Shown here: one piece after another, positions 1-64,000 of the stretch
Layout of the letters: each line of letters opens with the position of its first letter
Numbering within the stretch: position 1 is the stretch's first letter
Assembly (NCBI GenBank): GCA_038057125.1
Contig: JBBUDU010000001.1
Coordinates: 997-64,996 of the forward strand
DNA: 64,000 nt
Direction of reading: 5' to 3'
From: Patescibacteria group bacterium
GTDB lineage: Bacteria; Patescibacteriota; Minisyncoccia; Phycocordibacterales; UBA1550
Position numbers and translations under genes: made by a program
Notes under the pieces: model-generated
What the model was told of the DNA's origin: nothing
What the model saw: the letters and a program-made list of their open reading frames with translations, nothing else
The model's database searches: none

Positions 1-277
1 TGGTTTTTTGATACTAGGACTTTTTCCCGCGCTGACTGACGGCGTGACTCGCGCTCTTGCCGCTGGGCTCTCTCATGAGGGCAACAGAGCTAGCGCGTAT
101 GGAATGGTGAATGCAACGGTGGGATTTGGCCTCATGTTTGCGGGTATTGCCGGCGGATATGTTTGGGAGCACTTTGGTTCAGGATACGCACTTCTCGCGG
201 GCAGTGCGTTCGTTGTCGCCGGTATCATCGTACTTTCGACAATAATTACAGATGAGAAAAAGTCGGCAACAACATAA
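1..277 (+). CDS. C-terminal fragment of an MFS-type permease (5' end outside window)
   Basis: Frame open to the window edge. Glycine-rich hydrophobic helices (GMVNATVGFGLMFAGIAGGYVW, LLAGSAFVVAGIIVLS) resemble terminal MFS helices. Stop at 275-277. Confidence 0.4.
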   Translation, partial: GFLILGLFPALTDGVTRALAAGLSHEGNRASAYGMVNATVGFGLMFAGIAGGYVWEHFGSGYALLAGSAFVVAGIIVLSTIITDEKKSATT

Positions 278-332
278 CCAACACATTGCAATGGCAAGCA
301 GTGACCGTCTTTTTGTAAAAATTACGCGATAG

Positions 333-381
333 TTAGTCCACACATCGTCATAGTTGCATCGATGGCGTGTCTTGATATACT
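333..381 (+). promoter_or_regulatory. Candidate promoter: TTAGTCCACA box variant plus extended -10 TGATATACT
   Basis: Box variant at 333-342 has a one-base insertion relative to TTATCCACA. TATACT at 376-381 is preceded by TGA. Same layout as the promoters at 42.3, 49.1 and 62.7 kb. Confidence 0.35.
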
Positions 382-382
382 T

Positions 383-537
383 ATACCATCCCCAATTAAC
401 CTATACATAATAACTCAAAAATTTCTGCTATGCCATTGGAAAAATCTTTCAAAATATCCCGATATTCCTCAATATTTTTCCTTCGGCTCGCTAGAAATTA
501 TTGAGTTCTTTATGTAAGAGTTAATTGGGGATGGTAT
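383..537 (+). repeat. Long rod-like inverted repeat, probable structured 5' leader of the 560 gene
   Basis: Perfect 18-bp arms ATACCATCCCCAATTAAC (383-400) and GTTAATTGGGGATGGTAT (520-537). Further internal pairing (GGAAAAAT/ATTTTTCC). Lies between the predicted -10 and the ATG at 560. Confidence 0.5.
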
Positions 538-559
538 TAACGAAATCGCTACTTACACC

Positions 560-1405
560 ATGGAATCCATTTTTGAAACATTTAAAAAAAGCGTGTACAA
601 TCCGGCTTTTTATAAAAGCGTCGCAGATGCTCCTTCTTCTGGGGCATTTCGATACTATATAAAATTTTCGCTCATCCTATCACTTTTAATGACGGTGGCA
701 CTCGGAATATTTTTTGTGCCTCAAGGGGTTTCTTTTATAAAAGAGCGCGCGCCGGATTTGGTGAAGACGTATTACCCAAAAGAGCTCGTGGTGAATATTG
801 AAAATGGAGTTGCAACGGCAAATGTCCAGATGCCATATTTTATCCCGCTTAAAAAAGTGTCTGGAGAGACTGAAAGCGGTGTGATGCAAAACATTCTCGT
901 CATTGACACGAGCGCGGGTTTTGATAAAAAGAAGTTTGAAGAATACAAAACATACGCGCTCCTCACTGGTACGGATATCATAACAAGGAATGATAATGGA
1001 CAGATTACGATTCAATCTTTGCGCGGATCACCGAAAATAACTATAAACCAAGATACACTCTTGTCGTGGGTCGAAAATGTTCGTAGCTACATGGGATATA
1101 TTGTTGTAGTAGGTATCATCGTTACATTTATGGCTATGGTGTTTGGGTACTTGATGTATCTCATACCGCTCTTTTTGTTTACTCTTATTCCTATTGTCAT
1201 CTCGTATGTTAAAAAGTCACCTATTTCCTACGCATCTGCGTACAAGATGAGTTTGTACGCAATCATTCCGGCGCTTGCCCTGAAGACATTGCTCAACACA
1301 CTGGGAGTATTCTCAATGCCAGCGTACTTCACCTTCCTTGTATTCATGCTTGTCATTGCGCTCAACATGCGCGAACAGGAACAACCGAAGTTGTTTAATA
1401 ATTAA
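560..1405 (+). CDS. Polytopic membrane protein, DUF1189-like
   Basis: 281-aa ORF. The N-terminus FETFKKSVYNPAFYKSV followed by TM helices resembles DUF1189 proteins. Four to five hydrophobic helices. Confidence 0.35.
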   Translation: MESIFETFKKSVYNPAFYKSVADAPSSGAFRYYIKFSLILSLLMTVALGIFFVPQGVSFIKERAPDLVKTYYPKELVVNIENGVATANVQMPYFIPLKKVSGETESGVMQNILVIDTSAGFDKKKFEEYKTYALLTGTDIITRNDNGQITIQSLRGSPKITINQDTLLSWVENVRSYMGYIVVVGIIVTFMAMVFGYLMYLIPLFLFTLIPIVISYVKKSPISYASAYKMSLYAIIPALALKTLLNTLGVFSMPAYFTFLVFMLVIALNMREQEQPKLFNN

Positions 1406-1851
1406 TTCGCCTTTAATTTTTTCCAGATTGTGATACCTAGCGCAAAAAGTAGCGCCGAAATAACAGCCGACACAATGCAGTAAATGCAGAATGCGCCGAT
1501 TTTGAATTTTTGGATATAAATAAAGTATAGCGACGATAAAAAGCCGAGTGTTGTTGCGACAAGGATGAGTTTTCCAATTAGAGCTTTTTTTGTATCAGCG
1601 TAGAGAATGGCGAGAAATCCAATGCCGAGGTAAAAGATAACACCCCACGCAGCAAGAGGCACTCCAAAGAGCACCGAGTACGGAGATTTTGAAACCGTGT
1701 CGCATCCACTCGTGATGAAGCAGGGGATTGGCGTGCCTGAGATGCGCTTTGCGAGAAGGAATGCCGAGTCGGTGAAGCCAACAAGCGCGAGCGCGGTGAC
1801 TGTCCAAAGAATCCAGTTGGGGATATTACGGATTTGCGATTGCATATTCAA
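1402..1851 (-). CDS. Vitamin K epoxide reductase (VKOR) family protein
   Basis: Four TM helices. Loop cysteines CFITSGC with SPYSVLFGVPLAAWG, and the CIYC (CXXC) motif in the last helix. Confidence 0.7.
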   Translation of the reverse strand: MNMQSQIRNIPNWILWTVTALALVGFTDSAFLLAKRISGTPIPCFITSGCDTVSKSPYSVLFGVPLAAWGVIFYLGIGFLAILYADTKKALIGKLILVATTLGFLSSLYFIYIQKFKIGAFCIYCIVSAVISALLFALGITIWKKLKAN

Positions 1852-2482
1852 TGAGCGCTTTTAGCTCGTTAGCGGAGCGCGGATTGGTTGATATTTTCCC
1901 GTTGATAAAAAAAGTTGGAGTACCCCTCACCATAGAAAGTTTCCCGCTCTCCATGTCGCGTTCAACCTTGCTCTTGACTCCACCGCTCTTTACATCGGTT
2001 TTGTATTGTTCAATGTTAAGACCAAGTTTTTGCGCGTAACCTTCAAATGTGATTTGTGCCTTTGCGTCCTCTGACCAATCACGCTGGTTTTCAAAAAGCA
2101 TGGCAGCCATTTCCCAGAACTTGCCTTGCTTACCGGCCGCTTCCGAAGCGTATGCCGCATGTGTGGCATTTTTATGAAAAGGAAGAGGAAAGTGGCGATA
2201 AGTGAATGAGACGCGGTCTTTGTATTCCGCAAACATTTCTTCAATGAGTGGGTAGTACGCACCGCACGCAGGGCACTGAAAATCGCTGTACTCAACTATT
2301 GTTGCTTTTGGCGTTTTTGAACCCTTTGTCCAGTCGCTTTGGTCGAGAGGTAGATCCATTTTGCCGTCTTTGCGCGGAAGCTCCGTGCTTGGGCCTGTGG
2401 CTATTTGATATGCGCCGATTGCGGTGACAATTACCACAAGCGCCGCTGAAAACCAAATAATAATTCTTTTTTGTGTATCCAT
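1826..2482 (-). CDS. DsbA-family thiol:disulfide oxidoreductase, membrane-anchored
   Basis: N-terminal anchor helix. Thioredoxin-fold active site FQCPACGAYYP (CPAC). Overlaps and is co-oriented with the VKOR gene. Confidence 0.7.
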   Translation of the reverse strand: MDTQKRIIIWFSAALVVIVTAIGAYQIATGPSTELPRKDGKMDLPLDQSDWTKGSKTPKATIVEYSDFQCPACGAYYPLIEEMFAEYKDRVSFTYRHFPLPFHKNATHAAYASEAAGKQGKFWEMAAMLFENQRDWSEDAKAQITFEGYAQKLGLNIEQYKTDVKSGGVKSKVERDMESGKLSMVRGTPTFFINGKISTNPRSANELKALIEYAIANP

Positions 2483-2613
2483 TATTCTTTGATAGTATCA
2501 ATGTTCTGGGAACATGGCAAGTTTAGCACGCAAGCAGAGCAATAGTGAGCTATCGTGCACTATTGCTTAGGACGTATTTGGGAAGTTTCGCGTTTGTCGT
2601 GTAGAATAGAAGA

Positions 2614-3942
2614 ATGAAATATCAAGGATACGCGAACGAAGGTGGGGCAGTTGTAGACACAGCGCACGCAAATGAGTATGTTGCAAAAATGCGCCGTGCA
2701 ATGAGCGACAGCGCATACTCACTGCCGGAATCCTCACTACGCCTGCCTTTTGATGAAGGACTTTTAAAAAAATCACAAAAACTTGCCGCGAAGTTGGCGG
2801 GACCAAAACTCGCATACATTCTCGACATCGGCATCGGTGGCTCGAACCTCGGCGCAAAAGCGCTTTACGAAGCAACGGCAGGTACAATGGATGCGCACAC
2901 ACCATTCGCGCCTAAAATGCTTTTTGCAGACACATGTTCTCCGGAGCTCCTCGCTGACATCATCGAAATCCTTTTGAGCGAGATTACCGATAAGGAAGAA
3001 ATCATCATTATCGTTTCGAGTAAATCAGGCACAACCACAGAGACTATCACCAACGCATCTGTTCTTGTGGGCGCGCTCGAAAAAAAGCTCGGCCCGCTCG
3101 CAGACCGTATCGTATGTATCACTGATGAAAATTCCCCGCTTTGGCAAGTTGGGGAAAAACAAAAATACCATTTGTTGCCGGTTCCCAAAATGGTTGTCGG
3201 GCGATTTTCAGTGTTTTCACCAGCTGGGTTATTTCCGCTTTTGTGCGCTGGAGTGGAAGGGGACATACTTCTCCGCGGCGCGCAGTCTGTTATACACGAC
3301 ACAATCGATCGCTCTACCGCTAGTGACTCTTTTAAAGCCGCACAGGATATTATTTCTTGGCACGAAAAAGGAGCCGTCGTATTTGACCTTTTTGTGTTCC
3401 ACCCGGAGCTCGAATCTGTTGGCAAATGGTACCGCCAGCTCTTTGCGGAAAGCATCGGCAAGGAGAAAACAGTTGACGGTGTTCCCACGACGCACCGCAT
3501 CGTGCCCACAGTCTCCATTGGTTCAGTCGACCTACATTCGGTGGAGCAGATGAATCTCGCACAGCCTCGCATTAGTGCACGTTTTCTTTTGCGCGCGCAT
3601 GCTTCGCACTGGGAGCACCAGTTTTTGGCAGAGGATAAAATCTTTGCGCCGCTTGTGCCGGGCGTTTTGCGTCGCGCGCCATGTGAGGTGCTCGACGCTA
3701 TTTACAAAGGAGTGACAGAAACGTATCATTCTCGCGGAGTTTCATTTGGTGAAATTTCACTTACGGATCTTGATCCGGAGTCACTTGGCGCGCTCCTTCA
3801 GTTTATGATGTGTACTACGATGCACCTCGCAAACCTCCTCCACATAAATGCCTTCGACCAGCCAAACGTAGAGGCATATAAAGATACCACGAGAAGGATA
3901 CTTGGGGAATCAGGTGGAACACTTGGGATAGGAAGAACATAA
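2614..3942 (+). CDS. pgi: Glucose-6-phosphate isomerase (short bacterial/archaeal type)
   Basis: SIS-domain motifs DIGIGGSNLGAKALYEA and SKSGTTTETI. 442 aa. Confidence 0.8.
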   Translation: MKYQGYANEGGAVVDTAHANEYVAKMRRAMSDSAYSLPESSLRLPFDEGLLKKSQKLAAKLAGPKLAYILDIGIGGSNLGAKALYEATAGTMDAHTPFAPKMLFADTCSPELLADIIEILLSEITDKEEIIIIVSSKSGTTTETITNASVLVGALEKKLGPLADRIVCITDENSPLWQVGEKQKYHLLPVPKMVVGRFSVFSPAGLFPLLCAGVEGDILLRGAQSVIHDTIDRSTASDSFKAAQDIISWHEKGAVVFDLFVFHPELESVGKWYRQLFAESIGKEKTVDGVPTTHRIVPTVSIGSVDLHSVEQMNLAQPRISARFLLRAHASHWEHQFLAEDKIFAPLVPGVLRRAPCEVLDAIYKGVTETYHSRGVSFGEISLTDLDPESLGALLQFMMCTTMHLANLLHINAFDQPNVEAYKDTTRRILGESGGTLGIGRT

Positions 3943-4035
3943 GGAGTAAACGCACAGTCGCTACGCTCCGAATGTTCCCGTTATTCTTCCGCTTATGGTA
4001 CAATATACACATTAGTAACGATTAATTTTTTATTT

Positions 4036-4449
4036 ATGAAGCACACGGGAATATACATAGGTGCGTTTGCCGTGCTTGCCATACCGGCAGTCACTTTTGC
4101 GCAAACATTCGGTTCGTATGGTGCATGGCAAACTTTGATAACGATTGAAGACAATTCAAAATTGCTCGAAATGATTTCACTTTGGTCGACGCTCATTGTT
4201 GCTTTTGTCACGACCGCGATGGTGTGGATTGGCGGACGCAAGATGCACGGAGGCGTTTTTGGGAGCGTACTCAACTATTTCAGTCTTGGTATGACACTTG
4301 TTTTTTTGGGTTTTGTCACAGAAGTGTCGTGGTTTCAACAAATAGACGAGCTCTATCTAAAAATGATAAATAACTCATTCTATGTTATTGGATATGTGCT
4401 CATGGGTGTTGCGGCAAGTAAGCTTCTAAGGGTTATTAAAGGCGAATAA
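4036..4449 (+). CDS. Small membrane protein, unknown function
   Basis: 137-aa ORF with a signal-like N-terminus and three more hydrophobic helices. Heads a same-strand run with the kinase genes. Confidence 0.5.
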   Translation: MKHTGIYIGAFAVLAIPAVTFAQTFGSYGAWQTLITIEDNSKLLEMISLWSTLIVAFVTTAMVWIGGRKMHGGVFGSVLNYFSLGMTLVFLGFVTEVSWFQQIDELYLKMINNSFYVIGYVLMGVAASKLLRVIKGE

Positions 4450-4460
4450 TTATTACTACT

Positions 4461-4730
4461 ATGGATCAAGCAGAACAATACAAAGCAGTGATGTCAGAGA
4501 TTATCGCAAAGCAGAGCATTATTCTTGGCCCTGATATGGCTATCGCGCGCGCAAAAAAAGTTTCCGGTGTTGAGATTTCGGAAAAAGGAGAAGTGGTGAG
4601 TATTAGTGGCGACACAGCAGAAGCGCTCAAGCGTCTAATTGACACGTACGTTGAACTTTCGGGGCAGATTGTTAAGAACGCTCTTGGCCCTATTTTCACG
4701 AAGTATCCTGACATAAAACAGGATCATTAA
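4461..4730 (+). CDS. Hypothetical soluble protein
   Basis: 89-aa ORF packed tightly between 4036-4449 and the kinase gene. No recognisable motif. Confidence 0.4.
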   Translation: MDQAEQYKAVMSEIIAKQSIILGPDMAIARAKKVSGVEISEKGEVVSISGDTAEALKRLIDTYVELSGQIVKNALGPIFTKYPDIKQDH

Positions 4731-4732
4731 AC

Positions 4733-6487
4733 ATGGTTCCATTTGAGCTACTTCTAGTCATTTTTATTTCTGTCGCGCTGTATATTGCAGTCGTTCTTTT
4801 TTCTTATATAGGATTAAGACGTATGAAGCGCGATGTTTTAGAACAAGGGCGCGATGCAAAGCGCCACATGTACGAGATTGCGATTTTAAAAGAAATAGGA
4901 GACCGCACCGGGTACTCGCTCAACATCCAAAAAATTCTTGATGTTATCGTTGGGTCGCTCAACCAATTTCTCGAATACAGCGCAGTGTCCTACATGCTCC
5001 TCAGCCCATCAAAGATTGTTTTCAAGGTTGACCTTGACGAACCTGTGTCGACGCAATTCATTAAAGATATCCGTACTCGCATGCTCTCCTCTCTTTCTGC
5101 CCTTTTGGGGAGGGAGCTTACGGAAACCGAAGTTGAGGAAACAATCACCGGAGCTATTATGCAGGGTATTCCGACGGGTCCGGTACAGTCATATTTCAAC
5201 ATTCCTCTGGTAATAGGAGAACAGCTCGTGGGTGTTCTCACTGTGTCCAACACGAAACCTGGGCTCTACAAAGAATCGGAAATGGAAATTTTGTACAAAA
5301 TCGTAAATCAGGCGTCGCAGGCGGTAACAAAACTTGAAGAAGTCGTAAAAACGGAACAAGGGAAAATAGCGGCAATGCTCGAAAGTATGCTCGAAGGCGT
5401 GGTGATGACCGACCGAGACTATCGTGTTGTTGCTTCAAACCCCGCAGCGAAGCTTGTTATTGGGCACAAAGGAGAAGGCGCGCTGACTATCTTTGATTTT
5501 ATAGATGCGTTTAAGGGCGTGTTCGATGTCCGAAGCAAACTTGAAGAGGCAATCAAGCTCGATAAAATTCTCACTATTCCGGAAATCTTTTTTGGTAATA
5601 AATATTATCAAGTGGTCGTGTCGCCTGTGAAGTCAAATGTCGGCTTGTCCCGCGGTGAAATCTTGGGCGGGGTCGTTATTTTTCATGATATCACCCACGA
5701 AAAAGAAGCCGAGAAAATGCGCAACGACTTTACCTCTATGATGGTGCACGAGCTTCGTTCCCCTCTCGGGAATATTAAAAAGATTGGCGAGATGATGCGC
5801 TCTTCAAAGGTACTTGAGGACAAAAAAGCATCGAGCGAATATGTGTCGATGCTTTACGAGAGTTCATCTTCTATGCTCGACCTCGTGAATGATTTGCTTG
5901 ATGTGGCAAAACTCGAAGCAGGCAAGTTTGGGGTTGAAAAAAGCCCCGTAGACATAAAAGAAATCCTTGCTGAGCGAGTTAGATTTTTTGATACTACTGC
6001 GCGTGATGCGGGGATAAATTTAAAGTTATTCGTGGCGGGCGTTGTTCCAGATAGGGTATCCGTTGACACAAAGAGGATTATGCAAGTGCTGAATAATTTG
6101 CTTTCAAACTCTTTAAACTACACATCCAAAGATGGCACGGTAACGGTAATTTGTTTCAACCACAAAAATGGTCTTGCTCTTGGAGAAGAGGCGCGCGCGT
6201 ATTCTGTTCCGTGGGTTCTAGATAATATGCCTGTTCCCGCAACTACTATTCCCGATAGCGTGGTGATCGCGGTCACCGACACGGGAGAGGGTATCAGTAT
6301 CGAAAACATTGAAAAACTTTTTAATAAATTTACACAATTTGCTTCAAGCGTGCGTCAGTCTGAACACAAAGGTACTGGTCTCGGTCTCGTTATCGCAAAA
6401 GGTATCGTTATGGCGCACGGTGGCGTAATCGGCGTGGGCTCAAAAAAGGGGACTGGAAGCACCTTTTATTTCACACTTCCTCTTTAG
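4733..6487 (+). CDS. Sensor histidine kinase (TM, GAF/PAS-like, HisKA, HATPase_c)
   Basis: One N-terminal TM helix. H-box MVHELRSPL. N box LNNLLSNSLNYT. G boxes DTGEGI and GTGLGL. Confidence 0.85.
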   Translation: MVPFELLLVIFISVALYIAVVLFSYIGLRRMKRDVLEQGRDAKRHMYEIAILKEIGDRTGYSLNIQKILDVIVGSLNQFLEYSAVSYMLLSPSKIVFKVDLDEPVSTQFIKDIRTRMLSSLSALLGRELTETEVEETITGAIMQGIPTGPVQSYFNIPLVIGEQLVGVLTVSNTKPGLYKESEMEILYKIVNQASQAVTKLEEVVKTEQGKIAAMLESMLEGVVMTDRDYRVVASNPAAKLVIGHKGEGALTIFDFIDAFKGVFDVRSKLEEAIKLDKILTIPEIFFGNKYYQVVVSPVKSNVGLSRGEILGGVVIFHDITHEKEAEKMRNDFTSMMVHELRSPLGNIKKIGEMMRSSKVLEDKKASSEYVSMLYESSSSMLDLVNDLLDVAKLEAGKFGVEKSPVDIKEILAERVRFFDTTARDAGINLKLFVAGVVPDRVSVDTKRIMQVLNNLLSNSLNYTSKDGTVTVICFNHKNGLALGEEARAYSVPWVLDNMPVPATTIPDSVVIAVTDTGEGISIENIEKLFNKFTQFASSVRQSEHKGTGLGLVIAKGIVMAHGGVIGVGSKKGTGSTFYFTLPL

Positions 6488-6515
6488 TTGCTTTGTAGTA
6501 TACTGTGTATCATAT

Positions 6516-6893
6516 ATGATAAAAAAAATACTGATTATTGACGACGACAAAATCTTTTCAAAGATTCTTCGTGATGGCTTGCTTGCTGGCGGAAACGGGA
6601 AGTACGAGGTCGTATCGGCCTTTGACGGAGAGGAGGGATTCGAGGTTGCAATGCGTGAGAAGCCCGACCTCATTATGCTGGACATGATGATGCCAAAAGT
6701 CACCGGTATTGAGTTTTTGAAAAAACTCCGCAACGAAGATTGGGGCAAGGACATGCCAGTGATTGTGGAGACACAGCTTTCCGATATGGAGAAAATGAAC
6801 GAAGGGATGGAGCTTGGCGTGCGCGGGTATATTATCAAATCGGATTATTCTCTTGATACAATCCTGCGTCAGGTGGAGGACATTCTTAAATAA
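6516..6893 (+). CDS. Single-domain response regulator (receiver only)
   Basis: ILIIDDD acidic pocket and phospho-acceptor context DLIMLDMMMP. 125 aa with no output domain. Confidence 0.85.
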   Translation: MIKKILIIDDDKIFSKILRDGLLAGGNGKYEVVSAFDGEEGFEVAMREKPDLIMLDMMMPKVTGIEFLKKLRNEDWGKDMPVIVETQLSDMEKMNEGMELGVRGYIIKSDYSLDTILRQVEDILK

Positions 6894-6931
6894 TTCTTAC
6901 AAACGGTCCGACTTTTGTAAATAAAAATACT

Positions 6932-7741
6932 ATGGAAAACAGCAACGAAAAAAGTAAGGCAAACTTGTTCAAAGCGCTTACGGTGTTTGCGCTTCTCGGC
7001 ACAGTGCTTGTTGGCGCAATGGTTATCACAGAAGTCAAAGCATACCGTTTTATAGGAGGTGGTGTTTCTGCGACAAATACCATTTCTGTTGAAGGTACTG
7101 CGGAAGTGTTTGCGGCGCCCGATATTGCAAACATTTCATTTACTATTAGAGAGGAAGCCGCGAAAGTTTCTGACGCGCAAGATAAAGTGGCCAAGAAAAC
7201 AAAAATAGCTCTTGCTGGTGTGCGAAAGCTAGGCGTGGCAGACAAGGATATAAAAACACAAAACTACAGCTCATATCCAAAGTATGAATGGCGAGAAGGA
7301 ACGGTAACGTGTCAGGGTTTGAATTGCCCGCCACCACGCCCTGGGAAGCAAGTAATTGTGGGTTACGAAGTTTCGCAAAGTGTATCTATTAAAGTACGCA
7401 ATTTGGAATCGGTGAATGCGCTCGTGGATGGACTTGCAACTGCTGGTGTTACGGAAATGCAGGGGCCGAATTTTGCAATTGATGACGAAGACGGATTGAA
7501 GGCCGAAGCGAGGAAACAGGCGATAGACAAAGCGCGCGCAAAGGCAGAAGTGCTTGCTGGAGACCTCGGTGTGACTCTTGTTCGCATCGTGTCCTTTTCA
7601 GAGGGCGGTAACTACCCTATTTATTCACGCACGATGATGAGTGCTGAAAAATCGATGTTAAGCTCGGATAGCTTGCCCGAGATCCCGCAAGGAGAAGAAA
7701 AAATCACCTCAAATGTGACGGTGACGTATGAAATTAGGTAG
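6932..7741 (+). CDS. SIMPL/DUF541 family secreted protein
   Basis: N-terminal anchor. The pattern VEGTAEVFAAPDIANISFTI ... GPNFAIDD ... ARKQAIDKARAKAEVLA is typical of DUF541. Confidence 0.65.
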   Translation: MENSNEKSKANLFKALTVFALLGTVLVGAMVITEVKAYRFIGGGVSATNTISVEGTAEVFAAPDIANISFTIREEAAKVSDAQDKVAKKTKIALAGVRKLGVADKDIKTQNYSSYPKYEWREGTVTCQGLNCPPPRPGKQVIVGYEVSQSVSIKVRNLESVNALVDGLATAGVTEMQGPNFAIDDEDGLKAEARKQAIDKARAKAEVLAGDLGVTLVRIVSFSEGGNYPIYSRTMMSAEKSMLSSDSLPEIPQGEEKITSNVTVTYEIR

Positions 7742-7770
7742 AGATTGGGCGGAATATTGAATTATAGAAC

Positions 7771-7804
7771 AAAGGGGTTGGCGCCGTAGGCGCCAACCCC
7801 TTTG
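7771..7804 (+). terminator. Intrinsic terminator hairpin
   Basis: AAAGGGGTTGGCGCC-GTA-GGCGCCAACCCCTTTG, a perfect GC-rich stem flanked by A/T runs. Confidence 0.7.
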
Positions 7805-7881
7805 TTGACTTTTCTTTGTCAAAAGAGTACAGTAGGTGAAAGCCCTACGGGGCGGTTTTTTAAATACAAGATACAAATATC

Positions 7882-8064
7882 ATGCAATTCATCGAATATA
7901 TCAAAGAGTCAAAAGGTGAACTCGCTCATGTCACTTGGCCATCACGCAGGCAGGCAATTGTTTTTACGGTGCTTGTTATTGTGATTTCAGTTTTGACATC
8001 GCTTTACCTCGGAGCATTCGATAGCTTGTTTACAACACTTATTAAAAAGTTTATCGTTCGTTAA
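7882..8064 (+). CDS. secE: Preprotein translocase subunit SecE
   Basis: 60 aa with a single C-terminal TM helix. Contains the KGELAHVTWPSRRQ motif. Lies immediately upstream of nusG. Confidence 0.8.
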   Translation: MQFIEYIKESKGELAHVTWPSRRQAIVFTVLVIVISVLTSLYLGAFDSLFTTLIKKFIVR

Positions 8065-8083
8065 TTTTTTAATTTTATCCATT

Positions 8084-8629
8084 ATGGCAAAACAAGAAAC
8101 AACAGGCGAGCGCAATTGGTATGCAATCCACACATACGTGGGGTATGAAAATGCCGTTCTTCGCAACCTGAAACAGCGCATCGAGTCCCTCGGCATGGAG
8201 GACAAGATTTTCAATGTAGTTGTTCCGATGGAAAAAAAGATAAAGGTGAAAGGCGCAAAGCGTGTTGAGGTGGAAGAAAAAATCTACCCTGGATATATCC
8301 TTGTGGATATGATTGTAACCGACGATTCTTGGTATGTGGTGAGGAATACTCCACGAGTAACAGGATTCGTTGGCGCGGGAGTTACACCGGTTCCATTGGC
8401 AAAAGCAGAAGCAGATGCACTATTTGCTCGTATTGCAGAGGGGACACCAAAGCACAATATCGACCTTGTGGTGGGCGACCATGTCACCATTGTCGACGGT
8501 CCGTTCAAGGATCTTGAAGGTAAAGTTTCGGAAGTGGACAATGAACGTGGCCGCGCAAAGGTACTTGTTTCAATGTTTGGTCGCGAAACACCGGTAGAGC
8601 TTGATTTTCTTCAAATTCATAAGATTTAA
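8084..8629 (+). CDS. nusG: Transcription termination/antitermination factor NusG
   Basis: NGN start NWYAIHTYVGYENAV. KOW motif GDHVTIVDGPFKDLEGKV. Confidence 0.9.
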   Translation: MAKQETTGERNWYAIHTYVGYENAVLRNLKQRIESLGMEDKIFNVVVPMEKKIKVKGAKRVEVEEKIYPGYILVDMIVTDDSWYVVRNTPRVTGFVGAGVTPVPLAKAEADALFARIAEGTPKHNIDLVVGDHVTIVDGPFKDLEGKVSEVDNERGRAKVLVSMFGRETPVELDFLQIHKI

Positions 8630-8717
8630 GACCGAAAACCGTAAGGGATTGAAAAATTTTCCGACTTAGGGTAGACTCAACAAATTCCACAATTAACTAA
8701 AATAGCAATTTAAACAG

Positions 8718-9140
8718 ATGGCAAAGAAAATAACAAAAAAAGTAAAAGTAGTGATTCCCGCAGGCAAGGCAACGCCGGCTCCTCCTTTGGGTCCCGCTCT
8801 TGGTCAGGCAGGCGTGAACATCGGTGAATTCGTTACAAAATTCAACGATGCTACTAAGGGGAAAATTGGAGACATGGTTCCAGTGGTTATCACCGTGTAT
8901 GAGGACCGCTCGTTCACTTTTGTAATGAAGACTCCTCCAGCATCAGGACTCATCATAAAAGCGGCAGGCGTAGAGGGTGGCTCAAGCAAGCCCGGTACTA
9001 GCAAAGCAGGGGCAATCACCAAGGCGCAACTTAAAGAAATCGCAGAAAAGAAAATGCCCGACCTCTCCGCAAACGACATCGAGGCCGCGATGAAAATAAT
9101 CGCCGGCAGCGCGCGCTCAGCAGGAATCGAGGTGAAGTAA
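8718..9140 (+). CDS. rplK: 50S ribosomal protein L11
   Basis: [22 protein letters not shown] signature. 140 aa. Confidence 0.95.
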
Positions 9141-9182
9141 AAATAAAATAGCGGGCACGAAAGTGCCCGCTATTTTATTTTT
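9141..9182 (+). terminator. Intrinsic terminator after rplK
   Basis: AAAATAAAATAGCGGGCAC-GAAA-GTGCCCGCTATTTTATTTTT. Confidence 0.8.
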
Positions 9183-9318
9183 ACGGAACCCAGCTCTATT
9201 TTCACCGTACAGATAAATTGGCACAAAGTCCGTTTTGTTTAGAAGTAAATAAAAAATGAAAGGTTGTTTATGTAAAAATAGGGCTGGGTGAAGTAAGTTT
9301 TAAAACTCATGCAGAAAA

Positions 9319-9348
9319 AAGGGCGACAACCTTGCGGTTGTCGCCCTT
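9319..9348 (-). terminator. Terminator hairpin downstream of thyA
   Basis: AAGGGCGACAAC-CTTGC-GGTTGTCGCCCTT, flanked by A and T runs, so potentially bidirectional. Confidence 0.7.
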
Positions 9349-9365
9349 TGAATTTTTACTACTTG

Positions 9366-10283
9366 TTACACTGCCACCGGTGCTTTGATAGCCGGATGCG
9401 GGTCGTACCCGACGAGATAAAAGTCTTCGAGCTTGAAGTCGAAGATGTTTTTCACATCGGGGTTGATACGCATTATTGGAAGAGAACGAGGCTCACGAGA
9501 AAGTTGCAACGCCACTTGTTCCATATGGTTTGAGTAGAGATGAACATCACCACCCGTCCAAATGAATTCTCCCAGTTTAAGGTCGCATACCTGTGCCACC
9601 ATCATGGTAAGCAGTGCGTAGGATGCGATATTGAATGGCACGCCGAGAAATGTGTCACAGCTACGCTGATACATCTGACACGAGAGCTTTCCATTTGCCA
9701 CATAAAACTGAAAGAATGCGTGACAGGGAGGAATCCCTGATTTTGCCATTTCCTCGATATCAGCAACGTTCCATGCCGATACGATGAGCCGCCGGTCATC
9801 GGGTTTTTCTTTGATTCGTGCTATTACTTGCGTGATTTGGTCAATATGGCGACCATCAGGAGTAGGCCACGCGCGCCATTGTTTTCCATACACAGGACCG
9901 AGTTCACCATGCTCTTTTGCAAAATCATCATCATTTTTGACTTTGTCAATAAACTCGGCAAGCCCCACTCGCCATTCCTCAGAGTCTGTTTTTGGTATTG
10001 GCAACCCATTTTTCTTGAGATATGCCTTGAATGGCCACTCATTCCAAATTGGATTTTTATTATCGACAAGGTATTTAATGTTCGTGTCGCCGCGGAGAAA
10101 CCATAACAGCTCGGTGATAATGAGCCGCACAGGAATCCTCTTTGTGGTCACGAGAGGGAAGCCCTTGGAGAGGTCGAACCGCATTTGGTAGCCAAACACC
10201 GATTTGGTGCCTGTGCCGGTACGGTCACCTTTTAATACTCCGTTTCTTTGAATATGACGAAGTAAATCAAGATACTCTTGCAT
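9366..10283 (-). CDS. thyA: Thymidylate synthase ThyA (long, insert-containing type)
   Basis: Catalytic [20 protein letters not shown] contains the dUMP-specifying Asn. GDVHLYSNH present. Confidence 0.9.
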
Positions 10284-10359
10284 CGTAAACTCCTTTTGTG
10301 TTGTTGAAAAAGTACTTCTTTCCTCACCCTACTCTTTAACGCGCAGGTCGTCAACGCTG

Positions 10360-10419
10360 ATCATTCCCGCCCCTAACAATTATTTGCTATAGTAAATAAT
10401 TGTTAGGGGCGGGAATGAT
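10360..10419. repeat. 60-nt near-perfect palindrome centred on CTATAG
   Basis: 26-bp arms (A)TCATTCCCGCCCCTAACAATTATTT / AAATAATTGTTAGGGGCGGGAATGA(T) around the loop GCTATAGT. Sits between the divergent thyA and dCMP deaminase genes. Confidence 0.9.
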
Positions 10420-10488
10420 GGACTTTTTATAATTCTTGTGATATACTTTATCTAGTTAATCTTTCGTACTTTTATAAGGAGAGACACT

Positions 10489-11085
10489 ATGAGCGAAGTT
10501 CTCGGATGGGTTCCAAACACAGACCCAAAGGTACTTGCGCGGATGTTCAAGAAAAAGCTTCGGACGGATTACTCGCGTCCGAGCCACTTGGACATTTTTG
10601 CAGAGCAGGCAATTGTTATATCCCAGCGTCCAACATGCATGTTTTACGAAGTAGGCGCTGTCATATTTTATGACGGGTCGCACTTTCTTTCGTCCGGCTA
10701 CAATGGCCCAGCAAGTGGTGACGTTAATCCTCGTGAAGCCGGATGCGCGCGCATTGTTGATGGAAAACTTCAAGAAGGCAAAGGAGTGTGTCGTGGCTCT
10801 CACGCCGAGCTGAATGCAATCAACAACCTCACGGTAAGCACTCTCGGTCTTCAAAATGTGAGCATGATTGTCACGCTTCATCCGTGTTACTCATGCGCAA
10901 AACAGATGGTAAACAAGGGAATCAAAAAAGTTTACTACATCTGGGAGTACGGGAGAGAAGAGTTTGTGGCGGATTATCTTCGCGACAGGAAAGTCGAAGT
11001 AATAAAGTATACATCTCCGATTTTGGAGAAGTGGATTGCTCTCAACGGGTATGACCCGATTGGCGCGACGAATACGCAGGAATGA
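10489..11085 (+). CDS. dCMP (deoxycytidylate) deaminase
   Basis: Zinc motifs HAELNAI and PCYSCAK. AAGGAGAG ribosome-binding site upstream. Confidence 0.8.
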   Translation: MSEVLGWVPNTDPKVLARMFKKKLRTDYSRPSHLDIFAEQAIVISQRPTCMFYEVGAVIFYDGSHFLSSGYNGPASGDVNPREAGCARIVDGKLQEGKGVCRGSHAELNAINNLTVSTLGLQNVSMIVTLHPCYSCAKQMVNKGIKKVYYIWEYGREEFVADYLRDRKVEVIKYTSPILEKWIALNGYDPIGATNTQE

Positions 11086-11095
11086 AAAATGGTTT

Positions 11096-11126
11096 ACCCA
11101 GCCTCTCTAGAGAAGCTGGGTTTTTC
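11096..11126 (+). terminator. Intrinsic terminator after the deaminase gene
   Basis: ACCCAGCCTCTC-TA-GAGAAGCTGGGT followed by TTTTT. Confidence 0.7.
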
Positions 11127-11156
11127 TTTGTATGTTACGCGTGCTACCATACGAAT

Positions 11157-11486
11157 ATGCAATTCAAAGAATACGAGGATCAGGCGATAAAAACTGCTGA
11201 ATACCCGGTTATAGGACAAGGTTTTGTGTATCCAACATTGGGACTCGTTGGCGAGGCTGGCGAGGTGGCGGAGAAAATCAAAAAGCTTTTTCGGAATGAC
11301 GGTGGCGTGCTCACCGACGCGCATCGTGAAGAAATCAAAAAAGAGCTAGGCGATGTGCTCTGGTATTTGGCGGCGCTTTCGCGCGAGCTCGGGTTTACGC
11401 TTGACGATGTTGCTCTGGCAAACATTGCGAAGCTTCGTTCGCGTGTAGAGCGCGGTGTTATAAAAAGTAGCGGAGATAATAGGTGA
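11157..11486 (+). CDS. MazG-like all-alpha nucleoside triphosphate pyrophosphohydrolase
   Basis: EXXE-type motifs GLVGEAGEVAEKIKK and ELGDVLWYLAAL. Start moved to ATG 11157 because 11096-11126 is a terminator. Confidence 0.7.
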   Translation: MQFKEYEDQAIKTAEYPVIGQGFVYPTLGLVGEAGEVAEKIKKLFRNDGGVLTDAHREEIKKELGDVLWYLAALSRELGFTLDDVALANIAKLRSRVERGVIKSSGDNR

Positions 11487-11557
11487 TTGTTTATTATTCT
11501 TTTTTGTGATAAAAAGAATTAGGTTCTTTGATCTTAATTTACGAAGGAGGCAACACA

Positions 11558-12196
11558 ATGAAGACACCGTTCATCGTTCTAGACGGAATGGATGGTTCAG
11601 GCAAAGGAACTCAGGTTGCATTGCTTAAGGAACGGCTTTTGCGGGAAGGGGCACATGTACATTTTACGCGTGAACCCGGTGGAGCAGAGTTTTCTGAGGA
11701 CATTCGTTCGATTATAAAGTCTGCACGTGGTGCAAGCGCCGACATAACAACAATATTCCTTTTATTTTGGGCGGCGCGCAATGAGTGGATGAAGAGAGAC
11801 GTTATTCCTGCACTGGAAAATGAAGTACCAGTTTTTACCGACAGGTGCGACTCATCAACTTTTGCATACCAAGTGTGTGCGGAAAAACATCCAGAACTCG
11901 CAGAGTGGTGTTTCGAAATGCGAGATCGAGTTTTCGGTAGAGCAAAACCCTCGCACTACATTTTCCTTGAAGTGCCACCAGAAGTTGCCCGCAACCGCGC
12001 CATGTCTGATAAAAAACGCGACTCATGCTACTTTGACGAAAAGTCACTTGGGTATTACGAGAGAGTCACGCAGGGATTTAAGGATTTCGGTCTGTCGGTC
12101 GGCTCTACTTCTTTTGTTGATGGGATGCGCGACCCCGCAGTTGTTCATGAAGACATTTGGCGTATTGTTGCCAAAGAGTTGAGGATTGTACGATAA
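11558..12196 (+). CDS. tmk: Thymidylate kinase
   Basis: P-loop DGMDGSGKGT, TREPGG and DRCDSSTFAYQ. GGAGG ribosome-binding site 7 nt upstream of ATG 11558. Confidence 0.8.
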   Translation: MKTPFIVLDGMDGSGKGTQVALLKERLLREGAHVHFTREPGGAEFSEDIRSIIKSARGASADITTIFLLFWAARNEWMKRDVIPALENEVPVFTDRCDSSTFAYQVCAEKHPELAEWCFEMRDRVFGRAKPSHYIFLEVPPEVARNRAMSDKKRDSCYFDEKSLGYYERVTQGFKDFGLSVGSTSFVDGMRDPAVVHEDIWRIVAKELRIVR

Positions 12197-12212
12197 GCAT
12201 GAAGAAGCGCTA

Positions 12213-12246
12213 AAAAGTTCGCCATCATATTGTGGCGAACTTTTTT
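12213..12246 (+). terminator. Intrinsic terminator between the two tmk paralogs
   Basis: AAAAGTTCGCCA-TCATATTG-TGGCGAACTTTTTT. Confidence 0.75.
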
Positions 12247-12284
12247 CTTTTGTGCTCCGCATGTTATGATTGTTTTGTATCATC

Positions 12285-12923
12285 ATGACTGCGAAAAAAG
12301 CCCCCCTTATTATCATTGATGGCATCGACGGCTCCGGAAAGACCACGCAAACAAACCTCCTCAAAGAGCGTTTGTCTGACGGGCAAGTCGTTTTCACGCG
12401 CCAGCCCGGCGGAACGCCCCTTTCGGAAATGATTCGCGATGTTTTTTCTTCCGCTGAAGCAGTGGAGGCGAGCGCGCGGACTCAGTTTTTTCTTATGTGG
12501 GCATCCCGCACCAACTGGCTCGAAAAAGTGGTGATTCCAAACATAGAAAGAGGAATACCAGTAATCTCGAGTCGCGGTGACTCGGCTACATATGCCTATC
12601 AGGTCCACGCGCGCGAAGCGACCGACCTCGAAGAAGAGTTTTGGCAAATGCGTGAATTTGTAATGGGAAAACACAAACCAAAGATGCACATTATCATTGA
12701 TGTTTCTGCAAAGGATGCGCGCCACCGAATGAATGCCGACAAAAATCGCACAAAGTCGCTCTTTGATTTAAAACCGCTTGATTTTCACGATCGCGCGCGA
12801 GCAGGGTTTCGAGCTTTTGCCGAGCGACTACCAGGTGAAGTAACTATTATTGACGGTTCACGTGACAGAGATGTTATTCACAAGGAGGTGTATGATATTG
12901 TTTCCTCCCTTTGCGGCTGGTAG
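12285..12923 (+). CDS. Second thymidylate-kinase-like dNMP kinase (paralog)
   Basis: P-loop DGIDGSGKTT and TRQPGG. SRGDSATYAYQ replaces the DR(Y/H/C) motif, with Asp changed to Ser. Confidence 0.7.
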   Translation: MTAKKAPLIIIDGIDGSGKTTQTNLLKERLSDGQVVFTRQPGGTPLSEMIRDVFSSAEAVEASARTQFFLMWASRTNWLEKVVIPNIERGIPVISSRGDSATYAYQVHAREATDLEEEFWQMREFVMGKHKPKMHIIIDVSAKDARHRMNADKNRTKSLFDLKPLDFHDRARAGFRAFAERLPGEVTIIDGSRDRDVIHKEVYDIVSSLCGW

Positions 12924-13197
12924 TCGCTCTGGTCTTTTTATCGGATTTCAGCGTTGCAGTTTAGTCTGCGTCCAGGACGCGAATCAGTTGATTCGCCCGC
13001 GCACGATTCTGCAGAATCGCATCGCGCAGTGTCAATTGAAGCGCGACATACAGCTTGGTCACAATGCTCGGTTGCGCCTTGAACTCCGATAAAAATCCTC
13101 AGAGCTTATAGTCTGTCGCGAAATACCGTAAATTTTTTTGTTTCCGTAAGGCGTGGTATGCTCATTTAATATGAATCCCGTTAGAGACCCCCTAGTT

Positions 13198-13455
13198 ATG
13201 TATTACACCTACGTTATCGAGAACGACAAAGGTACATGTTATACTGGCAGCACGGAGGATCTACGGAAACGCTTGAGACAGCACAACGAAGGGCGGTCAA
13301 CGTGGACAAAAGGTAAAGGAGTGTGGAAGGTTATTTATTACGAGGCATGTCTTAATGAGCAAGATGCTCGGTCGAGAGAGATGTATTTAAAATCGGGGAT
13401 GGGTAAGCGCTATATAAAAAGTAGACTCAAGCGTTTTCTGTCTCTAACGGGATGA
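13198..13455 (+). CDS. Small stand-alone GIY-YIG nuclease-family protein
   Basis: YTYVIEN...CYTGSTEDLRKRLRQHN...SREMYLK matches the GIY-YIG core. Alternative upstream starts at 13153 and 13171. The stop overlaps the argS ATG. Confidence 0.65.
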   Translation: MYYTYVIENDKGTCYTGSTEDLRKRLRQHNEGRSTWTKGKGVWKVIYYEACLNEQDARSREMYLKSGMGKRYIKSRLKRFLSLTG

Positions 13456-15023
13456 AAGAGAAACTGGAAGCGACAGTGGCGGAGGCACTGGAAGCCATGG
13501 GCGTTCTTGTTGGCACAGTAAAAGTAGAGCGCCCCGCGGGCAACATGCACGGTGATTATTCGACTAATGCCGCGCTCGTGTATGGGAAAATAGCTGGCAT
13601 TTCACCGCGCGACTTTGCGGGAAAACTTGTCGAGAAAATTCTCGAAACTTCATCAGACTATATTGAAAAGATTGAAATTGCGGGCGCTGGATTTATAAAC
13701 TTTTTTCTCACGGATGCTACGTTCGAAGCTGCTGTTTACGAAAAAACACCATTTGTAAAAACGGGTGAAAAAATAAATATTGAATTCATTTCAACCAATC
13801 CAACCGGCGAGCTTCACATCGGCCATGGACGCTCGGCATTTTATGGTGATACTCTTGCGCGCGTTCTCACTTTTTCAGGTGCATCTGTGACTCGCGAATT
13901 TTATATAAATGATTCACGTGAGAGTAACCAGATTCGCGAGCTTGGCAAGACCGCACTGGGAAACGGGAAAGAGTACAAAACTCCGGAGCTCGTAGAAAAA
14001 ATGCGCGAACTCGATTTTTCCGGAATGACAGAAGAAGAAGCAGGTGGAAAACTCGCGAGCGCGGTACAAGCAAGCAATCGCGCGTTCATAGAAAAAAACA
14101 TCGGCGTGAAGTTTGATGTGTGGTTTTCTGAGGACAAGGAGCTTCGCGCGAGCGGCGCGAGTACCTCCATGGTCGAGCGTTTGAAGGGACAAGGATTTAC
14201 ATATGAAAAAGACGGAGCAGTGTGGCTTAAAACTTCAGAGTATGGCGACGATGAAGACCGCGTCGTTGTCCGCTCGGATTCTACGATGACATATTTTGTC
14301 GCAGATATCGCATACCACGACAAAAAATTTTCTCGCGGATTTCAAACCGTCATCGATGTGTGGGGGGCGGACCATCATGGGCATGTAAAAAGAATGCAGG
14401 CGGTTGGACGCATGCTTGGGTGGCATAAAACCTTAACAAACGCCGACCAACCCATTGTATTCATCGCGCAACTTGTGTCGCTCAAAGAAGATGGCATTTC
14501 TAAAAAGATGTCCAAGCGTGCAGGGAACATAATTCTGCTCCGTGACCTTGTGGAAGAAATTGGCATCGACACCGTGCGATGGTTTTTCAACGAAAAAGCG
14601 CTCTCGACACAAATGACATTTGACATGGCGCTCGCAGAAGAACAGTCGGAAAAGAACCCCGTTTTTTATGTGCAGTACGCGCACGCGCGCATCTCGTCAA
14701 TCATAGAAAAATGCAAAAGCCTGAAAGAAGGACATGCGATAGAATTCTCTGATTTGATTAAAGTTTCATCCGCGCGCGCCCTCGCGTCTAAAATCACCGA
14801 ATTTCCTGAGGTGGTCACAGGAGTCACTCGCGATTATGGCGTGCACTCGCTTGCGAGTTATGCAACAGCGCTTGCCACCGCGGCAAACGCCTATTATCGT
14901 GATGTGCGTGTGGCAGAAGGCGATACATTCAACCCTTCTGCGCTCGCGCTCGCCATTCGCGCAAAGGAAACTCTCGCCGACACACTCACTCTCCTCGGTA
15001 TTTCCGCGCCACAGCGGATGTAA
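13452..15023 (+). CDS. argS: Arginyl-tRNA synthetase
   Basis: HIGH motif (ELHIGHGRS). MSKRAG in the KMSKS position. C-terminal DALR-type anticodon-binding region ending in M. Confidence 0.9.
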   Translation: MKEKLEATVAEALEAMGVLVGTVKVERPAGNMHGDYSTNAALVYGKIAGISPRDFAGKLVEKILETSSDYIEKIEIAGAGFINFFLTDATFEAAVYEKTPFVKTGEKINIEFISTNPTGELHIGHGRSAFYGDTLARVLTFSGASVTREFYINDSRESNQIRELGKTALGNGKEYKTPELVEKMRELDFSGMTEEEAGGKLASAVQASNRAFIEKNIGVKFDVWFSEDKELRASGASTSMVERLKGQGFTYEKDGAVWLKTSEYGDDEDRVVVRSDSTMTYFVADIAYHDKKFSRGFQTVIDVWGADHHGHVKRMQAVGRMLGWHKTLTNADQPIVFIAQLVSLKEDGISKKMSKRAGNIILLRDLVEEIGIDTVRWFFNEKALSTQMTFDMALAEEQSEKNPVFYVQYAHARISSIIEKCKSLKEGHAIEFSDLIKVSSARALASKITEFPEVVTGVTRDYGVHSLASYATALATAANAYYRDVRVAEGDTFNPSALALAIRAKETLADTLTLLGISAPQRM

Positions 15024-15031
15024 AACTCAAA

Positions 15032-15606
15032 TGAACATAAAAAATAAAATTATTGTTCTCTCCCTAGCTTCATTCGTGGCTTTTGTACTGTTCGGCATTT
15101 ATTTTTTAAAAGTAAGCAACAACCTTGAGTATCAATTAAAAAAAATCGGTATACAATTATCTGGAGTTGAACAGCTTAAACTAAAAGAATTCTCGGGAAA
15201 TAAAATTTCTGCAGAAAGTGGTGGTGAAATATTAAAAATTGAAATTATAAAAAAAGTAGATAAACAGAAGGCGCAAGAATACGTAAAAACTCAGACGGCC
15301 TTACTAAATGGATTGTTTGAACCGCAATTACCGCCTTATCCCGAATTTTTAACAAAACAGACTGGGTGTGATGACAAGTACAAACCAAAGGAAAAAGAGT
15401 CGCAACATGGAAAGTACTTTACCTTATACGCCAGCGGTCGTTTGGGGTATGGAGTATGTGTTGATGATTTGATAAAATACAAGGCGAGTGTTGGTTATTT
15501 TTATTGTCCTACTAAAAACACATTGTTCAAGGTAGAATATTTTTTTGACCCTAATGAAGATTTTAACAAGATAATTAATTTTAATAATTCATTTGCTTGC
15601 AGATAG
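15032..15606 (+). CDS. Membrane-anchored hypothetical protein
   Basis: Start trimmed to ATG 15032 (MNIKNKIIVLSLASFVAFVLF) because the longer ORF overlaps argS. Four Cys in the C-terminal half. AT-rich. Confidence 0.5.
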
Positions 15607-15627
15607 AATTAAAGTATAATCATCAAC

Positions 15628-17613
15628 ATGATCAAAAAGAATATTTTTACGCTAGTCACTCTTTTGGTAGCTACGGGATTAGTGGTTTACTATACGCAGG
15701 CAACTTCAGAACCAGCAAAGCCGGAAAAAATATATTGGTTTATTCCTGACGGACTCAGAGCGGAGCCCGACATATTTACAATTTTTAAGTGGGCGGAGGA
15801 TGGTAAATTACCAAACCTCAAAAAAATGATGGAAAAAGGCAGTTACGGATATTCAATTCCCGATTTTCCCGGTCATACTCCCGTAAATTTTGCTTCGTTG
15901 CTTACAGGAGCGCATCCTACTGTGCATGGTGTTGCGGACGGTCCAATGCACGTTGAAGGATTTCCGTTGGAAAAGCCGTCTGCTGCTGGATTTTCTTCAG
16001 GAAGCAAAAAAGTCGCTCCGATTTGGAAAGTTTTGGAAGAGGCTGGCAAAAAAGTCGTCTTGCTCTCAATCCCAGGCTCTACCCCGCCAGAGCTTGAAAA
16101 TGGAATAACCATTCGCGGCCGATGGGGAGGTTGGGGTGCTGATACTCCGGCTATCAATTTTGAACCAATGGAAAAATTACCAGAAAGAAAAGAAGCAGGT
16201 AAAGCGTTTAAGCTTTTTTATCTCGGACAAAAATTGACGGAATTTGTTGATAAAAATAACGCCAATGGTTGGGAGAACGCGCCACTATCATTCAGCCAAG
16301 CCAAAGAAGCAAAACTTGAAAGTTATGGATTGCCAATTTATGCCTACATTTATGATTCTACTGATGATCAATCTAAAAATTATGACACCGTTAGAATTTC
16401 TTTGGACAAAAAAACTGAACTAGCGACATTGAAACAGGGTGAAAGAAGCGAGTGGAAAAATGTTTCCCTAAAATGGAAGGAGCAATCATTTGATTCGCAA
16501 GTAAGGATAAAAATTATAAAACTTTGGCCGGAAAGCGCTAATTTTAGAATACGCCTCTTCTTTAATAATGCTAACAGTTTGATAGTAAAACCCGCTGAAG
16601 TTGCCATGGAAATGACCGAAAAAATTGGTCCCATGGTTGACTTTGCGGACAATTGGCCGGCGCAGTTGATCTATGAAGATGAAGACAAAGACACGTTTTT
16701 TGAGGAAGTAACGGAAAGCTTGGAATGGCACAGAAAAGCTGCTGGTTTTATAATCAAACAATACAATCCGGATGCTTTTATTCAAGATACTTATACTCCA
16801 AATCAAATGCTTGAATCTCGTTGGTGGATGCGCTATATAGATAAAAATCATCCTGATTATGCCGGAGAAGAAAAAGAAAAACAGTCATGGGATGAGATTT
16901 TGAAAATGTATCAGGGAATTGACGCGATACTTGGAGAGGCGATGAAAAACGCTGATGAAAAAACGCTGATTGTTCTTTCATCTGATCACGGCGTGATACC
17001 GCTTTACAAACAAGTCCGTATTAACAATTTGTTTGCCCAAAAAGGATGGCTCAAGTTTAGTATTGATGAGAAAACAGGCGAACCGACTATTGATTGGAAA
17101 AACACAAAAGTTATTTACATGAAGATGGCGCACATTTATGTAAATCCTGACGGTCTTGGTGGAAATTGGAAGCGTGGTTCTGGTCCGGAATATGAAAAAT
17201 TGCGAAGAGAAGTTATGAAAGCAGTTTCGGAATTGAAAGATGAAGATGGAACAAACGCTACGGTCCAAACTGTAAAATGGGAAGACGCGCCGAAATATTT
17301 CGAGCTTCCTACGGACAGAGTCGGTGATATTGTGGTAGAAGTAACACCCGGATACCAGATGCAGGAAGAAGTGACCCGCGATAAAGAAATGTTTGTAAAA
17401 GTTTTGCCATCCGGATACAAACAAGGAATAGATCCGAAAGTAAATAAAGGAATGTGGACCCCGTTTGTTATGATGGGTCCCGGTGTTAAAAAAGGGTATG
17501 AATTAAAAGAGCCGATTTCTCACGTAGACCAAATGCCGACAATTCTCAATTTGCTCGGCGTGAAAATTCCTAGCTATGTTCAAGGTAGGGTTCTGGAGGA
17601 AATTTTAAAGTAG
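15628..17613 (+). CDS. Alkaline-phosphatase-superfamily enzyme, nucleotide pyrophosphatase/phosphodiesterase-like
   Basis: N-terminal anchor. Metal/nucleophile motifs FIPDGLRAEP, GHTPVNFASLLTGAHPTVHGV (Thr nucleophile context) and SSDHGV. Confidence 0.7.
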   Translation: MIKKNIFTLVTLLVATGLVVYYTQATSEPAKPEKIYWFIPDGLRAEPDIFTIFKWAEDGKLPNLKKMMEKGSYGYSIPDFPGHTPVNFASLLTGAHPTVHGVADGPMHVEGFPLEKPSAAGFSSGSKKVAPIWKVLEEAGKKVVLLSIPGSTPPELENGITIRGRWGGWGADTPAINFEPMEKLPERKEAGKAFKLFYLGQKLTEFVDKNNANGWENAPLSFSQAKEAKLESYGLPIYAYIYDSTDDQSKNYDTVRISLDKKTELATLKQGERSEWKNVSLKWKEQSFDSQVRIKIIKLWPESANFRIRLFFNNANSLIVKPAEVAMEMTEKIGPMVDFADNWPAQLIYEDEDKDTFFEEVTESLEWHRKAAGFIIKQYNPDAFIQDTYTPNQMLESRWWMRYIDKNHPDYAGEEKEKQSWDEILKMYQGIDAILGEAMKNADEKTLIVLSSDHGVIPLYKQVRINNLFAQKGWLKFSIDEKTGEPTIDWKNTKVIYMKMAHIYVNPDGLGGNWKRGSGPEYEKLRREVMKAVSELKDEDGTNATVQTVKWEDAPKYFELPTDRVGDIVVEVTPGYQMQEEVTRDKEMFVKVLPSGYKQGIDPKVNKGMWTPFVMMGPGVKKGYELKEPISHVDQMPTILNLLGVKIPSYVQGRVLEEILK

Positions 17614-17628
17614 GGCGGATTAATGTTA

Positions 17629-17670
17629 AAATAAACTCGCAATAGAACTTCCACCGCGAGTTTATTTTTT
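17629..17670 (+). terminator. Intrinsic terminator
   Basis: AAATAAACTCGC ... GCGAGTTTATTTTTT. Confidence 0.6.
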
Positions 17671-17673
17671 GGT

Positions 17674-19173
17674 ATGAAAAAAATTATCTTAATAATTATC
17701 GGATTGTTGGTTGTCGGCGTCGGCGGGTACTTTGGATATGCTAAATCTGACAACAATTCTGGTAATGAAAACATATTAACTAAAGAAGAATTAAAGTGTC
17801 CAGATTGTAATCTAGTAATAGTTTCTCTTACAAATACAAGAAAAGACAATGTTGGTATTTATGGGTACGAGCGAGACACGACCCCAAACATAGATAATTT
17901 TTTCCAAAATTCTTTGATTTTTAAGAATGCATTTGCTCCAGCTTCGTGGACACTACCAGTGGCTGTCTCATTTTATACATCCCTTTTTCCTTATACGCAC
18001 GGAGTAATGGACAGGTACGACGGCAGTAAGCTGTCAGATGAATCACCGCTGACTCTTACGGAAATATTAAAGGAAAATGGATATAAAACTGCGGGTTTTA
18101 CTGGTGGCGGGGATTACAATAGAAAGTTTAATTTTAACCGCGGATTTGACATCTATGTAGACGAGCAAAATTATTCCGATTTTGGTGTTGATTATGCCGG
18201 CGGATCTCAAGGACAGTTTGGCGCCGCCTATTTGGGTATTGAGCAATTGGTTCCGCTTGCGTCAGGCTGGCTTAAAGAAAACAAAGAGAACAAAAAATTT
18301 CTTTTACTGCAAGGATTTGACACTCATTGTCCATTTACTCCAAAAGAACCTTTTGATGAAAAGTTTACGGGAAAAAATAAAAGCAACATAGATTATTCAA
18401 CTTGCCTTTGGACATTTGAGCAAACAAAACCTATTTATGAAGACGGCGTGAGGTACTGGATGGTAAAAACCGCCTTCACGAAAGAAGGAATAAAAGATGT
18501 AAAACTTACCGACGTCGACGTCAAACACATGATAGCGCTTTATGACGGAGAAATCGCCCAAGCTGATAATTTTTTGAAAGAGTTTTTTCAAACGGTGAAA
18601 GATTTGGACATTGAGAAAAATACTATTTTTATATTTATGTCTGAGCATGGTGATCTTTTTGGTGAGCATGGTCGGTTTATGCGCGGTGGACCACTAAGGG
18701 GAACTTTTTATGACCCCGTGCTTAACTTCCCACTTTTAATTAAGCATCCAAAAATCAAATATCCAATTAAAATAGACAGCTTGGTTCAAACAGTGGATAT
18801 GATGCCGACGATACTCGACATTTTTGGATTAGAAGATATACAAGGGAACATAAGACAAGGGAAAAGCATACTGCCTGCAATTATTGATGGGGTGGAAGTT
18901 AATAAACATGTCTACGCGGGTTCAAAGTACACCCAGCAAAAAGACAACCCGTTTTTCAAAGGAACATCAAAGATTGAATCAATCAGAAACAAAGAGTGGA
19001 AATTGATAAAAGAAGAGATTTTTGACCAAAATACAAACAAAAAAATAAAAGAATCGTACGAACTCTACAATATTGCCGTGGACAAAAAAGAAGAGAACAA
19101 TCTCATTGGCAAAGAAAAAGGTATCGCACTCACCATGAAGAGTAAGCTACAATCGTGGGTCGATAGTTTTTAA
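17674..19173 (+). CDS. Sulfatase-like hydrolase/transferase (alkaline-phosphatase superfamily)
   Basis: N-terminal anchor. APASWTLPVAVSFYTSLFPYTHGV has Thr where sulfatases have Cys/Ser and lacks the CxPxR Arg. MSEHGDLFGEHG present. Confidence 0.65.
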   Translation: MKKIILIIIGLLVVGVGGYFGYAKSDNNSGNENILTKEELKCPDCNLVIVSLTNTRKDNVGIYGYERDTTPNIDNFFQNSLIFKNAFAPASWTLPVAVSFYTSLFPYTHGVMDRYDGSKLSDESPLTLTEILKENGYKTAGFTGGGDYNRKFNFNRGFDIYVDEQNYSDFGVDYAGGSQGQFGAAYLGIEQLVPLASGWLKENKENKKFLLLQGFDTHCPFTPKEPFDEKFTGKNKSNIDYSTCLWTFEQTKPIYEDGVRYWMVKTAFTKEGIKDVKLTDVDVKHMIALYDGEIAQADNFLKEFFQTVKDLDIEKNTIFIFMSEHGDLFGEHGRFMRGGPLRGTFYDPVLNFPLLIKHPKIKYPIKIDSLVQTVDMMPTILDIFGLEDIQGNIRQGKSILPAIIDGVEVNKHVYAGSKYTQQKDNPFFKGTSKIESIRNKEWKLIKEEIFDQNTNKKIKESYELYNIAVDKKEENNLIGKEKGIALTMKSKLQSWVDSF

Positions 19174-19279
19174 GGATTACGGACCATGTGTTAATTGGTT
19201 GGGAATTATCTACAACCTTTCTGTATTCTATATTCCGACATGATACAATGAAAATGCATACTATATGAGGGAGAAAAAA

Positions 19280-19828
19280 TTAAAGACCAAAATGTTTTCG
19301 TGCAACATCCTCGTTCTCTATTTCAGTTGCAGTGATAACAGAAATATACTTTCTCACGCCAAAGCAATCTCCTAAAAAATCTACCTCCTTTTTACAATCA
19401 AATGGTGTGATAAAAACAGATTTTTGATACGAAAAACAGCTCATGTCCCTAAGCATTTTGTTTAATGAACGCCGCGCGCCGACTTTATTTTCTGGGATAT
19501 CAAACATAATTATTCTCCATTTTTTATCCCATTTTTTATGCTCCTTTAATCCGTTCAACTTTAGATTGTTAAGGCGCGCTTCCCTGCGGCCTTTTTCTGT
19601 GAGAGATGCATAAATTTCTCCACCCCTCTGCTCTATTTTTATGAGCCCTCTTTTTTGCAAGGTTCTTGCTGAGCGTCTTATTTTTAATTTTATTTTTCCA
19701 TCCTCGATGTCTACATATTTGAGTAATTGCGCCAGATTTGGCATGGCGAGAATCATAACAAACGCTCCTGTCACGAGTAGGCTTGTGAGAATGACTTGCG
19801 CTACATCCCCTTTGTTGTATTTTTGCAT
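19280..19828 (-). CDS. PaaX-like protein (wHTH plus Cas2-like fold), paralog 1
   Basis: WDKKWRIIMFDIPENKVGARRSLNKMLRDMSCFSYQKSVFITPF matches the PaaX-family core W-G-W-x-V-x-F-x-x-PE...R...L...G...Q-SVF. Hydrophobic N-terminal segment. Paralog of 26838-27374. Confidence 0.55.
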   Translation of the reverse strand: MQKYNKGDVAQVILTSLLVTGAFVMILAMPNLAQLLKYVDIEDGKIKLKIRRSARTLQKRGLIKIEQRGGEIYASLTEKGRREARLNNLKLNGLKEHKKWDKKWRIIMFDIPENKVGARRSLNKMLRDMSCFSYQKSVFITPFDCKKEVDFLGDCFGVRKYISVITATEIENEDVARKHFGL

Positions 19829-19874
19829 GATAATTCTAAACTAGATGATCATATCTATAATAATAACTCCAGTA

Positions 19875-20312
19875 TACCTATTTTGTCCTATCGGTGTAAA
19901 TAGGTATAGTAGGAAAGTTGTGGGTAAGCGAAGGATGCGAGCGAGCCACTTGTGGTGGTTTGTAAATTTGTCGATTGCCCATGTATCCTGTCTACCTATT
20001 TTGTCCTATCGGTGTAAATAGGTATAGTAGGAAAGTTGTGGATAAGTGAAGGCGGGGATAAGGTGGTGTGGCTGAAGTGCTGTCTGAAGGTTTTTTGCGT
20101 GATTCTTTTTACCCTGTGTTTCTACTGACACTCTTCTTTTTTATGTACCTATTTGTTCCTATCGGAGTGAATAGGTACATAGGGGGGAATTAAGAAGAAT
20201 TAGATGTGGTAATTAAGATTAGATGTGGTTATGCGGGATCCTTCCTACCTTATGTTTCTACTGACACTCTTCTTTTTTATGTACCTATTTTGTCCTATCG
20301 GTGTAAATAGGT
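19875..20312. repeat. Four dispersed copies of a 30-nt hairpin core with pairwise-conserved flanks
   Basis: Core ACCTATTTTGTCCTATCGGTGTAAATAGGT at 19875-19904, 19994-20023 and 20283-20312. Variant ACCTATTTGTTCCTATCGGAGTGAATAGGT at 20147-20176. Copies 1 and 2 share a 29-nt 3' flank; copies 3 and 4 share a 36-nt 5' flank. Confidence 0.9.
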
Positions 20313-20582
20313 ACATAAAAGAAAAAAATAAAAAAAGAGGGGAATGAATGGACCCCGCCGCAAGCGGTGAGGAATTCCTCCGATTAAAATAAAAAAAGAG
20401 GGGATTTAAAATGGGTCAGATTGGGTGGGTGAGCAGGCTTCTCTCCCTCACTTGGACGTAGGGTTTCCAAGTTGGGGGATTTTGGCTTCGCCAAAATCCC
20501 CCATGCACTTGTCCACAGTTACCCGCGCCATATGGCGCAATTTTTCTTTTTACATGATACAATAAAAGCACATAGTATATTT

Positions 20583-23500
20583 ATGCGAAACATTTTCCAT
20601 CACTCTACTGCTTTTATAGCAAGGCATAAGCACCATCATCACTTTATTGTCGCTGTTTTGGCGCTCGTAGTTGCGGGCACTGGTGTATATATGTACCGAC
20701 ACGAGCTTGCACAGGCGGCGACATATACATTTACCCAGACAAGCTGGGCTGGGGGAGTTACGACCGCAACATCAACTCATACTTCCAATCAATCAAATTG
20801 GACACAATACTCTGCTACCTCAACAAATATTACAGCAGGAGCTGGCGGCGTGAGCTTGACATCGACAAGCAAAGTTGCGGGGGATGACGGAGTTGCCCTC
20901 TCCGCCCTCGCGACTCCCACTACTGCATCGCTGAATTCAGGGCCTCGGGGTATCACCACAAGCCCCGACGGCACTTCGGTGTATGCGAGGTCATACGACA
21001 CCATTAATATGTACTCCAGGAACACTAGCACCGGCGCCTTGACGGCGCTCGCTACCCCCACCATCGCGGCGGCGGGAGATCCTTTCGGCATCACCGTTTC
21101 CCCCGATGGCATCTCGGTGTACGCTGTGCTTGCTGGGAATGCGTCTGTCGCCATGTACTCCCGCGACACATCCACTGGCGCTTTGACTGCCCTCGGCACA
21201 CCAACTATTGCAACGGAGTCGGATCCCCTTGACATCACTATTTCCCCCGATGGAACATCAGTGTATACGGTGAACAACGCTTCTAGCACAATCTCCATGT
21301 ATTCCCGCGATACTTCCACTGGCGCCTTGACCGCCCTCGGCACCCCCACCATCGCGGCAGGGGATCCAACAGGCATTACCATCTCTCCCGACGGCACCTC
21401 GGTATATGTTGCGAATTACAGTGGAAACACCGTCTCTATGTATTCCCGCAACATGTCCACCGGCGCCCTCACCGCCCTCGCTACCCCCACCATCGCGGCA
21501 GGGTCATATCCATACGGTATCATCATAAGTGCTGACGGTATTTCAGTGTATGCGACGAACAATGGTGGAGACACCGTCTCCATGTACTCCAGAAACACTG
21601 GCACAGGCGCCTTGACCGCCCTCGCCACTCCGACTATCGCGACAGGGACGACACCTATAGGCCTTTTCATTTCACTTGACGGCACCTCGGTATATGTTGC
21701 GAACAACAGTGGAAACACCGTCTCTATGTACTCCAGGAACACTAGCACCGGCGCCTTGACGGCGCTCGCTACCCCCACCATCGCGGCAGGGACGAATCCA
21801 AGAGGCATTACCATCTCGCCCGACGGCACTTCGGTGTATGTGACGAACTACAACTCTGGCACCATCTCAATGTACTCCCGCAGTGCCTATGGTGGCGCGC
21901 TTGGTTTTGCGGCGGGGACATTTGCGAGTACAGAGGTTTCTTTTTGGGCGGGAGCTTCGTCGAGCGTGGGACTAGCACAAACCACAACCAACCTCAATGT
22001 TATACACCAGAGCGGAAATCTCTCCAAAATTACCACATCTGGGACAGTAAGCACGACCTCGGTTGGAGTCACTTATCCTAACGCCCTCATTTTTGGCACC
22101 GACGGCAATCTTTTCGTAGCGAACTCTGGAGGAAACACGATTCGAAAAGTCACCCCCGGAGGGACCGTCACTACTTTTGCAACAGTAGGCGCTGGCCCTA
22201 ACGGCCCTGCCTTTGACGCATCTGGCAATCTCTACACAGCAAACTACGACGATAACACCGTCTCCAAAATCACCCCCGCCGGCGCTGTTACCACTTTTGC
22301 AACAGTAGGCGCTGGCCCTAGATACCTCGCCTTTGACACCACCGGCAATCTCTATACGGCGAACTATTCCTCTAGTACAATCTCTAAAATTACCCCCGCT
22401 GGTGCCACCACCACTTTTGCAACAGTAGGCGCTGGCCCTTACAGCCTTGCTTTTGACGCATCTGGCAATCTCTACACAGCAAACTACGACGCTAACACCG
22501 TCTCCAAAATCACCCCCGCCGGCGCTGTTACCACTTTTGCAACAGGATTTAATTGTCCCAGTTCCTTTGCATTTGATACAGCAGGTACCCTGCTTGTCGG
22601 AAACTATTGCGATGGCGTTATCTCCAAAGTCACCACTGGAGGAGTGACTTCAACATTCGTGACAATAGAGACCAACCCCCGCGCCTCCACTTTTGATAAG
22701 GTGTACGCTTCCTCTGGCACATTTACCTCCGCGGTAATCAATACGGGTGTGGAGTCTTACTTCTCCACGCTTGCATATACAACGACTCTAAACGGTCAAA
22801 CGATTACGGTTGACGCCCGCGCTGGGAATACAGCAACTCCCGATGGCACATGGACTTCATGGCAGACAGGCATCGCAAGCGGTGGAAGCATTTCCGGACT
22901 TTCATACAATAGATACATTCAATACCGTGCGAACTTTTCTACTTCAGATACGGCAGTCACACCTACGCTCAACAGTGTGACCATCAACTACGGCCAGTAC
23001 GCTTTGAGCGGAGACCTTACTTCATCCAAGTATGATACAGAAGCCACAGCAAACCTGATTTCGAATGTTCTTTGGTCTGCATCCAGCACTTCTGCTTCTG
23101 AGACAGTAAGGTTTCAAGTACGATCGTCCTCAGCCGGCACCACATGGACTAACTGGTGCGGACCGGCAACCGCTTGCGACGGCACCGACTATTTTACCGT
23201 AAGCACCGGTGTGTCAGGTGGAATTGTTTCAGGTCACCCACTTCGCTCGGACAGTAATGACAGATTTTTACAATACAAAGCGTTCCTTGCTTCAGCCGGT
23301 GGTGCCACCCCAACACTCACATCGGCTACTGTACAGTATGTGGTAAACGCGCCGCCTGTGATTTCGAACATAACGGCATCACAGGGAAGCACAGGTGCCG
23401 TAACAGTTGGTTACGATTTAGCAGATTCAGATAATGCCATTGGGAACATCGTTGATGTTACCTTGCAATACTGTACGACAAACTGTTCTGCTGGTTCGGA

Positions 23501-26500
23501 AGTCTGGGCGGATGCTGTGACGGTGTCGGGGAGTGTCGGCACTGGAGTAGCTTTGGGGACAGCAAGAAGTATCTCGTGGACAGCTTCCACCGACTACGCG
23601 TCGCAATACAAATCCAACACGCAAAAAATCCGAATCATCGCAGACGATCGCGATGCGGCTAATAACCTTGGATATGGTACTTCTCCGACATTTACTTTAG
23701 ACACGACCGTTCCAGTTATTACCGTTTCTAAACTCGATTCATCAACAGGAGGGAATGCAGTCGGTACTATTTCCTTGACTTCAAACGACGACAGCACGCT
23801 TCAATATAGAATTTGTAATGATAATACATTTCCTTCTTCTGACACACAGGGGAACTCGTGCGCATTTACTACCCTTGCTGCAAGTCCGATTGCAACAACG
23901 ACTATTGCGTGGATTCCCACAGGCGCGCCATCTCACGAATTTGCATATCTTCAAGTCCGCGATGCATACGGTAATGTGACCGCGCAGACTCTCGTTGCTC
24001 CTGCGATGCCGGCAGATTTTTCTTATAATGATGTTTCCAACACTACGACTGGGGTATATCGTGAATTTTTATCATGGGTGCCATTTGTCGCCACCACTTC
24101 ATCTACTTTCGGTTCTTACAAGGTGTACCACTCACTCGATAACTTCGCGACCTCCACTCTTCTCGCAACCATCACCGATTCCTCAGTAAACTATTACCTT
24201 CACACTGTTACAACAGCGACAACTTCACTGCAGTACTACAGAGTGACATCAGTGAACGCTCTTGGAAACGTTTCGAACTTCACAGCCATCATTTCTGATA
24301 TTCCGGATGGAACAGGAGGAGTGGATACAACTCCGCCACACATTCCGATTGCTGGCATCGCCACACCAACAGTAGGAAATTCGTCAGCGAATATTACCTT
24401 TAGCACGTACACCGACACCTCTCTTTCAGTCGGCGAGCTTGCGACATCAACAGTGTTCTACGCTTCATACACAGGGGCTGTTCCTGCTTCGTGCCCAGGT
24501 ACTCCAAAGGTGTCTACGAATACCTACACGGTGAACCACAGCGTTTATCTTACTGGGCTTACACCGTCAACGCAGTATTACTATTGTGTCGTCGCAAGAG
24601 ATATTTCTGGCAATGTGAGCGCGGCAACGACAGCTGTCGGCGGAACATTCACCACCGTGAGCGGACCACTCATTACCAATGTCACCGAGCGCGAAATTAC
24701 CGACATCTCTGCGCTCATTTTTTGGAATACAAACACAAGCTCTGATTCAAAAGTATATTTTTCTGCCACATCGGCTGGGGTAAATGGCGCAACTCCGGTT
24801 AATGGATCTGTGGTTACTGTGGCCGGATCCGATGGCGCATACCAACACCAAATAGGGCTCACTGGTTTGAGCGCAGGACAGACATATTATTATAAAGTTA
24901 CTTCTACTGATACTGCTGGCACCCCCATCACCACGACGAACGACAACAATGGGCAGTACTATAGTTTTGTAACCCTTCGTGACACTACCCCGCCGACTGT
25001 TTCCGGCATTGCCACACCTGTACTCTCCTCAAATGCCGCGGTTATTATTTGGCAGACAAATGAACCTTCAACTACTCAAGTGTTGTGGGGAACCGCGTCT
25101 AGCACTTATACGCGCAATACTGTTATCGACACAACAAAATCTATTTACCACATTGTGACTTTGAGCAGTGGAACATTGGACACTGGATCAGTATCGCAAG
25201 TGCTTACACCTGAAACCACTTATTATTTTGTGGTGAGATCTGCCGATGATGCTGGGAACTTGACCACTTCATCGCAAAGCACGCTTACGACTCCGGCAAC
25301 AGGAAGTGTAACCATAACGACTATTAATGTAGTAAGTAGCGCAAGCTCTGGTTCGGATACAAAAGACACGACCGTTCCGATAATTTCTAATATAAAAGTA
25401 TCTGACATTACACCATTTGCCGCCGTGGTGAAGTTTGATACGGATGAGGATACTGTGGGGTTTGTCGAGTATGGTGCCGCTACTACATACGGCGAGACAG
25501 CGGGCGACAAAACCATGGCAAGATCTCACACCGTAAGACTTCGCGGTCTTACTCTCGGTACCGAATACCACATCAAGGCGACTGCGGTTGATAAGTCCGG
25601 CAATGCCGGCACATCCGGAGACCAAACATTCAAGACCACATTCCTTTCAGAAAACCTGAAAGACATCGCAAACATCGAGAACATTGAAGCCTTCCAGAAA
25701 GAAATTGAAGCCGCCATTGAATCAATTCTCCCATCACTCGTACCGCCGTTTGTTTCAAAGCCGCAGGTCTTGGACATCACGGAAAACTCTGCAACCATTA
25801 CATTCAAAACAAACATCAAAGCATTCCCTGTTGTCGTGTACGCGGACGATGGTTCATACGACGAAAAGAAAGACAATCCTTACACTGGTGAAATCTCGGA
25901 CACCGCTAAAAAATCAGCCGAACATAGTCTTAAGCTCACTGGTCTCAAGGGTAATACAAAGTACCATATTCAAGCTCGTGCATTTTCTCTTCCGAGAGTT
26001 ATCGGAAAGTCTGCCGATGTCACTTTCATTACAAAGGCATCAAAGATCGCCGGCTCTATAGTAGAACGCAAAAAGGATTCATTTACTGTAGTGTGGACGA
26101 CGGATCAGCCAACTTCTTCTATCGTTGAATTTAAGAATGTAAGGTCTGGCATCATAGGGCAGAAGACCAATGAAGCGCTTCGCACATCTCACTCTATGAA
26201 GATTGAGAACCTTCCTCCTGGCACTGCGTACATAGTAAACATTTCGGGAAAGACAGAACAGGGAAATATTGCCGAAGCCGGAAGCTCGATTTCCGTTACC
26301 ACATCGCGCGATGTTACACCGCCGGTGATAACAGGATTCAAAGTTGACAATGCGTTAATCCCGGGCCGAACCGACCGCATTCAAACCATCGTTTCGTGGA
26401 CTACAGACGAGCCTTCAAATTCTACCGCTTACTATGAGGAAGGTACTGGCACAAAAGGAGACACGAAAGAGCTCGCGAACAAGAACTCAGAACTCACTTC

Positions 26501-26702
26501 GTATGTCACCAACCACGCAATCATTCTCCCAAGTTTGAAGCCGGGCACCATCTATCGCCTAAAGGTTACTTCGAGCGACGACAGCGGAAATCTCGGTTCC
26601 TTTGGCCCGCGCACTATCATCACTCCTCAACAGACCGCATCCATTACCGACATTATCTTTAAGAACTTCGAAGATTCATTCAAATTCTTGAAGAAGATTT
26701 AA
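20583..26702 (+). CDS. Giant (~2040 aa) membrane-anchored surface protein with beta-propeller and FN3/PAP-N-like repeats
   Basis: Anchor FIVAVLALVVAGTGVYMY. About 8 repeats GITISPDGTSVYVANxxxNTVSMYSRNTSTGALTAL (YVTN/lactonase-like). About 5-6 NHL-like blades GPxxxAFDASGNLYTANYxxNTVSKITPAG. Seven to eight modules of the form TVxWxTxEPSxSxVxYG...HxVxLTGLxPxTxYxY. Start set at ATG 20583; the listed ORF begins at TTG 20472. Confidence 0.8.
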   Translation: MRNIFHHSTAFIARHKHHHHFIVAVLALVVAGTGVYMYRHELAQAATYTFTQTSWAGGVTTATSTHTSNQSNWTQYSATSTNITAGAGGVSLTSTSKVAGDDGVALSALATPTTASLNSGPRGITTSPDGTSVYARSYDTINMYSRNTSTGALTALATPTIAAAGDPFGITVSPDGISVYAVLAGNASVAMYSRDTSTGALTALGTPTIATESDPLDITISPDGTSVYTVNNASSTISMYSRDTSTGALTALGTPTIAAGDPTGITISPDGTSVYVANYSGNTVSMYSRNMSTGALTALATPTIAAGSYPYGIIISADGISVYATNNGGDTVSMYSRNTGTGALTALATPTIATGTTPIGLFISLDGTSVYVANNSGNTVSMYSRNTSTGALTALATPTIAAGTNPRGITISPDGTSVYVTNYNSGTISMYSRSAYGGALGFAAGTFASTEVSFWAGASSSVGLAQTTTNLNVIHQSGNLSKITTSGTVSTTSVGVTYPNALIFGTDGNLFVANSGGNTIRKVTPGGTVTTFATVGAGPNGPAFDASGNLYTANYDDNTVSKITPAGAVTTFATVGAGPRYLAFDTTGNLYTANYSSSTISKITPAGATTTFATVGAGPYSLAFDASGNLYTANYDANTVSKITPAGAVTTFATGFNCPSSFAFDTAGTLLVGNYCDGVISKVTTGGVTSTFVTIETNPRASTFDKVYASSGTFTSAVINTGVESYFSTLAYTTTLNGQTITVDARAGNTATPDGTWTSWQTGIASGGSISGLSYNRYIQYRANFSTSDTAVTPTLNSVTINYGQYALSGDLTSSKYDTEATANLISNVLWSASSTSASETVRFQVRSSSAGTTWTNWCGPATACDGTDYFTVSTGVSGGIVSGHPLRSDSNDRFLQYKAFLASAGGATPTLTSATVQYVVNAPPVISNITASQGSTGAVTVGYDLADSDNAIGNIVDVTLQYCTTNCSAGSEVWADAVTVSGSVGTGVALGTARSISWTASTDYASQYKSNTQKIRIIADDRDAANNLGYGTSPTFTLDTTVPVITVSKLDSSTGGNAVGTISLTSNDDSTLQYRICNDNTFPSSDTQGNSCAFTTLAASPIATTTIAWIPTGAPSHEFAYLQVRDAYGNVTAQTLVAPAMPADFSYNDVSNTTTGVYREFLSWVPFVATTSSTFGSYKVYHSLDNFATSTLLATITDSSVNYYLHTVTTATTSLQYYRVTSVNALGNVSNFTAIISDIPDGTGGVDTTPPHIPIAGIATPTVGNSSANITFSTYTDTSLSVGELATSTVFYASYTGAVPASCPGTPKVSTNTYTVNHSVYLTGLTPSTQYYYCVVARDISGNVSAATTAVGGTFTTVSGPLITNVTEREITDISALIFWNTNTSSDSKVYFSATSAGVNGATPVNGSVVTVAGSDGAYQHQIGLTGLSAGQTYYYKVTSTDTAGTPITTTNDNNGQYYSFVTLRDTTPPTVSGIATPVLSSNAAVIIWQTNEPSTTQVLWGTASSTYTRNTVIDTTKSIYHIVTLSSGTLDTGSVSQVLTPETTYYFVVRSADDAGNLTTSSQSTLTTPATGSVTITTINVVSSASSGSDTKDTTVPIISNIKVSDITPFAAVVKFDTDEDTVGFVEYGAATTYGETAGDKTMARSHTVRLRGLTLGTEYHIKATAVDKSGNAGTSGDQTFKTTFLSENLKDIANIENIEAFQKEIEAAIESILPSLVPPFVSKPQVLDITENSATITFKTNIKAFPVVVYADDGSYDEKKDNPYTGEISDTAKKSAEHSLKLTGLKGNTKYHIQARAFSLPRVIGKSADVTFITKASKIAGSIVERKKDSFTVVWTTDQPTSSIVEFKNVRSGIIGQKTNEALRTSHSMKIENLPPGTAYIVNISGKTEQGNIAEAGSSISVTTSRDVTPPVITGFKVDNALIPGRTDRIQTIVSWTTDEPSNSTAYYEEGTGTKGDTKELANKNSELTSYVTNHAIILPSLKPGTIYRLKVTSSDDSGNLGSFGPRTIITPQQTASITDIIFKNFEDSFKFLKKI

Positions 26703-26733
26703 AAAAAGGGGTGGTAAATAAAGACAGACAGCG

Positions 26734-26775
26734 CTCACTAAAATAAACCGCCATATGGCGGTTTATTTTAGTGAG
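26734..26775 (+). terminator. Terminator-like perfect hairpin after the giant gene
   Basis: CTCACTAAAATAAACCGCCATATGGCGGTTTATTTTAGTGAG. Confidence 0.6.
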
Positions 26776-26793
26776 TTAGTCAAGACAGTACGC

Positions 26794-26837
26794 ACTGTAC
26801 ACGTATAAAAACCTATAGTACTATATACGTGTACAGT
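26794..26837. repeat. Palindromic element abutting the start codon of PaaX-like paralog 2
   Basis: Arms ACTGTACACGTATA / TATACGTGTACAGT around AAAACCTATAGTACTA. About 70 percent identical, in register, to the element at 27387-27436. Confidence 0.85.
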
Positions 26838-27374
26838 ATGAAAAAGTATCAACGCGATGAAATAAAAGAAATAATCCTCTCAACCCTCCTTGTTGCGGGA
26901 GTGATCGCTATCGCTGTTACTATGCCGAATGCGGTGCAACTTTTCAAATACTTCAAACCCAAGAACACATATGATCGCACGCGCATAAAGCAGTCAGTCT
27001 ATCGTCTGGAAAAACAAGGATTTATAAAAAGAAAAGATGCAGGGTATGTTCTTACGGCGAGTGGGACAAAGAAGGCAATCTATTACAAAATAGAATCTAT
27101 GAAGATTGTTCGTCAAAAGGAATGGGATGGTAAATGGCGCATAGTGATGTTTGATGTTCCGGAAGAAAGGAAAATGGCTCGACGCGCAATACACAACGCG
27201 CTCAAAGAACTGGGTTGCGTACAATATCAGAAGTCTGTTTTTGTAACACCTTTTCCGTGCAAAAACGAGGTTGATTTTATAGGAGATTATTTTGGGGTAC
27301 GGGGGAATATTCGAATTATTATTGCAAGTGAGATTGAAGGAGGGAAAATCCTCCGAAATGCCTTTTGCTTGTAA
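26838..27374 (+). CDS. PaaX-like protein (wHTH plus Cas2-like fold), paralog 2
   Basis: WDGKWRIVMFDVPEERKMARRAIHNALKELGCVQYQKSVFVTPF. Collinear similarity to 19280-19828 over its whole length. ATG 26838 preferred over GTG 26829. Confidence 0.55.
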   Translation: MKKYQRDEIKEIILSTLLVAGVIAIAVTMPNAVQLFKYFKPKNTYDRTRIKQSVYRLEKQGFIKRKDAGYVLTASGTKKAIYYKIESMKIVRQKEWDGKWRIVMFDVPEERKMARRAIHNALKELGCVQYQKSVFVTPFPCKNEVDFIGDYFGVRGNIRIIIASEIEGGKILRNAFCL

Positions 27375-27386
27375 CTCAATGTCCTA

Positions 27387-27436
27387 CCCCATGCACACGT
27401 ATAGGAACCTATAGGTTCCTATACGTGTGCATGGGG
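27387..27436. repeat. 50-bp perfect palindrome centred on CTATAG
   Basis: CCCCATGCACACGTATAGGAACCTA|TAGGTTCCTATACGTGTGCATGGGG. Confidence 0.95.
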
Positions 27437-27523
27437 GCATGATTGGTTTGTGGTATGAATGATTGAGGGGATATTGGAGGTTGATTTTTGTGCGCCTACT
27501 AATGTATGGTATTCTGAAGAAAT

Positions 27524-30500
27524 ATGGCTGATAAAGAAAAAGATACAAAAAATTTGGCGACAGAGGCAGTTCAAGAACCTCAATCGAAAAAACTTTCGGA
27601 TATTTCGATGCGCGAGGAAGAAACTCTTGCGCGCTGGCAGTCCGCGCACATTTTTGAAAAGTCGCTTGACCAAACGAAAGGAGGCGAGGAGTTTATTTTT
27701 TACGACGGTCCGCCATTTGCGACCGGTCTTCCACACTATGGGCACTTTCTTCCAAACTTGATGAAAGATGTGATTCCACGCTACCAGACGATGCGCGGAC
27801 GATATGTTCGACGTGTGTGGGGTTGGGATTGCCACGGGCTCCCAATTGAAAATTTAATTGAAAAAGAGCTCGGGCTCGGGCACAAAAAAGACATAGAGGA
27901 ATATGGTCTTGAAAAGTTTAACGAAGCCTGTCGCGAGTCAGTGTATCGCTATGATACTGAATGGAAAAAAATGATTCCGCGTATTGGGCGATGGGTAGAT
28001 ATGGAACATTCGTACAGTACGATGAATGCAAACTACACCGAGAGCGTGTGGTGGGCTTTTAAAACACTATACGAAAAAGGTCTGGTGTATCAAGGGTTCA
28101 AGTCGATGCACATTTGCCCAAGATGCGAGACGACACTTTCAAACAACGAAATCGCGCTTGGATACAAAGATATTACTGATATTTCGGTAACGATAAAATT
28201 TGAATTGGTTGATGAACCCGGTACATTTATTTTAGCTTGGACGACAACCCCATGGACATTACCCGGCAATGTCGCGCTTGCGGTAAACCATGAGGAGGAG
28301 TATGTGAAAGTTTCCGTTGGAGATGAAAAATATATTTTAGCAAATACGCGCGCGGGAATCGTGTTTGCCGGCAAAGTATATACTGTCCTCGAGCAGATTA
28401 ATGGCGCTGACCTTGTTGGTAAACCATACAAACCTATTTTTGATTATTATTCGCAAGACAATACGATTAAAAATCATAAAAACGGTTGGAAAATATATGC
28501 GGGGGATTTTGTAACGATGGATAGTGGTACCGGCGTGGTGCATATCGCGCCAGCATTCGGCGAGGACGACATGGCGCTTGGTGTCCGTGAAAATTTGCCG
28601 TTTGTGCAACATGTTGCAATGGACGGCACGATGAAAAGTGAAGTGCGTGATTTCGCAGGTGCTTCGGTAAAGCCAAAAGGAGAAAAAAATGACAGCCATC
28701 AGGTGACAGACATCTTGATTATTAAACACCTCGCGCATGCAGGAGCGCTTTTTTCAAAAGAAAAAATAATTCACGCATATCCGCACTGCTGGCGTTGCGA
28801 TACACCACTTTTAAATTACGCGGCAGAGTCATGGTTTGTAAAAGTGCCTGACTTAAAAGACAAACTCCTCGCAGAAAATGCAAAGACATCATGGGTACCA
28901 AAAAATATGCGTGATGGTCGTTTTGGTAAGTGGCTCGAAGGCGCGCGCGATTGGGCTATTTCTCGTTCGCGTTTTTGGGGCGCGCCTATTCCCGTATGGC
29001 AGTGTGAAAAATGCAATGAGCGCAAAGTTTTCGGCTCGCGAGAGGAGCTTTCTGAACACACAAAAAAATCCGGTAATAGATATATTGCAATGCGACACGG
29101 CGAGGCCGAGAGCAATGCGCGCGGTATTGTGAGCTCAAAGATTGACGGAAGCACTTCGTACGGCTTAACGGAAAAGGGACGTCTGTCAGCAGAAAAAGCA
29201 GGCCTCGAGCTTTCAGGAGACAAGATTGACATCATAATCACTTCGCCTTTTGCGCGTACCAAGCAAACTGCAGAAATTGTCGCCAAGGCCATTGGTCTTG
29301 ATGCGCAAAAGATTATTGTCGATGAGCGCGTCAAAGAAATCGATACTGGTATCTTTGACGGAAAACCAATTGCCTTATATCGCGAACACTTCGCTTCTAT
29401 AGAGGAAAAATTTACTAAGCGTCCGGAAAGTGGCGAAAACTTGCTTGATGTAAAGCGTCGTGTAATGTCACTTATATCTGAACTTGAAAACGAACATAAA
29501 GGGAAGACTATTCTGATTGTAACGCACGAATATCCGATATGGATGCTTGCTTCCGGGTCACGTGGTGCTACTGTAAATGAATCTGTCGCGATGCGCGGAG
29601 ACAAAGAAGATTTTCTCGCAACGAGCGGCGTTCTTGATATAAAGTACGCGCCATTTCCGCACAATGCGGATTTTGAATTTGATCTCCATTTGCCGTACAT
29701 AGATACGGTTGAAGTGTCGTGTAAATGCGGAGGGCATATGTCACGCGTGCCATATGTTTTTGACTGCTGGTTTGAGTCCGGCTCGATGCCGTACGCACAG
29801 TTTCATTACCCGTTTGAAAACAAAGAGCTTTTTGAAAAGAATTTTCCAGCAAACTTTATTGCCGAGGGTGTCGACCAAACGCGCGGATGGTTTTATTCTC
29901 TAATGGTTCTTTCCGTTGGACTTTTTGGCAAGGCGCCGTTTAAGAATGTTATCGTGAACGGAATGGTACTCGCGGAGGACGGACAAAAAATGTCGAAGAG
30001 CCGAAAGAATTATCCAGACCCGTGGGATATTTTGAATCAATACGGCGCTGATGCTGTGCGGTATTATTTGCTTTCATCACCAATTGTGCATGCCGAAGAC
30101 CTCGCGTTTCTTCCGCGTGGCGTTGATGAGGTGGTGAAGAAATTTATTATGCGTTTATCCAATGTACTCTCATTTTATGAGCTTTACCGCGTAGAAGAAG
30201 ACACTACAATACATACTCGCGCGCCTAATGTTCTTGACCAGTGGATACTCGCGCGCCTGAAAGAAGTTACTTGTGAAGAAACCGCGGCACTCGACGCGTA
30301 CGAGATCGACCGTGCGGTGAAGCCTCTCAGTCTTTTTGTGGACGACCTATCGACATGGTATCTTCGTCGTTCGCGCGATCGATTTAAGTCTGAAGATGCG
30401 AATGACCGTGCTACCGCTCTCGCGACCACTCGCATTGTGCTTCTTGAGTTTTCAAAACTTATCGCTCCGGTAATGCCGTTTCTCGCGGACCATATTTATT

Positions 30501-31069
30501 TGCGCGCAGGAGGAAAAAAAGAGAGCGTGCACCTTGAAAAATGGAATGAAATGTCTTCAGTAATGTGTGCGGACCATGAAGTCGCAGTCCTTGAAGGAAT
30601 GGCAGAAGCACGCCGTACCGTGTCACTTGCTCTTGAGGCGCGCGCCAAGGCGGGAATAAAAGTTCGTCAACCACTCGCGCGGCTCACGCTTAAAAATGTA
30701 GCGCTCAAAGGCAAGGACGAGTATATTGCACTCATCATAGATGAGGTGAATGTAAAAGAAATTTCGTTTGATGCTACGATTTCCCTAGACGTTATTCTCG
30801 ACACAAATATCACACCCGACTTAAAACGCGAAGGGCAGTTTCGCGATTTGGTACGAACCGTGCAAGGACTCCGAAAAGAAATGAAACTCATGCGAACGGA
30901 CGATATTGTTTTGAAGATAAAAACAACGACAATTGGGAAGGAGCTTGTGGAGACATTTGCTCTGGAATTAAAAAGAGTAGCGTTTATTCGCGAGATTCTG
31001 TTTACAGAAGTAAGCGGAGAAACCGTCGACATTGACGGAGTCACCTTTGTTTTTTTGATAGAGAAGTAG
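27524..31069 (+). CDS. ileS: Isoleucyl-tRNA synthetase (type 2) with an inserted histidine-phosphatase domain
   Basis: PPFATGLPHYGH, KMSKSRKN and the WCISR-like WAISRSRFWG. Insert of ~200 aa at nt 29072-29680 carries RHGEAESN, SPFARTKQTAE and ILIVTHEYPI. Confidence 0.9.
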   Translation: MADKEKDTKNLATEAVQEPQSKKLSDISMREEETLARWQSAHIFEKSLDQTKGGEEFIFYDGPPFATGLPHYGHFLPNLMKDVIPRYQTMRGRYVRRVWGWDCHGLPIENLIEKELGLGHKKDIEEYGLEKFNEACRESVYRYDTEWKKMIPRIGRWVDMEHSYSTMNANYTESVWWAFKTLYEKGLVYQGFKSMHICPRCETTLSNNEIALGYKDITDISVTIKFELVDEPGTFILAWTTTPWTLPGNVALAVNHEEEYVKVSVGDEKYILANTRAGIVFAGKVYTVLEQINGADLVGKPYKPIFDYYSQDNTIKNHKNGWKIYAGDFVTMDSGTGVVHIAPAFGEDDMALGVRENLPFVQHVAMDGTMKSEVRDFAGASVKPKGEKNDSHQVTDILIIKHLAHAGALFSKEKIIHAYPHCWRCDTPLLNYAAESWFVKVPDLKDKLLAENAKTSWVPKNMRDGRFGKWLEGARDWAISRSRFWGAPIPVWQCEKCNERKVFGSREELSEHTKKSGNRYIAMRHGEAESNARGIVSSKIDGSTSYGLTEKGRLSAEKAGLELSGDKIDIIITSPFARTKQTAEIVAKAIGLDAQKIIVDERVKEIDTGIFDGKPIALYREHFASIEEKFTKRPESGENLLDVKRRVMSLISELENEHKGKTILIVTHEYPIWMLASGSRGATVNESVAMRGDKEDFLATSGVLDIKYAPFPHNADFEFDLHLPYIDTVEVSCKCGGHMSRVPYVFDCWFESGSMPYAQFHYPFENKELFEKNFPANFIAEGVDQTRGWFYSLMVLSVGLFGKAPFKNVIVNGMVLAEDGQKMSKSRKNYPDPWDILNQYGADAVRYYLLSSPIVHAEDLAFLPRGVDEVVKKFIMRLSNVLSFYELYRVEEDTTIHTRAPNVLDQWILARLKEVTCEETAALDAYEIDRAVKPLSLFVDDLSTWYLRRSRDRFKSEDANDRATALATTRIVLLEFSKLIAPVMPFLADHIYLRAGGKKESVHLEKWNEMSSVMCADHEVAVLEGMAEARRTVSLALEARAKAGIKVRQPLARLTLKNVALKGKDEYIALIIDEVNVKEISFDATISLDVILDTNITPDLKREGQFRDLVRTVQGLRKEMKLMRTDDIVLKIKTTTIGKELVETFALELKRVAFIREILFTEVSGETVDIDGVTFVFLIEK

Positions 31070-31072
31070 TGT

Positions 31073-31660
31073 ATGTCACATCATATTTATCACACGCGTG
31101 GCGTCATATTGAGTAGTCGGCCTGCAGGCGAATCAAATCGTTTTTATAAAATTTTTACAGAAGAATTGGGGCTCGTGGGGGCCACGGCGCAGTCGGTGCG
31201 CGAAGGGAAGTCAAAGCTCCGCTATACTCTCCAAGATTTTTCCATCGTTACGATTGATTTTGTACGCGGAAAAGAAGTGTGGCGAATTGTTAGTGCTGGT
31301 GTATGGCGCCCGCTTGAAACCATAAAAAAGGACTCCATTCGCATAAAGCTCCTCGCGGGTTTTTATTCTCTTTTGTTGAGACTCCTTCACGGCGAAGGTC
31401 GTGACCAAGAACTTTTTGCAGAAATTATCGCTGTGGTGGATTTTCTGGAAAAACAAATAATTCCTCAAGAACTTACGCTTTCCTTTGAAACCCTTACTGC
31501 GTTTCGTGTGCTCGTGCATTTGGGTTACGCGGATGCCAAGGGTTTCGACAATTTCTTGAGCCCTGCCCCGTATTCTTTGGATCTTTTGCTCCAGTTTGAA
31601 AAGATTCGCTCAAAAGTGCTTACGCAAATCAACGATTCGCTGAGTGCTTCACACCTTTAG
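31073..31660 (+). CDS. recO: DNA repair protein RecO (short form)
   Basis: N-terminal OB-fold pattern HTRGVILSSRPAGESNRFYKIFTEELGLVGATAQSVR...LQDFS. 195 aa. Confidence 0.5.
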   Translation: MSHHIYHTRGVILSSRPAGESNRFYKIFTEELGLVGATAQSVREGKSKLRYTLQDFSIVTIDFVRGKEVWRIVSAGVWRPLETIKKDSIRIKLLAGFYSLLLRLLHGEGRDQELFAEIIAVVDFLEKQIIPQELTLSFETLTAFRVLVHLGYADAKGFDNFLSPAPYSLDLLLQFEKIRSKVLTQINDSLSASHL

Positions 31661-31678
31661 ACATGGTATAATAGCGAG

Positions 31679-33589
31679 ATGTCAGACGATGTAAAAGATA
31701 AAATTGCAGAGCTCGAAAAGGAGCTTTATTCGAAAGATTTTAAAACACATGTAGCAGAGGATATTGTGCCGCAAAAAAAAGCACCACAAGCTTCTGTGTG
31801 GGGCGATGTGGGTGTGGTAACTTCATTTTTAGATAAAAGACTAAGCTCTGAGGAAAAACATCATATAATGAAAAAATTTGTTAAAATCTCCGCAAGTTTT
31901 TTCGTTATAGCGGCAATTGTTTCAGGGTTTATTTGGTGGCGTGGCGCGAATATCATTTCGGGAGAAAATATTGCGATTGATATCGCTACACCTTTTACTG
32001 TTGCTGGTGGGGATTCGTTTGAAACAAAATTTACAATAACCAATAACAACAAAGTTCCGGTTGATATGGCAACACTTTTTGTGGAATATCCTGCCGGTTT
32101 TTACTCTGTCGGAGACAATACCGAGCTTCCACGCATCTCAAAAGACCTAGGAAGTATCGCATTAGGTCAATCTGTTACTATGAGTGTAAGTACCCTTTTG
32201 TATGGTGAGAACAACACAAATAAAGAAGTATCCCTGACACTCGAGTATCGCATGGCGGGTTCAAATGCAGTACTTAAAAAATCAAAAACGTATTTGATAA
32301 AAATCGCATCATCACCGGTTAATGTAAAATTACAGATGCTCAAAGAGGTTAGTTCTGGGCAAGAGATCAACCTTATCGTAGACATTGCTTCAAACAGCAA
32401 GGACCCAATAAGTACACTTGTTATTTCCGCAGCGTACCCTGCTGGCTTTAGTTTTCTAAGCGCCGACCCCGCACCTTCGTACTCCACGAATACATGGAGT
32501 TTTGCAGGTCTTTCTCCTCAAGAAAAACGCACCATAAAAATTCGCGGAGTTATTGAAGGACAAGAAAATGAGGAAAAGGTGACAAAGATTTCTCTTGGAA
32601 TCCCGAGCACGAAAGACGAGCGTCTTATTGGTGTTGTGTACAATGCAACCACCGAATCCAGTATCATCATGAAGTCTGTTTTGGGAATTGATCTCGTCGT
32701 AAATAACAACCGCGTACAGAACAATGTTGCATCCCTTGGTAAAGGCGTGAAGGTTGAGGTATTTTGGCAGAATAACAATCCTACCAGAGTTTCTGATGCG
32801 GTAATCGAAGTTAAATTAAAAGGGGTGATACTTGACCGGTATTCCATATATGCATCAGGCGGCGGTTTTTATCGGTCGGTGGACAACACTATTGTGTGGG
32901 ACAAAACAGGTGCCAGTGAGCTGGGGTCCCTAGATCCTGGCGCACGCGGTGCCGTAAGTTTTAGTTTTTCTCCAATTTCACTCGGTGTTGATGCATCTCG
33001 CATTGTAAAAAATCCGCAAATGATTTTTGAAGTGCGCGCAACCGCTCGGCGTATTTCAGAGGCGAGCGCTTCCGAAGACATCACGACATTTGCAACACGC
33101 AGTGTAAAGTTTGAAACAGATTTGCGTGTTCTTGCTCGCGGACTCTATTTTTCTGGACCATTCGAAAACACTGGTCCGGTTCCGCCACAGGCAGACAGAG
33201 AAACAACATACACAATATTGCTGTCAATACGCAATTCATCAAACAACGTTTCAAATGCGCTGGCAAAAACAACATTGCCTATTTATGTGAAGTGGCTCGG
33301 TAGGGTTTCTCCGGACGGCGAGGGTATTACCTATAATGAAAGTACTAGAGAGATAACATGGAATGTTGGGCGCATCCAAACTGGTGGAACACGCGACGCA
33401 GCATTTCAGATTTCATTTTTGCCAAGCGTGAGCCAGATTAACAGTGCTCCGTTCCTAATGGGAGATACATTTTTGACAGGGACTGATGATTTCACAAAGA
33501 CCGAGATAAGTGACAAAAAGGCGGCTTTGACGACTCATATTTCATCAGATCCGCAATTTAGCCCAAATGACGCAAATGTGGTAAATTAG
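31679..33589 (+). CDS. Single-pass membrane protein with a large beta-rich extracytoplasmic region, unknown function
   Basis: 636-aa ORF. Charged N-terminus, then TM FVKISASFFVIAAIVSGFIWW, then repeated Ig-like-looking segments. Confidence 0.5.
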   Translation: MSDDVKDKIAELEKELYSKDFKTHVAEDIVPQKKAPQASVWGDVGVVTSFLDKRLSSEEKHHIMKKFVKISASFFVIAAIVSGFIWWRGANIISGENIAIDIATPFTVAGGDSFETKFTITNNNKVPVDMATLFVEYPAGFYSVGDNTELPRISKDLGSIALGQSVTMSVSTLLYGENNTNKEVSLTLEYRMAGSNAVLKKSKTYLIKIASSPVNVKLQMLKEVSSGQEINLIVDIASNSKDPISTLVISAAYPAGFSFLSADPAPSYSTNTWSFAGLSPQEKRTIKIRGVIEGQENEEKVTKISLGIPSTKDERLIGVVYNATTESSIIMKSVLGIDLVVNNNRVQNNVASLGKGVKVEVFWQNNNPTRVSDAVIEVKLKGVILDRYSIYASGGGFYRSVDNTIVWDKTGASELGSLDPGARGAVSFSFSPISLGVDASRIVKNPQMIFEVRATARRISEASASEDITTFATRSVKFETDLRVLARGLYFSGPFENTGPVPPQADRETTYTILLSIRNSSNNVSNALAKTTLPIYVKWLGRVSPDGEGITYNESTREITWNVGRIQTGGTRDAAFQISFLPSVSQINSAPFLMGDTFLTGTDDFTKTEISDKKAALTTHISSDPQFSPNDANVVN

Positions 33590-33604
33590 AAAGTAACAAA
33601 AAAG

Positions 33605-34948
33605 ATGGAAAAGAAACCATACCCTAAAGACATGATGGAAAAACTTGTGTCGCTTTGTAAGCGGAGAGGCTTTATTTATCAAGGGTCCGAAATCTATGGT
33701 GGGCTCGCGGGAACGTACGACTACGGACCACTTGGTACCGCTCTAAAAAACAATATCAAGAATCTCTGGTGGAAAATGTTTGTTGATGGTCGTGACGACA
33801 TGTATGGCATGGACGCGTCTATTCTCATGAACCCGCGCGTATGGGAAACAACAGGGCATGTTGCCGGTTTTGCCGACCCGCTTGCCGAGTGCACAAAATG
33901 CAAAAAGCGTTTTCGTGCAGACCAACTCGAGGATAGAAAAAAGTGTCCCGCCTGCGGCGGAGCGCTTGGCGCGGAACGACAATTTAACATGATGCTCTCG
34001 ACGCGCGTTGGGGCGATGGAAGACTCTTCATCTATCTCGTATCTTCGACCAGAGACGGCGCAAGGAATGTTTGTGAATTTTAAAAATGTAATGGACTCGT
34101 TTCATCCAAAGATACCGTTTGGCATTGGGCAAGTCGGAAAAGCGTTTAGGAACGAAATCACACCGCGCGATTTTATTTTTCGTTTGCGCGAGCTCGAGCA
34201 GATGGAGGTGGAATACTTTGTAAAAGAAAGTGACTGGGAGCGTGCATTTGAAGAGTGGCGTGTGGCAATGGGAAACTGGATTGATGTTGTAGGTATTGAC
34301 CGCGCGCGTACGCACGAGGTGGAGATAGAAGACCGCGCGCACTATTCAAAACGCACCATTGATTTTGAGTTTGACTACCCATTCGGACAAAAAGAATTAT
34401 ACGGTCTCGCATACCGCACCGACTTTGACCTCTCTCGTCATTCCGAGGCAAGCAAAGTGGATTTGTCATATCGCGACGAGGAAGCTGGAGAAAGGTTCAT
34501 CCCGCACGTTATCGAGCCGTCGTTTGGTCTTGATCGCACGATGCTCGCAGTGCTTCTATCTGCGTACACAGAAGACACAATGGGTGCAAAAGAAGAAAGC
34601 GAACCGCGAGTATTCTTGAAATTTCACCCTCGTGTCGCTCCCATCAAAGCCGCCGTATCACCGCTTCTTAAAAACAAACCGGAACTCGTCGCAAAAGCAC
34701 GCGAGATATATGTAATGCTTAAAAAAGAAATTCCACAAATAATGTGGGACGACAACGGCAATGTCGGCAAGCGCTACAGACGACAGGATGAAATTGGCAC
34801 ACCGTTTTGTATTGTGATTGATTTTGATACTTTGGGCGAAACTCCGGAGCACAAAGATACTGTAACTGTCCGCGACCGCGACACGGGCGAGCAAGAGCGC
34901 CTAGTAATTAGTGAATTGACAAATTACTTAAAAAACGCTATAAAGTAG
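33605..34948 (+). CDS. glyQS: Glycyl-tRNA synthetase (dimeric class II, GlyQS type)
   Basis: N-terminus KRRGFIYQGSEIYGGLAGTYDYGPLG, plus class II motif regions. Confidence 0.9.
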   Translation: MEKKPYPKDMMEKLVSLCKRRGFIYQGSEIYGGLAGTYDYGPLGTALKNNIKNLWWKMFVDGRDDMYGMDASILMNPRVWETTGHVAGFADPLAECTKCKKRFRADQLEDRKKCPACGGALGAERQFNMMLSTRVGAMEDSSSISYLRPETAQGMFVNFKNVMDSFHPKIPFGIGQVGKAFRNEITPRDFIFRLRELEQMEVEYFVKESDWERAFEEWRVAMGNWIDVVGIDRARTHEVEIEDRAHYSKRTIDFEFDYPFGQKELYGLAYRTDFDLSRHSEASKVDLSYRDEEAGERFIPHVIEPSFGLDRTMLAVLLSAYTEDTMGAKEESEPRVFLKFHPRVAPIKAAVSPLLKNKPELVAKAREIYVMLKKEIPQIMWDDNGNVGKRYRRQDEIGTPFCIVIDFDTLGETPEHKDTVTVRDRDTGEQERLVISELTNYLKNAIK

Positions 34949-35004
34949 CGAGAGTTTAGTGTTTGGTTTTTCCTTCGTCCCTCAACAACTTTTGGAGATA
35001 CGCA

Positions 35005-35340
35005 ATGAAACTTGCCCTTCTTACTTTTTCACTGTGTGTGCTGTTTGTCATCGCGGCGGTAACTCAATCCGACTTGAGATTTTTTGTACCCGCCGCTTCC
35101 ATAGGTCTACTGGCGCTCTTCATGGCTTACTATGACGGTAAAGGGCAAATACTTACCGAAAAAGAGATGGGAAATGTAATTTATGCTGTCGAGTGTGACA
35201 TGATACTTGGCAAACGCGATGTCGTGATTGTCCGCACCAAGACGGGTAAACTTCGGGCATGTATTAGTCCTGAAAATGGATTTGACCTATTTGCTATAAA
35301 AGGAGACAGGGAAAGATTTCTTGTCCCGAAAAACAGATAA
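35005..35340 (+). CDS. Small membrane protein, hypothetical
   Basis: GGAG ribosome-binding site before ATG 35005. Two TM helices. Confidence 0.45.
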   Translation: MKLALLTFSLCVLFVIAAVTQSDLRFFVPAASIGLLALFMAYYDGKGQILTEKEMGNVIYAVECDMILGKRDVVIVRTKTGKLRACISPENGFDLFAIKGDRERFLVPKNR

Positions 35341-35360
35341 TTTCAATTGCTATTGTATTC

Positions 35361-35395
35361 AAAACGGCTCGAGCAATCGAGCCTTTTTTATTTTG
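35361..35395 (+). terminator. Intrinsic terminator
   Basis: GGCTCGA-GCAA-TCGAGCC followed by TTTTTTATTTT. Confidence 0.75.
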
Positions 35396-35400
35396 GTCAT

Positions 35401-35454
35401 TTTCCTCTTGTTACCTATTTGTTCCTATAGGAACAAATAGGTAACAAGAGGAAA
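35401..35454. repeat. 54-bp perfect palindrome centred on CTATAG, related to the 19.9-20.3 kb hairpin core
   Basis: TTTCCTCTTGTTACCTATTTGTTCCTA|TAGGAACAAATAGGTAACAAGAGGAAA. The inner 30 nt match the 20147-20176 core at 27 of 30 positions. Confidence 0.95.
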
Positions 35455-35500
35455 TTCATAAAATGCTGTTAGGGAAGATTTTGTGCTAGACTGCCACAAT

Positions 35501-36769
35501 ATGAAATTCAAGAAAAAAGTATTGCCAAATGGTCTTCGAATGATTGCAGTGCCAATGGCGGATAATCCCACTGTAACTGTGCTCGTGCTTGTCGAGACCG
35601 GCTCAAAGTATGAAACGAAATCAAAAAACGGCTTGTCGCATTTTCTCGAACATATGTGTTTCAAGGGCACGACCAATCGCCCCAACACGAGCGATCTCGC
35701 AAAAGAGCTCGACACACTCGGGTGCGAATATAATGCATTTACTGGACAGGAGTTTACGGGCTACTACGCAAAAGGAAAGGCCATGGATTTTTCAAAACTT
35801 CTCGATGTTGTTTCAGACCTGTACATAAACCCTCTGCTCAAAGAAGATGAAATAGAAAAAGAAAAGGGAGTGATCGTAGACGAGATAAATATGTACGACG
35901 ACATGCCGATGCAAAAGGTGCATGAAGTATGGATGAATCTTCTCTACGGTGATCAGCCAGCAGGGTGGACTATTACTGGCGAGCGCGATGTGGTGCGCGG
36001 TATGTCTCGTAAAGATTTTGTGGAATATCGCAAGACACACTATGTGGCGAGCGCAACGACCGTGATAGTTTCCGGTCCTGTGTCGACCGTAAACGCTTTC
36101 AAAGAGATCACTAAAAAATTTAAAGGAATTGCCAAGAATAAAAAGGGTGGAAAGAAAAAAACACGCGATACGCAGTCGAAGCCCAGTGTCGCGGTGCGGT
36201 TTAAAGAAACCGACCAAACACATCTTGTTCTCGGGGTTAGATCGTTTCCCATTTATGATAAACAAAGCCCGATTTTATCCGTGCTTAGCGGGGTGCTTGG
36301 GAGCGGTATGTCATCACGGCTTTTTCGTAAGATTCGGGACGAAATGGGAGTAGGGTATTATGTGAGCGCTGGAAACAGAGCGTCGACCGATAGTGGATAT
36401 TTTGCAGTGTCTGCAGGCGTTGCGAACAATCGTCTCGAAGAAGTTTTACGCGCCATTCTTGCCGAGCTTGCGAGCCTTAAAACTGACCTAGTGCCTGCAG
36501 ACGAGCTTGCAAAAGTAAAAGAGCATTTGGTGGGGATGATGTATCTCGGGTTAGAGTCCTCTGACGACCTTGCGGAATATTACGGTACACAAGAAGTGCT
36601 TCACCGTGAAATACGCACCCCAAGAGATCGTGAGCGCCTTATCCGCGCTGTGACAGCAGAGGATGTACGTAGAATCGCTCGTAAGATTTTTGTAGAGAAA
36701 AACCTAAACCTTGCGCTCATCGGTCCTACAAAGGACAGTGGGACACTTAAGTCGCTTCTTAAACTCTAG
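35501..36769 (+). CDS. M16-family (pitrilysin/insulinase-like) zinc peptidase
   Basis: HFLEHMCFKGT (HxxEH) zinc motif. Start at ATG 35501. Confidence 0.8.
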   Translation: MKFKKKVLPNGLRMIAVPMADNPTVTVLVLVETGSKYETKSKNGLSHFLEHMCFKGTTNRPNTSDLAKELDTLGCEYNAFTGQEFTGYYAKGKAMDFSKLLDVVSDLYINPLLKEDEIEKEKGVIVDEINMYDDMPMQKVHEVWMNLLYGDQPAGWTITGERDVVRGMSRKDFVEYRKTHYVASATTVIVSGPVSTVNAFKEITKKFKGIAKNKKGGKKKTRDTQSKPSVAVRFKETDQTHLVLGVRSFPIYDKQSPILSVLSGVLGSGMSSRLFRKIRDEMGVGYYVSAGNRASTDSGYFAVSAGVANNRLEEVLRAILAELASLKTDLVPADELAKVKEHLVGMMYLGLESSDDLAEYYGTQEVLHREIRTPRDRERLIRAVTAEDVRRIARKIFVEKNLNLALIGPTKDSGTLKSLLKL

Positions 36770-36793
36770 TCTTCTTTGTGTTATAATGCTCAC

Positions 36794-37864
36794 ATGAAAG
36801 GTCAGGAAAAAGATACGGTTATTTCTATTACCGCCGGTACCGTTGTAAAATCTATCGCCATTCTTTTGGGCGCGTGGGTACTATGGATTTTGCGTGATCT
36901 TGTGATGGTTATCGTCACGTCGGTTATTCTTGCTTCATCTATTGAGCCGGGAATCAAGTTTCTTTCACGTTTTCGCATCCATCGTATCCCAGCCGTGCTT
37001 GCTATGTATGTTGGTATTGCGGGGTTATTTTTCAGTCTAATTGTAGGATTTGTTCCACCAATCATAAACGAGGCATCGGATATTGCTCAAAAACTCCCCA
37101 GCATAATAAAGTCTGTTGATAAAAACGTTTTAGGTGATAAAAATATTTTGTCTAATGCTTTTTGGGGTGACAACAAAGCGACCGCTTCCTCTGTAAATCC
37201 AGCACTCGAAGATTTGTTCGGCAAAATTTCCGGTGGGGGTACTACACAACAAGGGGTGCTTGGCGCCGCTGGCGCAATATTTGGAGGTATATTTAGTTTT
37301 GTGCTTATTGTTGTTCTTTCATTTTATTTTGCGATGCAAGAGCGCGGTATTGAAAATTTTTTGCGTATTATTATTCCGTTTGGAAACGAGGAGTACGCAA
37401 TAAATCTGTGGGAACGTTCAAAGGCGAAGATTGGAAAATGGATGCAAGGGCAATTACTCCTCGGCGTCCTTATCTTTGTGCTTGTGTATCTCGGGCTAAC
37501 TATTTTTGGTGTGCCGTATGCGATGTCCCTCGCTCTTCTTGCCGGTATTTTGGAAATTATTCCAGTGTTTGGGCCAATTCTTGCCGCAATCCCGGGTGTT
37601 ATACTGGCTGCTACTGTTGGCGGGCCTACACTCGCAGCTGTTGTCGCTGGATTTTATCTCCTTGTTCAGCAGTTTGAAAGTCATCTTATTTATCCTTTGG
37701 TTGTACGAAAAGTCGTTGGTGTCCCCCCAATCCTTGTTATCCTTGCACTTATCATAGGCGCGCAACTTGGTGGATTTTTGGGAATCCTTATCTCTGTACC
37801 CGTTGCCGCCGCCATTATGGAGCTTGTGGAAGACATAGAGCGCAAAAAAGGGATGCTTGTTTAA
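36794..37864 (+). CDS. AI-2E family transporter (PerM/UPF0118)
   Basis: Seven to eight TM helices with the usual family layout. TGTTATAAT ends 6 nt before ATG 36794, so the mRNA is probably leaderless. Confidence 0.7.
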   Translation: MKGQEKDTVISITAGTVVKSIAILLGAWVLWILRDLVMVIVTSVILASSIEPGIKFLSRFRIHRIPAVLAMYVGIAGLFFSLIVGFVPPIINEASDIAQKLPSIIKSVDKNVLGDKNILSNAFWGDNKATASSVNPALEDLFGKISGGGTTQQGVLGAAGAIFGGIFSFVLIVVLSFYFAMQERGIENFLRIIIPFGNEEYAINLWERSKAKIGKWMQGQLLLGVLIFVLVYLGLTIFGVPYAMSLALLAGILEIIPVFGPILAAIPGVILAATVGGPTLAAVVAGFYLLVQQFESHLIYPLVVRKVVGVPPILVILALIIGAQLGGFLGILISVPVAAAIMELVEDIERKKGMLV

Positions 37865-37951
37865 CTCTGTTTTGCTTACGAGTCCCGTCGAGAGGTTTCT
37901 CCGTAGGTCTATCAAAATAAAAGCAAACAAATAATCGTCTAAATAATAACT

Positions 37952-39550
37952 ATGGCTGATTTTAACAACAAAACTTCTAACGGGATGAGTGAAAAAAAAT
38001 TTTATATTACCACGTCTCTTCCATATATGAATGCACGGCTTCATATTGGGCATGCGTATGAGTTTGTGCTCACGGATATTTTGGCTCGGTATCATCGTGG
38101 AATAGGGGACAAAACATTCTTGCTTACCGGTTCGGATGAACATGGTGACAAAATCGTCCGCGCGGCACAAAAAGATGGAACGGGAACTCAAGCATTCGTA
38201 AACAAAAATGTCAGTAGCTTCAAAGAACTTTTAAAGAAACTCGCAATTTCGAACGATATGTTCATTCGTACGTCTGACCAAGAACATCATTGGCCGGGAG
38301 CGCAAAAATTGTGGCGATCACTCGAGGAAGCTGGCGATATTTACAAAGGCACATACAAAGGTCTGTATTGCGTCGGATGTGAAGCCTTTGTTACGGAAAA
38401 AGAGCTTGTCAACGGAAAATGCGTTCACCACGACACCGCGCCCGAACACATCGAAGAAGAAAATTATTTTTTTAGACTTTCAAAATACGGTTTGGAGATA
38501 AAACGACTCATTGAAGAGGGCATTTTAAAAATTTCTCCACACTCAAAAGTGAATGAAATGGTTGCGCTCATCGTAGGGTCTTCTGGAGAAAGCGTTTTGG
38601 GTGATGTGAGTATTTCACGACCAGAGCGAGCAATCCCATGGGGAATTCCAGTGCCAGGTGACCCTACACAAGTTATGTACGTATGGTGCGATGCTCTTTC
38701 AAATTATATTTCCGCTCTTGGCTACGGGTCAGGAAATGAAGAAAAGTTTAAAACTTTTTGGCCGGCAGATATTCAGGTTATTGGGAAAGATATTGTCCGA
38801 TTTCACGCGCTCCTGTGGCCTGCATTTCTTCTCTCAGCAAAACTTCCGCTTCCGCGCGAGATTTTTGTTCACGGGTTTATTACTTCAGGAGGCAAAAAAA
38901 TGTCGAAATCAATTGGTAATGTATTGGAGTCAGACGATTTTATAAACGAGTATGGCGTTGACGCGTTACGTTATTATTTTGCGCGCGAGTTATCTCCAAC
39001 GGAAGATGGAGATTTGACTCGTGAAAAATTTAAAGAAGCTTACAATGCAAACCTAGCAAATGGGTTGGGCAATTTGGTTTCGCGCACACTCAAAATGTCT
39101 GAGCAATATTTCGAAGGCCATGTTACTGGCGACACATCTAGTGTTCCCGCTATTCGAACAAAAATTTCCGCCGTAGAAACATCTGGGGATATTGCTGGGT
39201 TGAACATTCCGTACATTATTACGAACGATATCCTTCCACGCTATCATGCTCACATGAGCGCGAATGAGATAAACAAAGCTGCGGATGTAATTTGGGAGCT
39301 TATTTCACATCTTGACCAATTTGTCACCGACTACGAGCCATTTAAACTCGTAAAGACAGACAAAAAAGCCGCCAAGAACATTATTTGGGGGCTTTTGTAC
39401 GGTCTTCGCGAAGTTGCCCAAATGCTTACACCGATGATGCCAGACACCTCCGAAACTATCCTCAAGTTAGTAGAGGCTTCTCAGGATGGAGACGAGTTGG
39501 TTTTTTCTACGAAAGTTCTTGAGGCTCCTCTATTTAAACGAAAAGAATAA
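37952..39550 (+). CDS. metG: Methionyl-tRNA synthetase
   Basis: LHIGHAYE (HIGH) and KMSKS. Cys knuckles CVGCEAF and GKCVHH. Confidence 0.9.
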   Translation: MADFNNKTSNGMSEKKFYITTSLPYMNARLHIGHAYEFVLTDILARYHRGIGDKTFLLTGSDEHGDKIVRAAQKDGTGTQAFVNKNVSSFKELLKKLAISNDMFIRTSDQEHHWPGAQKLWRSLEEAGDIYKGTYKGLYCVGCEAFVTEKELVNGKCVHHDTAPEHIEEENYFFRLSKYGLEIKRLIEEGILKISPHSKVNEMVALIVGSSGESVLGDVSISRPERAIPWGIPVPGDPTQVMYVWCDALSNYISALGYGSGNEEKFKTFWPADIQVIGKDIVRFHALLWPAFLLSAKLPLPREIFVHGFITSGGKKMSKSIGNVLESDDFINEYGVDALRYYFARELSPTEDGDLTREKFKEAYNANLANGLGNLVSRTLKMSEQYFEGHVTGDTSSVPAIRTKISAVETSGDIAGLNIPYIITNDILPRYHAHMSANEINKAADVIWELISHLDQFVTDYEPFKLVKTDKKAAKNIIWGLLYGLREVAQMLTPMMPDTSETILKLVEASQDGDELVFSTKVLEAPLFKRKE

Positions 39551-39603
39551 AATCACCTTTTATTAAAATGTCAATCGTTCCCCCTCGTTCCCCCTCGTTC
39601 CCC

Positions 39604-40413
39604 ATGTTCTTCGACATCCATGCGCATGTGAATGACACGCGTTTTGATGAAGACAGAAACGACGTGCTTGCGCGAATGCGCGAGAGAGGAGTTTTTGCGA
39701 TCATGGTTGGTACTGACTATAAAAGCTCGCAGGAAGCGACAACGATGTCGTCATTTATGGAGAACGGAGTGTATGCATCTATCGGTGTGCATCCTATTGA
39801 TGATCGTGATGAAAAATTCCGCGAACCATTTTTCGCAGATCTTGCCACTTCTCCTCGTGTTGTTGCTGTGGGTGAGTGCGGGTTTGATTACTCGCGCCTT
39901 AGCGATGTTTCAGACATCGCCGTGGAAAAAGCACGCCAGCGCGAGCTTTTTGAAGCGCAGATTGATTTTGCGCTCGAGCAAAATTTACCGCTCATGATTC
40001 ATTGTCGCGACAGCGACAAAGCTGTCGCTGATGCTCACAGAGATGTCCTCGCCATTTTGACCGCAAAGAAAAAAGTTGTAGGAGAAAGATTGAGAGGGAA
40101 TATACATTTTTTTTCACAGACTATTGATATAGCGCGCGAGTATTTTGCGCTCGATTTCACCATTTCATTTACGGGAGTGATTACTTTTTCACACGAGTAC
40201 GATGAGGTCGTGCGACTTGCTCCGCTCGACAAAATAATGTCCGAAACCGACTGCCCATATGTCTCTCCAGTGCCATACCGAGGCAAGCGAAATGAACCCA
40301 TTTATGTGGAAGAAGTGGTAAAAAAAATAGCTGAAATTCGAGGCGAGGATTTTGAGACCGTACGCGCAACCCTCGTCCAAAACGCTATCCGAACCTTCAA
40401 CATTACCCCATAG
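39604..40413 (+). CDS. TatD-family metal-dependent hydrolase
   Basis: FFDIHAHVN, VGECGFDY and MIHCRD. Start at ATG 39604; the upstream extension is a 10-bp tandem repeat. Confidence 0.8.
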   Translation: MFFDIHAHVNDTRFDEDRNDVLARMRERGVFAIMVGTDYKSSQEATTMSSFMENGVYASIGVHPIDDRDEKFREPFFADLATSPRVVAVGECGFDYSRLSDVSDIAVEKARQRELFEAQIDFALEQNLPLMIHCRDSDKAVADAHRDVLAILTAKKKVVGERLRGNIHFFSQTIDIAREYFALDFTISFTGVITFSHEYDEVVRLAPLDKIMSETDCPYVSPVPYRGKRNEPIYVEEVVKKIAEIRGEDFETVRATLVQNAIRTFNITP

Positions 40414-40489
40414 GTCGGACCTATATATTTTTTGACTTACTGCTCTTGTTCTGGTAGGATACACGAGTTACTAGGTTAATTAAAAAAAT

Positions 40490-40966
40490 ATGAATCATAA
40501 TGAACACACGGAGCCTCGCATTTACGAGCTAGGCTACCATCTCGTTCCAACGCTTGCAGACGGGCAAATCCCGAAAGCATCGGGAGCCGTGCGTGGTATG
40601 ATTGAACGGATTTCCAAAGGTATTATTGCCGAGGAATTACCCGTATTCATCGACCTCGCCTATCAGATTGTGAAAACAATCGACCACAAGAATAATCGCT
40701 TTAACGATGCCTATTTCGGGTGGATTAAGTTTGAAGGATCTCCGGCAGGAATCGCGGATCTCGAAGAAGGTCTCAAGAAAGACGAAAACGTACTCCGTTA
40801 TCTCATTGTAAAGACTGTTCGCGAGAATACATTTATTGCAAAAAAGTTTGCTTCCGCGAAAGTGAAAGCGTCAGAAGAAGAGACAGTAGTCGTCACAGAA
40901 GAAATGCCAGTTGTGACGCCGGCAAAAGATGCGCTGGACAAAGCTATTGAAGAATTGGTAAAATAA
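40490..40966 (+). CDS. rpsF: 30S ribosomal protein S6 (extended C-terminus)
   Basis: RIYELGYHLVP ... LRYLIVKT. Sits in the conserved rpsF-ssb-rpsR order. Confidence 0.75.
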   Translation: MNHNEHTEPRIYELGYHLVPTLADGQIPKASGAVRGMIERISKGIIAEELPVFIDLAYQIVKTIDHKNNRFNDAYFGWIKFEGSPAGIADLEEGLKKDENVLRYLIVKTVRENTFIAKKFASAKVKASEEETVVVTEEMPVVTPAKDALDKAIEELVK

Positions 40967-40970
40967 AATT

Positions 40971-41423
40971 ATGTATATCAACAAAGCAATGGTGTATGGC
41001 AATTTGACACGCGACCCGGAAATGAAGGCACTTCCGTCTGGACAGCAAGTGACAAACTTCAGCCTTGCAACCAATCGTGTTTGGAAAGATAAAGTAGGCG
41101 CAAAGCAGGAGAGTGTGGACTATCACAATATCGTGATGTTTGCCAAGCTCGCAGAGCTCGCTCACCAGTACTTGAAAAAGGGTTCCTCTGTGTTTATCGA
41201 GGGTCGTATGCAAACTCGAAGTTGGGATGATGCAACAGGCAAGAAGTATCGCACAGAGATAGTGGCCGACACGATGCAGTTTGGTCCGCGTGCTTCTGGG
41301 GCTCCCGCATCTGGTGGTTACACACCATCTTCATCAAAAGCCACAAAGGCAAACACCCCAGAGCCTCTTGAAACCATTGAATATCCGCAAGAGGACATTA
41401 ATCCTGACGACATTCCATTCTAA
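40971..41423 (+). CDS. ssb: Single-stranded DNA-binding protein
   Basis: OB-fold start NKAMVYGNLTRDPEM. Acidic tail ending DDIPF. Confidence 0.9.
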   Translation: MYINKAMVYGNLTRDPEMKALPSGQQVTNFSLATNRVWKDKVGAKQESVDYHNIVMFAKLAELAHQYLKKGSSVFIEGRMQTRSWDDATGKKYRTEIVADTMQFGPRASGAPASGGYTPSSSKATKANTPEPLETIEYPQEDINPDDIPF

Positions 41424-41425
41424 TT

Positions 41426-41635
41426 ATGAAAAAAAATACTCAATGCCATTTTACGGCAAACAATATAACGCTTATTGACTACAAAGATATTGATATCTTG
41501 AAAAAGTTTCTTACTCCGCATGCGCGTATGATTGGAGGCGGCCGTACCGGCGTGTGCGCAAAGCACCAGCGTCAGCTCGCAGCCGCAGTGAAGCGAGCGC
41601 GCTTTATGGGGCTTCTTCCGTTTGTTGCTAGGTAA
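41426..41635 (+). CDS. rpsR: 30S ribosomal protein S18
   Basis: IDYKDIDILKKFLTPHARMIGGGRTGVCAKHQRQLAAAVKRARFMGLLPF. Confidence 0.9.
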   Translation: MKKNTQCHFTANNITLIDYKDIDILKKFLTPHARMIGGGRTGVCAKHQRQLAAAVKRARFMGLLPFVAR

Positions 41636-41640
41636 AAATA

Positions 41641-41696
41641 AAAAGCAGAAAAAAACCCCGCCTGTCAGCTGACAGGCGGGGTTTTTTTCTGCTTTT
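41641..41696. terminator. Bidirectional terminator between rpsR and efp
   Basis: AAAAGCAGAAAAAAACCCCGCCTGTCAGCTGACAGGCGGGGTTTTTTTCTGCTTTTT. Confidence 0.85.
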
Positions 41697-42265
41697 TATT
41701 TTTTATCCACCCGCTCCGCGTATTCTCCTGTTTCAGTGTTCACGCGAATTAGGTCGCCTTCATTGATGAACATTGGCGTGTTTATTGTCGCGCCGGTTTC
41801 AAGTACGACTTGTTTAGAACCACCTTGGACAGTGTTCCCGCGTACGGCAGGCGCCGCTTCTTTGACCACGAGGTCCACTTTTATGGGAAGGCGAATATCT
41901 ATGATGCGCTCCTCAAAGTTCATTGCGTCAACGATTGAGTTGGTCTTGAGGAAACCTTCTTTCCCTCGAAGGATATCTTGCTTTAGCGAAAAGCGATTTG
42001 CAGGCTCCTTTGGGTCGCAAAACCACGACTCACCTCGGCTAGTGTAGAGGTACTTTACCGGCTTCAGCTCAATGTCCGCTTTTTCAACTTTGTCGGATGA
42101 ATGAAAGCTTACTGGAATTACTCGACCAGACAATAAACTCCGCAATTTAGTTTGATTCTGTGGCTTGCGTTGCTGGGTGCGAGCAACATGTGATTCTAGG
42201 ACTTCGTACGGCTCGCCCTGATACACGATACATTTTTTCGCGGTAATTTCATTGTATTCAAGCAT
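41696..42265 (-). CDS. efp: Elongation factor P
   Basis: 189 aa. N-terminal KOW-like YQGEPYEVLESHV and OB domains with the usual EF-P spacing. Confidence 0.8.
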   Translation of the reverse strand: MLEYNEITAKKCIVYQGEPYEVLESHVARTQQRKPQNQTKLRSLLSGRVIPVSFHSSDKVEKADIELKPVKYLYTSRGESWFCDPKEPANRFSLKQDILRGKEGFLKTNSIVDAMNFEERIIDIRLPIKVDLVVKEAAPAVRGNTVQGGSKQVVLETGATINTPMFINEGDLIRVNTETGEYAERVDKK

Positions 42266-42325
42266 AGTCTGCCCATTCTACTCGTTTTTAAGCAAATTGC
42301 AACGGCGATACGAATACGCCCTAAT

Positions 42326-42370
42326 AGTTATCTACACTCCTTGCTTCCTTTATGAATTATAGTGTATAAT
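42326..42370 (+). promoter_or_regulatory. Promoter with an upstream AGTTATCTACAC box
   Basis: Box at 42326-42337. -35 TTGCTT at 42341-42346, 18-nt spacer, TATAAT at 42365-42370. Leader of ~110 nt to ATG 42484. Confidence 0.55.
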
Positions 42371-42483
42371 GAGAGTTAAGAACCTCGAAGATTAAAACAG
42401 AAGGGTTTTGTTAACTGTTGCCCCTGTGGAGAGTGTAGTTTTTACTCAGTTAATATTAAAAGAAAAGCATTATAAATAATAAT

Positions 42484-43200
42484 ATGAAAAACAAAAAAGT
42501 AAGTATCATTTCCATCGCCCTAGGTGTGTTTTTTGCAGCCGTTATAGCTCAAGCTGCTACGACAATTGGTCTTAATATCAGTACCGATGGCAGTATCACT
42601 GCAAGCAGCACAACAAACCAGCTTGTGTTAGGTATTTCTCCTGCTACGGTTACCATTACCTCCACAGCCCCCGCAGCTGCACGTACATACACCTTGCCGG
42701 ACAATGCATCTGCAAGTGTAAACTTTGTATTAGCTCCAGTCTCCTCAACCTCAACAGAAGCATTATTTTCAAGCGCTACGGCAGGAGCACCGGCTTTCCG
42801 CGCAATTGCGCTTACTGATTTGCCTACGCAAACAGGAACTAGTAGTATTGCTATGTCAAATTCTCCAACTTTTGTAACACCAACACTTGGTGTCGCTGCA
42901 GCTACCTCAATTGCGATTGGTGGTGGTACCGCGGTTACAAGGATTTCCGTTTACGCGCCAAGTTTGACACCAGCAGCTACCGCAGCTACCATTCAAACAG
43001 TAGAACAAACATTTACTGTAACTGGCCTTACCACGGCAGATAAGGTCTTTGTAAATGGTCCGGCACCGACTGCTCTCTGCGCAGCTACGACATTTAGAGT
43101 TTCTGCGGCAGACACTTTGGCGGTTGGTTTTACGGTATTGACCGCAGTAGCATGTACCCCCGCAGCTGGAGTGTATAATATCGTAGCGATCCGAAACTAA
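42484..43200 (+). CDS. Secreted Thr/Ala-rich protein, unknown function
   Basis: Signal peptide ending AQAATT. Low-complexity beta-type sequence. Two Cys near the C-terminus. Confidence 0.55.
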   Translation: MKNKKVSIISIALGVFFAAVIAQAATTIGLNISTDGSITASSTTNQLVLGISPATVTITSTAPAAARTYTLPDNASASVNFVLAPVSSTSTEALFSSATAGAPAFRAIALTDLPTQTGTSSIAMSNSPTFVTPTLGVAAATSIAIGGGTAVTRISVYAPSLTPAATAATIQTVEQTFTVTGLTTADKVFVNGPAPTALCAATTFRVSAADTLAVGFTVLTAVACTPAAGVYNIVAIRN

Positions 43201-43233
43201 GGCAAGCTTATTAATTATTAGCAATTAAGTATT

Positions 43234-44202
43234 ATGCCTATGTATAAAAAAACAAAGCTCCTTCTTGTAGTGCTTGCGTTGCTTATCTTTCCTACGGTTG
43301 GCATTGCGGCCACAAATGATTTTGTTGCCAACAGCAATATCACGGTATCCGGAGTAACATTTGGCTCAATTACGGCTGATATGCTTATCCTCAGTGGCTC
43401 TACTGCCGAAAGCTGGCTGTTTAATAGCGGTGCTTTTAGCGCCACTAACCCAGGATCGGCGTTTCAGGTTGGGTCATCAGACAGCGCGGTTAAGTCTATT
43501 CAAGTGAGCCAGAGTGGCAGTACCCTTGTCTGTAGTGAAAATACCATTCCGGGAACATCATACGCCACTTTGCCAACAGCATCAGGGACATACACCATAA
43601 GCCCATCCGCGACTACCGCGTGCACGAGTTTGTGTACGGCACTTTCTAACACTGCTTCGTACAATGCCTTCCCGACGTGTGGAGCACTCAGTTGTAGTGC
43701 TGGATATCAAATATCAGGCTCTGGCGCGGGTGCTACCTGCGTTGCTAACCCCGGCGGGGTGGCGATGTTGCCAGCTTGTGGCGCAGGGTATAAATTGTCC
43801 GCTACTCTTAGTTGTGTACCTATTACTGTTTCTAATGTTAATATGATTCCCGGTTGTATGCCCGGTTACAAATTTAGTACAACTACAGGTCAGTCTTGTG
43901 GCACGAGTGGCACTGTCGCACCCTCTGATGGGTCACGCGATGGTATACTGTCTGCTGTTTTTATAAAAAACTTATCCTTCCGTATGTCGTCAGATGATGT
44001 GCGCCGACTTCAAGCACTCCTTGCCTCCGACAAGGAGGTGTACCCAGAAGGACTTGCTACGGGCTACTATGGGGCACTTACTAAAAAGGCGGTTGGGAAA
44101 TTCCAAATTAAGCACGGCGTCGTGTCCTCATCCGAAGCACCAGGGTATGGTATGGTGGGTCCTCTGACACGAGCAAAATTGCTGGTGGTTTTTGGGAAAT
44201 AA
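43234..44202 (+). CDS. Secreted protein with Cys modules and a C-terminal peptidoglycan-binding domain
   Basis: Signal/anchor LLLVVLALLIFPTVGIAA. Three C-x-x-GY-x-(F/L/I)S...C modules. PG_binding_1-like tail DVRRLQALLASD...GYYGALTKKAVGKFQ...GMVGPLTRAKL. Confidence 0.65.
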   Translation: MPMYKKTKLLLVVLALLIFPTVGIAATNDFVANSNITVSGVTFGSITADMLILSGSTAESWLFNSGAFSATNPGSAFQVGSSDSAVKSIQVSQSGSTLVCSENTIPGTSYATLPTASGTYTISPSATTACTSLCTALSNTASYNAFPTCGALSCSAGYQISGSGAGATCVANPGGVAMLPACGAGYKLSATLSCVPITVSNVNMIPGCMPGYKFSTTTGQSCGTSGTVAPSDGSRDGILSAVFIKNLSFRMSSDDVRRLQALLASDKEVYPEGLATGYYGALTKKAVGKFQIKHGVVSSSEAPGYGMVGPLTRAKLLVVFGK

Positions 44203-44230
44203 AGTATTGCTGTCGCTCGGCTCCACAGCA

Positions 44231-44274
44231 AAAAAATCACCCCGCCTATCAACTGATAGACGGGGTGAATTTTA
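44231..44274. terminator. Bidirectional terminator between the 43234 gene and recA
   Basis: TCACCCCGCCTATCA-AC-TGATAGACGGGGTGA (one mismatch), flanked by A and T runs. Confidence 0.75.
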
Positions 44275-44298
44275 ATGTAGGACCGAGATGCTTTGATA

Positions 44299-45324
44299 CT
44301 ATTCCACTTCTTTTAGTTTTGCGCGAATTTCTTTTAGAATTGTCGCGCGAACCGCTTTGTTTTCTTTGTCCGCGAGGAAGATGCACGCCGAATCATATCC
44401 GCGCCCGACTTTGATGTCGCCGTAAGCATACGAAGAGCCGGACTTTTGCAAGATTTCAAATTTTTCTCCAAGACCCAAAATTTCGCCTTCTTGCGAAATG
44501 CCTTTGCCGTGCATAAGATCAAACTCTGCTTGTTTGAATGGTGCCGCAACTTTATTTTTGATAACCTTCACGCGTGTACGGCTACCGACGACATCGTCAC
44601 CTTTTTTGATTTGCGCGATACGGCGTATGTCGAGACGAACCGAAGTATAAAATTTAAGCGCCTTACCGCCCGGCGTTGTTTCAGGATTGCCAAACATTAC
44701 GCCAATTTGCATACGGATTTGGTTGATAAAAATAACAATAGTCTTTGACTTTGCAACTATTGCGGTTAACTTGCGAAGCGCTTGGGACATCAGACGCGCT
44801 TGTTTGCCCACATGGTGCGCGCCCATGTCGCCTTCTATCTCATCTTTTGGGGTAAGTGCCGCAACAGAGTCAATAACGATTACGTCCATTCTTCCCGAAC
44901 GCACAAGACTCTCCACTATTTCAAGAGCTTGTTCTCCGTTATCGGGTTGCGAAATGAGAAGCTCATCCACGTTCACACCAAGCTTCTTTGCGTATTCAGG
45001 GTCCATCGCATGCTCTGCGTCAACGAATGCACAAATACCACCAAGTTTTTGCGCTTCAGCAACCACGTGAAGTGTGAGCGTTGTTTTTCCAGAAGACTCT
45101 GGTCCAAAAATTTCGATGATTCGCCCGCGAGGAAGCCCTCCCACGCCGAGCGCATAGTCGAGACCTATTGAACCAGTCGAGATTGCGTCGATACCCACCT
45201 TTGGCTTGTCTCCAAGCTTCATAATGGCGCCTTCGCCAAACTTTGCCTGAATAGCCTTGATTGTGTCCTCGATATTTGCTCCCATCTCTTTTTTTTCGCT
45301 CACTTTCTTTTTTACTAATACCAT
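44299..45324 (-). CDS. recA: Recombinase RecA
   Basis: [33 protein letters not shown] (Walker A) and the typical L1/L2 regions. Confidence 0.95.
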
Positions 45325-45330
45325 AATATT

Positions 45331-45783
45331 TTAAATTGAATTAATTGGTGTTGTTGCTTGTGTTGTTGTCGCGGTCGTCGTCCCCGTACCCATTCTATAT
45401 TCCATATTCGATATTCCAGATTCTATCAGCACTATTTCTAGCGTTTTTTCCACGGTCCGCGCATAATTATCTTTAGCTGTAACTCTTATTATATTATACC
45501 CCCGAGCGAGTATCAATCGGCTGTGAAAGTTCCCATTGAGGTCAACAGGAGTTGGAGCATCATTGACAGTGAGGTTGTTTGCATGGACAGCTTTACCCAA
45601 AATGGTAATTGCCGGAGTTGTTGTTGAAAACCCGTTTTCTGGGCTTAGAATTACAATTCTTGGTCCGCGGATAAAATCATTTAGCACGAAATAGGAATAG
45701 CCGATGATTATTGCGACCCCGATGCCACCGAGGCCCCACTTTATCAGCTTGCGTATGTCCGTGTTCTCTTGCATGTTGCTCAC
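45331..45783 (-). CDS. Membrane-anchored hypothetical protein with an Ig-like domain
   Basis: 150 aa with TM GLGGIGVAIIIGYSYFVL. Translationally coupled: it overlaps the ftsK stop. Confidence 0.5.
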   Translation of the reverse strand: MSNMQENTDIRKLIKWGLGGIGVAIIIGYSYFVLNDFIRGPRIVILSPENGFSTTTPAITILGKAVHANNLTVNDAPTPVDLNGNFHSRLILARGYNIIRVTAKDNYARTVEKTLEIVLIESGISNMEYRMGTGTTTATTTQATTPINSI

Positions 45784-48017
45784 TCAACCGAATTGCCGGA
45801 TTTTTCAAGAACTTCCCTTGGCTTTGCGCCGTCTCCAGCACCGATGACATTGCGTTCCTCGAGCATATCCATGAGACGCGCGGCGCGCGCGTAGCCCACC
45901 TTGAGGCGCCTCTGAAGGTACGAAGTCGACGCTTTCCCAGCCTCAATAACAATCATTCGCGCATCTTCGTACAAATCATCATCATCGCTCTTTCCGCCTT
46001 CGTCAAACGAAGAGCTAAATAGTGAGTCCCGCTCGGTGCTAATGCTCCCGCTTGATAGATTGATTTCGTCCGGAATTCTGTCTGAAGTTAAATTTGCGAG
46101 GTATTTCACTACAGCCTTCACTTCGGTTTCGGACATAAACGCCGACTGAATGCGTGTTGGCTTGGACATCTCTCCCGATATATAGAGCATATCACCAGCA
46201 CCAAGCAGTTTCTCTGCGCCGGAAGCATCCAAAATAGTGCGCGAGTCTATTTGTGAAGAAACCTGAAGCGCGACACGAGCGGGAATGTTTGCTTTGATGA
46301 GACCGGTAATGACATTTACCGACGGACGCTGAGTCGATAGGATAAGATGAATACCCACCGCGCGGCTCATTTGCGCAAGGCGTACGATCGCGCTTTCAAG
46401 CTCGCGTGGGTATGCTTGCATAATGTCAGCGAGCTCGTCGATGATAATGACAATATATGGTAGTCGCTCTGGCATTTCTGCATCCGTTTTTGCCCCAACT
46501 TTTGTTTTCTTTAGTGCCGGCTCGAGGATATTTTTATGGTATGAAGAAATATCACGCACTGATTCGGACTCCAATATATTGTATCGTCGGTCCATTTCTT
46601 TTGCCGCCCACTTTAGGGAGAGAATAGCTTTTTTAGAATCTGTAATGACTGGTGTTAAAAGGTGTGGGATTTTGTTGTAGAGGGTTAGCTCGACACGTTT
46701 TGGGTCAATCATAATGAAGCGCAAATTTTCTGGGGCGTTTCTATAAAGGAGCGAGTTCACAATGGCGTGAATGGTAACCGATTTTCCCGAGCCGGTCGCG
46801 CCGGCGATGAGCACGTGCGGCATTTTTGCGAGGTCTGCAAAGTAGAGTTTGCCGGACACTCCGCGCCCAAGTCCTAGGAGGAGATGCTTTGATGAATTTT
46901 GGAATTCTTCCGAACTAAAGAGCGTCTTTAGTCCGACTACAGTTTTTGTGGAGTTGGGCACCTCGATGCCGACGAGCGATTGTCCGGGGATTGGCGCTTC
47001 GATACGGAGCGGGTGCGCGGCGAGCGCGTACGAAAGTTCATTTTGAAGACCCACAATGCGTGAAAGTTTTACTCCTTCAGCTGGCTTGAGTGCATAGCGG
47101 GTGACCGATGGTCCGATAGATACTTCGTCCATCTCGACCGTGATACCGTACTGCGAGAGCGTGCGTTTGATGATGTTCGCATTCGCTTTGATGTCACCGA
47201 CTCCGGGCTTGCCTCGGTCGCCTTCAAAAATCGAAAGCGGTGGAGGGGTGTACGCTGTGTTCATCACATGGTTGAGTGGCATTCCTTCAACTATCATGTC
47301 ATCTTTACTCTCTTTTATTTTCCCAACTGCCTTCGTAGTTTTTGGGGAATGTTCTTCCTCAACTTCTTTTTTTACTTCCTTCGGTTCTTCGGGCACCACA
47401 CCTCTTATTTGTTCGTCTGCAAGCTCAGTTTCTTCGTACTCATCATCGCCTCCTTTTTTTCTCCAAAAAAGGAGCGCGCTAAAGTTTGGACGCGCATTGA
47501 ACATTATCAGAAACGAGATAGCGAGGAATGCAATGAGGAAAAGTGTCGCGACATATGTATCAAAAAGTTTAACAAGAGGAATAGAAATAAGTTGCCCGAG
47601 GATTCCGCCGGAGGAGTCTCCAGAAAAGATATTCACCAGTCCGAGGATAGAAAAAAGAAAAAGAAACGCGCCAAGGCTTGCCGTGACCGCAATGTTTGGT
47701 CGCGACTCTCGAAAAAAAGAAACACCGAGTAGAAAGAGAAGAAGGGGGAGTGCAAAGTATCCGACACCAAGAAGATACTCAAGTCCGCCGTAGATTGATT
47801 GTCCAAGAATCCCCGCCTTACCAAGTGGTGCTACGGAAAAAAAGATACCGATCACGAAAAAAAGAATAGCAATAACACTGTGCCTTGTTTCATCTGAAAG
47901 TCCGCCGAGAAATGAGATACCGCTAAATAAAGAACTTTTTTCTTTAGAATCCTTACCTACCTTCTTGGGAGATTTCTCGTCATTCTTTCTGCGTCCGTTT
48001 CGTTCTTTCTTTGACAT
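45780..48017 (-). CDS. ftsK: DNA translocase FtsK/SpoIIIE
   Basis: N-terminal TM helices. Walker A LIAGATGSGKSV. C-terminal gamma-like wHTH (STSYLQRRLKVGYARAARLMDMLEE). Confidence 0.9.
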   Translation of the reverse strand: MSKKERNGRRKNDEKSPKKVGKDSKEKSSLFSGISFLGGLSDETRHSVIAILFFVIGIFFSVAPLGKAGILGQSIYGGLEYLLGVGYFALPLLLFLLGVSFFRESRPNIAVTASLGAFLFLFSILGLVNIFSGDSSGGILGQLISIPLVKLFDTYVATLFLIAFLAISFLIMFNARPNFSALLFWRKKGGDDEYEETELADEQIRGVVPEEPKEVKKEVEEEHSPKTTKAVGKIKESKDDMIVEGMPLNHVMNTAYTPPPLSIFEGDRGKPGVGDIKANANIIKRTLSQYGITVEMDEVSIGPSVTRYALKPAEGVKLSRIVGLQNELSYALAAHPLRIEAPIPGQSLVGIEVPNSTKTVVGLKTLFSSEEFQNSSKHLLLGLGRGVSGKLYFADLAKMPHVLIAGATGSGKSVTIHAIVNSLLYRNAPENLRFIMIDPKRVELTLYNKIPHLLTPVITDSKKAILSLKWAAKEMDRRYNILESESVRDISSYHKNILEPALKKTKVGAKTDAEMPERLPYIVIIIDELADIMQAYPRELESAIVRLAQMSRAVGIHLILSTQRPSVNVITGLIKANIPARVALQVSSQIDSRTILDASGAEKLLGAGDMLYISGEMSKPTRIQSAFMSETEVKAVVKYLANLTSDRIPDEINLSSGSISTERDSLFSSSFDEGGKSDDDDLYEDARMIVIEAGKASTSYLQRRLKVGYARAARLMDMLEERNVIGAGDGAKPREVLEKSGNSVE

Positions 48018-48089
48018 ATAATATTTATATATAGTAACAGATAATAGCTTTACTCCAAAGGGTTAATTCATAAAAGACAATTACAATCA

Positions 48090-48118
48090 TTGACTTTGTT
48101 CAGATGTCAGTTATATAA
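48090..48118 (+). promoter_or_regulatory. Sigma-70-type promoter of the 48168 gene
   Basis: TTGACT (48090-48095), 17-nt spacer, TATAAT (48113-48118). Confidence 0.55.
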
Positions 48119-48167
48119 TGGACAAACATTACGAAGTTCGCAATAAAGGACACTAAAAGGACATATA

Positions 48168-48980
48168 ATGGACTACAAAAAAGACATTAAAGACATTGGA
48201 CTCACTAGCCACAGAGCCCAGAATGGAATGGAGACTTTTGGTATTACACTATCAAAAAAGTGTGAACGCCTTGCGACAGCTGTGTACCTCGTTACCAACT
48301 TTCTCTCGGACACAGAACCACTTAAATACCGGCTCCGAACATTATCGATTGACTTTGTCCGAGACGCTTTTTTTGTAAAAAATAGCAGTCGACCAACCGA
48401 ACCCAATGTCCTTGAAGGACTGCGTGCAAACATACTCGAAACCCTATCTCTTTTAGAGCTAGCATTTGTAGCAGGTCTCGTATCCGAGATGAATTTCACT
48501 ATTTTGAAGAGGGAATATGCTTCGCTTCGAGATGCTGTTGAAGTTAAAAGAGTATCGCGCGAATCACATAGCGACAGTATTTTAGGTGTCAATTTCTTTG
48601 CTCCACAGTTTCGAGCGGGATCTTCTACTGAACCATCCGCAACTAACACCTTTTCTAAAGGACATTCTATCGGACAAACTCCCAACACAATGTCCGATAG
48701 TTCCTCAAGGTCTGACCTTAAGAAACTTGCGCCAAAGGTCGGACCTTTATTTGCATCCACACATCGCAATCGTGCTACCACGGACATCGCTAAAGAATCC
48801 CGTCGTAGCAACATTTTAAAACTAATAAAGGACAATCGAGAAGTTACTATAAAGGACATTGCCTCACGTTTCCCGGAGCTTTCCGAAAAAACTATTCAAC
48901 GAGAGCTTGTCATTATGTCCGATACCGGCGTCCTAAAGAAGTCAGGAGAACGACGCTGGTCCCGCTACACGATAGCGTAA
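48168..48980 (+). CDS. Putative regulator with a C-terminal DeoR-type winged HTH
   Basis: C-terminus ILKLIKDNREVTIKDIASRFPELSEKTIQRELVIMSDTGVLKKSG. The antisense ORF 48173-48859 is Ser/Arg-rich shadow sequence. Confidence 0.55.
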   Translation: MDYKKDIKDIGLTSHRAQNGMETFGITLSKKCERLATAVYLVTNFLSDTEPLKYRLRTLSIDFVRDAFFVKNSSRPTEPNVLEGLRANILETLSLLELAFVAGLVSEMNFTILKREYASLRDAVEVKRVSRESHSDSILGVNFFAPQFRAGSSTEPSATNTFSKGHSIGQTPNTMSDSSSRSDLKKLAPKVGPLFASTHRNRATTDIAKESRRSNILKLIKDNREVTIKDIASRFPELSEKTIQRELVIMSDTGVLKKSGERRWSRYTIA

Positions 48981-49112
48981 ACCTCCGTTTCCTTTTTATT
49001 TGTTGCTTTTTACGTCTTTTTCTGCTATATTTAACCCGTGTGGAGTGATGTCGGTTTTGGTGGTTTGCTCTACAGATTTCGTTGATTTCTATGAGCAAAT
49101 TACTTTTCCACG

Positions 49113-49160
49113 AGTTATCCACACATATACTTTGCAGGTTCATTCTACACCGTATATAAT
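49113..49160 (+). promoter_or_regulatory. Promoter with an upstream AGTTATCCACAC box
   Basis: TTATCCACA at 49115-49123. -35 TTGCAG at 49132-49137, 17-nt spacer, TATAAT at 49155-49160. Confidence 0.6.
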
Positions 49161-49569
49161 GTATGTAAGTTCAGTGCGTAGAATATTTCTACCGCACTGG
49201 ATTTAGGTGTAACGAATAAAAGTGTTCGCACTTTTGTTTGTTATCCATTAAACAAGAAAGCTCCCGGCTTACGATAGATTGCAGCAAGGGGAGAGATCAT
49301 TGAAAACTAGGTCCGGTGCATTTAGTATTGAATCTCAACATTCGATATTCAGTTTTGAATGCACCGGGTCTTGCATAGGAAATCGCATCACACAAAACGG
49401 TGCATTTTCAGTTTTCAATGGCCTCGACCCGAGTGGTCGAAGCACTACCGCATGACCGACAAAACGACAGAGACAATTAACTTAATTAAAGTGTGTTACG
49501 AAAATCGTGAAGCCCTTCGAAGAAGGGCTTCACGAAACACACTGTGCGATTAGAAATTTACTATTAAAT

Positions 49570-52500
49570 ATGAATAAAATTATTTCATCAAAGTCTGCAA
49601 AAATTGCTGCAGGTTTGGTAGGAGTTATTGCTGGATTTGCAATGGTTGTATCAACCGCATCAGCATACACATTCTCTACAAACTTGAAGCAGGGCAGCAC
49701 CGGTGCTGATGTAAAAAACCTTCAAATGGTTTTGAACATGAGTGCTGACACACAGGTTTCAGTATCAGGCGCAGGTTCTCCAGGAAATGAGACCTCAACA
49801 TTTGGTCCTGCAACAAAGAAGGCAGTTATCAAGTTCCAGAATAAGTACGCTTCAGACACTCTTGCACCAGCTGGACTTACAGCAGGTACAGGATTCGTCG
49901 GCCCGCTTACTCGCGCAAAGTTGAACACGATGGACAGCACAACAAGCACAACAGGAATGGTTCCTGGATGTACTTCACTCGTAGGCTTTAGCCCAACGAC
50001 AGGAGCGTCATGCGCATCAGGCGTAGTGACAACCACGATCCCTACTGGATGTACTTCAACAGTTGGCTTTAGCTCAACTACCGGAGTATCATGCGCGTCA
50101 GGCGCATCGACAGTTTCATCAGGTCCTATTTCAGTAAGTCTTGCAAACACCAACCCTGCTGCAGCTGCAGTAGTGGCCGGTCAGGCAACAGCTGATCTCG
50201 CGCACTTTGCGTTCTCTGGTACAGGTACAATCACGAATGTAAAATTGATGCGTATTGGTATTTCATCAAACTCTACACTCTCAAACGTGTACCTCTACAA
50301 TGGTAGCGTTCGTGTATCAGATGGCGCTTCGGTGAACAACACAGACAGCTCGATTACCTTCAACAACTTGAGTATTGCAGTAAATGGCTCACTCACACTT
50401 TCAGTGCGTGCTGACATTGCTGCGGTTACTTCAGGTCAGATTGTAGGTGTACAGCTTACTGGCTACACAGTTTCAGGTTCTACAACCATGACATCTGCAA
50501 GCATTTCAGGAAACTTCATGAATATTGCAAGTGCTACATTGGCAGGAATAACAGCTAGTTCAACAGGAAGCGTTACAGCTACTGTAAACGCTGGTACAAT
50601 GGGTCAAACATTTTGGTCAGGTACTGTAGGTGTATCAACACGCGCAGTATCACTTAAAGGCGCAGCCTTCAAGTTCATTGGTTCAGCAACATCAGATGCT
50701 GCTACAAATCTTAAACTTTATGTTAATGGTTCCCCAGTTGGATCTACAGCCACTGTGGACCCTGTAACAAATCGTCTTAGTTTTGACTTCGGCTCAAGCC
50801 CAGTAACATTAAACACCGGCTCACAAACACTTGAGCTTCGTGGAGATGTTGTAAAGGGTTCAAATCGTACTATTCAGTTCAATCTTGAGAATGCTAGCGA
50901 TCTTATCGTTATGGATTCACAGCTTGGCGTAAATATTGCGGTTACAGCGCCTACAACATCAGGCTTTGCAGCACAGAACGGTACAACCGTATCTGTTTCA
51001 ACTGGTTCCGTTGTTACAACGATTGACCCTAGTTTCACATCTCTTACAAACGTAACTGGTGGAGCAACAGGAGCAGTTATTGGAAAATTCAAGCTTCAGG
51101 CATATGGTGAAGATGTAAAGGTTTCGACACTTGGAGTGACGGTAACCGGTGCAGGAGCAACACCTGCTTACAGTGGTGTGAACAATGTTTCGCTCTTCTA
51201 CAACGGTAGTCAGATTGGTTCAAGTCAGAATTCGGCTACATCAACTGTACTTTCGTTCACACTTGGATCATCATTGATTATCTCAGCAGGAACTACAGGT
51301 ACACTTGAAGTTCGTGCCGACATTCAGTCACCTCTAAACGTAAACTATACCGCAGGTACAGTTACGGTTGCATTGAATATTGGCTCAGCAAACGGTCAAG
51401 GACAGTCTTCATCAGCAACGATGAATGTTCCTACCGCAACAGTTACAGCTAACAGCTTGACTATTGCTACCGGCGCGCTTAGTATCGCAATGGCTCCTGG
51501 ATATTCTGGTGCTCAAACAGTGAACCCAAACACAGCTAACGTGAAATTGGGCTCATTTGTTCTTCAGAACACAAGCACTTCAGAGGGCGTTCGTATTACG
51601 AACCTCGCTGTTGGCTTGACTGCAACAACAACGAACTTGAACAACTTTAGAACTACAGAAACTTCAGGATCAGGCGCCATCGGCATCGCTCCTCAAGCAA
51701 CAAACAACTTCTCAGTTAACTTCACGCTCGCTCCAGGACAGACCAAGACGATTGACATTATGGGTGACCTTGGTGCCGCAACTTCAGGTGTAATTATTAC
51801 GACACTTCTTCCTACAGCTGTAGGCGCAAGTTCAAACGTAACAGTAACTCCTGGTTCAGCAACAACAGGTCAGACACTTACAATCCAGACTGGTTCTGTA
51901 GCTGTTCCTACACTCAACGCTGCTCCAGCATCACTTGCTGCGCAGTTCGTTGTTGGTGGAACACAGAATCTTGGAATCTCTCAGTACAACTTTGTAGCTA
52001 CAAATGGTGTAGCAACAATTTCTGAGTTGAAGTTTGCAGTTGGAGGTACAGCGTCGACATCGACAACAACTCCATTCACTACAATAACTGTAGGTGGTCA
52101 GTCAGCTCCAGTAGTTTCTGGTGTTGCTTACATCACTGGTCTTAACATCAGTGTTCCTAACAGTCCTGCAGGTGCAAACGTATCTGTTCAGGCATCGTTT
52201 GGTTCAGTTGGTACAAACGGAATTCCGTCAAATAAGACGGCTACAACGTCTCTTACCTTCATGAAGTACACAATCGGTGGTATCACAACATCAACAAGCA
52301 CGCTCGCTGTTGTTGGAAATACATACACACTTGTTGGTACAAAACCTACGGTAACTGTTCAGGATTCATCAGACGCACTTCTTAACGGCCTTGTAAAGGT
52401 TGCAGAAGTTACCGTGTCAGCTGATGCTGCCGGCGACTTGAAGCTTACTGCATTGCCAATTAGCGTGACTTCAACAGGCGTTGTTACTGCCGCAACAGGC

Positions 52501-52821
52501 ACAAACAACATTGTTGTGAAGGATACTGCTGGTAATACTATCGTTACAACGAACGCTTCGCTCGTGGTAACAGCAGGAGGAACTGGCACAGCTACTATCG
52601 CATTCACAGGTGGTGACACGATTACTGCAGGGTCTTCAAAGATCTACAGAATCTACGTAACCGCTGCAACAGTATCTGGTGCCGTAAACACAACATCTCT
52701 TTCTACCAAGCTCGGTGTATCTTCATCGTTCACTTGGACAGATCAGAATGGCGGTGAAGCAGGTATCACTGGTGCTAACATCTACAACTACCCAGACACA
52801 ACATCAGTTATCACTAACTAG
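49570..52821 (+). CDS. Large secreted cell-surface protein with an N-terminal peptidoglycan-binding domain (S-layer-like candidate)
   Basis: Signal peptide MNKIISSKSAKIAAGLVGVIAGFAMVVSTASA. PG_binding_1-like GSTGADVKNLQMVLN...ATKKAVIKFQNKY...GFVGPLTRAKL. Two Cys modules. About 900 aa of Thr/Ser/Gly/Val/Ala-rich beta-type sequence. Confidence 0.7.
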   Translation: MNKIISSKSAKIAAGLVGVIAGFAMVVSTASAYTFSTNLKQGSTGADVKNLQMVLNMSADTQVSVSGAGSPGNETSTFGPATKKAVIKFQNKYASDTLAPAGLTAGTGFVGPLTRAKLNTMDSTTSTTGMVPGCTSLVGFSPTTGASCASGVVTTTIPTGCTSTVGFSSTTGVSCASGASTVSSGPISVSLANTNPAAAAVVAGQATADLAHFAFSGTGTITNVKLMRIGISSNSTLSNVYLYNGSVRVSDGASVNNTDSSITFNNLSIAVNGSLTLSVRADIAAVTSGQIVGVQLTGYTVSGSTTMTSASISGNFMNIASATLAGITASSTGSVTATVNAGTMGQTFWSGTVGVSTRAVSLKGAAFKFIGSATSDAATNLKLYVNGSPVGSTATVDPVTNRLSFDFGSSPVTLNTGSQTLELRGDVVKGSNRTIQFNLENASDLIVMDSQLGVNIAVTAPTTSGFAAQNGTTVSVSTGSVVTTIDPSFTSLTNVTGGATGAVIGKFKLQAYGEDVKVSTLGVTVTGAGATPAYSGVNNVSLFYNGSQIGSSQNSATSTVLSFTLGSSLIISAGTTGTLEVRADIQSPLNVNYTAGTVTVALNIGSANGQGQSSSATMNVPTATVTANSLTIATGALSIAMAPGYSGAQTVNPNTANVKLGSFVLQNTSTSEGVRITNLAVGLTATTTNLNNFRTTETSGSGAIGIAPQATNNFSVNFTLAPGQTKTIDIMGDLGAATSGVIITTLLPTAVGASSNVTVTPGSATTGQTLTIQTGSVAVPTLNAAPASLAAQFVVGGTQNLGISQYNFVATNGVATISELKFAVGGTASTSTTTPFTTITVGGQSAPVVSGVAYITGLNISVPNSPAGANVSVQASFGSVGTNGIPSNKTATTSLTFMKYTIGGITTSTSTLAVVGNTYTLVGTKPTVTVQDSSDALLNGLVKVAEVTVSADAAGDLKLTALPISVTSTGVVTAATGTNNIVVKDTAGNTIVTTNASLVVTAGGTGTATIAFTGGDTITAGSSKIYRIYVTAATVSGAVNTTSLSTKLGVSSSFTWTDQNGGEAGITGANIYNYPDTTSVITN

Positions 52822-52954
52822 TGTTTGAACGGTCAGTTTAGATAGTTTCCCGAAAAGAGAGCAGTCTCAAAATAGGTTGATTTCTTGCATCGAAGAAAAA
52901 TTATTCTCGATCAGATAAACCTCAGCCGAAAGGCAAGATCGATTTCAATTCAAC

Positions 52955-52992
52955 AAAAAACCCGCGCCTCGCAAGAGGTTCGCGGGTTTTTT
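52955..52992 (+). terminator. Intrinsic terminator after the surface-protein gene
   Basis: AAAAAACCCGCGCCTC-GCAA-GAGGTTCGCGGGTTTTTT. Confidence 0.8.
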
Positions 52993-53018
52993 GCTTGCGC
53001 TTATCTCCAGAGGTCCCC

Positions 53019-53818
53019 CATAGGACTCCTCTACATACATAGGGGAGTCCTATGTAATTCTATGTGATTGCGTGCTATACTGCTAGGTAATCATGCAAAG
53101 AAAATTTTCGTTTTCAGTCGATGAATATTATCATCTCTATAATCGCGGAACGGACAAGCGTGTCATATTTATGGATGATGAGGATTACGAGCGGTTTATC
53201 AGCCTTATGTTCGTTTGTAATTCAGATCAGAGTATAATCTTTCGCGACATCCCCATAGGACTCCCCTATGTATTTGAGAGAGGTGATACTTTGGTTGATA
53301 TTGGAGCATATTGTTTAATGCCAAATCATTTCCATTTCCTAATTCGAGAAAAAATAGATGGTGGAATCACAAAGTTTATGAGTAAACTTATGACTGCGTA
53401 TTCTATGTACTTTAATAAAAAATATAAGCGCACAGGCAGCCTGTTTGAGGGGTGCTTCAAGGCAAAGCATGCCAATACTGACGAATATTTGAAGTATCTT
53501 TTTGCATATATACACTTGAATCCAGTAAAAATTATTGATCCAAAATGGAAAGAAAATGGAATTAGCAACAAAGCAGTAGCCAAAGAATACCTTGCAGAAT
53601 ATAAATATTCGAGTTATCCGGAATATTTGGGTGTTTTGCGTGAAGAGGGGAAGATCATTAATAGGGCAGCCTTCCCAGAGTACTTCGAACAGCCGCAAGA
53701 TTTTGAAGGATTTATTAAGGATTGGATTTCATTCGCTGATAGCCAGTAGCAAGCAAGTCCCCTTAGCCCCCATAGGACTCCCCTATGTGTACATAGGGGA
53801 GTCCTATGGGGGCTAAGG
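53019..53818 (+). mobile_element. RAYT-type unit: HUH/Y1 transposase gene flanked by related hairpins
   Basis: Left hairpin CATAGGACTCC (53019-53029) / GGAGTCCTATG (53044-53054). Right 58-nt palindrome at 53761-53818 has a 28-bp stem and the same CATAGGACTCC core. Confidence 0.65.
53093..53749 (+). CDS. REP-associated tyrosine transposase-like protein (IS200/Y1 HUH family)
   Basis: HUH motif YCLMPNHFHFLI. Catalytic Tyr context FAYIHLNPVK. 218 aa. Confidence 0.75.
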   Translation: MQRKFSFSVDEYYHLYNRGTDKRVIFMDDEDYERFISLMFVCNSDQSIIFRDIPIGLPYVFERGDTLVDIGAYCLMPNHFHFLIREKIDGGITKFMSKLMTAYSMYFNKKYKRTGSLFEGCFKAKHANTDEYLKYLFAYIHLNPVKIIDPKWKENGISNKAVAKEYLAEYKYSSYPEYLGVLREEGKIINRAAFPEYFEQPQDFEGFIKDWISFADSQ

Positions 53819-53903
53819 CAAGACATTAGTAAAAAGTTATCCACAGGTTGGTTTTAGAAAATTAGGGGATTGGGGTGGAGGTTGGTAGAATAGAGATAAT
53901 TTT

Positions 53904-55166
53904 ATGGCTGAAAATATGGAAAATAAAAAAGATGATAAGAGCATTTTGAGACATTTTAAAATATTTTTGAATTATTTGAAGTATGTAGTTTTGGCTTGTT
54001 TGATACTTTTTGTTGGGTTGCTAATTATTCCAGCGTTTGGGTCCAGTATGCTTATTGGGGCACTGAAGGCCGTAGCACCATTTACAATAACAGTGTTGTC
54101 AATGGCTGGCCCACATTCAGTATATGATTGGGCGATTGTGCTTAATGCTCTCATCGTGTTTGTTTGGCCATATATCGCTTTTATTGTTTGGGCTATTGTG
54201 GATAGTCGAAAATTTAAAGTACTGGGAATAAACACACATCCGTATCTTTGGGGAGTAGGGATGATCTTCCCCCTGATCCTTGTTGTTTTCCCTGTCTACA
54301 TCGTTCGCCGTAATATTACATGGGGAAAAGAGATCAACGCAAAAGAGATTGTTGGTGATATTTCATATGTAGTAAGTAAAAAAACAAGTTTTAGAAAAAA
54401 ATTAAAATGGTTAGTCGTTCTCTGTATATTCCTTGCTATTGAGGGTTATGTTTTTTATACGAATGAAGCACGCACCATAGAAATACTTAATCAAGAACAA
54501 GTAGTGAGGAATCACGCAGCAGAACTTCTCAAACTTTCCAAGAGAGAGAGGGTAAACTATAAAAATCTTCCCCCAGCGCCTGAATTAGTGCGCCCTATTG
54601 ACCTTAAGGAGGCGTTTGGTTCACTTGATGCCCAAAAGGAATTTCTCGCAGATCTTGAAAAAACTATTGCTGCAATTAATAAAGACTACAAAGATGTTGA
54701 TAACTGGATTCAGCTTGGTCTTACTCGGCATGTGTTAGGTGATAATATTGGCTCTAGCGAGGCATGGGAATACGCAAAATTACTTGACCCAGAGAATTAT
54801 CAAATACGGGAAAACCTTGGCGATTTATATCAATCTGACCTAAAAAATTATGTGAAAGCGGAAGAGAATTTCAAAAAGGTTATTATACTCAAGCCTGATT
54901 ACTCGCGTGGGTATAGTAACCTCGTACATTTGTACGCTAACTCAATGAAAGAAAAAGCAGTGCAAATTCCGGAGGTATACAAAAAGGGTATTATTGCAAA
55001 CCCTAACGATGTTGACCTAATGGTGGGCCTCGCCGACTACTACAAAGACGAGGGTAGTATTGCTGAAGCAAAAAAGGTATACCAACAAGCGCTTGTGGTA
55101 GCCACGCGAACAAAAGACAGCTGGCTTATTAAAAGTCTTGAGAGAAAACTTTTGGGGCTGAATTAA
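53904..55166 (+). CDS. Membrane protein with a four-TM N-terminal module and C-terminal TPR-like repeats
   Basis: N-terminal module shared with 55192-56286 (DSRKFKxxGxNTxPxLWGVGMxFPLILVxFPxYxxRRNITW). The C-terminus has TPR-like helices (AEENFKKVIILKPDYSRGYSNLVHLY). Confidence 0.55.
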   Translation: MAENMENKKDDKSILRHFKIFLNYLKYVVLACLILFVGLLIIPAFGSSMLIGALKAVAPFTITVLSMAGPHSVYDWAIVLNALIVFVWPYIAFIVWAIVDSRKFKVLGINTHPYLWGVGMIFPLILVVFPVYIVRRNITWGKEINAKEIVGDISYVVSKKTSFRKKLKWLVVLCIFLAIEGYVFYTNEARTIEILNQEQVVRNHAAELLKLSKRERVNYKNLPPAPELVRPIDLKEAFGSLDAQKEFLADLEKTIAAINKDYKDVDNWIQLGLTRHVLGDNIGSSEAWEYAKLLDPENYQIRENLGDLYQSDLKNYVKAEENFKKVIILKPDYSRGYSNLVHLYANSMKEKAVQIPEVYKKGIIANPNDVDLMVGLADYYKDEGSIAEAKKVYQQALVVATRTKDSWLIKSLERKLLGLN

Positions 55167-55191
55167 CAAACCTATATACAATATAAAATAT

Positions 55192-56286
55192 ATGAACGAA
55201 AATACAAAAATGAATATGAAGAAAGTGTTAAATTATGCGAAAAACATAGTTTTATCTTTGGTCGTGCTTTTTGCGGGACTGGTTCTTATCCCAATTATTG
55301 TCTTAGCTATATTTTTGAAAATAGCAGATCCAGTGTCCTGGAGCGCGATTGCAATGCTCGCTCCCGTGACAATAGATAATTGGTTTGTTAATCTTGTTAT
55401 CTCATTTTCTACTATTTTGCCGTCAGTTGTCTTTATTATTTGGATTGTTAGGGACAGTAGAAAATTTAAATCGAAAGGTGTAAATACAGATCCGTTCCTA
55501 TGGGGAGTAGGTATGGTTTTCCCATTAATTCTCGTTGCATTTCCGTTCTATTTTATTCGTCGGAATATCACCTGGCTAAAAGAAAAGAAGGAAATGATTT
55601 CTGCAAGTGGAGATAGGGGGGGATTACGTGGTTGGTACAATATGACTAATTCTATAACTGAAAATACGAAAATAAAAATAAATAAAGGATTGAATGTGTT
55701 GAAGTGGGCGGCGGTTATTCTTGTTGGGGCGTATGGATTGCTGTTTCTTTTTAGAATTCCATTTTTTATTCAAAATAAAAGCACAACGGAACAGGTGGCG
55801 AAAATCCATGCGACGAAACTCACGATGGACGATGTGATGGGGAAGTATCTACCAGCAGACCCAGGTGCCAATGCTGACAAAACGATTGCAGGTATCGATG
55901 CAAATACAAACGGCATCCGTGACGATGTGGAGCTCGCGATTTTTAAGGAATACCCAAACTCTGCAAAGACAAGAGCGGTGCTTTTGCAGTATGCGTTGGT
56001 GTTACAGATGGTGGTGACGCAACCGTTTGAGAACGAAAAAAATGTGACCGAGGTTGTGAGGGAGGAGGACAGAGCTAATTCCTGCCTTATCAAGAGCTTA
56101 GATCACATAAAAGATTACAAAACATATATAAAAGAAGTAGATAAATTGAATGCTTTTGTTGAAGAAAGACAATGGGATACCGCTACCAGAAAAAACAAAA
56201 AAAATACCTTCTTTGAAAAGCTGAGAAGTTTTGGGCCTCTTGATGAAGAAAAATGTGATATTGATTTATCAAAACTTCCAAATTAA
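55192..56286 (+). CDS. Paralogous membrane protein (same N-terminal module, different C-terminal domain)
   Basis: The motif RDSRKFKSKGVNTDPFLWGVGMVFPLILVAFPFYFIRRNITW aligns with the preceding gene. Confidence 0.55.
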   Translation: MNENTKMNMKKVLNYAKNIVLSLVVLFAGLVLIPIIVLAIFLKIADPVSWSAIAMLAPVTIDNWFVNLVISFSTILPSVVFIIWIVRDSRKFKSKGVNTDPFLWGVGMVFPLILVAFPFYFIRRNITWLKEKKEMISASGDRGGLRGWYNMTNSITENTKIKINKGLNVLKWAAVILVGAYGLLFLFRIPFFIQNKSTTEQVAKIHATKLTMDDVMGKYLPADPGANADKTIAGIDANTNGIRDDVELAIFKEYPNSAKTRAVLLQYALVLQMVVTQPFENEKNVTEVVREEDRANSCLIKSLDHIKDYKTYIKEVDKLNAFVEERQWDTATRKNKKNTFFEKLRSFGPLDEEKCDIDLSKLPN

Positions 56287-56288
56287 AT

Positions 56289-59200
56289 ATGCCTAAGTAC
56301 TGCTCAAAAATATGTAAAACAATCATTGTGGTATTTTTATTGCCACTAATTTCGTTTGCTCAGACGAATAACGTAACCTGTTTAAAGAGTGGATACACAA
56401 TTGAAGCAATTAATGGAATTTTTACAAAAGAAGGTAGTCCCGATGGTAATGACGGTGCCAAAGCAAACATGAAAGCTTTAAAAGAACATCTACGACTTTC
56501 TGTCTATGATGGTGAGCCTGTCACCATTGACTACCTATACAACCCAACCCGCGGATTTTTTGGTGTAATCGACCTCACTGACACCGCCATCCAAAAAACT
56601 TTCGAAGGGGTTGATATGGGGGACCCTGATTTCCTTAAGATTCTCAACGACGCAAGCGCACAGGTTAAAACTCAAAAACTCCTTGTTGTTGCCCACTCAC
56701 AGGGCAATTTCTATGCCAACAATTTTTATGAAACAGTAACTAAAAGCGGTGATGTCTCAGCTAATTCAATAGGTGTATACAGTGTTGCAACCCCTGCTAG
56801 CTATGTGGCCGGAGGAGGAAAGTATCGTACTTCAAACACTGATACTGTTATTAATCGCGCGAGAAAGGCCCTTCCTGGAACATTTTTGCCAGCACACGAC
56901 AGTATAAACTACAAAGAATCAGACGATTCTGGTAGAGGACATGGATTTCGTGAAATATATTTAGAATATCGTGGTGAAGAAATTAAAAAAGAAATAGAAG
57001 AATCTTTGAGTAAATTAACTATTGATCCGTCTCGCACTGAAAACACACACTGCATCAATCCACCAATGGCACTTTCCACTTTTAAAAAAGTAGCCAATGC
57101 TATTGTTTATCCGGTTGGCGCTACTATATCTGTTGGCGCAGTTGCTCTTACTGCAAGAAAAAATGCAATCATTGATTCTGCAATATTGGCAATTAAAAAA
57201 GGAGCACCTGTCGTAATAGGAACCTATACAGTTTCGGTGGATATTGCGAGATGGACATATAATACCTCTCTTGCTGTGGCCGTGTGGACATACAACACAG
57301 GCGTGACAGCCGCAAAGACTGTCGGGCAAGTTACTTACACGGTTTCCTCTGCCGTGTATTCTGCTCTTACTTCTGCTTTCACTAGCCCCACGTTTGTGGA
57401 CAGCAATACAGCTGGGCCGATTTTTGCGACGCAACCCAAACCACAGCTCCAACCACAAAACACACAGACTAAGCCAACTGTAAACGCAATTGTTATCGAT
57501 AAAAAAACACCATCAACATTGACATTACAATTGCCGGACAGCAATCCACAGCCGCAGCCTCAAACAGTTTTTGTATTTGAGCCGAAGGTGCGGGCGGGAA
57601 CAAATGAGCCAACGCTTGTATTTGTTGGGTCGTTTGGAGGCGGGCCTGTTCAGCAGGTGATGGGAACACAAGCGACGGTTTCTGGTGCGGATGAGGTTGT
57701 TACGACAGTGGAAACGATTGGGAATGCGGGCGCGGCCATGGCCGCGCCCGTATTATCCGCACCTCAGTGCGCGCAAACTCTCGCGACCGACGGCTGTCTT
57801 CTCGCCACCACGACTGTACGTTTTGACTGGGTAGCCATAGGCGCGGACCATTATTTAATTAATAAAAACGGTGAATTTTCCACCACAACTGACACCACGT
57901 TCTCTCCTACGATAAAAGATTTTTCAGATTACACACTTGAGGTTGTTGCCATTGATTCAGTCGGCAACGCAAGCGCTACAAGCACGCAAAAAGTTTCGGT
58001 AGCAAGCATCCCCATCGCTATCAACGAAATCGCGTGGATGGGGACTGTGGCATCCACAACGAGGGAGTGGTTTGAGCTAAAAAATAATACCACGCACACA
58101 ATAGACCTTTCGCAGTGGGAGTTAAGAGCAAAAGAAGGAGCACCACATATAAAGTTTACTAAGACGATTGCTCCGCATGCGTATCTTATCTTTGAACGCA
58201 TCGACAATACCACTGTCAGTGATATCGAAGCTCATCAAACATATAAAGGTTCACTTGAAAACTCGGGTAAACAACTAAATCTTTCGTATGCATCTACGAC
58301 TTTCGACCAAACTCCTACAGGCAAATGGGCTGGTGGTTACAACAGTACTACATCAAGACAAACAATGGAACGCTATTCCTCGCGAGAGTCTGGCACCGAC
58401 CCTGAAAACTGGGGCACAAATCTCGGCTATATTAAAAATGGCATTGATGCGAATGGGAAAGAAATCGAAGGCACCCCAGGCGCGCAAAATTCCGTAAGCA
58501 CACTCATCAACAAAGGGCAGGACATTACGAGCGACTTCACACTCACGGCGGACGAGGAGCGGTATGTGGTCCCGAATCAATTATGGGTTGATGCTTCAAG
58601 CACGCTTACAATCGAGCCGGGTGTTGTGATCCAATTTTATAGCGGAGGAGTGTGGGTTAATGGAGAAATTGACGCGCGCGGAACTGCAGAAAACCCAATC
58701 ATTTTCAACTCTTTTTCTAAAAAACGGGCGGGTGATTTTTGGATTGACAATGCCACGGGTACAAGCACATTTGAACACGCACGTTTTGAAAACATGAATA
58801 CTGTTTTTACTGTTGATGGAGGGGTCCTTGAAATTCGCAATTCGGAATTTGTGAACACCGAAGGTGGAGTAGGCGTGTCTGGCGCGAGCTCAACTGTTTT
58901 GATTGAGAATACCAATTTTGCGAGCTCCACTAGCGACACTATTGGTGTGTACAATGGTGGCATTGTGCGCATCGCATCTTCGACAATTACAAACCAACTT
59001 GATGGAGATGCAATCGGGGTTTATGGCGCAGCACTTTTAATGGCTTCGACGACAATTGACGGTGTGCACGACGGCAACGGCATAGGCGCTTACGATTCTT
59101 TCGTTTCGGTTGCATCCTCGACAATACGAAATACAGAAGGCGATGCGATTGGATCTTATTACAGCACGATGACTATTGCGTCAACGACGATTGATGGCGT

Positions 59201-59783
59201 GTCTGATGGCAGTGGCGTTGCTGTGTATGGCGGTACACTTTCAATCGCAAGTTCAACTATTCGGAATGTTTCAGGTGGTGGGATATCGCTCTACTCTGCA
59301 ACATCAACGATTTCTAATGTTACTGTTGAAAATACTGGATATGTTGGTATTGAAGTGGGTGGTGGAACTACAACGATCACAGGTACAACTGTTTCTGGTG
59401 TAGATGGATGGGCGGGCATCTATGTTGATGAAGGAGCACTATCAATCTCTAGTTCAACAATAAAAAATGTAGCGGATTATGGGATATATGTCGATAAGGC
59501 GACGTCGACTATTTCAAACGTGGTGGTAGAAAATGGCGGCGGTACCGGCATCGATATTTATCAAGGAAATGCGACTGTCACAGATACGACAGTGTCGGGG
59601 TTTGTAGACAGTGGTATTTCGGTGGACTCTCCGTCTGAGCCAGTTGTCATAATGGGAGGAGAAATTTCAGGAAACGCCATTGGTGTGGAGATGGATCATG
59701 CAGATTCTGTAATAATTACTGATGAATCATCGGTGCATGACAACATTATTGACATAGTTACTTTGCCTGAACCAACAGCCTAA
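56289..59783 (+). CDS. 1164-aa secreted multidomain protein: lipase-like alpha/beta hydrolase, lamin-tail domain, right-handed beta-helix
   Basis: Signal-like N-terminus. Nucleophile elbow VVAHSQGN. P/Q-rich linker. LTD pattern IAINEIAWMGT...REWFELKNNT...IDLSQWEL...ENSGKQLNL. More than 10 PbH1-like repeats (ASSTIxNxxGxGIxVY). Confidence 0.6.
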   Translation: MPKYCSKICKTIIVVFLLPLISFAQTNNVTCLKSGYTIEAINGIFTKEGSPDGNDGAKANMKALKEHLRLSVYDGEPVTIDYLYNPTRGFFGVIDLTDTAIQKTFEGVDMGDPDFLKILNDASAQVKTQKLLVVAHSQGNFYANNFYETVTKSGDVSANSIGVYSVATPASYVAGGGKYRTSNTDTVINRARKALPGTFLPAHDSINYKESDDSGRGHGFREIYLEYRGEEIKKEIEESLSKLTIDPSRTENTHCINPPMALSTFKKVANAIVYPVGATISVGAVALTARKNAIIDSAILAIKKGAPVVIGTYTVSVDIARWTYNTSLAVAVWTYNTGVTAAKTVGQVTYTVSSAVYSALTSAFTSPTFVDSNTAGPIFATQPKPQLQPQNTQTKPTVNAIVIDKKTPSTLTLQLPDSNPQPQPQTVFVFEPKVRAGTNEPTLVFVGSFGGGPVQQVMGTQATVSGADEVVTTVETIGNAGAAMAAPVLSAPQCAQTLATDGCLLATTTVRFDWVAIGADHYLINKNGEFSTTTDTTFSPTIKDFSDYTLEVVAIDSVGNASATSTQKVSVASIPIAINEIAWMGTVASTTREWFELKNNTTHTIDLSQWELRAKEGAPHIKFTKTIAPHAYLIFERIDNTTVSDIEAHQTYKGSLENSGKQLNLSYASTTFDQTPTGKWAGGYNSTTSRQTMERYSSRESGTDPENWGTNLGYIKNGIDANGKEIEGTPGAQNSVSTLINKGQDITSDFTLTADEERYVVPNQLWVDASSTLTIEPGVVIQFYSGGVWVNGEIDARGTAENPIIFNSFSKKRAGDFWIDNATGTSTFEHARFENMNTVFTVDGGVLEIRNSEFVNTEGGVGVSGASSTVLIENTNFASSTSDTIGVYNGGIVRIASSTITNQLDGDAIGVYGAALLMASTTIDGVHDGNGIGAYDSFVSVASSTIRNTEGDAIGSYYSTMTIASTTIDGVSDGSGVAVYGGTLSIASSTIRNVSGGGISLYSATSTISNVTVENTGYVGIEVGGGTTTITGTTVSGVDGWAGIYVDEGALSISSSTIKNVADYGIYVDKATSTISNVVVENGGGTGIDIYQGNATVTDTTVSGFVDSGISVDSPSEPVVIMGGEISGNAIGVEMDHADSVIITDESSVHDNIIDIVTLPEPTA

Positions 59784-59784
59784 T

Positions 59785-59866
59785 AACTTTCTGCCAAGCC
59801 CCGCCATCGAATCAGCTGATTCGTGTCTCGGACATGAAATATTTAGGTGGGGCTTGGCAGAAAGTT
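59785..59866. repeat. Nested hairpin overlapping the end of the 56289 gene
   Basis: Perfect 18-bp arms AACTTTCTGCCAAGCCCC / GGGGCTTGGCAGAAAGTT enclose the 16-bp palindrome CGAATCAGCTGATTCG. No T-tract follows. Confidence 0.8.
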
Positions 59867-59950
59867 GCCAACAGTAAAATTAGTTGTTTTGTATGTGCGT
59901 TGGTATAATTAATTATTAAACAATATATGTATACAGGTCTTTAAAATCAT

Positions 59951-60445
59951 ATGGAAAAAATCATTACTAAAAAAATATTATTAATAATTGTTGTAATTGT
60001 TGTGATTGGGTGGTTTGCAATGTCATCTTTTAATACTCCTGCTGATACTATTAGCACGGAAACTGTGTCAGAAACAGCAACATCAACCAATACAGTAACA
60101 AAGGTCACAACGCCTGTGAAAAAGACCGTGGCACCAGTCGCTAGTCAGCCTGTGTCAATGAGCTATCAGAAGGCACTAGAGATTTACAAAGACAACAAGC
60201 GCATACAGATTAGTGGTGCGGATTTTTGCCAAGCGTCTCCCAATAATGTGATGTATAAAAATGGTACGAGCATTATGATTGACAATCGCTCTTCCCAAAC
60301 TCGTACTATAAAAATTGATGGTACTTATACAATAGAAGGGTATGGTTTTAGGATAGTTAAGCTTTCAAGCGCAACCTTGCCTGCTACGTTCCTTATGGAT
60401 TGCAATAAACAGCAAAACATAGCGAAGATTCTCCTCCAGAAATAA
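59951..60445 (+). CDS. Membrane-anchored/secreted hypothetical protein
   Basis: 164 aa. Anchor ILLIIVVIVVIGWFAM and a Thr-rich linker. Confidence 0.5.
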   Translation: MEKIITKKILLIIVVIVVIGWFAMSSFNTPADTISTETVSETATSTNTVTKVTTPVKKTVAPVASQPVSMSYQKALEIYKDNKRIQISGADFCQASPNNVMYKNGTSIMIDNRSSQTRTIKIDGTYTIEGYGFRIVKLSSATLPATFLMDCNKQQNIAKILLQK

Positions 60446-60455
60446 CTCTTTAAAT

Positions 60456-60491
60456 AAAGGACCGCCCTTTATTTGAAAAGGGCGGTCCTTT
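60456..60491 (+). terminator. Intrinsic terminator
   Basis: AAAGGACCGCCCTTT-ATTTGAA-AAGGGCGGTCCTTT. Confidence 0.75.
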
Positions 60492-60533
60492 ACCGTACAT
60501 TTGAACACTAATAACTCATGGTATAATTAAAAC

Positions 60534-60677
60534 ATGAAGGAAATAGCCAAAACCATCGCAGGGTTTGCAGTGATTTTGCTCGTGGGGCTTGCCGGTGTGA
60601 CTATTTCAAATGTTATGAAACTTGGGGACATGAACGCAACCATTACGACGGTTGACAACATCACCAACACACGCTAA
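60534..60677 (+). CDS. Possible 47-aa single-TM micro-protein (leaderless)
   Basis: TTGAAC-15 nt-TGGTATAAT ends 6 nt before ATG 60534. Encodes MKEIAKTIAGFAVILLVGLAGVTISNVMKLGDMNATITTVDNITNTR. Below the ORF-track size cut-off. Confidence 0.35.
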   Translation: MKEIAKTIAGFAVILLVGLAGVTISNVMKLGDMNATITTVDNITNTR

Positions 60678-60689
60678 TATAACCCCGAA

Positions 60690-60809
60690 GCCCGAAGAAG
60701 TAGGCAGTTCCAGAGAAATGGAGCAATAAGCCCTGCGGAGGTCGACTCATATCCTGAAAAGGATTGGCTTTTGGCCCGAACGCTTTGCGTTCGGGCCACT
60801 CAAAATATC
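60690..60809 (+). promoter_or_regulatory. Candidate L10 (rplJ) autoregulatory leader
   Basis: Structured untranslated stretch just upstream of rplJ. Hairpins ATCC-TGAAAA-GGAT (60751-60764) and GGCCCGAACGC-TTT-GCGTTCGGGCC (60773-60797). Confidence 0.3.
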
Positions 60810-61316
60810 ATGGCAATTACAAAACAAAAGAAAACAGAACTTATTGCGTCAATGAAAGAACGCCTTCTAGGCGCAAAGTCAATCGTATTCGTAAACTTCA
60901 AAGCACTCTCGGTCGCTGAAACAAAAATTCTTCGCAGGAAGCTTTTAGCGGATCATATTGGGTATTTTGTGTCAAAAAAGACTTTGGCAAAGCGTGTTCT
61001 CGGTGACCTCAAAGCAAAAGGCAATATGCCAGAGCTTCCAGGCGAGCTTGCAATGGCATACGGAGACGATCTCCTTGCTCCTGCGCGCGAGACTTACGCC
61101 TTCCAAAAGACTCCTCGCAACAAGGGTTCGATTTCAATCGTCGGTGGTATCTTTGACGGAGAATACAAAACACAGGACGAAATGATGGCAATTGCTACAA
61201 TTCCACCACTTCAGGTACTCCGTGGAATGTTTGTAAACCTCATCAATTCACCAATTCAGCGTTTGGTTGTTGTGACCGAGGAAATTCGCAAGAGTAAGGA
61301 AGCAAGGCCGAATTAG
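60810..61316 (+). CDS. rplJ: 50S ribosomal protein L10
   Basis: MAITKQKKTELIASMKERLLGAKSIVFVNFKALSVAE. Start trimmed to ATG 60810. Confidence 0.9.
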   Translation: MAITKQKKTELIASMKERLLGAKSIVFVNFKALSVAETKILRRKLLADHIGYFVSKKTLAKRVLGDLKAKGNMPELPGELAMAYGDDLLAPARETYAFQKTPRNKGSISIVGGIFDGEYKTQDEMMAIATIPPLQVLRGMFVNLINSPIQRLVVVTEEIRKSKEARPN

Positions 61317-61397
61317 CAAATTCTGAACCAACAGGTTCACGTCATGGACGAAGACTCTTGGACGAAAACAAAACTTTAACAATTAACAATAAATATT

Positions 61398-61793
61398 ATG
61401 ACAGAAGAAAAAAAAGACGTAGTAATTCCAGCAAAGTTCAAAGACCTTGTTGAGAAAATCGAGACAATGTCGGTTCTCGATCTTCACGAGCTCGTAAAGG
61501 TGCTCGAAGAGAAGTTTGGCGTGTCTGCAGCGGCAGTCGCAGCAGCTCCAGTAGCAGGCGCAGGCGTAGTGGCAGAAGAAAAGGACTCGTTTAATGTAGA
61601 ACTTACAGCATCAGGTGAGACGAAAATCGCCGTTATTAAGGTGGTAAAGGAGGTCCTCGCCCTTGGTTTGAAAGAAGCAAAGGATCTCGTAGATGCAGCT
61701 CCTTCAATGCTTAAAGAGGGAATGAAGAAGGCAGAAGCAGATGAATTCAAGAAGAAGCTTGAAGCAGCAGGTGCTAAAGTTACTTTGAAGTAA
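61398..61793 (+). CDS. rplL: 50S ribosomal protein L7/L12
   Basis: Ala-rich hinge [14 protein letters not shown]-terminal domain [24 protein letters not shown]...[12 protein letters not shown]. Confidence 0.95.
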
Positions 61794-61949
61794 CTTTAGC
61801 GACTGCTGGGGAGGGGGTCGGGGAACGGTAGTTCCCCGTGGAGGAGAGCAGTGAGCTCACCAGAGCGAGCGTTGAGAACCGTGGGTTCTCAAGGAGGCGT
61901 TTCGCCGACGGTTGGTGCGAAGGTTACTCTTAAGTAACTTTAGCGACTG
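61770..61949 (+). repeat. 36-bp direct repeat of the rplL 3' end flanking a GC-rich structured segment
   Basis: 61770-61805 and 61914-61949 match at 32 of 36 positions, offset exactly 144 nt. Both encode GAKVTLK-stop. Confidence 0.9.
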
Positions 61950-61955
61950 TTTTGA

Positions 61956-61992
61956 AAAAGTGGGGGTTGCCGACGGCAACCCCCACTTTTTC
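61956..61992 (+). terminator. Intrinsic terminator after the second rplL-end copy
   Basis: AAAAAGTGGGGGTTGCC-GAC-GGCAACCCCCACTTTTT. Confidence 0.85.
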
Positions 61993-62024
61993 TTTTGTAC
62001 ATATAAAATGCTATAATTCTCGCC

Positions 62025-62645
62025 ATGGATACTCTAGGAAAATTATTTGGAAGTCAGGCGCGGGTGAAGATTTTGCGCTTGTTTATCTTGAACCCTCTCG
62101 AAGTATACGATGTGGCGATGGTCGCAGAAAAGAGCAAAGTGTCCGTTTCAGAGACAAGGCGCGAGCTGACACTCATTAAATCTTCCGGAATTTTAGTTAA
62201 TAAATCATTTTTCAAAGAAATAATATCAAAGCGGAGTAAGAATAGTAAACCCAAAAAGAAGCGTGTAGTGGGCTTTCAGCTTAAGACAACATTTCCGCTA
62301 CTTTCTGCCATTAAAAACCTTGTTGTTTTAGGGACGCCGTTGAACCGTGATGAAATCGCCCGTCGTTTAAAAAATGTTGGAAAGATTAAATTTCTAGCTA
62401 TTTCTGGCATCTTTATTGATGAACCCGAGGCTCGCGTAGACGTGCTTATTGTGGGAGATGGGCTTAAAAAGCGCTCTATCGAGAATGTTTTACGCACTAT
62501 CGAGGCCGAAATAGGAAAAGAGCTTTCATATGGAGCATTAGAAACCCCGGAGTTTCTTTATCGCGTGAGTGTGTACGACAAATTTGTCCGTGATGTTCTC
62601 GATTTCCGCCACGACCGAATTATCGATAAACTTGGGGTCGAATAG
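62025..62645 (+). CDS. Hypothetical protein with an N-terminal ArsR-like wHTH
   Basis: LFGSQARVKILRLFILNPLEVYDVAMVAEKSKVSVSETRRELTLIKSSGIL. 206 aa. Confidence 0.5.
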   Translation: MDTLGKLFGSQARVKILRLFILNPLEVYDVAMVAEKSKVSVSETRRELTLIKSSGILVNKSFFKEIISKRSKNSKPKKKRVVGFQLKTTFPLLSAIKNLVVLGTPLNRDEIARRLKNVGKIKFLAISGIFIDEPEARVDVLIVGDGLKKRSIENVLRTIEAEIGKELSYGALETPEFLYRVSVYDKFVRDVLDFRHDRIIDKLGVE

Positions 62646-62658
62646 TTTTATTGGTGAA

Positions 62659-62705
62659 AGTTATCCACAGGGTGCTTGCGGGGCGCCCCCTCTTAACGGT
62701 ATAAT
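62659..62705 (+). promoter_or_regulatory. Promoter with an upstream AGTTATCCACAG box
   Basis: TTATCCACA at 62661-62669. -35 TTGCGG at 62676-62681, 18-nt spacer, TATAAT at 62700-62705. Confidence 0.55.
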
Positions 62706-62863
62706 GGTTGCAGGAATCAAATCCTCGCGTTCGCGCTTCGTACTCTACATTGAGTGGCGGGTCGAGGACGGAGCGCGACGGAATTGGTTGCACGAATATT
62801 ATTAGTTTTAGTTTTTAACATAATGTTTACACGCAGGGGAACCTGTGTTTAGCAAAAAAAGAT

Positions 62864-63556
62864 ATGCCTATTATTTCAGACTGGGGGGTACAGCTTAGCG
62901 ATGCATTCACTGGTATTGGCGTACAAGTGTTGCAGTTTCTTCCAAAACTCCTCCTCGCCATCATTATTTTTATCGCAGGATGGGTTGTTGGTTCAGTTCT
63001 TGCCGAGGTTGTATCAAAGATTGTGAAAGCAGTCAAGATTGATTCAATTCTAGAGAGCGCCGGAGCAAAGGGCCTCCTCGAAAAGGCAGGATTCAACCTT
63101 AACACAGGCGCGTTCCTTGGCGGTTTGGTTAAGTGGTTTATTATTATCGTATTCCTCGTTACTGCGTTTGATATTCTCAAGCTCGAAGCAGTAAACGCAT
63201 TTTTGTCTAATGTTATTCTCGGATATATTCCACAAGTTATTGTTGCAACATTAATTTTGGTTGTTGCTGCAGTTCTTGCTGATCTTACACAAAAGATTAT
63301 GACTGGAGGCGCACGCGCTCTTGAGTCAAAGCACTCAGGATTGGTTGGCGGTGTAGCTCGTTGGTCAATCTGGATTGTTGCAATTCTTGCGGCATTGAAT
63401 CAGCTCGGTATCGCAGGTGGAATGATGCAGACTCTTTTCACTGGTCTTGTTGCTATGCTCGCTCTTGCAGGCGGTCTTGCATTCGGTCTTGGTGGCAAAG
63501 AAGCAGCAGCGCGTTTTATTGAGAAACTCCGTGGCGACATCTCGAATCGCAGCTAG
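62864..63556 (+). CDS. Membrane protein with repeated TM-helix motifs (MscS-N-terminal-like)
   Basis: Repeated helices of the type LPKLLLAIIIFIAGWVVGSVLAEVVSKIV. 230 aa. Confidence 0.55.
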   Translation: MPIISDWGVQLSDAFTGIGVQVLQFLPKLLLAIIIFIAGWVVGSVLAEVVSKIVKAVKIDSILESAGAKGLLEKAGFNLNTGAFLGGLVKWFIIIVFLVTAFDILKLEAVNAFLSNVILGYIPQVIVATLILVVAAVLADLTQKIMTGGARALESKHSGLVGGVARWSIWIVAILAALNQLGIAGGMMQTLFTGLVAMLALAGGLAFGLGGKEAAARFIEKLRGDISNRS

Positions 63557-63600
63557 TTTTAGGGTAGAATTCGGAATCTGGAAGTAGAAATTTAGAAGAG

Positions 63601-63628
63601 AAAAACCCGCCCTTGAGGCGGGTTTTTC
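63601..63628 (+). terminator. Intrinsic terminator
   Basis: AAAAACCCGCC-CTTGA-GGCGGGTTTTTC. Confidence 0.85.
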
Positions 63629-63678
63629 TGTATATTTACCATATTCTATTTTCCAAATTCCACATTCCGCTCAAAGGC

Positions 63679-63706
63679 TTGACATAGCTTTCCTTTTGTA
63701 TATAAT
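63679..63706 (+). promoter_or_regulatory. Near-consensus sigma-70-type promoter
   Basis: TTGACA (63679-63684), 16-nt spacer, TATAAT (63701-63706). Confidence 0.6.
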
Positions 63707-63712
63707 GGCTGG

Positions 63713-63799
63713 ATTGTTGCATATGAGCAAAACAGAAAATCTTAGGCGGGAATAGGGGGGCTTTTGGCCGCTCGTTGCCCGCTTTATGCGGGTTTTTTC
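63713..63799 (+). ncRNA. Candidate ~85-nt small RNA or terminated leader
   Basis: Bounded by the promoter above and the terminator GCCCGC-TTTAT-GCGGGTTTTTT (63777-63799). Only a 10-codon ORF with no ribosome-binding site inside. Confidence 0.3.
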
Positions 63800-64000
63800 T
63801 TTTCTCATCGATTGAATTTTGACAATTTAATGCTGTCACGCACACCCGTTTACTGGGTCTTGTGGTGTGTGTAGGCAGGCAGGTAAATAACAAAAGTCCA
63901 CGTTTTAAGCAAGCGTGGCAGCCGAGCACCACTACTGGTGCTCGGGAACAAATAATGATTGTGGTTTTTAAATTTCCTAATAAGAAATTTAAGAGCATAT

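Follow-up and report, generated by a model that had tools for sequence, protein, structure and literature searches.

A fixed-position DnaA-box-like element upstream of cell-surface protein promoters in Paceibacteria

The DnaA-box-like 9-mer TTATCCACA, with the extended consensus gAGTTATCCACA, is a cis-element of sigma-70-type promoters, specific in sequence and dependent on both orientation and position, and the genes downstream support the view that it marks a Paceibacteria regulon dominated by cell-surface and membrane proteins. The window, that is, the whole 64,000-nt stretch of DNA analysed, comes from a groundwater genome of an uncultivated member of the Patescibacteria (Yonathbacteria/Paceibacteria). 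It was compared with 80 related Paceibacteria genomes over 1.26 Mb around recA, every genome locus being a recA neighbourhood. Metagenome contigs were scanned with a search pattern in which the box-to-promoter spacing was fixed, and the metagenome matches are therefore no test of spacing.

In the window, TTATCCACA has four perfect matches as compared with 0.56 expected, a number reached in none of 100 dinucleotide shuffles. The matches, at 49115-49123, 53837-53845 and 62661-62669 on the plus strand and 20037-20045 on the minus strand, are exactly those listed in an earlier sequence-only reading of this DNA, which had placed all four in intergenic DNA. All four indeed lie within the 5,674 nt (8.9% of the window) outside long ORFs, for which the chance with four random sites is ~6e-5 (hand calculation). 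The longer shared sequence noted in that reading was also recovered, as all three plus-strand copies read AGTTATCCACA. The distance of 37-40 nt from box start to TATAAT, with a TTGCnn hexamer in between, is correct for the sites at 42328 (37 nt), 49115 (40 nt) and 62661 (39 nt), and the hexamer lies 17-18 nt upstream of each -10.

The same element was strongly enriched in the related genomes. The 80 genomes contain 87 boxes compared to about 10-14 expected, whereas thirty shuffled 9-mers gave 2-30 matches each in the same sequences. The top four intergenic-enriched 9-mers were all derived from the box, and TTATCCACA itself has 75 copies within 0.19 Mb of intergenic sequence as compared with 16 within 1.13 Mb of coding sequence. 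For 49 of the 91 perfect boxes, the start of an exact TATAAT falls 28-33 nt past the box, most often at 31 nt, whereas shuffled 9-mer controls gave 0-2 such cases and the box in the opposite orientation gave a flat background of TATAAT distances. These results strongly support the fixed distance upstream of promoters that had been proposed from the window. In addition, 5 more boxes have the TATAAT at 37-41 nt, and a minor class is displaced by one helical turn farther upstream (39-41 nt).

In the -10-anchored promoters, the T at the -35 position is 93% conserved and the TTG at -36 to -33 is 69-93% conserved, and the hexamers downstream of the box thus agree with a sigma-70-type promoter (-10 and -35 spaced by 17 +/- 1 nt) that has an upstream activator site. 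Relative to the predicted transcription start sites, gAGTTATCCACA occupies about -54 to -44, and a weak TTGnnn -35 follows it after 6-8 nt. Perfect boxes in this geometry outnumber one-mismatch boxes by 49 to 10, among 27 possible one-mismatch variants.

Three other kinds of element were considered and rejected. The element is not A/T-rich and thus is not an UP element; it is a near-invariant 11-mer with four C/G positions, in which perfect copies prevail over one-mismatch copies (49 to 10). An alternative-sigma -35 element would lie 16-18 nt from the -10, whereas the box ends 28-33 nt upstream of TATAAT and the -35 position is taken by a separate TTGnnn. An oriC or DnaA-box cluster is contradicted by the window boxes, which are 4.7-29 kb apart, by the lack of dnaA in the window and by a GC skew that shows no switch across it. 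Intergenic enrichment, a preferred -10 distance and the absence of origin clustering were thus all found, the opposite of the outcomes that the sequence-only reading had named as refuting its proposal.

The best-conserved box lies upstream of a gene for an S-layer-like protein, with the following features.

48168..48980, plus strand: conserved DeoR-like wHTH regulator gene, directly upstream of the box promoter; genomic context, and the gene of a rival candidate for the reader of the box
49113..49123, plus strand: perfect box in AGTTATCCACA (9-mer at 49115-49123), the element upstream of the S-layer-like gene promoter
49132..49137, plus strand: -35-like TTGCAG, 8 nt past the box, with a 17-nt spacer to the -10
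49155..49160, plus strand: -10 TATAAT, starting 31 nt past the box end, the modal distance
49161..49569, plus strand: long structured 5' leader (fold z-score -8.46) with elements conserved in relatives
49570..52821, plus strand: large secreted S-layer-like protein with a signal peptide and a PG_binding_1-like segment, T/S/A/G-rich

The promoter at this site is predicted to drive the leader and, after it, the S-layer-like protein, which is large, secreted and peptidoglycan-binding. Of 59 related genomes, at least 45 retain the box at the orthologous site, a number that rises to 53 when looser spacing or one mismatch is allowed, while the flanks of these boxes are unalignable and the RecA identities are 70-93%. 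The box is absent from the S-layer promoter in 6 of the 59 genomes and inverted in one (L008). The leader carries a boxA-like GATCATTGAAAAC at 49295 and GGTCGAAG at 49435, and matched no Rfam family. The transcripts predicted for the box promoters share further leader elements, namely a GUCGAAAC hairpin loop in addition to the boxA-like site.

The remaining sites in the window differ in how closely they follow this arrangement.

62659..62669, plus strand: box in AGTTATCCACA, upstream of a gene for a membrane protein with an MscS TM helix
62676..62681, plus strand: -35-like TTGCGG, read from the sequence
62700..62705, plus strand: -10 TATAAT, 30 nt past the box end
62864..63556, plus strand: membrane protein with an MS_channel_1st_1 TM-helix domain
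42326..42336, plus strand: variant box AGTTATCTACA with one mismatch, TATAAT 28 nt past the box
42341-42346 and 42365-42370, plus strand: promoter of this variant box, -35 TTGCTT and TATAAT
42484..43200, plus strand: T/S-rich secreted protein; the next gene (43234-44202) encodes a PG_binding_1 protein
53835..53845, plus strand: displaced-class box in AGTTATCCACA; distance to the -10, 40 nt
53883..53891, plus strand: extended -10 TGGTAGAAT, likewise read from the sequence
53904..55166, plus strand: TPR-containing membrane protein
20509..20517, plus strand: TTGTCCACA, possibly a variant box, with an extended -10 TGATACAAT (20558-20566) at a distance of 43 nt
20037..20045, minus strand: perfect box in a repeated 67-nt unit, with a geometry unlike the promoter-upstream class
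19206..19214, plus strand: variant TTATCTACA between convergent genes (repeat D11), with TGATACAAT at a distance of 32 nt
333..342, plus strand: TTAGTCCACA, removed from the box by two changes, with TATACT at a distance of 33 nt

The box of the MscS-like gene is kept in 4 genomes, including L060 (as TTTTCCACA), L063 and L078, and in 6 metagenome contigs, and a gene in L006 related to the one at 42484 has a perfect box. The box at 53837 stands one helical turn farther from its extended -10 TGGTAGAAT and has no good -35; the L006 ortholog of the TPR gene retains the box with the same 40-nt spacing, to TGATACAAT. The variant at 20509, upstream of the giant surface protein gene 20583-26702, is a weak case with no orthologs for comparison. 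The minus-strand box at 20037 is a perfect intergenic copy, as had been reported, but lacks the upstream-of-promoter geometry: viewed on the plus strand, it is immediately preceded by a promoter-like TTGTCC-N16-TATAGT, and the second copy of the 67-nt unit reads TTACCCACA at 19919-19927. Besides this geometry, the minor errors of the earlier reading concern two of its weaker sites. The variant at 19206 has no downstream gene on the same strand and is a remnant or doubtful, and TTAGTCCACA at 333, upstream of a 51-aa ORF and a DUF1189 gene, is doubtful as a box.

The genes at the window sites encode secreted or membrane proteins, in agreement with the earlier reading. Across the genomes, about 50 of the 59 promoter-linked boxes belong to one orthologous promoter, that of the S-layer-like gene, and only ~10 families are therefore independent. 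About nine of ten independent downstream families have an N-terminal signal or TM/hydrophobic segment, as compared with 33% of 1,131 background ORFs (binomial p ~3e-4, hand calculation), and they include S-layer-like, MscS-like membrane, T/S-rich secreted, ComEA-like and TPR membrane proteins as well as pilins. The ribosomal-protein promoters in the window (nusG-rplK, rplJL and rpsF-ssb-rpsR) have no box. These results bear out the proposed envelope regulon in its main part, but not as an exclusive one, because box promoters also precede two RAYT transposase genes and, in metagenomes of unknown taxonomy, LexA-like and MraZ genes.

On balance, the box is probably a DnaA-read, position-dependent activator site of the envelope regulon. 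TTATCCACA, the canonical high-affinity DnaA box, agrees at the four perfect window sites with the DnaA-box definition TTATNCACA / TTWTNCACA. Among variant boxes with the promoter geometry, TTTTCCACA (5 cases) and TTATGCACA prevail, both of them permitted by TTWTNCACA. The 5' flank prefers A at -2 (67%) and G at -1 (75%), an AG flank shared with R4 (GAGTTATCCACAG) and R1 (TTGTTATCCACAG) of E. coli oriC. The same flank is present in 12 of 13 boxes that were not selected by the search pattern, across three box clusters, one of which lies between dnaA and dnaN (L172). The variants and the flank, with its R4 and dnaA-dnaN parallels, thus strengthen the candidacy of DnaA raised in the sequence-only reading without proving it. 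No dnaA or oriC was found in the window, in the 80 related recA loci or in contigs shown to be from Patescibacteria.

The element is shown here together with its spacing, conservation and downstream genes; DnaA as the reader, a positive effect and the transcription start sites are inferred. A single DnaA molecule, bound via domain IV to the high-affinity box at -54 to -44, would help RNA polymerase to bind promoters with weak -35 hexamers, and cell-surface synthesis would be tied to the amount of DnaA. B. subtilis DnaA binds single boxes in vitro (PMC4447404), and the upstream high-affinity boxes of E. coli nrdAB have been proposed to activate by stabilising RNA polymerase (review, PMC8203912), a class-I-like activation of the kind suggested here. 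We put forward more tentatively, and with somewhat less than even confidence, that in Paceibacteria, largely uncultivated and with tiny genomes and few regulators, DnaA may double as the master activator of the cell-surface proteome via one box locked at -54 to -44, with the S-layer-like protein, pilins, an MscS-like channel and T/S-rich secreted proteins as its targets. Envelope production would then be coupled directly to replication-initiation potential, and the box would form, with the leader elements, a hitherto undescribed multi-layer module of envelope expression.

Known DnaA regulons have clustered boxes at variable positions. The strict single-box, fixed-position architecture would be more typical of a dedicated activator, and it is rather unlikely, although still to be reckoned with, that a non-DnaA transcription factor of the Paceibacteria reads the 11-mer as a classical envelope-regulon activator, the likeness to the DnaA box being convergence or deliberate competition with DnaA. 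The single site, the fixed position and orientation, the coherent gene set and the predominance of perfect over one-mismatch boxes, 49 to 10 despite 27 possible variants, all fit such a factor, and the evidence on DnaA comes entirely from outside this lineage. However, HTH dimers do not usually read an asymmetric 9-11-bp site that lacks a second half-site, as DnaA domain IV does, the variants and the AG flank coincide with those of genuine DnaA boxes, and any DnaA-bearing cell would bind the perfect boxes anyway.

It is improbable that DnaA binds the boxes without activating, either repressing by blocking alpha-CTD/UP contacts or being titrated so that free DnaA is buffered. DnaA represses many promoters, high-affinity boxes are documented to titrate it in E. 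coli (PMC8203912; see also PMC12371093), and in the repeats at 19868-20052 the box just downstream of the promoter-like site is in a repressor position. Pure titration, however, would need no fixed distance, fixed orientation or one-turn periodicity to the -10, the -35 and -10 elements are left clear by the box, and the weak -35 hexamers fit dependence on an activator.

A counterpoint is that a conserved DeoR-like regulator gene (48168-48980) adjoins the best-conserved box. The order of HTH gene, box promoter and S-layer-like gene is held in 67 of the 81 sequences searched, and the protein has a C-terminal HTH_DeoR match, with homologs annotated as DeoR family regulators in Patescibacteria only. 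That this wHTH protein reads the box is nevertheless very unlikely, in view of a different motif, TAAAGGACA, which is tied to the gene (179 of 194 copies within 350 nt of it; cluster at 48071-48858) and whose repeats also occur in the gene's own promoter, the signature of its own operator. Moreover, genomes without a box at the S-layer promoter still have the gene, and wHTH regulators usually bind repeats rather than a lone asymmetric 11-mer. Finally, there is next to no probability that the matches arose by chance or from base composition, or that a repeated mobile sequence spread the 9-mer: one of the four window copies (20037) lies inside a local repeat and one-mismatch boxes are barely enriched in the window (22 versus 14.9), but the shuffle controls, intergenic restriction, spacing peak and conservation despite unalignable flanks refute this explanation.

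No prior report of a box element upstream of envelope promoters was found in the literature, and a fixed box upstream of surface-protein promoters across the class suggests an undescribed global cell-envelope switch. Since most members of the Candidate Phyla Radiation defy cultivation, next to nothing is known of how they regulate their genes, and the element provides a concrete, sequence-defined regulon that can be read straight from MAGs. It could predict strong native promoters and surface-protein genes, which would be useful for emerging genetics, and since the box is identical to E. coli R4, heterologous DnaA could be used for an in vitro test of envelope control. Should DnaA turn out to read the box, the element would offer the clearest example of DnaA as a fixed-position, class-I-like activator of a large regulon that has nothing to do with replication; otherwise, a new regulator competing with DnaA for identical sites would be equally interesting.

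Among known systems, oriC box clusters and datA-type titration sites have the same box and extended flank, as in the dnaA-dnaN cluster in L172, whereas the boxes described here are unclustered, not near dnaA and locked to promoter geometry. Class I activator sites (CRP at -61.5) and UP elements contacted by alpha-CTD are similar in lying just upstream of the -35, in a second allowed position one helical turn away and in weak -35 hexamers; the present element is not A/T-rich and is an asymmetric single site centred near -49 and not a palindrome at -61.5 or -41.5. A further likeness is to the DnaA boxes that control transcription of E. coli dnaA and nrdAB, B. subtilis dnaA, sda and ywlC, and Caulobacter gcrA, ftsZ and podJ, in which the 9-mer is identical, and nrdAB shares the placement upstream of the promoter. 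In contrast to these, the putative DnaA site here is one box in one position (-54 to -44) and one orientation, serves mainly surface proteins rather than replication and cell-cycle genes, and is conserved across a whole class of Patescibacteria.

The 9-mer TTATCCACA, a perfect DnaA-box sequence, occurs four times in the window (0.56 expected; none of 100 shuffles reached four), and all four copies fall in DNA outside long ORFs (5.7 kb, 8.9% of the window). These copies and one single-mismatch site are as follows.

20037, minus strand: perfect box, part of a repeated 67-nt unit
42328: one-mismatch box, ending 28 nt before a -10
49115, plus strand: perfect box, ending 31 nt before a -10
53837, plus strand: perfect box, ending 40 nt upstream of an extended -10, TGGTAGAAT
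62661, plus strand: perfect box, ending 30 nt before a -10

All three perfect copies on the plus strand read AGTTATCCACA. At 42328, 49115, and 62661, a TTGCnn follows the box after 4–8 nt, and a TATAAT lies another 17–18 nt on. The box count and positions, and the placement of the box before TTGCnn and TATAAT at these three sites, had been described in the sequence-only reading and were borne out, with minor corrections concerning the different geometry at 20037 and the weak variant boxes at 19206 and 333.

Further repeat structure was seen in the window. At 19868–20317, 32-nt palindromes (TACCTATTTTGTCCTATCGGTGTAAATAGGTA) of two subtypes form a four-unit array. In one of the subtypes, a promoter-like TTGTCC-N16-TATAGT has an inverted DnaA box after it; similar palindromes lie at 27406–27437 and 35412–35443, upstream of ileS and an M16 peptidase gene. 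In addition, two copies of a 44-nt module resembling a promoter (ACATGATACAAT...) lie 1.3 kb from each other (19238–19281 and 20552–20595). A box variant precedes each copy at a different distance, and one copy is directed into the 3'-terminal part of a convergent gene.

The RecA encoded at 44299–45324 (minus strand) was matched on contigs obtained from Hainich groundwater (0.1-µm filtrates), and its nearest relatives among the GTDB species genomes were Candidatus Yonathbacteria and other Paceibacteria/Parcubacteria (70–93% identity). The G+C content of the window is 44%, and its housekeeping proteins fall well short of the family score thresholds, as those of a deep lineage would be expected to. 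The host is not a Firmicute, and a Bacillaceae host with Spo0A, WalR, PhoP, or ECF-sigma sites was ruled out by the annotation and the RecA neighbours, both patescibacterial. No Rfam family was detected in the whole window at the gathering threshold or in 48900–49700 at E <= 10, ARAGORN detected neither tRNA nor tmRNA, whether in the window or in 24 loci, and the loci examined carried no rRNA signature sequences.

The box was then followed in 1.26 Mb of DNA surrounding recA in 80 related species genomes, where it occurred 87 times, compared with 2–30 times for each of 30 shuffled 9-mers. Perfect boxes numbered 75 in 0.19 Mb of intergenic DNA versus 16 in 1.13 Mb of coding DNA, and the de novo motif check on intergenic DNA proposed in the earlier reading, when run on these relatives, ranked four box-derived words, TATCCACAG, GTTATCCAC, AGTTATCCA, and TTATCCACA itself, as the four 9-mers most enriched over coding DNA. 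An exact TATAAT started 28–33 nt after the box in 49 of the 91 perfect boxes (window included; 3, 5, 10, 19, 8, and 4 cases from 28 to 33 nt), most promoter-linked boxes of the genome loci, all recA neighbourhoods, belonging to one orthologous promoter. Shuffled 9-mers had 0–2 such partners, the opposite orientation of the box gave scattered single matches only, and five further perfect boxes had a TATAAT at 37–41 nt. The fixed distance between box and promoter thus held, and neither of two outcomes named beforehand as counting against the proposed element, a lack of intergenic enrichment or of a preferred distance to the -10, was seen in the relatives.

The positions just upstream of the box favour G (-1, 75%), A (-2, 67%), and G (-3, 47%). 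Alignment on the -10 brought out little except a TTG at -35, its T being 93% conserved. The spacing peak, the flank preference, and the -35 TTG together define the architecture gAGTTATCCACA, N6–8, TTGnnn, N17–18, TATAAT, which would place the box at about -54 to -44 if transcription starts, as predicted, approximately 7 nt past the -10. Given its spacing and composition, the box was rejected both as an alternative-sigma -35 element and as an UP element. These results indicate that the box is almost certainly a real cis-element.

The 49115 site belongs to a promoter that is orthologous among the relatives. Almost all loci share one gene order: recA, a small gene, and ftsK are followed by a divergent gene for a 270-aa regulator and the box promoter, and then by a 100–600-nt leader and a gene for a 650–1,200-aa protein. 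Among the 59 loci covering this promoter region, 45 have a box (<=1 mismatch) 27–34 nt from a -10, a further four carry a perfect box 35–41 nt away, one has an inverted box at the unchanged distance, three have one-mismatch boxes, and six have no box, including L028, in which Ns mask the region. The sequence around the box is unalignable between relatives. At the promoter preceding the window's MscS-TM-helix membrane protein gene (62864), the box is kept in L060 (as TTTTCCACA), L063, and L078, and in six metagenome contigs, and at that of the TPR membrane protein gene (53904), L006 retains the box together with the unusual 40-nt spacing.

The large protein behind the orthologous promoter has a signal peptide, a PG_binding_1 domain, a long T/S/A/G-rich region, and often a coiled coil, and is an S-layer-like surface protein. 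The other box promoters precede genes for small secreted T/S-rich proteins, a ComEA-like protein, two RAYT transposases, and the MscS-like and TPR membrane proteins. An N-terminal hydrophobic segment is found in about nine of ten independent downstream families versus 33% of 1,131 background ORFs (binomial p ~3e-4, calculated by hand). The nusG-rplK, rplJ-rplL, and rpsF-ssb-rpsR promoters in the window lack the box, so it is not a generic feature of strong promoters. The envelope regulon postulated from the window is therefore supported.

A metagenome scan with the pattern AGTTATCCACA-N28–33-TATAAT, which presets the spacing and so says nothing about it, matched at least 120 taxonomically unassigned contigs, some of them by chance. 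Among the matches listed, at least 20 have downstream proteins homologous to the same families, and further box-driven genes are type IV pilin-like (at least four), LexA-like (at least five), and mraZ or rsmH (at least three contigs); a small number are promoters of dnaA or dnaN, apparently from other phyla. In the LexA-like cases (L116, L120, L140, L170, and L182), the box lies 32–33 nt from the TATAAT, some of the genes have long C-terminal extensions, and tandem GGTTCGG repeats lie in between.

As for the protein that reads the box, one candidate is encoded beside its best-conserved copy: the 270-aa gene at 48168–48980, the product of which has a C-terminal DeoR-like HTH and belongs to a family confined to Patescibacteria (a PDB sequence search with it returned nothing). 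However, a separate word, TAAAGGACA, goes with this gene. No other 9-mer in the related genomes exceeds its expected count so strongly (190 versus 14 expected), 179 of its 194 copies in all genomes sampled lie within 350 nt of the DeoR-like gene, and the word forms direct repeats in the gene's own promoter. In the window, it clusters as follows.

48071–48858: cluster of TAAAGGACA in and around gene 48168–48980

Because of this association, the DeoR-like protein probably binds TAAAGGACA and not the box, of which it is an unlikely reader; TAAAGGACA is probably its own operator, and the protein may co-regulate the adjacent surface-protein gene.

The 9-mer is the canonical high-affinity DnaA box, and DnaA had been one candidate from the start. 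The recurrent change tolerated in promoter geometry is A3 to T (TTTTCCACA, five cases), with single cases including TTATGCACA; TTWTNCACA leaves these positions free. E. coli oriC R4 has the same AG flank (GAGTTATCCACAG, which lies between mnmG and mioC in each of 4,696 genomes of that species), R1 has the G in common, and the flank also occurs in 12 of 13 boxes outside the search pattern, in three incidental clusters, one of which lies between the dnaA 3' end and dnaN. By tblastn with an approximate query (B. subtilis DnaA), dnaA was not found in the window or the 80 genome loci and matched in the metagenome loci only on contigs resembling other phyla. A lone asymmetric 9–11-bp site would fit a DnaA domain IV monomer, and B. 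subtilis DnaA binds single boxes in vitro (PMC4447404). The location outside the core promoter, the weak -35, and a second spacing class one helical turn off suggest that the box activates through RNA polymerase contact; for upstream high-affinity boxes of E. coli nrdAB, activation via RNA polymerase stabilisation has been proposed (PMC8203912). On balance, and with modest confidence, we favour as the full explanation that DnaA reads the box and acts as an activator.

The transcribed leaders have features of their own. The S-layer-like gene leader (49161–49569) is approximately 400 nt long, and the 346 nt folded were far more stable than shuffles (z = -8.46). It includes the element GATCATTGAAAAC (at 49295), which recurs 150–250 nt past the box in about 17 related leaders and looks like boxA, the antitermination element known from Gram-positive rRNA operons. 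A putative GUCGAAAC hairpin is another feature of S-layer leaders. GTCGAAAC (49435 and about 62760 in the window) is 72-fold enriched in leaders behind box promoters (L007–L085 and metagenome L095–L206), including MscS-like and pilin leaders, where it mostly makes up a short hairpin loop (TTAGTTTTGTCGAAACTAA, AAAGTGTCGAATACTTT), and could be an RNA element common to the box regulon. In the intergenic DNA of L006–L085, GGGTGGTTT / AAACCACCC is 25-fold denser than in coding DNA (38 versus 8).

Several gene arrangements in the window were also recorded. The gene for a REP-associated tyrosine transposase (RAYT; 53093–53749) is inserted between the S-layer-like and TPR genes, with REP-like palindromes (CCCCATAGGACTCCCCTATG...) on both sides (span 53016–53810), and RAYT genes of the relatives L025 and L045 have their own box promoters. 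Paralogous 180-aa proteins with a PaaX central/Cas2-like domain (19280–19828, minus strand; 26829–27374, plus strand), which may be local regulators, are encoded on either side of the gene for a giant 2,039-aa beta-propeller/FN3 surface protein (20583–26702). The isoleucyl-tRNA synthetase (27524–31069) contains an inserted histidine-phosphatase (phosphoglycerate-mutase-like) domain at residues ~511–690 (about 29050–29600), and tandem thymidylate kinase paralogs (11528–12196 and 12270–12923) lie within a dTMP-metabolism cluster (thyA, dCMP deaminase, MazG).

Full-text literature searches turned up no account of the element in Patescibacteria or ahead of S-layer genes. DnaA is well known as a transcription factor; what is new is a class-wide CPR surface-protein regulon defined by one box held at a fixed place in the promoter.

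Follow-up and report, generated by a model that had tools for sequence, protein, structure and literature searches.

Very long palindromes centred on CTATAG recur in the window analysed here, a stretch of 64,000 nucleotides from a Patescibacteria group bacterium, and raise the question of what recognises them. An earlier note had described palindromes of 50-60 bp with a constant centre and unrelated arms, had judged ordinary termination unlikely, and had proposed a protein or nuclease that reads the hairpin tip or cruciform, with the RAYT encoded in the window or the PaaX-like proteins as candidates. All the elements that it quoted lie where it placed them, P1, P2 and P3 being indeed centred on CTATAG; the P2b element is also real, at 26794-26837 in place of the misprinted 26794-27837. 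The elements and the genes that bear on them are the following (hairpin coordinates of R1-R4 are approximate).

2538-2567: small solo hairpin, AGCAATAGTGAGCTATCGTGCACTATTGCT, centre GCTATCG, in the spacer between the divergent dsbA-like and pgi genes
10360-10419: P1, 60 bp, one G/T mismatch adjoining CTATAG, central sequence TTTGCTATAGTAAA
19280-19828, minus strand: PaaX-like gene 2, 182 aa (Pfam PF20803, E=2.9e-17)
19873-19908: R1, first of four hairpins 5' of PaaX-like gene 2, TATACCTATTTTGTCCTATCGGTGTAAATAGGTATA
19993-20024: R2, second hairpin copy, within a 67-bp duplicated unit as is R1
20142-20181: R3, third hairpin, TATGTACCTATTTGTTCCTATCGGAGTGAATAGGTACATA
20270-20325: R4, fourth hairpin, core 20280-20316, within an 89-bp duplicated unit as is R3
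26794-26837: P2b, 5' of PaaX-like gene 1, arms ACTGTACACGTATA/TATACGTGTACAGT of 14-16 nt, centre CCTATAGT
26838-27374, plus strand: PaaX-like gene 1, 178 aa (Pfam PF20803 PaaX_M, E=2.8e-19, and a weak Cas2 match)
27387-27436: P2, perfect, 50 bp, 3' of PaaX-like gene 1
35401-35454: P3, perfect, 54 bp (35397-35458 with two mismatches allowed)
53093-53749: RAYT, an IS200-like HUH Y1 transposase

With a minimum arm length of 14 nt the window contains 13 perfect palindromes, and seven of these still qualify at 20 nt; no such long palindromes appeared in 20 dinucleotide-preserving shuffles of it. The hexamer CTATAG is not itself enriched in the window (8 seen, 6.9 expected); the four copies outside genes each mark the exact centre of a palindrome, and the remaining four are intragenic. 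The elements are not assembly artefacts, since three independent assemblies, from close strains, carry identical copies: P2b is unchanged across these strain-level assemblies, P2 has the same sequence in close strains, R1 does not vary between strains, and the unit of PaaX-like gene 1 and the P3 spacer show no differences from a strain whose flanking genes diverge by 1-9%.

The elements belong to a single palindrome family, constant at the centre and variable in the arms, although the arms are less unrelated than had been claimed. They are not all alike, but P2 and P2b have ACACGTATA and AACCTATAGG in common, with ACACGTATA..AACCTATAG as the shared arm pair, the arms of P2b surrounding AAAACCTATAGTACTA. 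R1-R4 are each centred on CCTATCGG, and 16 nt, TACCTATTTGTTCCTA, are common to P3 and these 20-kb hairpins, R3 included, so that P3 is a solo member of the arm family of PaaX-like gene 2 and matches the sites of that gene from 15 kb away. P1, also a solo palindrome, lies in the spacer between the divergent thyA and dCMP deaminase-MazG-Tmk genes, and its arm family is without a cognate PaaX-like gene within the window.

The products of the two PaaX-like genes are 41% identical (BLASTP 4e-53). That of gene 1 combines a winged helix-turn-helix, a linker helix and a Cas2-like ferredoxin fold, and is without the PaaX C-terminal domain; its AlphaFold2 model (mean pLDDT 80.6) gave Rv0674 (3kfw) and E. 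coli PaaX (8a39) as the top Foldseek matches, followed by Cas2 chains. In PaaX the Cas2-like ferredoxin fold is the dimerisation module. The Cas2-type motifs, among them the Asp of MFD(V/I)PE and YQKSVF, do not vary across the family alignment, and Cas2 profiles match this stretch; some database records label the homologues Cas2. We found 366 homologues, every one with a named source coming from Patescibacteria, and none in 2.9 million viral contigs or in any PHROG family; identities between the window proteins and the fetched homologues are mostly 30-65%. The family is thus small, uncharacterised and lineage-specific, with several paralogues, in Patescibacteria/Parcubacteria, and no description of a system of palindromes and PaaX-like genes was found in the literature searched.

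The association was followed through 80 loci from Parcubacteria genomes of groundwater bacteria, picked because they encode a PaaX-like homologue, so that the counts apply to these loci and not genome-wide. A long palindrome lies within 250 bp upstream of the gene in 40 of 77 loci and within 250 bp downstream in 40 of 77, with both sides occupied in 29, where the background density of 0.19 palindromes per kb predicts about 0.05 per 250-bp flank. CTATAG is the centre of 56 of the 167 long palindromes in the window and these loci together; close homologues have TACTATAGTA centres and distant ones other self-complementary centres. The two palindromes flanking a gene have their arms in common, arms differ from one paralogue to the next, and arm sequence tracks protein clade (ACGTATA, ACTATCTACTTATA, CTGACTATGTATA, TCCAATTTGG, GCCTATNT, TACCTATTT). 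An orthologue of PaaX-like gene 2 with 71% identity, in locus L038, is likewise bracketed, by TACCTATTTACATCTATAGATGTAAATAGGTA palindromes. A dedicated protein is the best explanation, as the earlier note had supposed, and this bracketing, seen both in the window and at roughly half of the 80 loci, together with the arm and clade co-variation, strongly implicates its PaaX-like candidate.

Its other candidate fares badly. That the RAYT recognises and spreads the CTATAG palindromes as REP elements is suggested by its presence in the window and by the fact that REPs are extragenic palindromes, but we regard this as scarcely credible. The RAYT has separate repeats of its own, being flanked by unrelated palindromes at 53019-53054 and 53758-53821 (CCCCATAGGACTCCCCTATGT, centre TGTACA), whereas the CTATAG palindromes follow PaaX-like genes in the 80 loci, only four of which (L018, L038, L046 and L049) contain a tblastn match to the window RAYT. 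When the sites are aligned on their centres, a GTAG-type 5' tetranucleotide does not stand out. The different repeats and the PaaX-like linkage argue strongly against RAYT targeting.

A logo built on 74 sites shows how the palindromes are organised. It reads AC[CG]TAT[AT] at -15 to -9 and T[AG]CTA/TAG at the centre (the slash marks the dyad), with (C/G)TAT elements every 10-11 bp or so on the same helix face; symmetry is 100% at -16 to -9 and falls to background past about -27. The central tetranucleotides are self-complementary in every subfamily (TATA, ATAT, CATG, GATC, TTAA, GGCC), a feature characteristic of duplex sites bound by a protein of two-fold symmetry, and recognition of the duplex is consequently likelier than that of a hairpin tip or cruciform.

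The same anatomy bears on a role in RNA, in which untranslated regions (5' or 3') would fold into long hairpins that terminate or stabilise transcripts or are processed within them, and the PaaX-like gene would be just the commonest neighbour. Perfect arms of 20-36 nt would give extremely stable RNA hairpins, the elements lie at gene boundaries and retain symmetry where positions vary among sites, and in convergent spacers a symmetric element could serve both directions. However, the four bases at the centre, which a hairpin would leave unpaired, show strict conservation and self-complementarity, and -15 to -9 is conserved in sequence beyond what pairing alone demands. A T-run follows just 6 of 44 gene-downstream copies, and separate canonical terminators adjoin P3 (35366-35383, directly preceding it), P2b (26734-26775) and the palindrome at 6773 in L009 (6834-6865), so that ordinary termination is indeed unlikely. 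With zero Rfam family matches across the window, and the close tie to a single protein family unaccounted for, we consider this role improbable.

We give still less credence to symmetric bidirectional core promoters, read by RNA polymerase with no dedicated repressor and with TATAGT of the dyad or outer arms as the -10 element. TATAGT does match TATAAT at five of six positions on both strands; P1, between divergent genes, contains a mirrored CTAACA-16-AATAAT promoter-like match on both strands, itself weak evidence; and in L004 and L009 an outer-arm TATAGT stands 8 nt 5' of the ATG, the spacing of the lineage's TGTGGTATNCT-N8-ATG promoter-like motifs. Against this, the distance from TATAGT to ATG is variable (0 nt to over 20 nt), the centres of distant subfamilies are GC-rich (GCCATGGC, GCGATCGC, GCGGCCGC), a -35-like signal is absent at -25 to -20, where G is almost missing, copies also occur in convergent spacers, and a scan of P2, P2b and P3 returned zero promoter-like sites.

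The palindromes are most likely binding sites of the PaaX-like proteins, and neither terminators nor RAYT targets. We think it somewhat more probable than an even chance that these proteins are dimeric and repressor-like, and bind their own long dyad-symmetric duplex sites, for which the CTATAG palindromes are the predicted operators. A protein of about 180 aa, with a winged helix-turn-helix head, a long helix and a Cas2-like ferredoxin fold, would sit as a dimer on a site of about 40-50 bp, the common TA-rich centre TACTA/TAGTA lying under the dimer axis and the two heads reading paralogue-specific arm bases some 9-20 bp off the dyad. Such widely spaced geometry would resemble that of E. coli PaaX, whose operator is TGATTC-N27-GAATCA; PaaX of the phenylacetate catabolon of E. 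coli and Pseudomonas likewise has a very long operator of dyad symmetry, whose recognition elements stand far apart, and represses its own promoter (PMC9493321), a parallel that we propose for the PaaX-like family. In close homologues the upstream site ends 0-40 bp before the ATG, and from there autoregulation might operate through promoter occlusion or a roadblock. In the window the last base of P2b directly precedes the ATG of PaaX-like gene 1 and P2b is squeezed between that codon and the terminator just upstream; for this reason the promoter of the gene most likely overlaps P2b. The second site, 30-140 bp beyond the stop codon, could serve in looping or in insulation against neighbouring transcription, and extra solo sites adjoin thyA/dCMP deaminase and the M16 peptidase in the window, the candidate start codons of the latter lying 47-86 bp beyond P3, and DHFR/SHMT in relatives, where sites are found between DHFR, SHMT and the PaaX-like gene within a dTMP-synthesis cluster.

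The differences from PaaX are also considerable. PaaX has about 305-316 aa, whereas the PaaX-like proteins have 178-182 and no C-terminal ligand-binding domain; the latter belong to Patescibacteria, with several paralogues per genome, no paa genes and no evident inducer, and their sites flank the gene on either side as perfect palindromes over 40-70 bp with a common TACTATAGTA dyad. AspA-type and MarR/DtxR-type winged-helix proteins, weakly matched in profile and fold by the winged-helix part, also bind palindromic sites at their own promoters, but they have another dimerisation module, and no partition or metal-sensing context is found at PaaX-like loci.

Several observations count against operators. 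Where genes converge there is no promoter to regulate, yet a convergent neighbour faces 17 of 42 downstream sites, and spacers between converging genes hold 5 of 14-15 solo sites. P2 stands about 100 bp from the conserved IleRS promoter-like motif TATGGTATTCTGAAGAAATATG downstream of its centre, a distance too great for simple occlusion, and attempts to place a promoter hexamer with respect to the sites gave no consistent result. The co-variation of arms and clades would be equally expected from mere co-inheritance. The positions of outer-arm symmetry vary among sites of one paralogue (P3 compared with R1-R4), so that a protein footprint is insufficient as the only explanation; the simplest account of this perfection and site-specific outward extension, drawn from established mutational mechanisms, would be quasi-palindrome template-switch correction on a protein-maintained core. 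Finally, the palindrome-gene-palindrome unit has been exchanged or inverted as a block in related genomes while its flanks stayed fixed, a behaviour more typical of mobile cassettes than of operators.

Some of these facts favour the main rival, to which we assign a real though clearly minor probability: that the unit is a mobile or replaceable element, REP/RAYT-like or cassette-type, selfish or domesticated. The Cas2-like domain would then be a metal-dependent nuclease whose substrate is the palindrome in its duplex, hairpin or cruciform form, with the CTA/TAG dyad as a possible point of action; a solo palindrome would be either a copy that had dispersed or the scar of a gene lost by recombination between its two flanking copies. 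Bracketing of the gene on each side irrespective of how its neighbour is oriented, solo copies in convergent regions, site-specific outer symmetry and the invariant Cas2-type motifs matched by Cas2 profiles fit such an element. So does the slot that separates the giant surface-protein gene (20472-26702) from IleRS, where three related genomes have three different units, one inverted and one just 34% identical, between a constant terminator and IleRS promoter motif; the dsbA-pgi slot (a full unit in L027) and the slot between Tmk and GIY-YIG-ArgRS are filled in relatives and not in the window, and the flanking copies of L004 are mutually reverse complementary. A single-copy gene bracketed by cognate extragenic palindromes, several paralogues per genome with a palindrome family each, further intergenic copies, and mostly vertical inheritance with occasional loss are the known pattern of RAYT/REPIN.

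The likeness to RAYT is nevertheless limited, since the PaaX-like protein is not an HUH Y1 transposase, no conserved GTAG-type tetranucleotide occurs, and the palindromes are longer than REPs and perfect through the dyad, with few rather than hundreds of solo copies in the sampled loci (about 14 in 1.07 Mb of flanks). Mobility is further opposed by the lack of near-identical copies within one genome, the window paralogues being 41% identical as noted; by stable synteny of the Tmk-ArgRS unit in L004, L006, L009, L014 and L030; by the swapped slot, at which no target-site duplication or common junction sequence was seen; by the absence of homologues from the viral contigs and PHROG; and by the self-complementary centres, which favour duplex over hairpin recognition. 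Moreover, the catalytic residues of Cas2 are dispensable for its single established role. The resemblance to Cas2 itself, in fold, FD(V/I)PE and QKSVF motifs and profile and structure matches, is confined to the C-terminal half, ahead of which a DNA-binding head is fused, unlike in Cas2. Neither cas1 nor a CRISPR array was found in the window or the annotated strain loci, and R1-R4 are not a repeat-spacer array, because they stand 116-154 bp apart inside duplicated units of 67-89 bp.

Solo palindromes also recur outside the window. The HisRS-M16 slot, which P3 occupies in the window, holds in L038 a long palindrome (1965-2010) of an arm family unlike that of P3, and a solo copy in L024 matches the unit of L022, on a separate contig of one genome. 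The arms of the 2538 hairpin, which like P1 lies between divergent genes as first reported, resemble the CCAGCAA...GC(T/G)ATAGC family, which in relatives flanks genes of a second PaaX-like subfamily (comparison copies L009 6773-6824, L004 19750-19783 and L051). The core of P1, with other outer arms, is present in L084 and L088, two further contigs from the same aquifer.

The three long palindromes P1, P2 and P3 described in the earlier note lie where it placed them, all centred on CTATAG, and the smaller elements that it mentioned also match its description. From the comparisons below we infer that these palindromes act with a short PaaX-like protein whose closest functional counterpart is probably a PaaX-type repressor. 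In the tiny genomes of Patescibacteria very few regulators can be recognised, and transcription control in this group is almost unstudied. The elements concerned are the following.

2538-2567, small hairpin in the slot between dsbA and pgi
10360-10419, P1, 60 bp, with a single G/T mismatch adjoining the central CTATAG
19280-19828 (-), PaaX-like gene 2, 182 aa
Starts at about 19873, 19993, 20142 and 20270, four hairpins (R1-R4, the 20-kb hairpins) with centre CCTATCGG, upstream of PaaX-like gene 2
26794-26837, P2b, palindrome upstream of PaaX-like gene 1
26838-27374 (+), PaaX-like gene 1, 178 aa
27387-27436, P2, perfect 50-mer
35401-35454, P3, perfect 54-mer
53019-53054 and 53758-53821, REP-like palindromes flanking the Y1_Tnp (RAYT) gene at 53093-53749

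Scanned for palindromes, the window gave 13 perfect ones whose arms measure 14 nt or more, against none in 20 dinucleotide-preserving shuffles. CTATAG itself occurs 8 times against 6.9 expected; every intergenic copy, four in all, marks the exact centre of a palindrome, and the remaining four are intragenic. The palindromic elements are base-for-base identical across three independent assemblies of close strains and hence are not assembly artefacts, and this same invariance makes them uninformative for compensatory changes between those strains. The description of the arms as largely different needs correcting, as they are not all unrelated: P2 and P2b have ACACGTATA..AACCTATAG in common, and P3 shares TACCTATTTGTTCCTA with the 20-kb hairpins. 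Another perfect palindrome, of 70 bp (41634-41703), is flanked by an A-run and a T-run and separates the SSB and EF-P genes, which converge on it; it reaches into the 3' end of the EF-P ORF and resembles a bidirectional intrinsic terminator of unusual length.

Ordinary Rho-independent termination, already judged unlikely in the earlier note, was rejected for the CTATAG elements, since only 6 of 44 gene-downstream palindromes are followed by six or more T within 10 nt, P1 has gene starts on both sides, and P3 and P2b adjoin separate canonical terminators. The RAYT had been named as one candidate partner. This less likely reading was discarded because the RAYT has its own repeats: it is flanked by different palindromes, CCCCATAGGACTCCCCTATGT, with the centre TGTACA. 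A further copy of this REP arm is found inside the RAYT coding sequence, at about 53251-53271. We also rejected a CRISPR-like array for the four 20-kb hairpins, which are irregularly spaced in duplicated units with no cas1. No Rfam family matched in the window, no Cas1 domain was detected in its scanned ORFs (excluding three at 61398-63556) or in L081-L083, the annotated loci of close strains, and no cas1, recombinase or other transposase was found in the window, the rest of which is housekeeping.

The other candidates of the earlier note, the PaaX-like proteins, are in our reading the right ones. P2b and P2 bracket the 178-aa gene, and the four hairpins lie upstream of its 182-aa paralogue, which is 41% identical. 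PaaX_M, the Cas2-like central domain of PaaX, matches both proteins in Pfam (PF20803, E=2.8e-19 and 2.9e-17), together with a weak Cas2 match. An AlphaFold2 model (mean pLDDT 80.6) predicts an H-H-H-wing winged helix-turn-helix, a long linker helix and a beta-alpha-beta-beta-alpha-beta ferredoxin-like Cas2 fold, and the nearest solved structures by Foldseek are Rv0674 (3kfw), E. coli PaaX (8a39) and then Cas2 chains. PaaX_C has no Pfam match in either protein, and both end after the Cas2-like fold. A sequence search of solved structures gave weak MarR, PaaX and AspA matches only, and a zeta-toxin match obtained when the Cas2-like half was searched alone was dismissed as spurious. Residues 6-28 (26838-26930) form a strongly hydrophobic N-terminal helix in the PaaX-like proteins, IILSTLLVAGVIAIAV, elsewhere given as residues 6-22; model confidence is low in this segment, which may serve as a membrane anchor or be helix 1 of the winged-helix part.

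The family comprises 2,556 cluster representatives at E<=1e-10. Homologues of the window's protein are from Patescibacteria (Parcubacteria/Paceibacterota, Yonathbacteria-like), the group to which the window is thereby assigned. Of the 150 best cluster representatives, nearly all measure 160-240 aa, and a single genome contributed as many as five paralogues to the fetched loci. We scanned 80 loci from species-representative genomes encoding homologues with one palindrome finder, using our own palindrome thresholds and gene calls from a longest-ORF heuristic. In these loci, selected for encoding the protein and therefore giving counts that hold for such loci and not genome-wide, a long palindrome lies within 250 bp upstream of the gene in 40 of 77, within 250 bp downstream in 40 of 77, and on both sides in 29. 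Away from the gene, palindromes occur in these loci at 0.19 per kb, from which about 0.05 per flank would be expected. CTATAG is the centre of 56 of the 167 long palindromes. Where the homologue is about 50% identical or more, nearly every centre reads (G/A)TACTATAGTA; at more distant homologues the centre is GCTATAGC, GCCATGGC, GCATATGC, GCGATCGC, GCTTAAGC, GTCATGAC or GCGGCCGC, and about half of these distant genes have no palindrome at the thresholds used.

Arms are common to both palindromes flanking one gene, differ between paralogues, and fall into families that track protein clades. Solo copies, which carry the arms of a given paralogue but stand kilobases away from it or on other contigs of the same genome, number about 14 across the 1.07 Mb of flanks, with 3 more in the window's 64 kb. 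P3, for instance, matches the sites of the window's own PaaX-like gene 2, and a solo copy in one relative's locus (L024) matches the unit in another locus of that genome (L022). For P1, a metagenome scan with its arm retrieved two palindromic relatives from the same aquifer, with no PaaX-like gene adjoining them in those short loci; six further matches were non-palindromic and apparently due to chance.

Alignment of 74 sites on the dyad revealed a half-site composed of AC[CG]TAT[AT] at positions -15 to -9, three variable bases, and T[AG]CTA at the dyad. Arm-to-arm symmetry in these sites is 100% at -16 to -9, about 0.9 out to -20 and 0.5-0.7 out to -25, and falls to background beyond -27. An additional CTAT is often present near -24, and the resulting (C/G)TAT elements recur every 10-11 bp or so, which places them on one face of the helix. 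The central four bases, which could not pair in a hairpin, are conserved and self-complementary in every subfamily. Such a centre points to a two-fold symmetric protein on double-stranded DNA and away from one that reads hairpin tips. Hairpins acting at the RNA level are a less likely explanation.

The operator bound by E. coli PaaX is TGATTC-N27-GAATCA, and the protein represses its own promoter (PMC9493321), so that long operators whose half-sites stand far apart belong to the PaaX architecture. We suggest that the Cas2-like fold serves each short PaaX-like protein for dimerisation, with the shared TA-rich dyad under the dimer axis and the two winged-helix heads reading paralogue-specific bases 9-20 bp from the dyad. 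The cognate palindromes span 40-60 bp and their conserved elements lie 9-20 bp from the dyad. In close homologues a distance of 0-40 bp separates the upstream site from the start codon, and in the window P2b is squeezed between a terminator and the ATG; it is this position that leads us to propose autoregulation, in which the bound protein would occlude or block transcription of its own gene. Binding, geometry and repression are all predictions.

Through solo sites the control may reach a few further genes. P1 separates thyA from the dCMP deaminase-MazG-Tmk genes and P3 lies upstream of an M16 peptidase gene, and two relatives (L006 and L030), with three sites each, have them between DHFR, SHMT and the PaaX-like gene, within a thymidylate cluster. 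In the window, two tandem thymidylate kinase paralogues (11528-12196 and 12270-12923) follow thyA, dCMP deaminase and MazG, and relatives add DHFR and SHMT. P1 also carries mirrored promoter-like hexamers on both strands, which is weak evidence. These hexamers would suit sites that were bare bidirectional promoters, and we regard that reading as less likely; no constant spacing of a promoter hexamer relative to the sites was found.

Compared with a strain in which the neighbouring genes have diverged by 1-9%, the PaaX-like gene 1 unit, that is, the gene with its two palindromes, and the P3 spacer are unchanged, a conservation that is only suggestive because divergence is mosaic. Between window positions 22713-37374 and L081, HisRS differs by 9.0%, the M16 peptidase by 7.3% and a giant protein by 4.4%, as against 0.3% for RecO, 0.5% for the gene at 34963 and 0% for the whole unit; such strongly mosaic strain divergence suggests recombination or a sweep.

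Some observations are left over by the repressor model. The downstream site is present whatever the orientation of the next gene, which is convergent in 17 of 42 cases, and convergent spacers hold 5 of the approximately 14 solo sites. The centre of P2 lies about 100 bp upstream of a conserved promoter-like motif of the IleRS gene. Sites of one paralogue differ from each other at outer-arm positions that are symmetric within each site, as in the outer 11 bp of each P3 arm and in the three sites of L006, and L088, a contig from the same aquifer, has the core of P1 with different outer arms; as the definition of "differ" biases this comparison towards symmetry, we use it qualitatively, with these explicit examples. 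Site-specific symmetry of this kind probably comes from template-switch correction and extension of quasi-palindromes, a known mutational process.

The palindrome-gene-palindrome unit behaves as a block. One slot, bounded on one side by the giant surface-protein gene (20472-26702) and its terminator and on the other by the IleRS promoter motif, is filled by three different units in three related genomes: paralogue 1 in the window, an orthologue of paralogue 2 in the opposite orientation in L038, and a 34%-identical subfamily with CCAGCAAATTCTCGCGATAGCG palindromes in L004. The slots between Tmk and GIY-YIG-ArgRS and between dsbA and pgi are occupied in relatives and not in the window, whose dsbA-pgi slot has the small 2538 hairpin only. 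As for the genes beside these slots, the giant surface-type protein carries lactonase/NHL beta-propellers, Fn3, Big_3 and internal repeats, and its length varies by strain (2076 aa in the window, and 2079 and 2135 aa); a small GIY-YIG nuclease-domain ORF (100 aa, 13153-13455) overlaps the start of the arginyl-tRNA synthetase gene, a position kept in relatives.

Block exchange, the sites in convergent spacers and the symmetry of the outer arms keep alive the idea that the units are REP/RAYT-like or cassette-type elements with a catalytic Cas2-like domain, in which the FD(V/I)PE and YQKSVF motifs are invariant across the family alignment. In its strongest form, which we consider improbable, the short wHTH-Cas2 proteins would be enzymes of a previously unrecognised palindrome-based element of Patescibacteria, RAYT/REPIN-like in function but built on a Cas2-fold nuclease, that cut or nick their own flanking palindromes at the CTA|TAG dyad, so that the unit is excised, inverted or exchanged between intergenic slots and solo palindromes are left behind. 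Against mobility, near-identical copies were not observed in any one genome, some units keep a stable synteny from genome to genome, and solo copies are few. The unit has no transposase domain, and no shared junction or duplication was visible by eye at the three variants of the giant surface-protein/IleRS slot. Neither viral homologues nor a PHROG family were found, and with only partial Cas2 matches in PADLOC this led us to reject a phage or defence link as well.

Set against known systems, the proteins share PaaX_M with its Cas2 fold and the winged helix, the architecture of a PaaX-family repressor. However, they lack the C-terminal helical PaaX_C effector domain with which PaaX senses phenylacetyl-CoA, and their neighbours are IleRS, the giant surface protein, sulfatases and the dTMP-synthesis cluster instead of paa catabolic genes; they are therefore not PaaX proper, and short PaaX-like (wHTH-Cas2-fold) family is the best name for them. 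As in RAYT/REPIN systems, the gene is flanked by cognate palindromes with matching arms, but the flanked protein is PaaX_M/Cas2-like and not an IS200-like HUH Y1 transposase. REPIN systems have tens to hundreds of dispersed copies per genome; the flanks and the window sampled here have the few solo copies counted above. Nor is this a CRISPR adaptation module, which would have an adjacent cas1 and a regular repeat-spacer array. In the part of the literature that was searched, neither the palindromes, nor the short family, nor their pairing is described, and the PaaX operator was the only related site retrieved.

Each paralogue is here paired with a readable site of about 50 bp by computation alone, which provides, for organisms that have not been cultivated, protein-site pairs open to direct testing, a natural series of orthogonal specificities on a common scaffold, and a means of predicting small regulons such as one around thymidylate synthesis. 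The mechanistic puzzle lies in perfect palindromes far longer than usual operators, on both sides of a gene, in a unit that moves as a whole. Were the Cas2-like domain catalytic on these sites, the system would be a palindrome-handling element of a new kind, in which a Cas2 relative acts on DNA by itself and outside CRISPR, and it would bear on the origin of Cas2.

Two further features concern the IleRS-like gene (27524-31069, 1181 aa). A His_Phos_1 histidine-phosphatase domain lies at residues 522-685, inside the class I synthetase core, an architecture also annotated in the three strain assemblies. The promoter-like motif TGTGGTAT(T/G)CT ends 8 nt before the ATG of both the IleRS and the GIY-YIG/ArgRS genes and is conserved across genomes (window 27499-27526 and 13150-13174; in loci of relatives, L004 19835-19857, L038 about 9810-9832 and L009 10640-10660), which suggests extended -10 promoters giving leaderless mRNAs in this lineage.

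Follow-up and report, generated by a model that had tools for sequence, protein, structure and literature searches.

The window, i.e. the whole analysed stretch of 64 kb, contains between argS (upstream) and ileS (downstream), near an AT-rich block (positions 15000-19900, GC 0.35-0.41), a giant surface-protein gene of 6.1 kb flanked by two genes for paralogous proteins of ~180 aa which face away from it. A first-pass annotation had described this arrangement together with four hairpins between paralog 1 and the giant gene and two homologous palindromes flanking paralog 2. All of these elements were recovered where it had placed them. The features of the locus are as follows.

19280-19828, minus strand: paralog 1, ORF of 182 aa; short PaaX-like protein with wHTH and Cas2-like PaaX_M domain, without the PaaX C-terminal domain
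19871-19900, minus strand: best promoter-like site of paralog 1; -35 TTTACA, 18-nt spacer, -10 TATACT; overlaps hairpin 1
19875-19906, unstranded: paralog-1-type site 1, TACCTATTTTGTCCTATCGGTGTAAATAGGTA; centre ~62 nt upstream of the paralog 1 start codon
19993-20024, unstranded: paralog-1-type site 2, tandem duplicate of site 1 (67-nt unit, 94% identical, 118-nt period)
20146-20177, unstranded: paralog-1-type site 3, degenerate, TACCTATTTGTTCCTATCGGAGTGAATAGGTA; inside an 89-nt duplicated unit
20282-20313, unstranded: paralog-1-type site 4, duplicate of the site 3 unit (88% identical, 136-nt period)
20525-20548, plus strand: terminator-like hairpin, GCGCCATATGGCGC plus T-run, between the site array and the giant gene promoter
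20549-20578, plus strand: giant gene promoter-like site; TTTACA, 16-18 nt spacer, CATAGT or TAGTAT; ends 5-7 nt before the ATG
20583-26702, plus strand: giant gene, 2039 aa from the ATG; orthologs in L007, L019, L048 and L084
26734-26775, unstranded: bidirectional intrinsic terminator of the giant gene, perfect 21+21 palindrome with A-run and T-run
26796-26835, unstranded: paralog-2 upstream palindrome, TGTACACGTATAAAAACCTATAGTACTATATACGTGTACA; centre 22 nt before the ATG
26838-27374, plus strand: paralog 2, 178 aa, short PaaX-like protein
27387-27436, unstranded: paralog-2 downstream palindrome, perfect 25+25; box ACACGTATA as in the upstream copy, centre CCTATAGG

The two paralogs share 41% identity end to end (BLASTP, E 4e-53), and both contain the PaaX-family core motifs quoted by the first-pass annotation. 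With 63 bits for paralog 1 and 69 bits for paralog 2 they were found above the gathering cut-off of 24 bits of the Pfam model PF20803 (PaaX_M), and the match of paralog 1 to TIGR02277 was restricted to model positions 22-138 of 279. Cas2 models were matched weakly by both proteins, borderline in the case of TIGR01573 and paralog 2 (25.0 against a cut-off of 24.5). Using the AlphaFold model of paralog 2 (pLDDT 81), Foldseek yielded E. coli PaaX (8a39) as top full-length match, followed by Rv0674 and Cas2 chains. Profile and structure searches thus agree with the proposed PaaX-like nature of the proteins (wHTH plus Cas2-like fold). Both genes belong to a large CPR/Patescibacteria family of minimal PaaX-like proteins of ~180 aa, some members of which are annotated as Cas2 by NCBI. 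No published description of a PaaX-like protein combined with a palindrome family was found, and the CPR family of palindrome-bracketed PaaX-like proteins is apparently new to the literature.

In the giant gene product, a hydrophobic anchor at the N-terminus is accompanied by beta-propeller repeats of the lactonase/NHL type and numerous fn3 / Pur_ac_phosph_N domains; the repeat region of the gene differs between strains. The start of the gene is most likely the ATG at 20583 and not the TTG at 20472: in the related strain L001 the putative N-terminal extension contains an indel of 1 nt, and gene calling in L001 and L002 placed the start at the ATG. The perfect palindrome at 26734-26775, with its A-run and T-run, is the terminator of the giant gene and not a family-type site; counterparts of it are located behind the giant-gene orthologs of L007, L048 and L084.

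Three of the four paralog-1 hairpins are exact 32-mers (0 expected by chance). Hairpin 1 falls between the -35 and -10 hexamers of the best paralog 1 promoter-like site, which reached 10 of 12 consensus matches in a consensus scan (a match, not proof of function). The site 1 type was present upstream of all paralog-1 orthologs examined (L048, L084, L088, L089, L090). At paralog 2, the distal boxes ACACGTAT of the upstream palindrome are intact and its spacer is asymmetric, and the conserved ileS promoter motif follows the downstream palindrome at a distance of ~75 nt. The paralog-2 orthologs in L007 and L036 have the same ACACGTAT box, and the motif common to both paralog-2 palindromes showed no further occurrence in the 64 kb window. 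The paralog 2 cassette is of the standard form, with the giant gene's terminator on one side and the ileS promoter on the other. Paralog 1 is a cassette which lost its downstream palindrome and whose upstream site was amplified to four by two tandem duplications.

Using a flank-sharing score of at least 18 as cutoff, 70% of 80 Patescibacteria family genes were found to share flanking sequence in the form of two copies of one long palindrome, compared to 2.5% of 1060 control genes. The association with palindromic repeats noticed for the two paralogs hence extends to their homologs. The upstream copy is equivalent to the downstream one, each arm measuring ~21 nt, and the two copies of one gene lie ~600-730 bp apart; the palindromes are commonly 40-70 bp long with zero mismatches. 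The start codon follows the centre of the upstream copy at a median distance of 33 nt, and several upstream palindromes overlap the start codon. T-runs were absent from the downstream copies, so a plain terminator role for these is unsupported. Helical phasing between the two copies was not significant (best p about 0.05, uncorrected). The neighbours of the family genes are diverse housekeeping genes; no cas1 was seen among them and no paa genes were found nearby. The sampled loci revealed up to six paralogs per genome (median within-genome identity 53%), and a second family gene within 10 kb at only 5 of 80 loci. No carriers were found among viral contigs, phages and plasmids. A ligand-sensing domain is absent from the family proteins.

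The two paralogs had been proposed as possible regulators of the giant gene, with hairpin array and palindromes as operators; such control could work e.g. by looping or silencing. The four paralog-1 sites are spread over the whole 754-nt region preceding the giant gene, and sites 1 and 2 also hold plus-strand promoter-like hexamers facing it. Furthermore, paralog-1 orthologs (71% identity in L048 and L084) adjoin the giant-gene ortholog in all 3 genomes with enough context (window, L048, L084), in L084 with additional tandem sites beside it. However, the ortholog in L048 and L084 is located at the giant gene's 3' end and convergent with it, and conserved local synteny can account for the adjacency. 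The nearest site lies ~240 nt upstream of the giant gene's own promoter-like site, with the terminator-like hairpin between them. The paralog-2 palindromes are the ordinary family signature, and paralog-2-type orthologs are found elsewhere, upstream of argS in L007, L009, L013 and L019. An association with large genes is not family-wide either, as just 6 of 160 neighbours comprise at least 1000 aa (background 1.4%). Given these counts, the few paired loci and the giant gene's own promoter-like site and terminator-like hairpin, a dedicated module is quite improbable. The giant gene is a neighbour of the cassettes, not a demonstrated target, and its bracketing represents two cassettes in its flanking intergenic slots.

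When the four arms contributed by the two palindromes of a gene were compared, conservation was found at positions -16 to -11 and -5 to -1, and variation in the spacer from -10 to -6. The near-palindromic centre is conserved family-wide, with C[T/G][A/G] and [T/C][A/C]G as its two halves (usually CTATAG), which vary independently. The distal boxes are paralog-specific, box types map onto protein subfamilies, and palindrome divergence follows protein divergence (Mantel p = 0.001). The proteins of L029 and L038 are 91% identical, with 6 of their 17 differences located in recognition helix 3 (p = 0.005), and their boxes have drifted apart (5 of 12 positions identical). Those of L031 and L038 (85% identical) do not differ in helix 3, and here the box has been retained (11 of 12). 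Among the protein segments, helix 3 showed the lowest (0.45) and the Cas2-like domain the highest conservation (0.67), with D106, E109, R115, Q131, S133 and C141 invariant in 67 diverse members. A variable helix 3 and a conserved Cas2-like domain match the variable boxes and the conserved centre. These sequence relationships support the palindromes as predicted cognate binding sites of the paralogs. The operator function suggested by the first-pass annotation is retained to this extent, as changes in helix 3 go along with changes in the distal box of the predicted sites, while control of the giant gene is unsupported.

Symmetry is kept even at freely varying positions, with 26 both-arm changes versus ~0.5 expected under independent arm evolution, and the symmetry of each copy extends beyond the shared core into locus-specific sequence. 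Compensatory changes of both arms preserve pairing, which would suit an RNA-level system, in which the palindromes would be 5'/3' UTR hairpins, bound or processed by the Cas2-like, RRM-like domain, and the protein-hairpin contact would control mRNA stability or translation. The overlap of several upstream palindromes with the start codon is in agreement with this, and some Cas2 and VapD relatives are ribonucleases. Nevertheless, the would-be loop corresponds to the conserved, near-palindromic centre with its independent halves, which fits a symmetric dimer on duplex DNA, and a helix 3 following an 8-bp box is typical of major-groove DNA reading. Solo palindromes, moreover, show no dependence on strand, lying between convergent genes as well as in a divergent promoter region, and Rfam families remained unmatched, save spurious miRNA hits to perfect hairpins. 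We regard an RNA-level system as highly doubtful.

Outside the locus, the following elements were identified in the window.

10356-10423, unstranded: solo family-type palindrome with CTATAG centre and arms CCCCTAACAATTATTT, between thyA (minus strand) and a dCMP deaminase gene (plus strand)
35392-35463, unstranded: solo paralog-1-type palindrome, core TTACCTATTTGTTCCTATAGGAACAAATAGGTAA; perfect fifth copy, 15 kb away
53093-53749: genuine RAYT-like gene with own palindromes, different from those of the family

The solo at 35392-35463, located between an upstream gene's terminator and the promoter of a peptidase M16 gene, corrects the first-pass annotation, as a paralog-1 site also exists outside the locus. 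Its slot in L048 and L084 holds family-type palindromes of other specificity classes. For the palindrome at 10356-10423 no cognate gene was found within the window. A gene-independent census counted 64 extragenic solo copies versus 15 gene-flanking copies. In the genome loci, the solo density was ~1 per 50 kb. One 30-mer made up 86 of 128 sites, and identical 30-mers in unrelated contexts indicate copying, not de novo operator evolution. Solos showed a preference for the 3' ends of genes and for intergenic regions of convergent type (20 of 58 versus 14% background, p = 2e-4) and lie at a median of 89 nt from start codons, compared to 33 nt for the putatively autoregulatory copies. In related genomes the same intergenic slot contains different palindrome classes or cassettes in either orientation; the giant-ileS slot, for example, is held by different family members. 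The mobile or recombining cassette, offered as the alternative by the first-pass annotation, gains support from this exchange.

These data resemble a REPIN/RAYT-like partnership on a new scaffold, with the palindromes as non-autonomous mobile DNA and the wHTH-Cas2-like protein as putative enzyme. The enzyme would nick or cleave the conserved centre, so that palindromes are copied, moved or inverted, and the gene flanked by its own repeats would serve as master copy and be inherited vertically. The published RAYT checklist (PMC3337134) is mirrored by a short gene flanked by cognate palindromes, a single repeat type for each gene, several distinct genes in one genome, and solos which outnumber flanking copies and prefer 3' ends. 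The slot turnover, the invariant residues of the Cas2-like domain, paralog 2 just reaching curated Cas2 cut-offs and the kept and extended symmetry, which would fit a templated or hairpin-based process, point in the same direction. On the other hand, canonical PaaX employs its Cas2-like domain for dimerisation, copy numbers look modest, and orthologs hold the same slot in several genomes, e.g. the paralog-2 type upstream of argS. In the one recent gene duplicate, L029/L038, DNA similarity is confined exactly to the coding sequence, which gives no visible sign that the palindromes were copied along with it. No empty-versus-filled site pairs were found between close strains, three strains of this organism being identical at all sites, and the missing carriers on viral and plasmid DNA also argue against mobility. 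Overall, such a partnership appears possible, yet unlikely.

We favour, with a probability of roughly 55%, autoregulated site-specific DNA-binding proteins on a truncated PaaX scaffold, each with its own copied palindrome family, a logic akin to REP/RAYT but with an unrelated protein. A family member, in which an N-terminal winged helix is joined to a Cas2-like dimerisation domain and the C-terminal effector-binding domain is missing, would bind its private ~40 bp palindrome, most likely as a dimer. Recognition helix 3 would read the two paralog-specific distal boxes 11-16 bp from the centre, and the conserved Cas2-like core presumably contacts the family-wide conserved centre. In the standard unit (palindrome, gene, palindrome) the upstream copy over the gene's own promoter region may mediate autorepression by promoter occlusion, like PaaX at Px. 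At copies after the gene and at solos between transcription units, mostly after gene 3' ends, the bound protein could act as boundary or roadblock. The palindrome bracketing accompanies the protein family, which indicates self-contained protein-repeat units and not dedicated giant-gene switches. Counted against autoregulated proteins were sites far longer and more perfect than an operator requires, the upkeep of symmetry at free positions and its locus-specific extension, the solo bias to 3' ends and convergent regions, the greater distance of solos from start codons, the copied 30-mers, the downstream copies without T-runs, the non-significant phasing and the lack of a ligand-sensing domain.

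Among known systems, PaaX is the phenylacetyl-CoA-responsive repressor of paa operons. The family shares with it the winged helix followed by the Cas2-like central domain, as seen from PF20803 and 8a39. Its operator logic of widely spaced inverted boxes is also alike, the E. coli PaaX operator being TGATTC-N27-GAATCA (PMC9493321). PaaX autorepression occurs by steric hindrance/promoter occlusion at the Px promoter (PMC9493321), and the upstream copy at the family genes' own promoter region is consistent with this. In contrast, the family proteins comprise ~180 aa compared to ~300 for PaaX, lack the PaaX_C effector domain and score 31-41 bits versus the TIGR02277 cut-off of 264. They have no nearby paa genes, several paralogs per genome with a private specificity each, near-perfect palindromes of 40-70 bp which bracket the gene and are dispersed elsewhere, and invariant Cas2-type acidic residues (FD.PE motif).

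With REP/REPIN-RAYT systems the family has in common the ~0.5 kb gene flanked by cognate palindromic repeats, the one-to-one relation of gene subfamily and repeat type, several distinct genes per genome, extragenic solos enriched at gene 3' ends and largely vertically inherited gene positions. However, the protein is not an HUH/Y1 transposase, and to our knowledge no transposition chemistry is known for the wHTH-Cas2-like fold. The family repeats are single long perfect palindromes with a CTATAG-type centre, whereas those of RAYTs are GTAG- or CGTC-tagged imperfect hairpins or REP doublets, and the family copy numbers appear much lower. Cas2 and VapD-type nucleases share the ferredoxin-like Cas2 fold of the C-terminal half (Foldseek probability 0.93-1.0 with several Cas2 chains), the invariant Asp on the N-terminal beta-strand and the Q.SVF-type motif. 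The family domain differs in that it is fused to a wHTH and its Cas2 profile scores are just borderline. A role as CRISPR adaptation subunit is very unlikely. Finally, repressors encoded between two of their own operators, such as lambda CI with OL and OR, differ in that the family sites are also dispersed as solos and that their helical phasing was not significant (best p about 0.05, uncorrected). They are alike in the gene enclosed by two equivalent sites, here ~600-730 bp apart; if bound dimers bridged the two, the gene could be looped out and its autoregulation tightened.

The ORF map, together with an identity of 41% across the full length (E 4e-53), confirmed the claim of the first-pass annotation that two paralogous genes of ~180 aa flank the 6.1-kb giant surface-protein gene and face outward:

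19280-19828, minus strand: paralog 1, winged helix plus Cas2-like domain, 182 aa
26838-27374, plus strand: paralog 2, winged helix plus Cas2-like domain, 178 aa

The same annotation had called both proteins PaaX-like, and the profile search agreed with it. PF20803 (PaaX_M, the Cas2-like central domain) was passed by both with 63.0 and 69.4 bits against a cut-off of 24. TIGR02277 aligned only with the N-terminal and central portion of the model (positions 22-138 of 279), and the scores of 31-41 bits did not reach those of a full-length PaaX equivalog (cut-off 264.55). The Pfam model of the PaaX N-terminus gave no match for the paralogs at E <= 0.1, and none was obtained with PaaX_C, the C-terminal helical effector domain for phenylacetyl-CoA, the proteins stopping at 178-182 aa. 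An AlphaFold model (28 homologs, pLDDT 81) showed a three-helix winged helix with a beta-hairpin, followed by a beta-alpha-beta-beta-alpha-beta domain. Using Foldseek, the best full-length matches were E. coli PaaX (8a39; 184 columns aligned) and Rv0674, and many Cas2 chains matched the C-terminal half. An N-terminal winged-helix DNA-binding domain is thus present by the TIGR02277 alignment, the AlphaFold model and Foldseek. Cas2 profiles matched with their first 35-40 model positions only, for paralog 2 just above the cut-offs (TIGR01573 25.0 versus 24.5, PF09827 24.1 versus 23.8) and for paralog 1 below both (22.6 and 21.3). The Pfam matches of both proteins were confined to PaaX_M and Cas2, with no Y1_Tnp, and no significant sequence-level relative of the family was found in the PDB (best E 0.06). 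A hydrophobic N-terminal segment of ~20 residues (Kyte-Doolittle at least 1.6) with a conserved Pro-Asn end was observed in 57 of 67 members; it covers residues 12-30 of paralog 2 and 9-27 of paralog 1, where the AlphaFold confidence is low. This segment, which we take to correspond to helix 1 and strand 1 of the E. coli PaaX winged helix, could be a membrane anchor tethering bound DNA or else helix 1 of the winged helix, buried in the fold.

With a family profile, 80 loci were collected on contigs from one genome per species. At most of them the homolog was enclosed by two copies of one long palindrome, the upstream copy centred at a median of 33 nt before the start codon, the downstream copy at a median of 48 nt past the stop codon, and the two copies of a gene lay 596-734 bp apart. 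Sequence shared from flank to flank (score at least 18) was found for 70% of the family genes versus 2.5% of 1060 control genes from the same loci, in line with the association of homologs with palindromic repeats that had been proposed. The arms varied from gene to gene with a conserved centre, CTATAG in relatives from Yonathbacteria and Paceibacteria and CGATCG, CGGTCG or GCGGCCGC in remoter classes. In the window itself, the four hairpins and the two homologous palindromes described in the first pass were found in place, far beyond chance. Because bracketing is a signature of the protein family, the palindrome pair of paralog 2 is the ordinary family arrangement. The paralog-1 hairpin is a degenerate form of the perfect palindrome TATACCTATTTACATCTATAGATGTAAATAGGTATA flanking a 71%-identical ortholog (locus L048); TACCTATT...AAATAGGTA arms accompanied every paralog-1 ortholog examined. 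The four paralog-1 sites, arrayed between that gene and the giant gene, arose by two tandem duplications, one of a 67-nt and one of an 89-nt unit, and no convincing small ORF was seen in this 754-nt hairpin region. The paralog-1 ortholog of a second relative, rc(9726-10880) of L084, i.e. L084 9750-10760, has two downstream cognate palindromes ~125 nt apart whose outer flanks are mutually inverted repeats, and a fourfold tandem GTGTAACTTG repeat lies beside its upstream palindrome copy.

Upstream and downstream copies were statistically indistinguishable. A T-run of at least 4 followed 9% of each, and the downstream palindrome is therefore more than a plain intrinsic terminator or something else altogether. 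For helical phasing between the copies of a gene there was a non-significant hint (best R = 0.28, p ~0.05 at 10.6 bp, uncorrected). Comparison with known RNA families yielded only spurious miRNA-model matches to perfect hairpins, far under the gathering scores. That the palindromes act as RNA hairpins we consider very improbable.

For the anatomy of the sites, the four arms of each gene's two palindromes were aligned on the centre. Within a gene, positions -16 to -11 (the gene-specific distal box) and -5 to -1 (the centre) were nearly invariant, while the spacer at -10 to -6 varied, and the conserved distal box and centre would represent the footprint of two contact regions per half-site. The distal boxes on both arms are separated by ~20-22 bp. 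Box types mapped to protein subfamilies, and protein divergence correlated with palindrome divergence (Mantel p = 0.001). Two family proteins of one genome (L029 and L038), 91% identical, differ at 17 positions, of which 6 belong to recognition helix 3 with its 20 residues (p = 0.005); here the distal boxes had diverged (5/12 identical). Two members from different genomes (L031 and L038), only 85% identical, showed no difference in helix 3 and ten in the wing, and the box was kept (11/12 identical). These two comparisons constitute a natural experiment and provide the cleanest evidence that the protein probably reads its palindrome. Across 67 diverse members G76, W96, F105, D106, E109, R115, Q131, S133 and C141 were invariant; helix 3 was the least and the Cas2-like domain the most conserved segment, which matches variable boxes around a conserved centre. 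Where the two palindromes of a gene differed, both arms had changed together 26 times versus ~0.5 expected under independent arm evolution; therefore, the symmetry itself is maintained or regenerated. Selection for hairpin or cruciform formation, or templated repair from arm to arm, could account for its upkeep.

The giant gene had to be delimited anew, since L001, from a strain close to the window organism, has a 1-nt indel within what had been taken for an N-terminal extension, and the start codon chosen by the gene callers corresponds to the ATG at 20583. This gives coordinates of 20583-26702 for the giant gene, with 754 nt of upstream intergenic DNA. Further features of the window are:

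20525-20538: terminator-like hairpin, preceding the giant gene's promoter-like site, ~240 nt downstream of the nearest paralog-1 site
13150-13455: small GIY-YIG nuclease ORF (PF01541, 61 bits), overlapping the argS start
10356-10423: solo family-type palindrome (no cognate gene alongside), CTATAG centre, arms CCCCTAACAATTATTT, between thyA and the divergently oriented dCMP deaminase gene
35392-35463: solo perfect paralog-1-type palindrome at a distance of 15 kb from paralog 1, with a terminator on one side and the peptidase M16 promoter on the other

It had been raised as one possibility that the two paralogs control the giant gene through the repeats, to be checked by whether homologs elsewhere likewise neighbour giant surface genes. 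This was not borne out. Neighbours of at least 1000 aa amounted to 6/160 versus a background of 1.4%, with no family-wide association, and the giant gene has its own promoter-like site, stopping 5-7 nt ahead of its ATG. The best promoter-like site of paralog 1 (10/12 matches) places hairpin 1 between the -35 TTTACA and the -10 TATACT. Pairs of family genes no more than 10 kb apart occurred at 5/80 loci. Scanning 70 neighbours with promoters adjoining a palindrome gave ArgRS (6), class I aminoacyl-tRNA synthetases (5), peptidase M16 (3) and many singletons, i.e. diverse housekeeping genes and no conserved functional partner. In favor of the module, paralog-1 orthologs adjoined the giant-gene ortholog in 3/3 genomes with enough context, in L048 and L084 at its 3' end and convergent; conserved local synteny is sufficient to explain this adjacency. 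We regard control of the giant gene by the pair as highly improbable. The two genes are instead two instances of a widespread protein-palindrome partnership in CPR bacteria, and caution is advised, as two similar "regulators" bracketing a gene can be a by-product of the placement of cassettes in intergenic slots. Between strains of the same population the N-terminal beta-propeller repeat region of the giant gene (window 20900-22700; periods of 144 nt and 120 nt) varied in length and arrangement, with a product of 2135 aa in L001 (3458-9865) versus 2079 aa in L002, suggesting rapid variation of the surface-protein repeats. The contig of a third such strain (L003) breaks immediately upstream of paralog 2.

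The gene order was conserved in relatives (thymidylate kinase, argS, ... giant gene, ileS, recO, ... peptidase M16), whereas cassettes, as a rule a palindrome, a family gene and a second palindrome, were not fixed in place on this backbone. Orthologs of paralog 2 (61-62% identity, with the ACACGTAT box of paralog 2) were found upstream of argS in L007, L013, L019 and L009; the slot upstream of argS in the window contained no cassette, no remnant and no solo palindrome. Here, the GIY-YIG ORF sits between argS and the conserved argS promoter motif GGCGTGGTATGCTCATTT, which in L007, L013 and L019 lies directly upstream of argS without that ORF. The slot between giant gene and ileS was occupied by paralog 2 (plus strand) in the window, by an only 34% identical member (plus strand) in L007 and by the paralog-1 ortholog (minus strand) in L048 and L084, always between the intrinsic terminator of the giant gene and the conserved ileS promoter motif TTTGTGGTATTCTGA...ATG. 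A 44-nt direct repeat (19238-19281 and 20552-20595; 73% identical, the first 12 nt identical), resembling the promoter and start of the giant gene, brackets the entire paralog-1 module of gene and four sites. The 12-mer common to both repeats had 2 occurrences versus 0.39 expected, which is marginal, as 4% of shuffles reach that number. The repeat could be the scar of a duplication-deletion in which paralog 1, originally 3' of the giant gene, came to lie 5' of it and lost its downstream palindrome. Paralog 1 also lies at the right edge of an AT-rich block (15000-19900; GC 0.35-0.41 versus ~0.45-0.49 elsewhere) encoding a 200-aa protein without Pfam match, a phosphodiesterase-family and a sulfatase-family protein. 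In L007 and L019 the stretch from argS to the giant-gene ortholog contains no homolog of any of the three genes, which gives the block the look of an inserted island. In ileS (27524-31069) a histidine-phosphatase domain (His_Phos_1, PF00300) is inserted between the class I synthetase segments, as in L084.

Family-type palindromes were also dispersed as solos. For the one at 10356-10423 no cognate protein is encoded in the window, and L013 carries different family-type solos on other sides of the thyA and dCMP deaminase genes. In L048 and L084 the palindromes in the peptidase M16 slot are of the family type but belong to other specificity classes; different species carried different repeat classes or cassettes in the same slot. 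In the 80 genome loci (roughly 1.3 Mb) ~25 solos were counted, 16 in co-directional, 7 in convergent and 2 in divergent intergenic regions. When metagenome contigs were scanned for ACGTATANNNNNCTATAGNNNNNTATACGT regardless of the presence of a family gene, at least 119 stretches matched. Among the matches listed there were 128 sites, 64 of them solo, 15 next to a family gene and 49 at contig edges, and one 30-mer made up 86 of the 128. Dereplicated intergenic solos among these listed matches fell between convergent genes in 20/58 cases versus 14% background (p = 2e-4), were more distant from the following start codon (median 89 nt) than the presumed autoregulatory copies are, and each extended its perfect palindromy ~10 bp further per side in locus-specific sequence. 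Identical 30-40-bp cores in unrelated contexts are impossible by point mutation, and we therefore infer that they were copied. A perfect palindrome of 35+35 nt at 41634-41703, between convergent genes, combines a GC-rich core with long runs of A and of T; it resembles a bidirectional terminator of unusual length and does not belong to the family type.

We favor, with a probability of roughly 0.55 for the combined claim, that the proteins would be autoregulated and bind duplex DNA with a specificity set by helix 3, and that extra palindrome copies would form boundaries between transcription units. As the main rival, and distinctly less probable, the Cas2-like domain might be an active nuclease propagating the palindromes in the manner of REPIN-RAYT systems. 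A pair of filled and empty sites between close strains was not found, neither were carriers of the family among viruses and phages in IMG/VR or INPHARED, and plasmids contained only remote relatives of canonical PaaX. Spelled out, and just as doubtful, the wHTH-Cas2-like proteins might be the active enzymes behind a kind of palindromic mobile or self-copying DNA that has so far gone unrecognised in CPR bacteria, with a winged-helix-guided Cas2-type nuclease in place of the HUH transposase as a functional analogue of REPIN-RAYT. A cut at the CTATAG-type centre might, on the same tentative footing, be the step by which palindromes, and the cassettes between them, are seeded, extended, inverted or relocated. 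Should this hold, it would offer a concrete picture of how a pre-CRISPR Cas2-like nuclease acted on DNA. Searching for another mobilising enzyme, palindrome-bracketed genes outside the family (SHMT, ATPase, unknowns, ordinary IS transposases) provided no consistent candidate.

Returning to the favored reading of autoregulated DNA binding, the partnership is widespread: the family comprises 2,560 clusters at 50% identity (E <= 1e-10), with up to six copies per genome in the sampled loci. CPR/Patescibacteria have tiny genomes and few recognisable regulators, yet harbor this large PaaX-like family, whose members are labelled hypothetical protein, PaaX or Cas2 at NCBI; in the literature we found no published description of the family or its palindromes. 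The pairing of each protein with a private palindrome corrects the Cas2 and PaaX annotations, and it makes the family a source of orthogonal pairs of protein and DNA site in which the specificity helix can be identified. It also raises the question whether a Cas2-fold protein maintains or mobilises palindromic repeats independently of CRISPR and HUH transposases.

Compared with known systems, the family shares with PaaX the N-terminal winged helix and the central Cas2-like PaaX_M domain. The PaaX operator of E. coli, TGATTC-N27-GAATCA (PMC9493321), has widely spaced inverted boxes like the predicted sites of the family, with a gap of N27 versus ~20-22 bp. The paralogs differ from PaaX in lacking its C-terminal domain, equivalog score and genomic context, with no paa (phenylacetate catabolic) genes among the 70 scanned neighbours or the neighbours in the window, and are for these reasons termed PaaX-like and not PaaX. 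By fold and operator geometry they are truncated PaaX relatives. The invariant Asp and Glu of the first strand are kept. However, Cas2 is a stand-alone protein of ~90-100 aa encoded beside cas1 and a CRISPR array, while the family members are wHTH fusions of 180 aa; no cas genes flank either paralog in the window, and Cas1 was absent from the 25 most frequent Pfam families of the 70 scanned neighbours. Since they are fusions and their neighbours provide no cas context, they are functionally not Cas2. A RAYT-like gene for an IS200-like Y1 transposase of 218 aa (PF01797, 35.7 bits) is present in the window at 53093-53749 with its own palindromes at 53019-53054 and 53758-53821 (CATAGGACTCCCCTATG...) in the classical REP/RAYT-type layout, unrelated in sequence to those of the PaaX-like family; a homolog (25% identity) lies next to the giant-gene ortholog in L048. 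Although the IS200/IS605-like HUH/Y1 transposase which defines REPIN-RAYT systems is absent from the PaaX-like family, these systems, by the feature checklist taken from PMC3337134, are the most similar in logic: a short gene with flanking cognate palindromes, a single repeat class for each gene, several distinct genes in the same genome, and extragenic copies at the 3' ends of genes.
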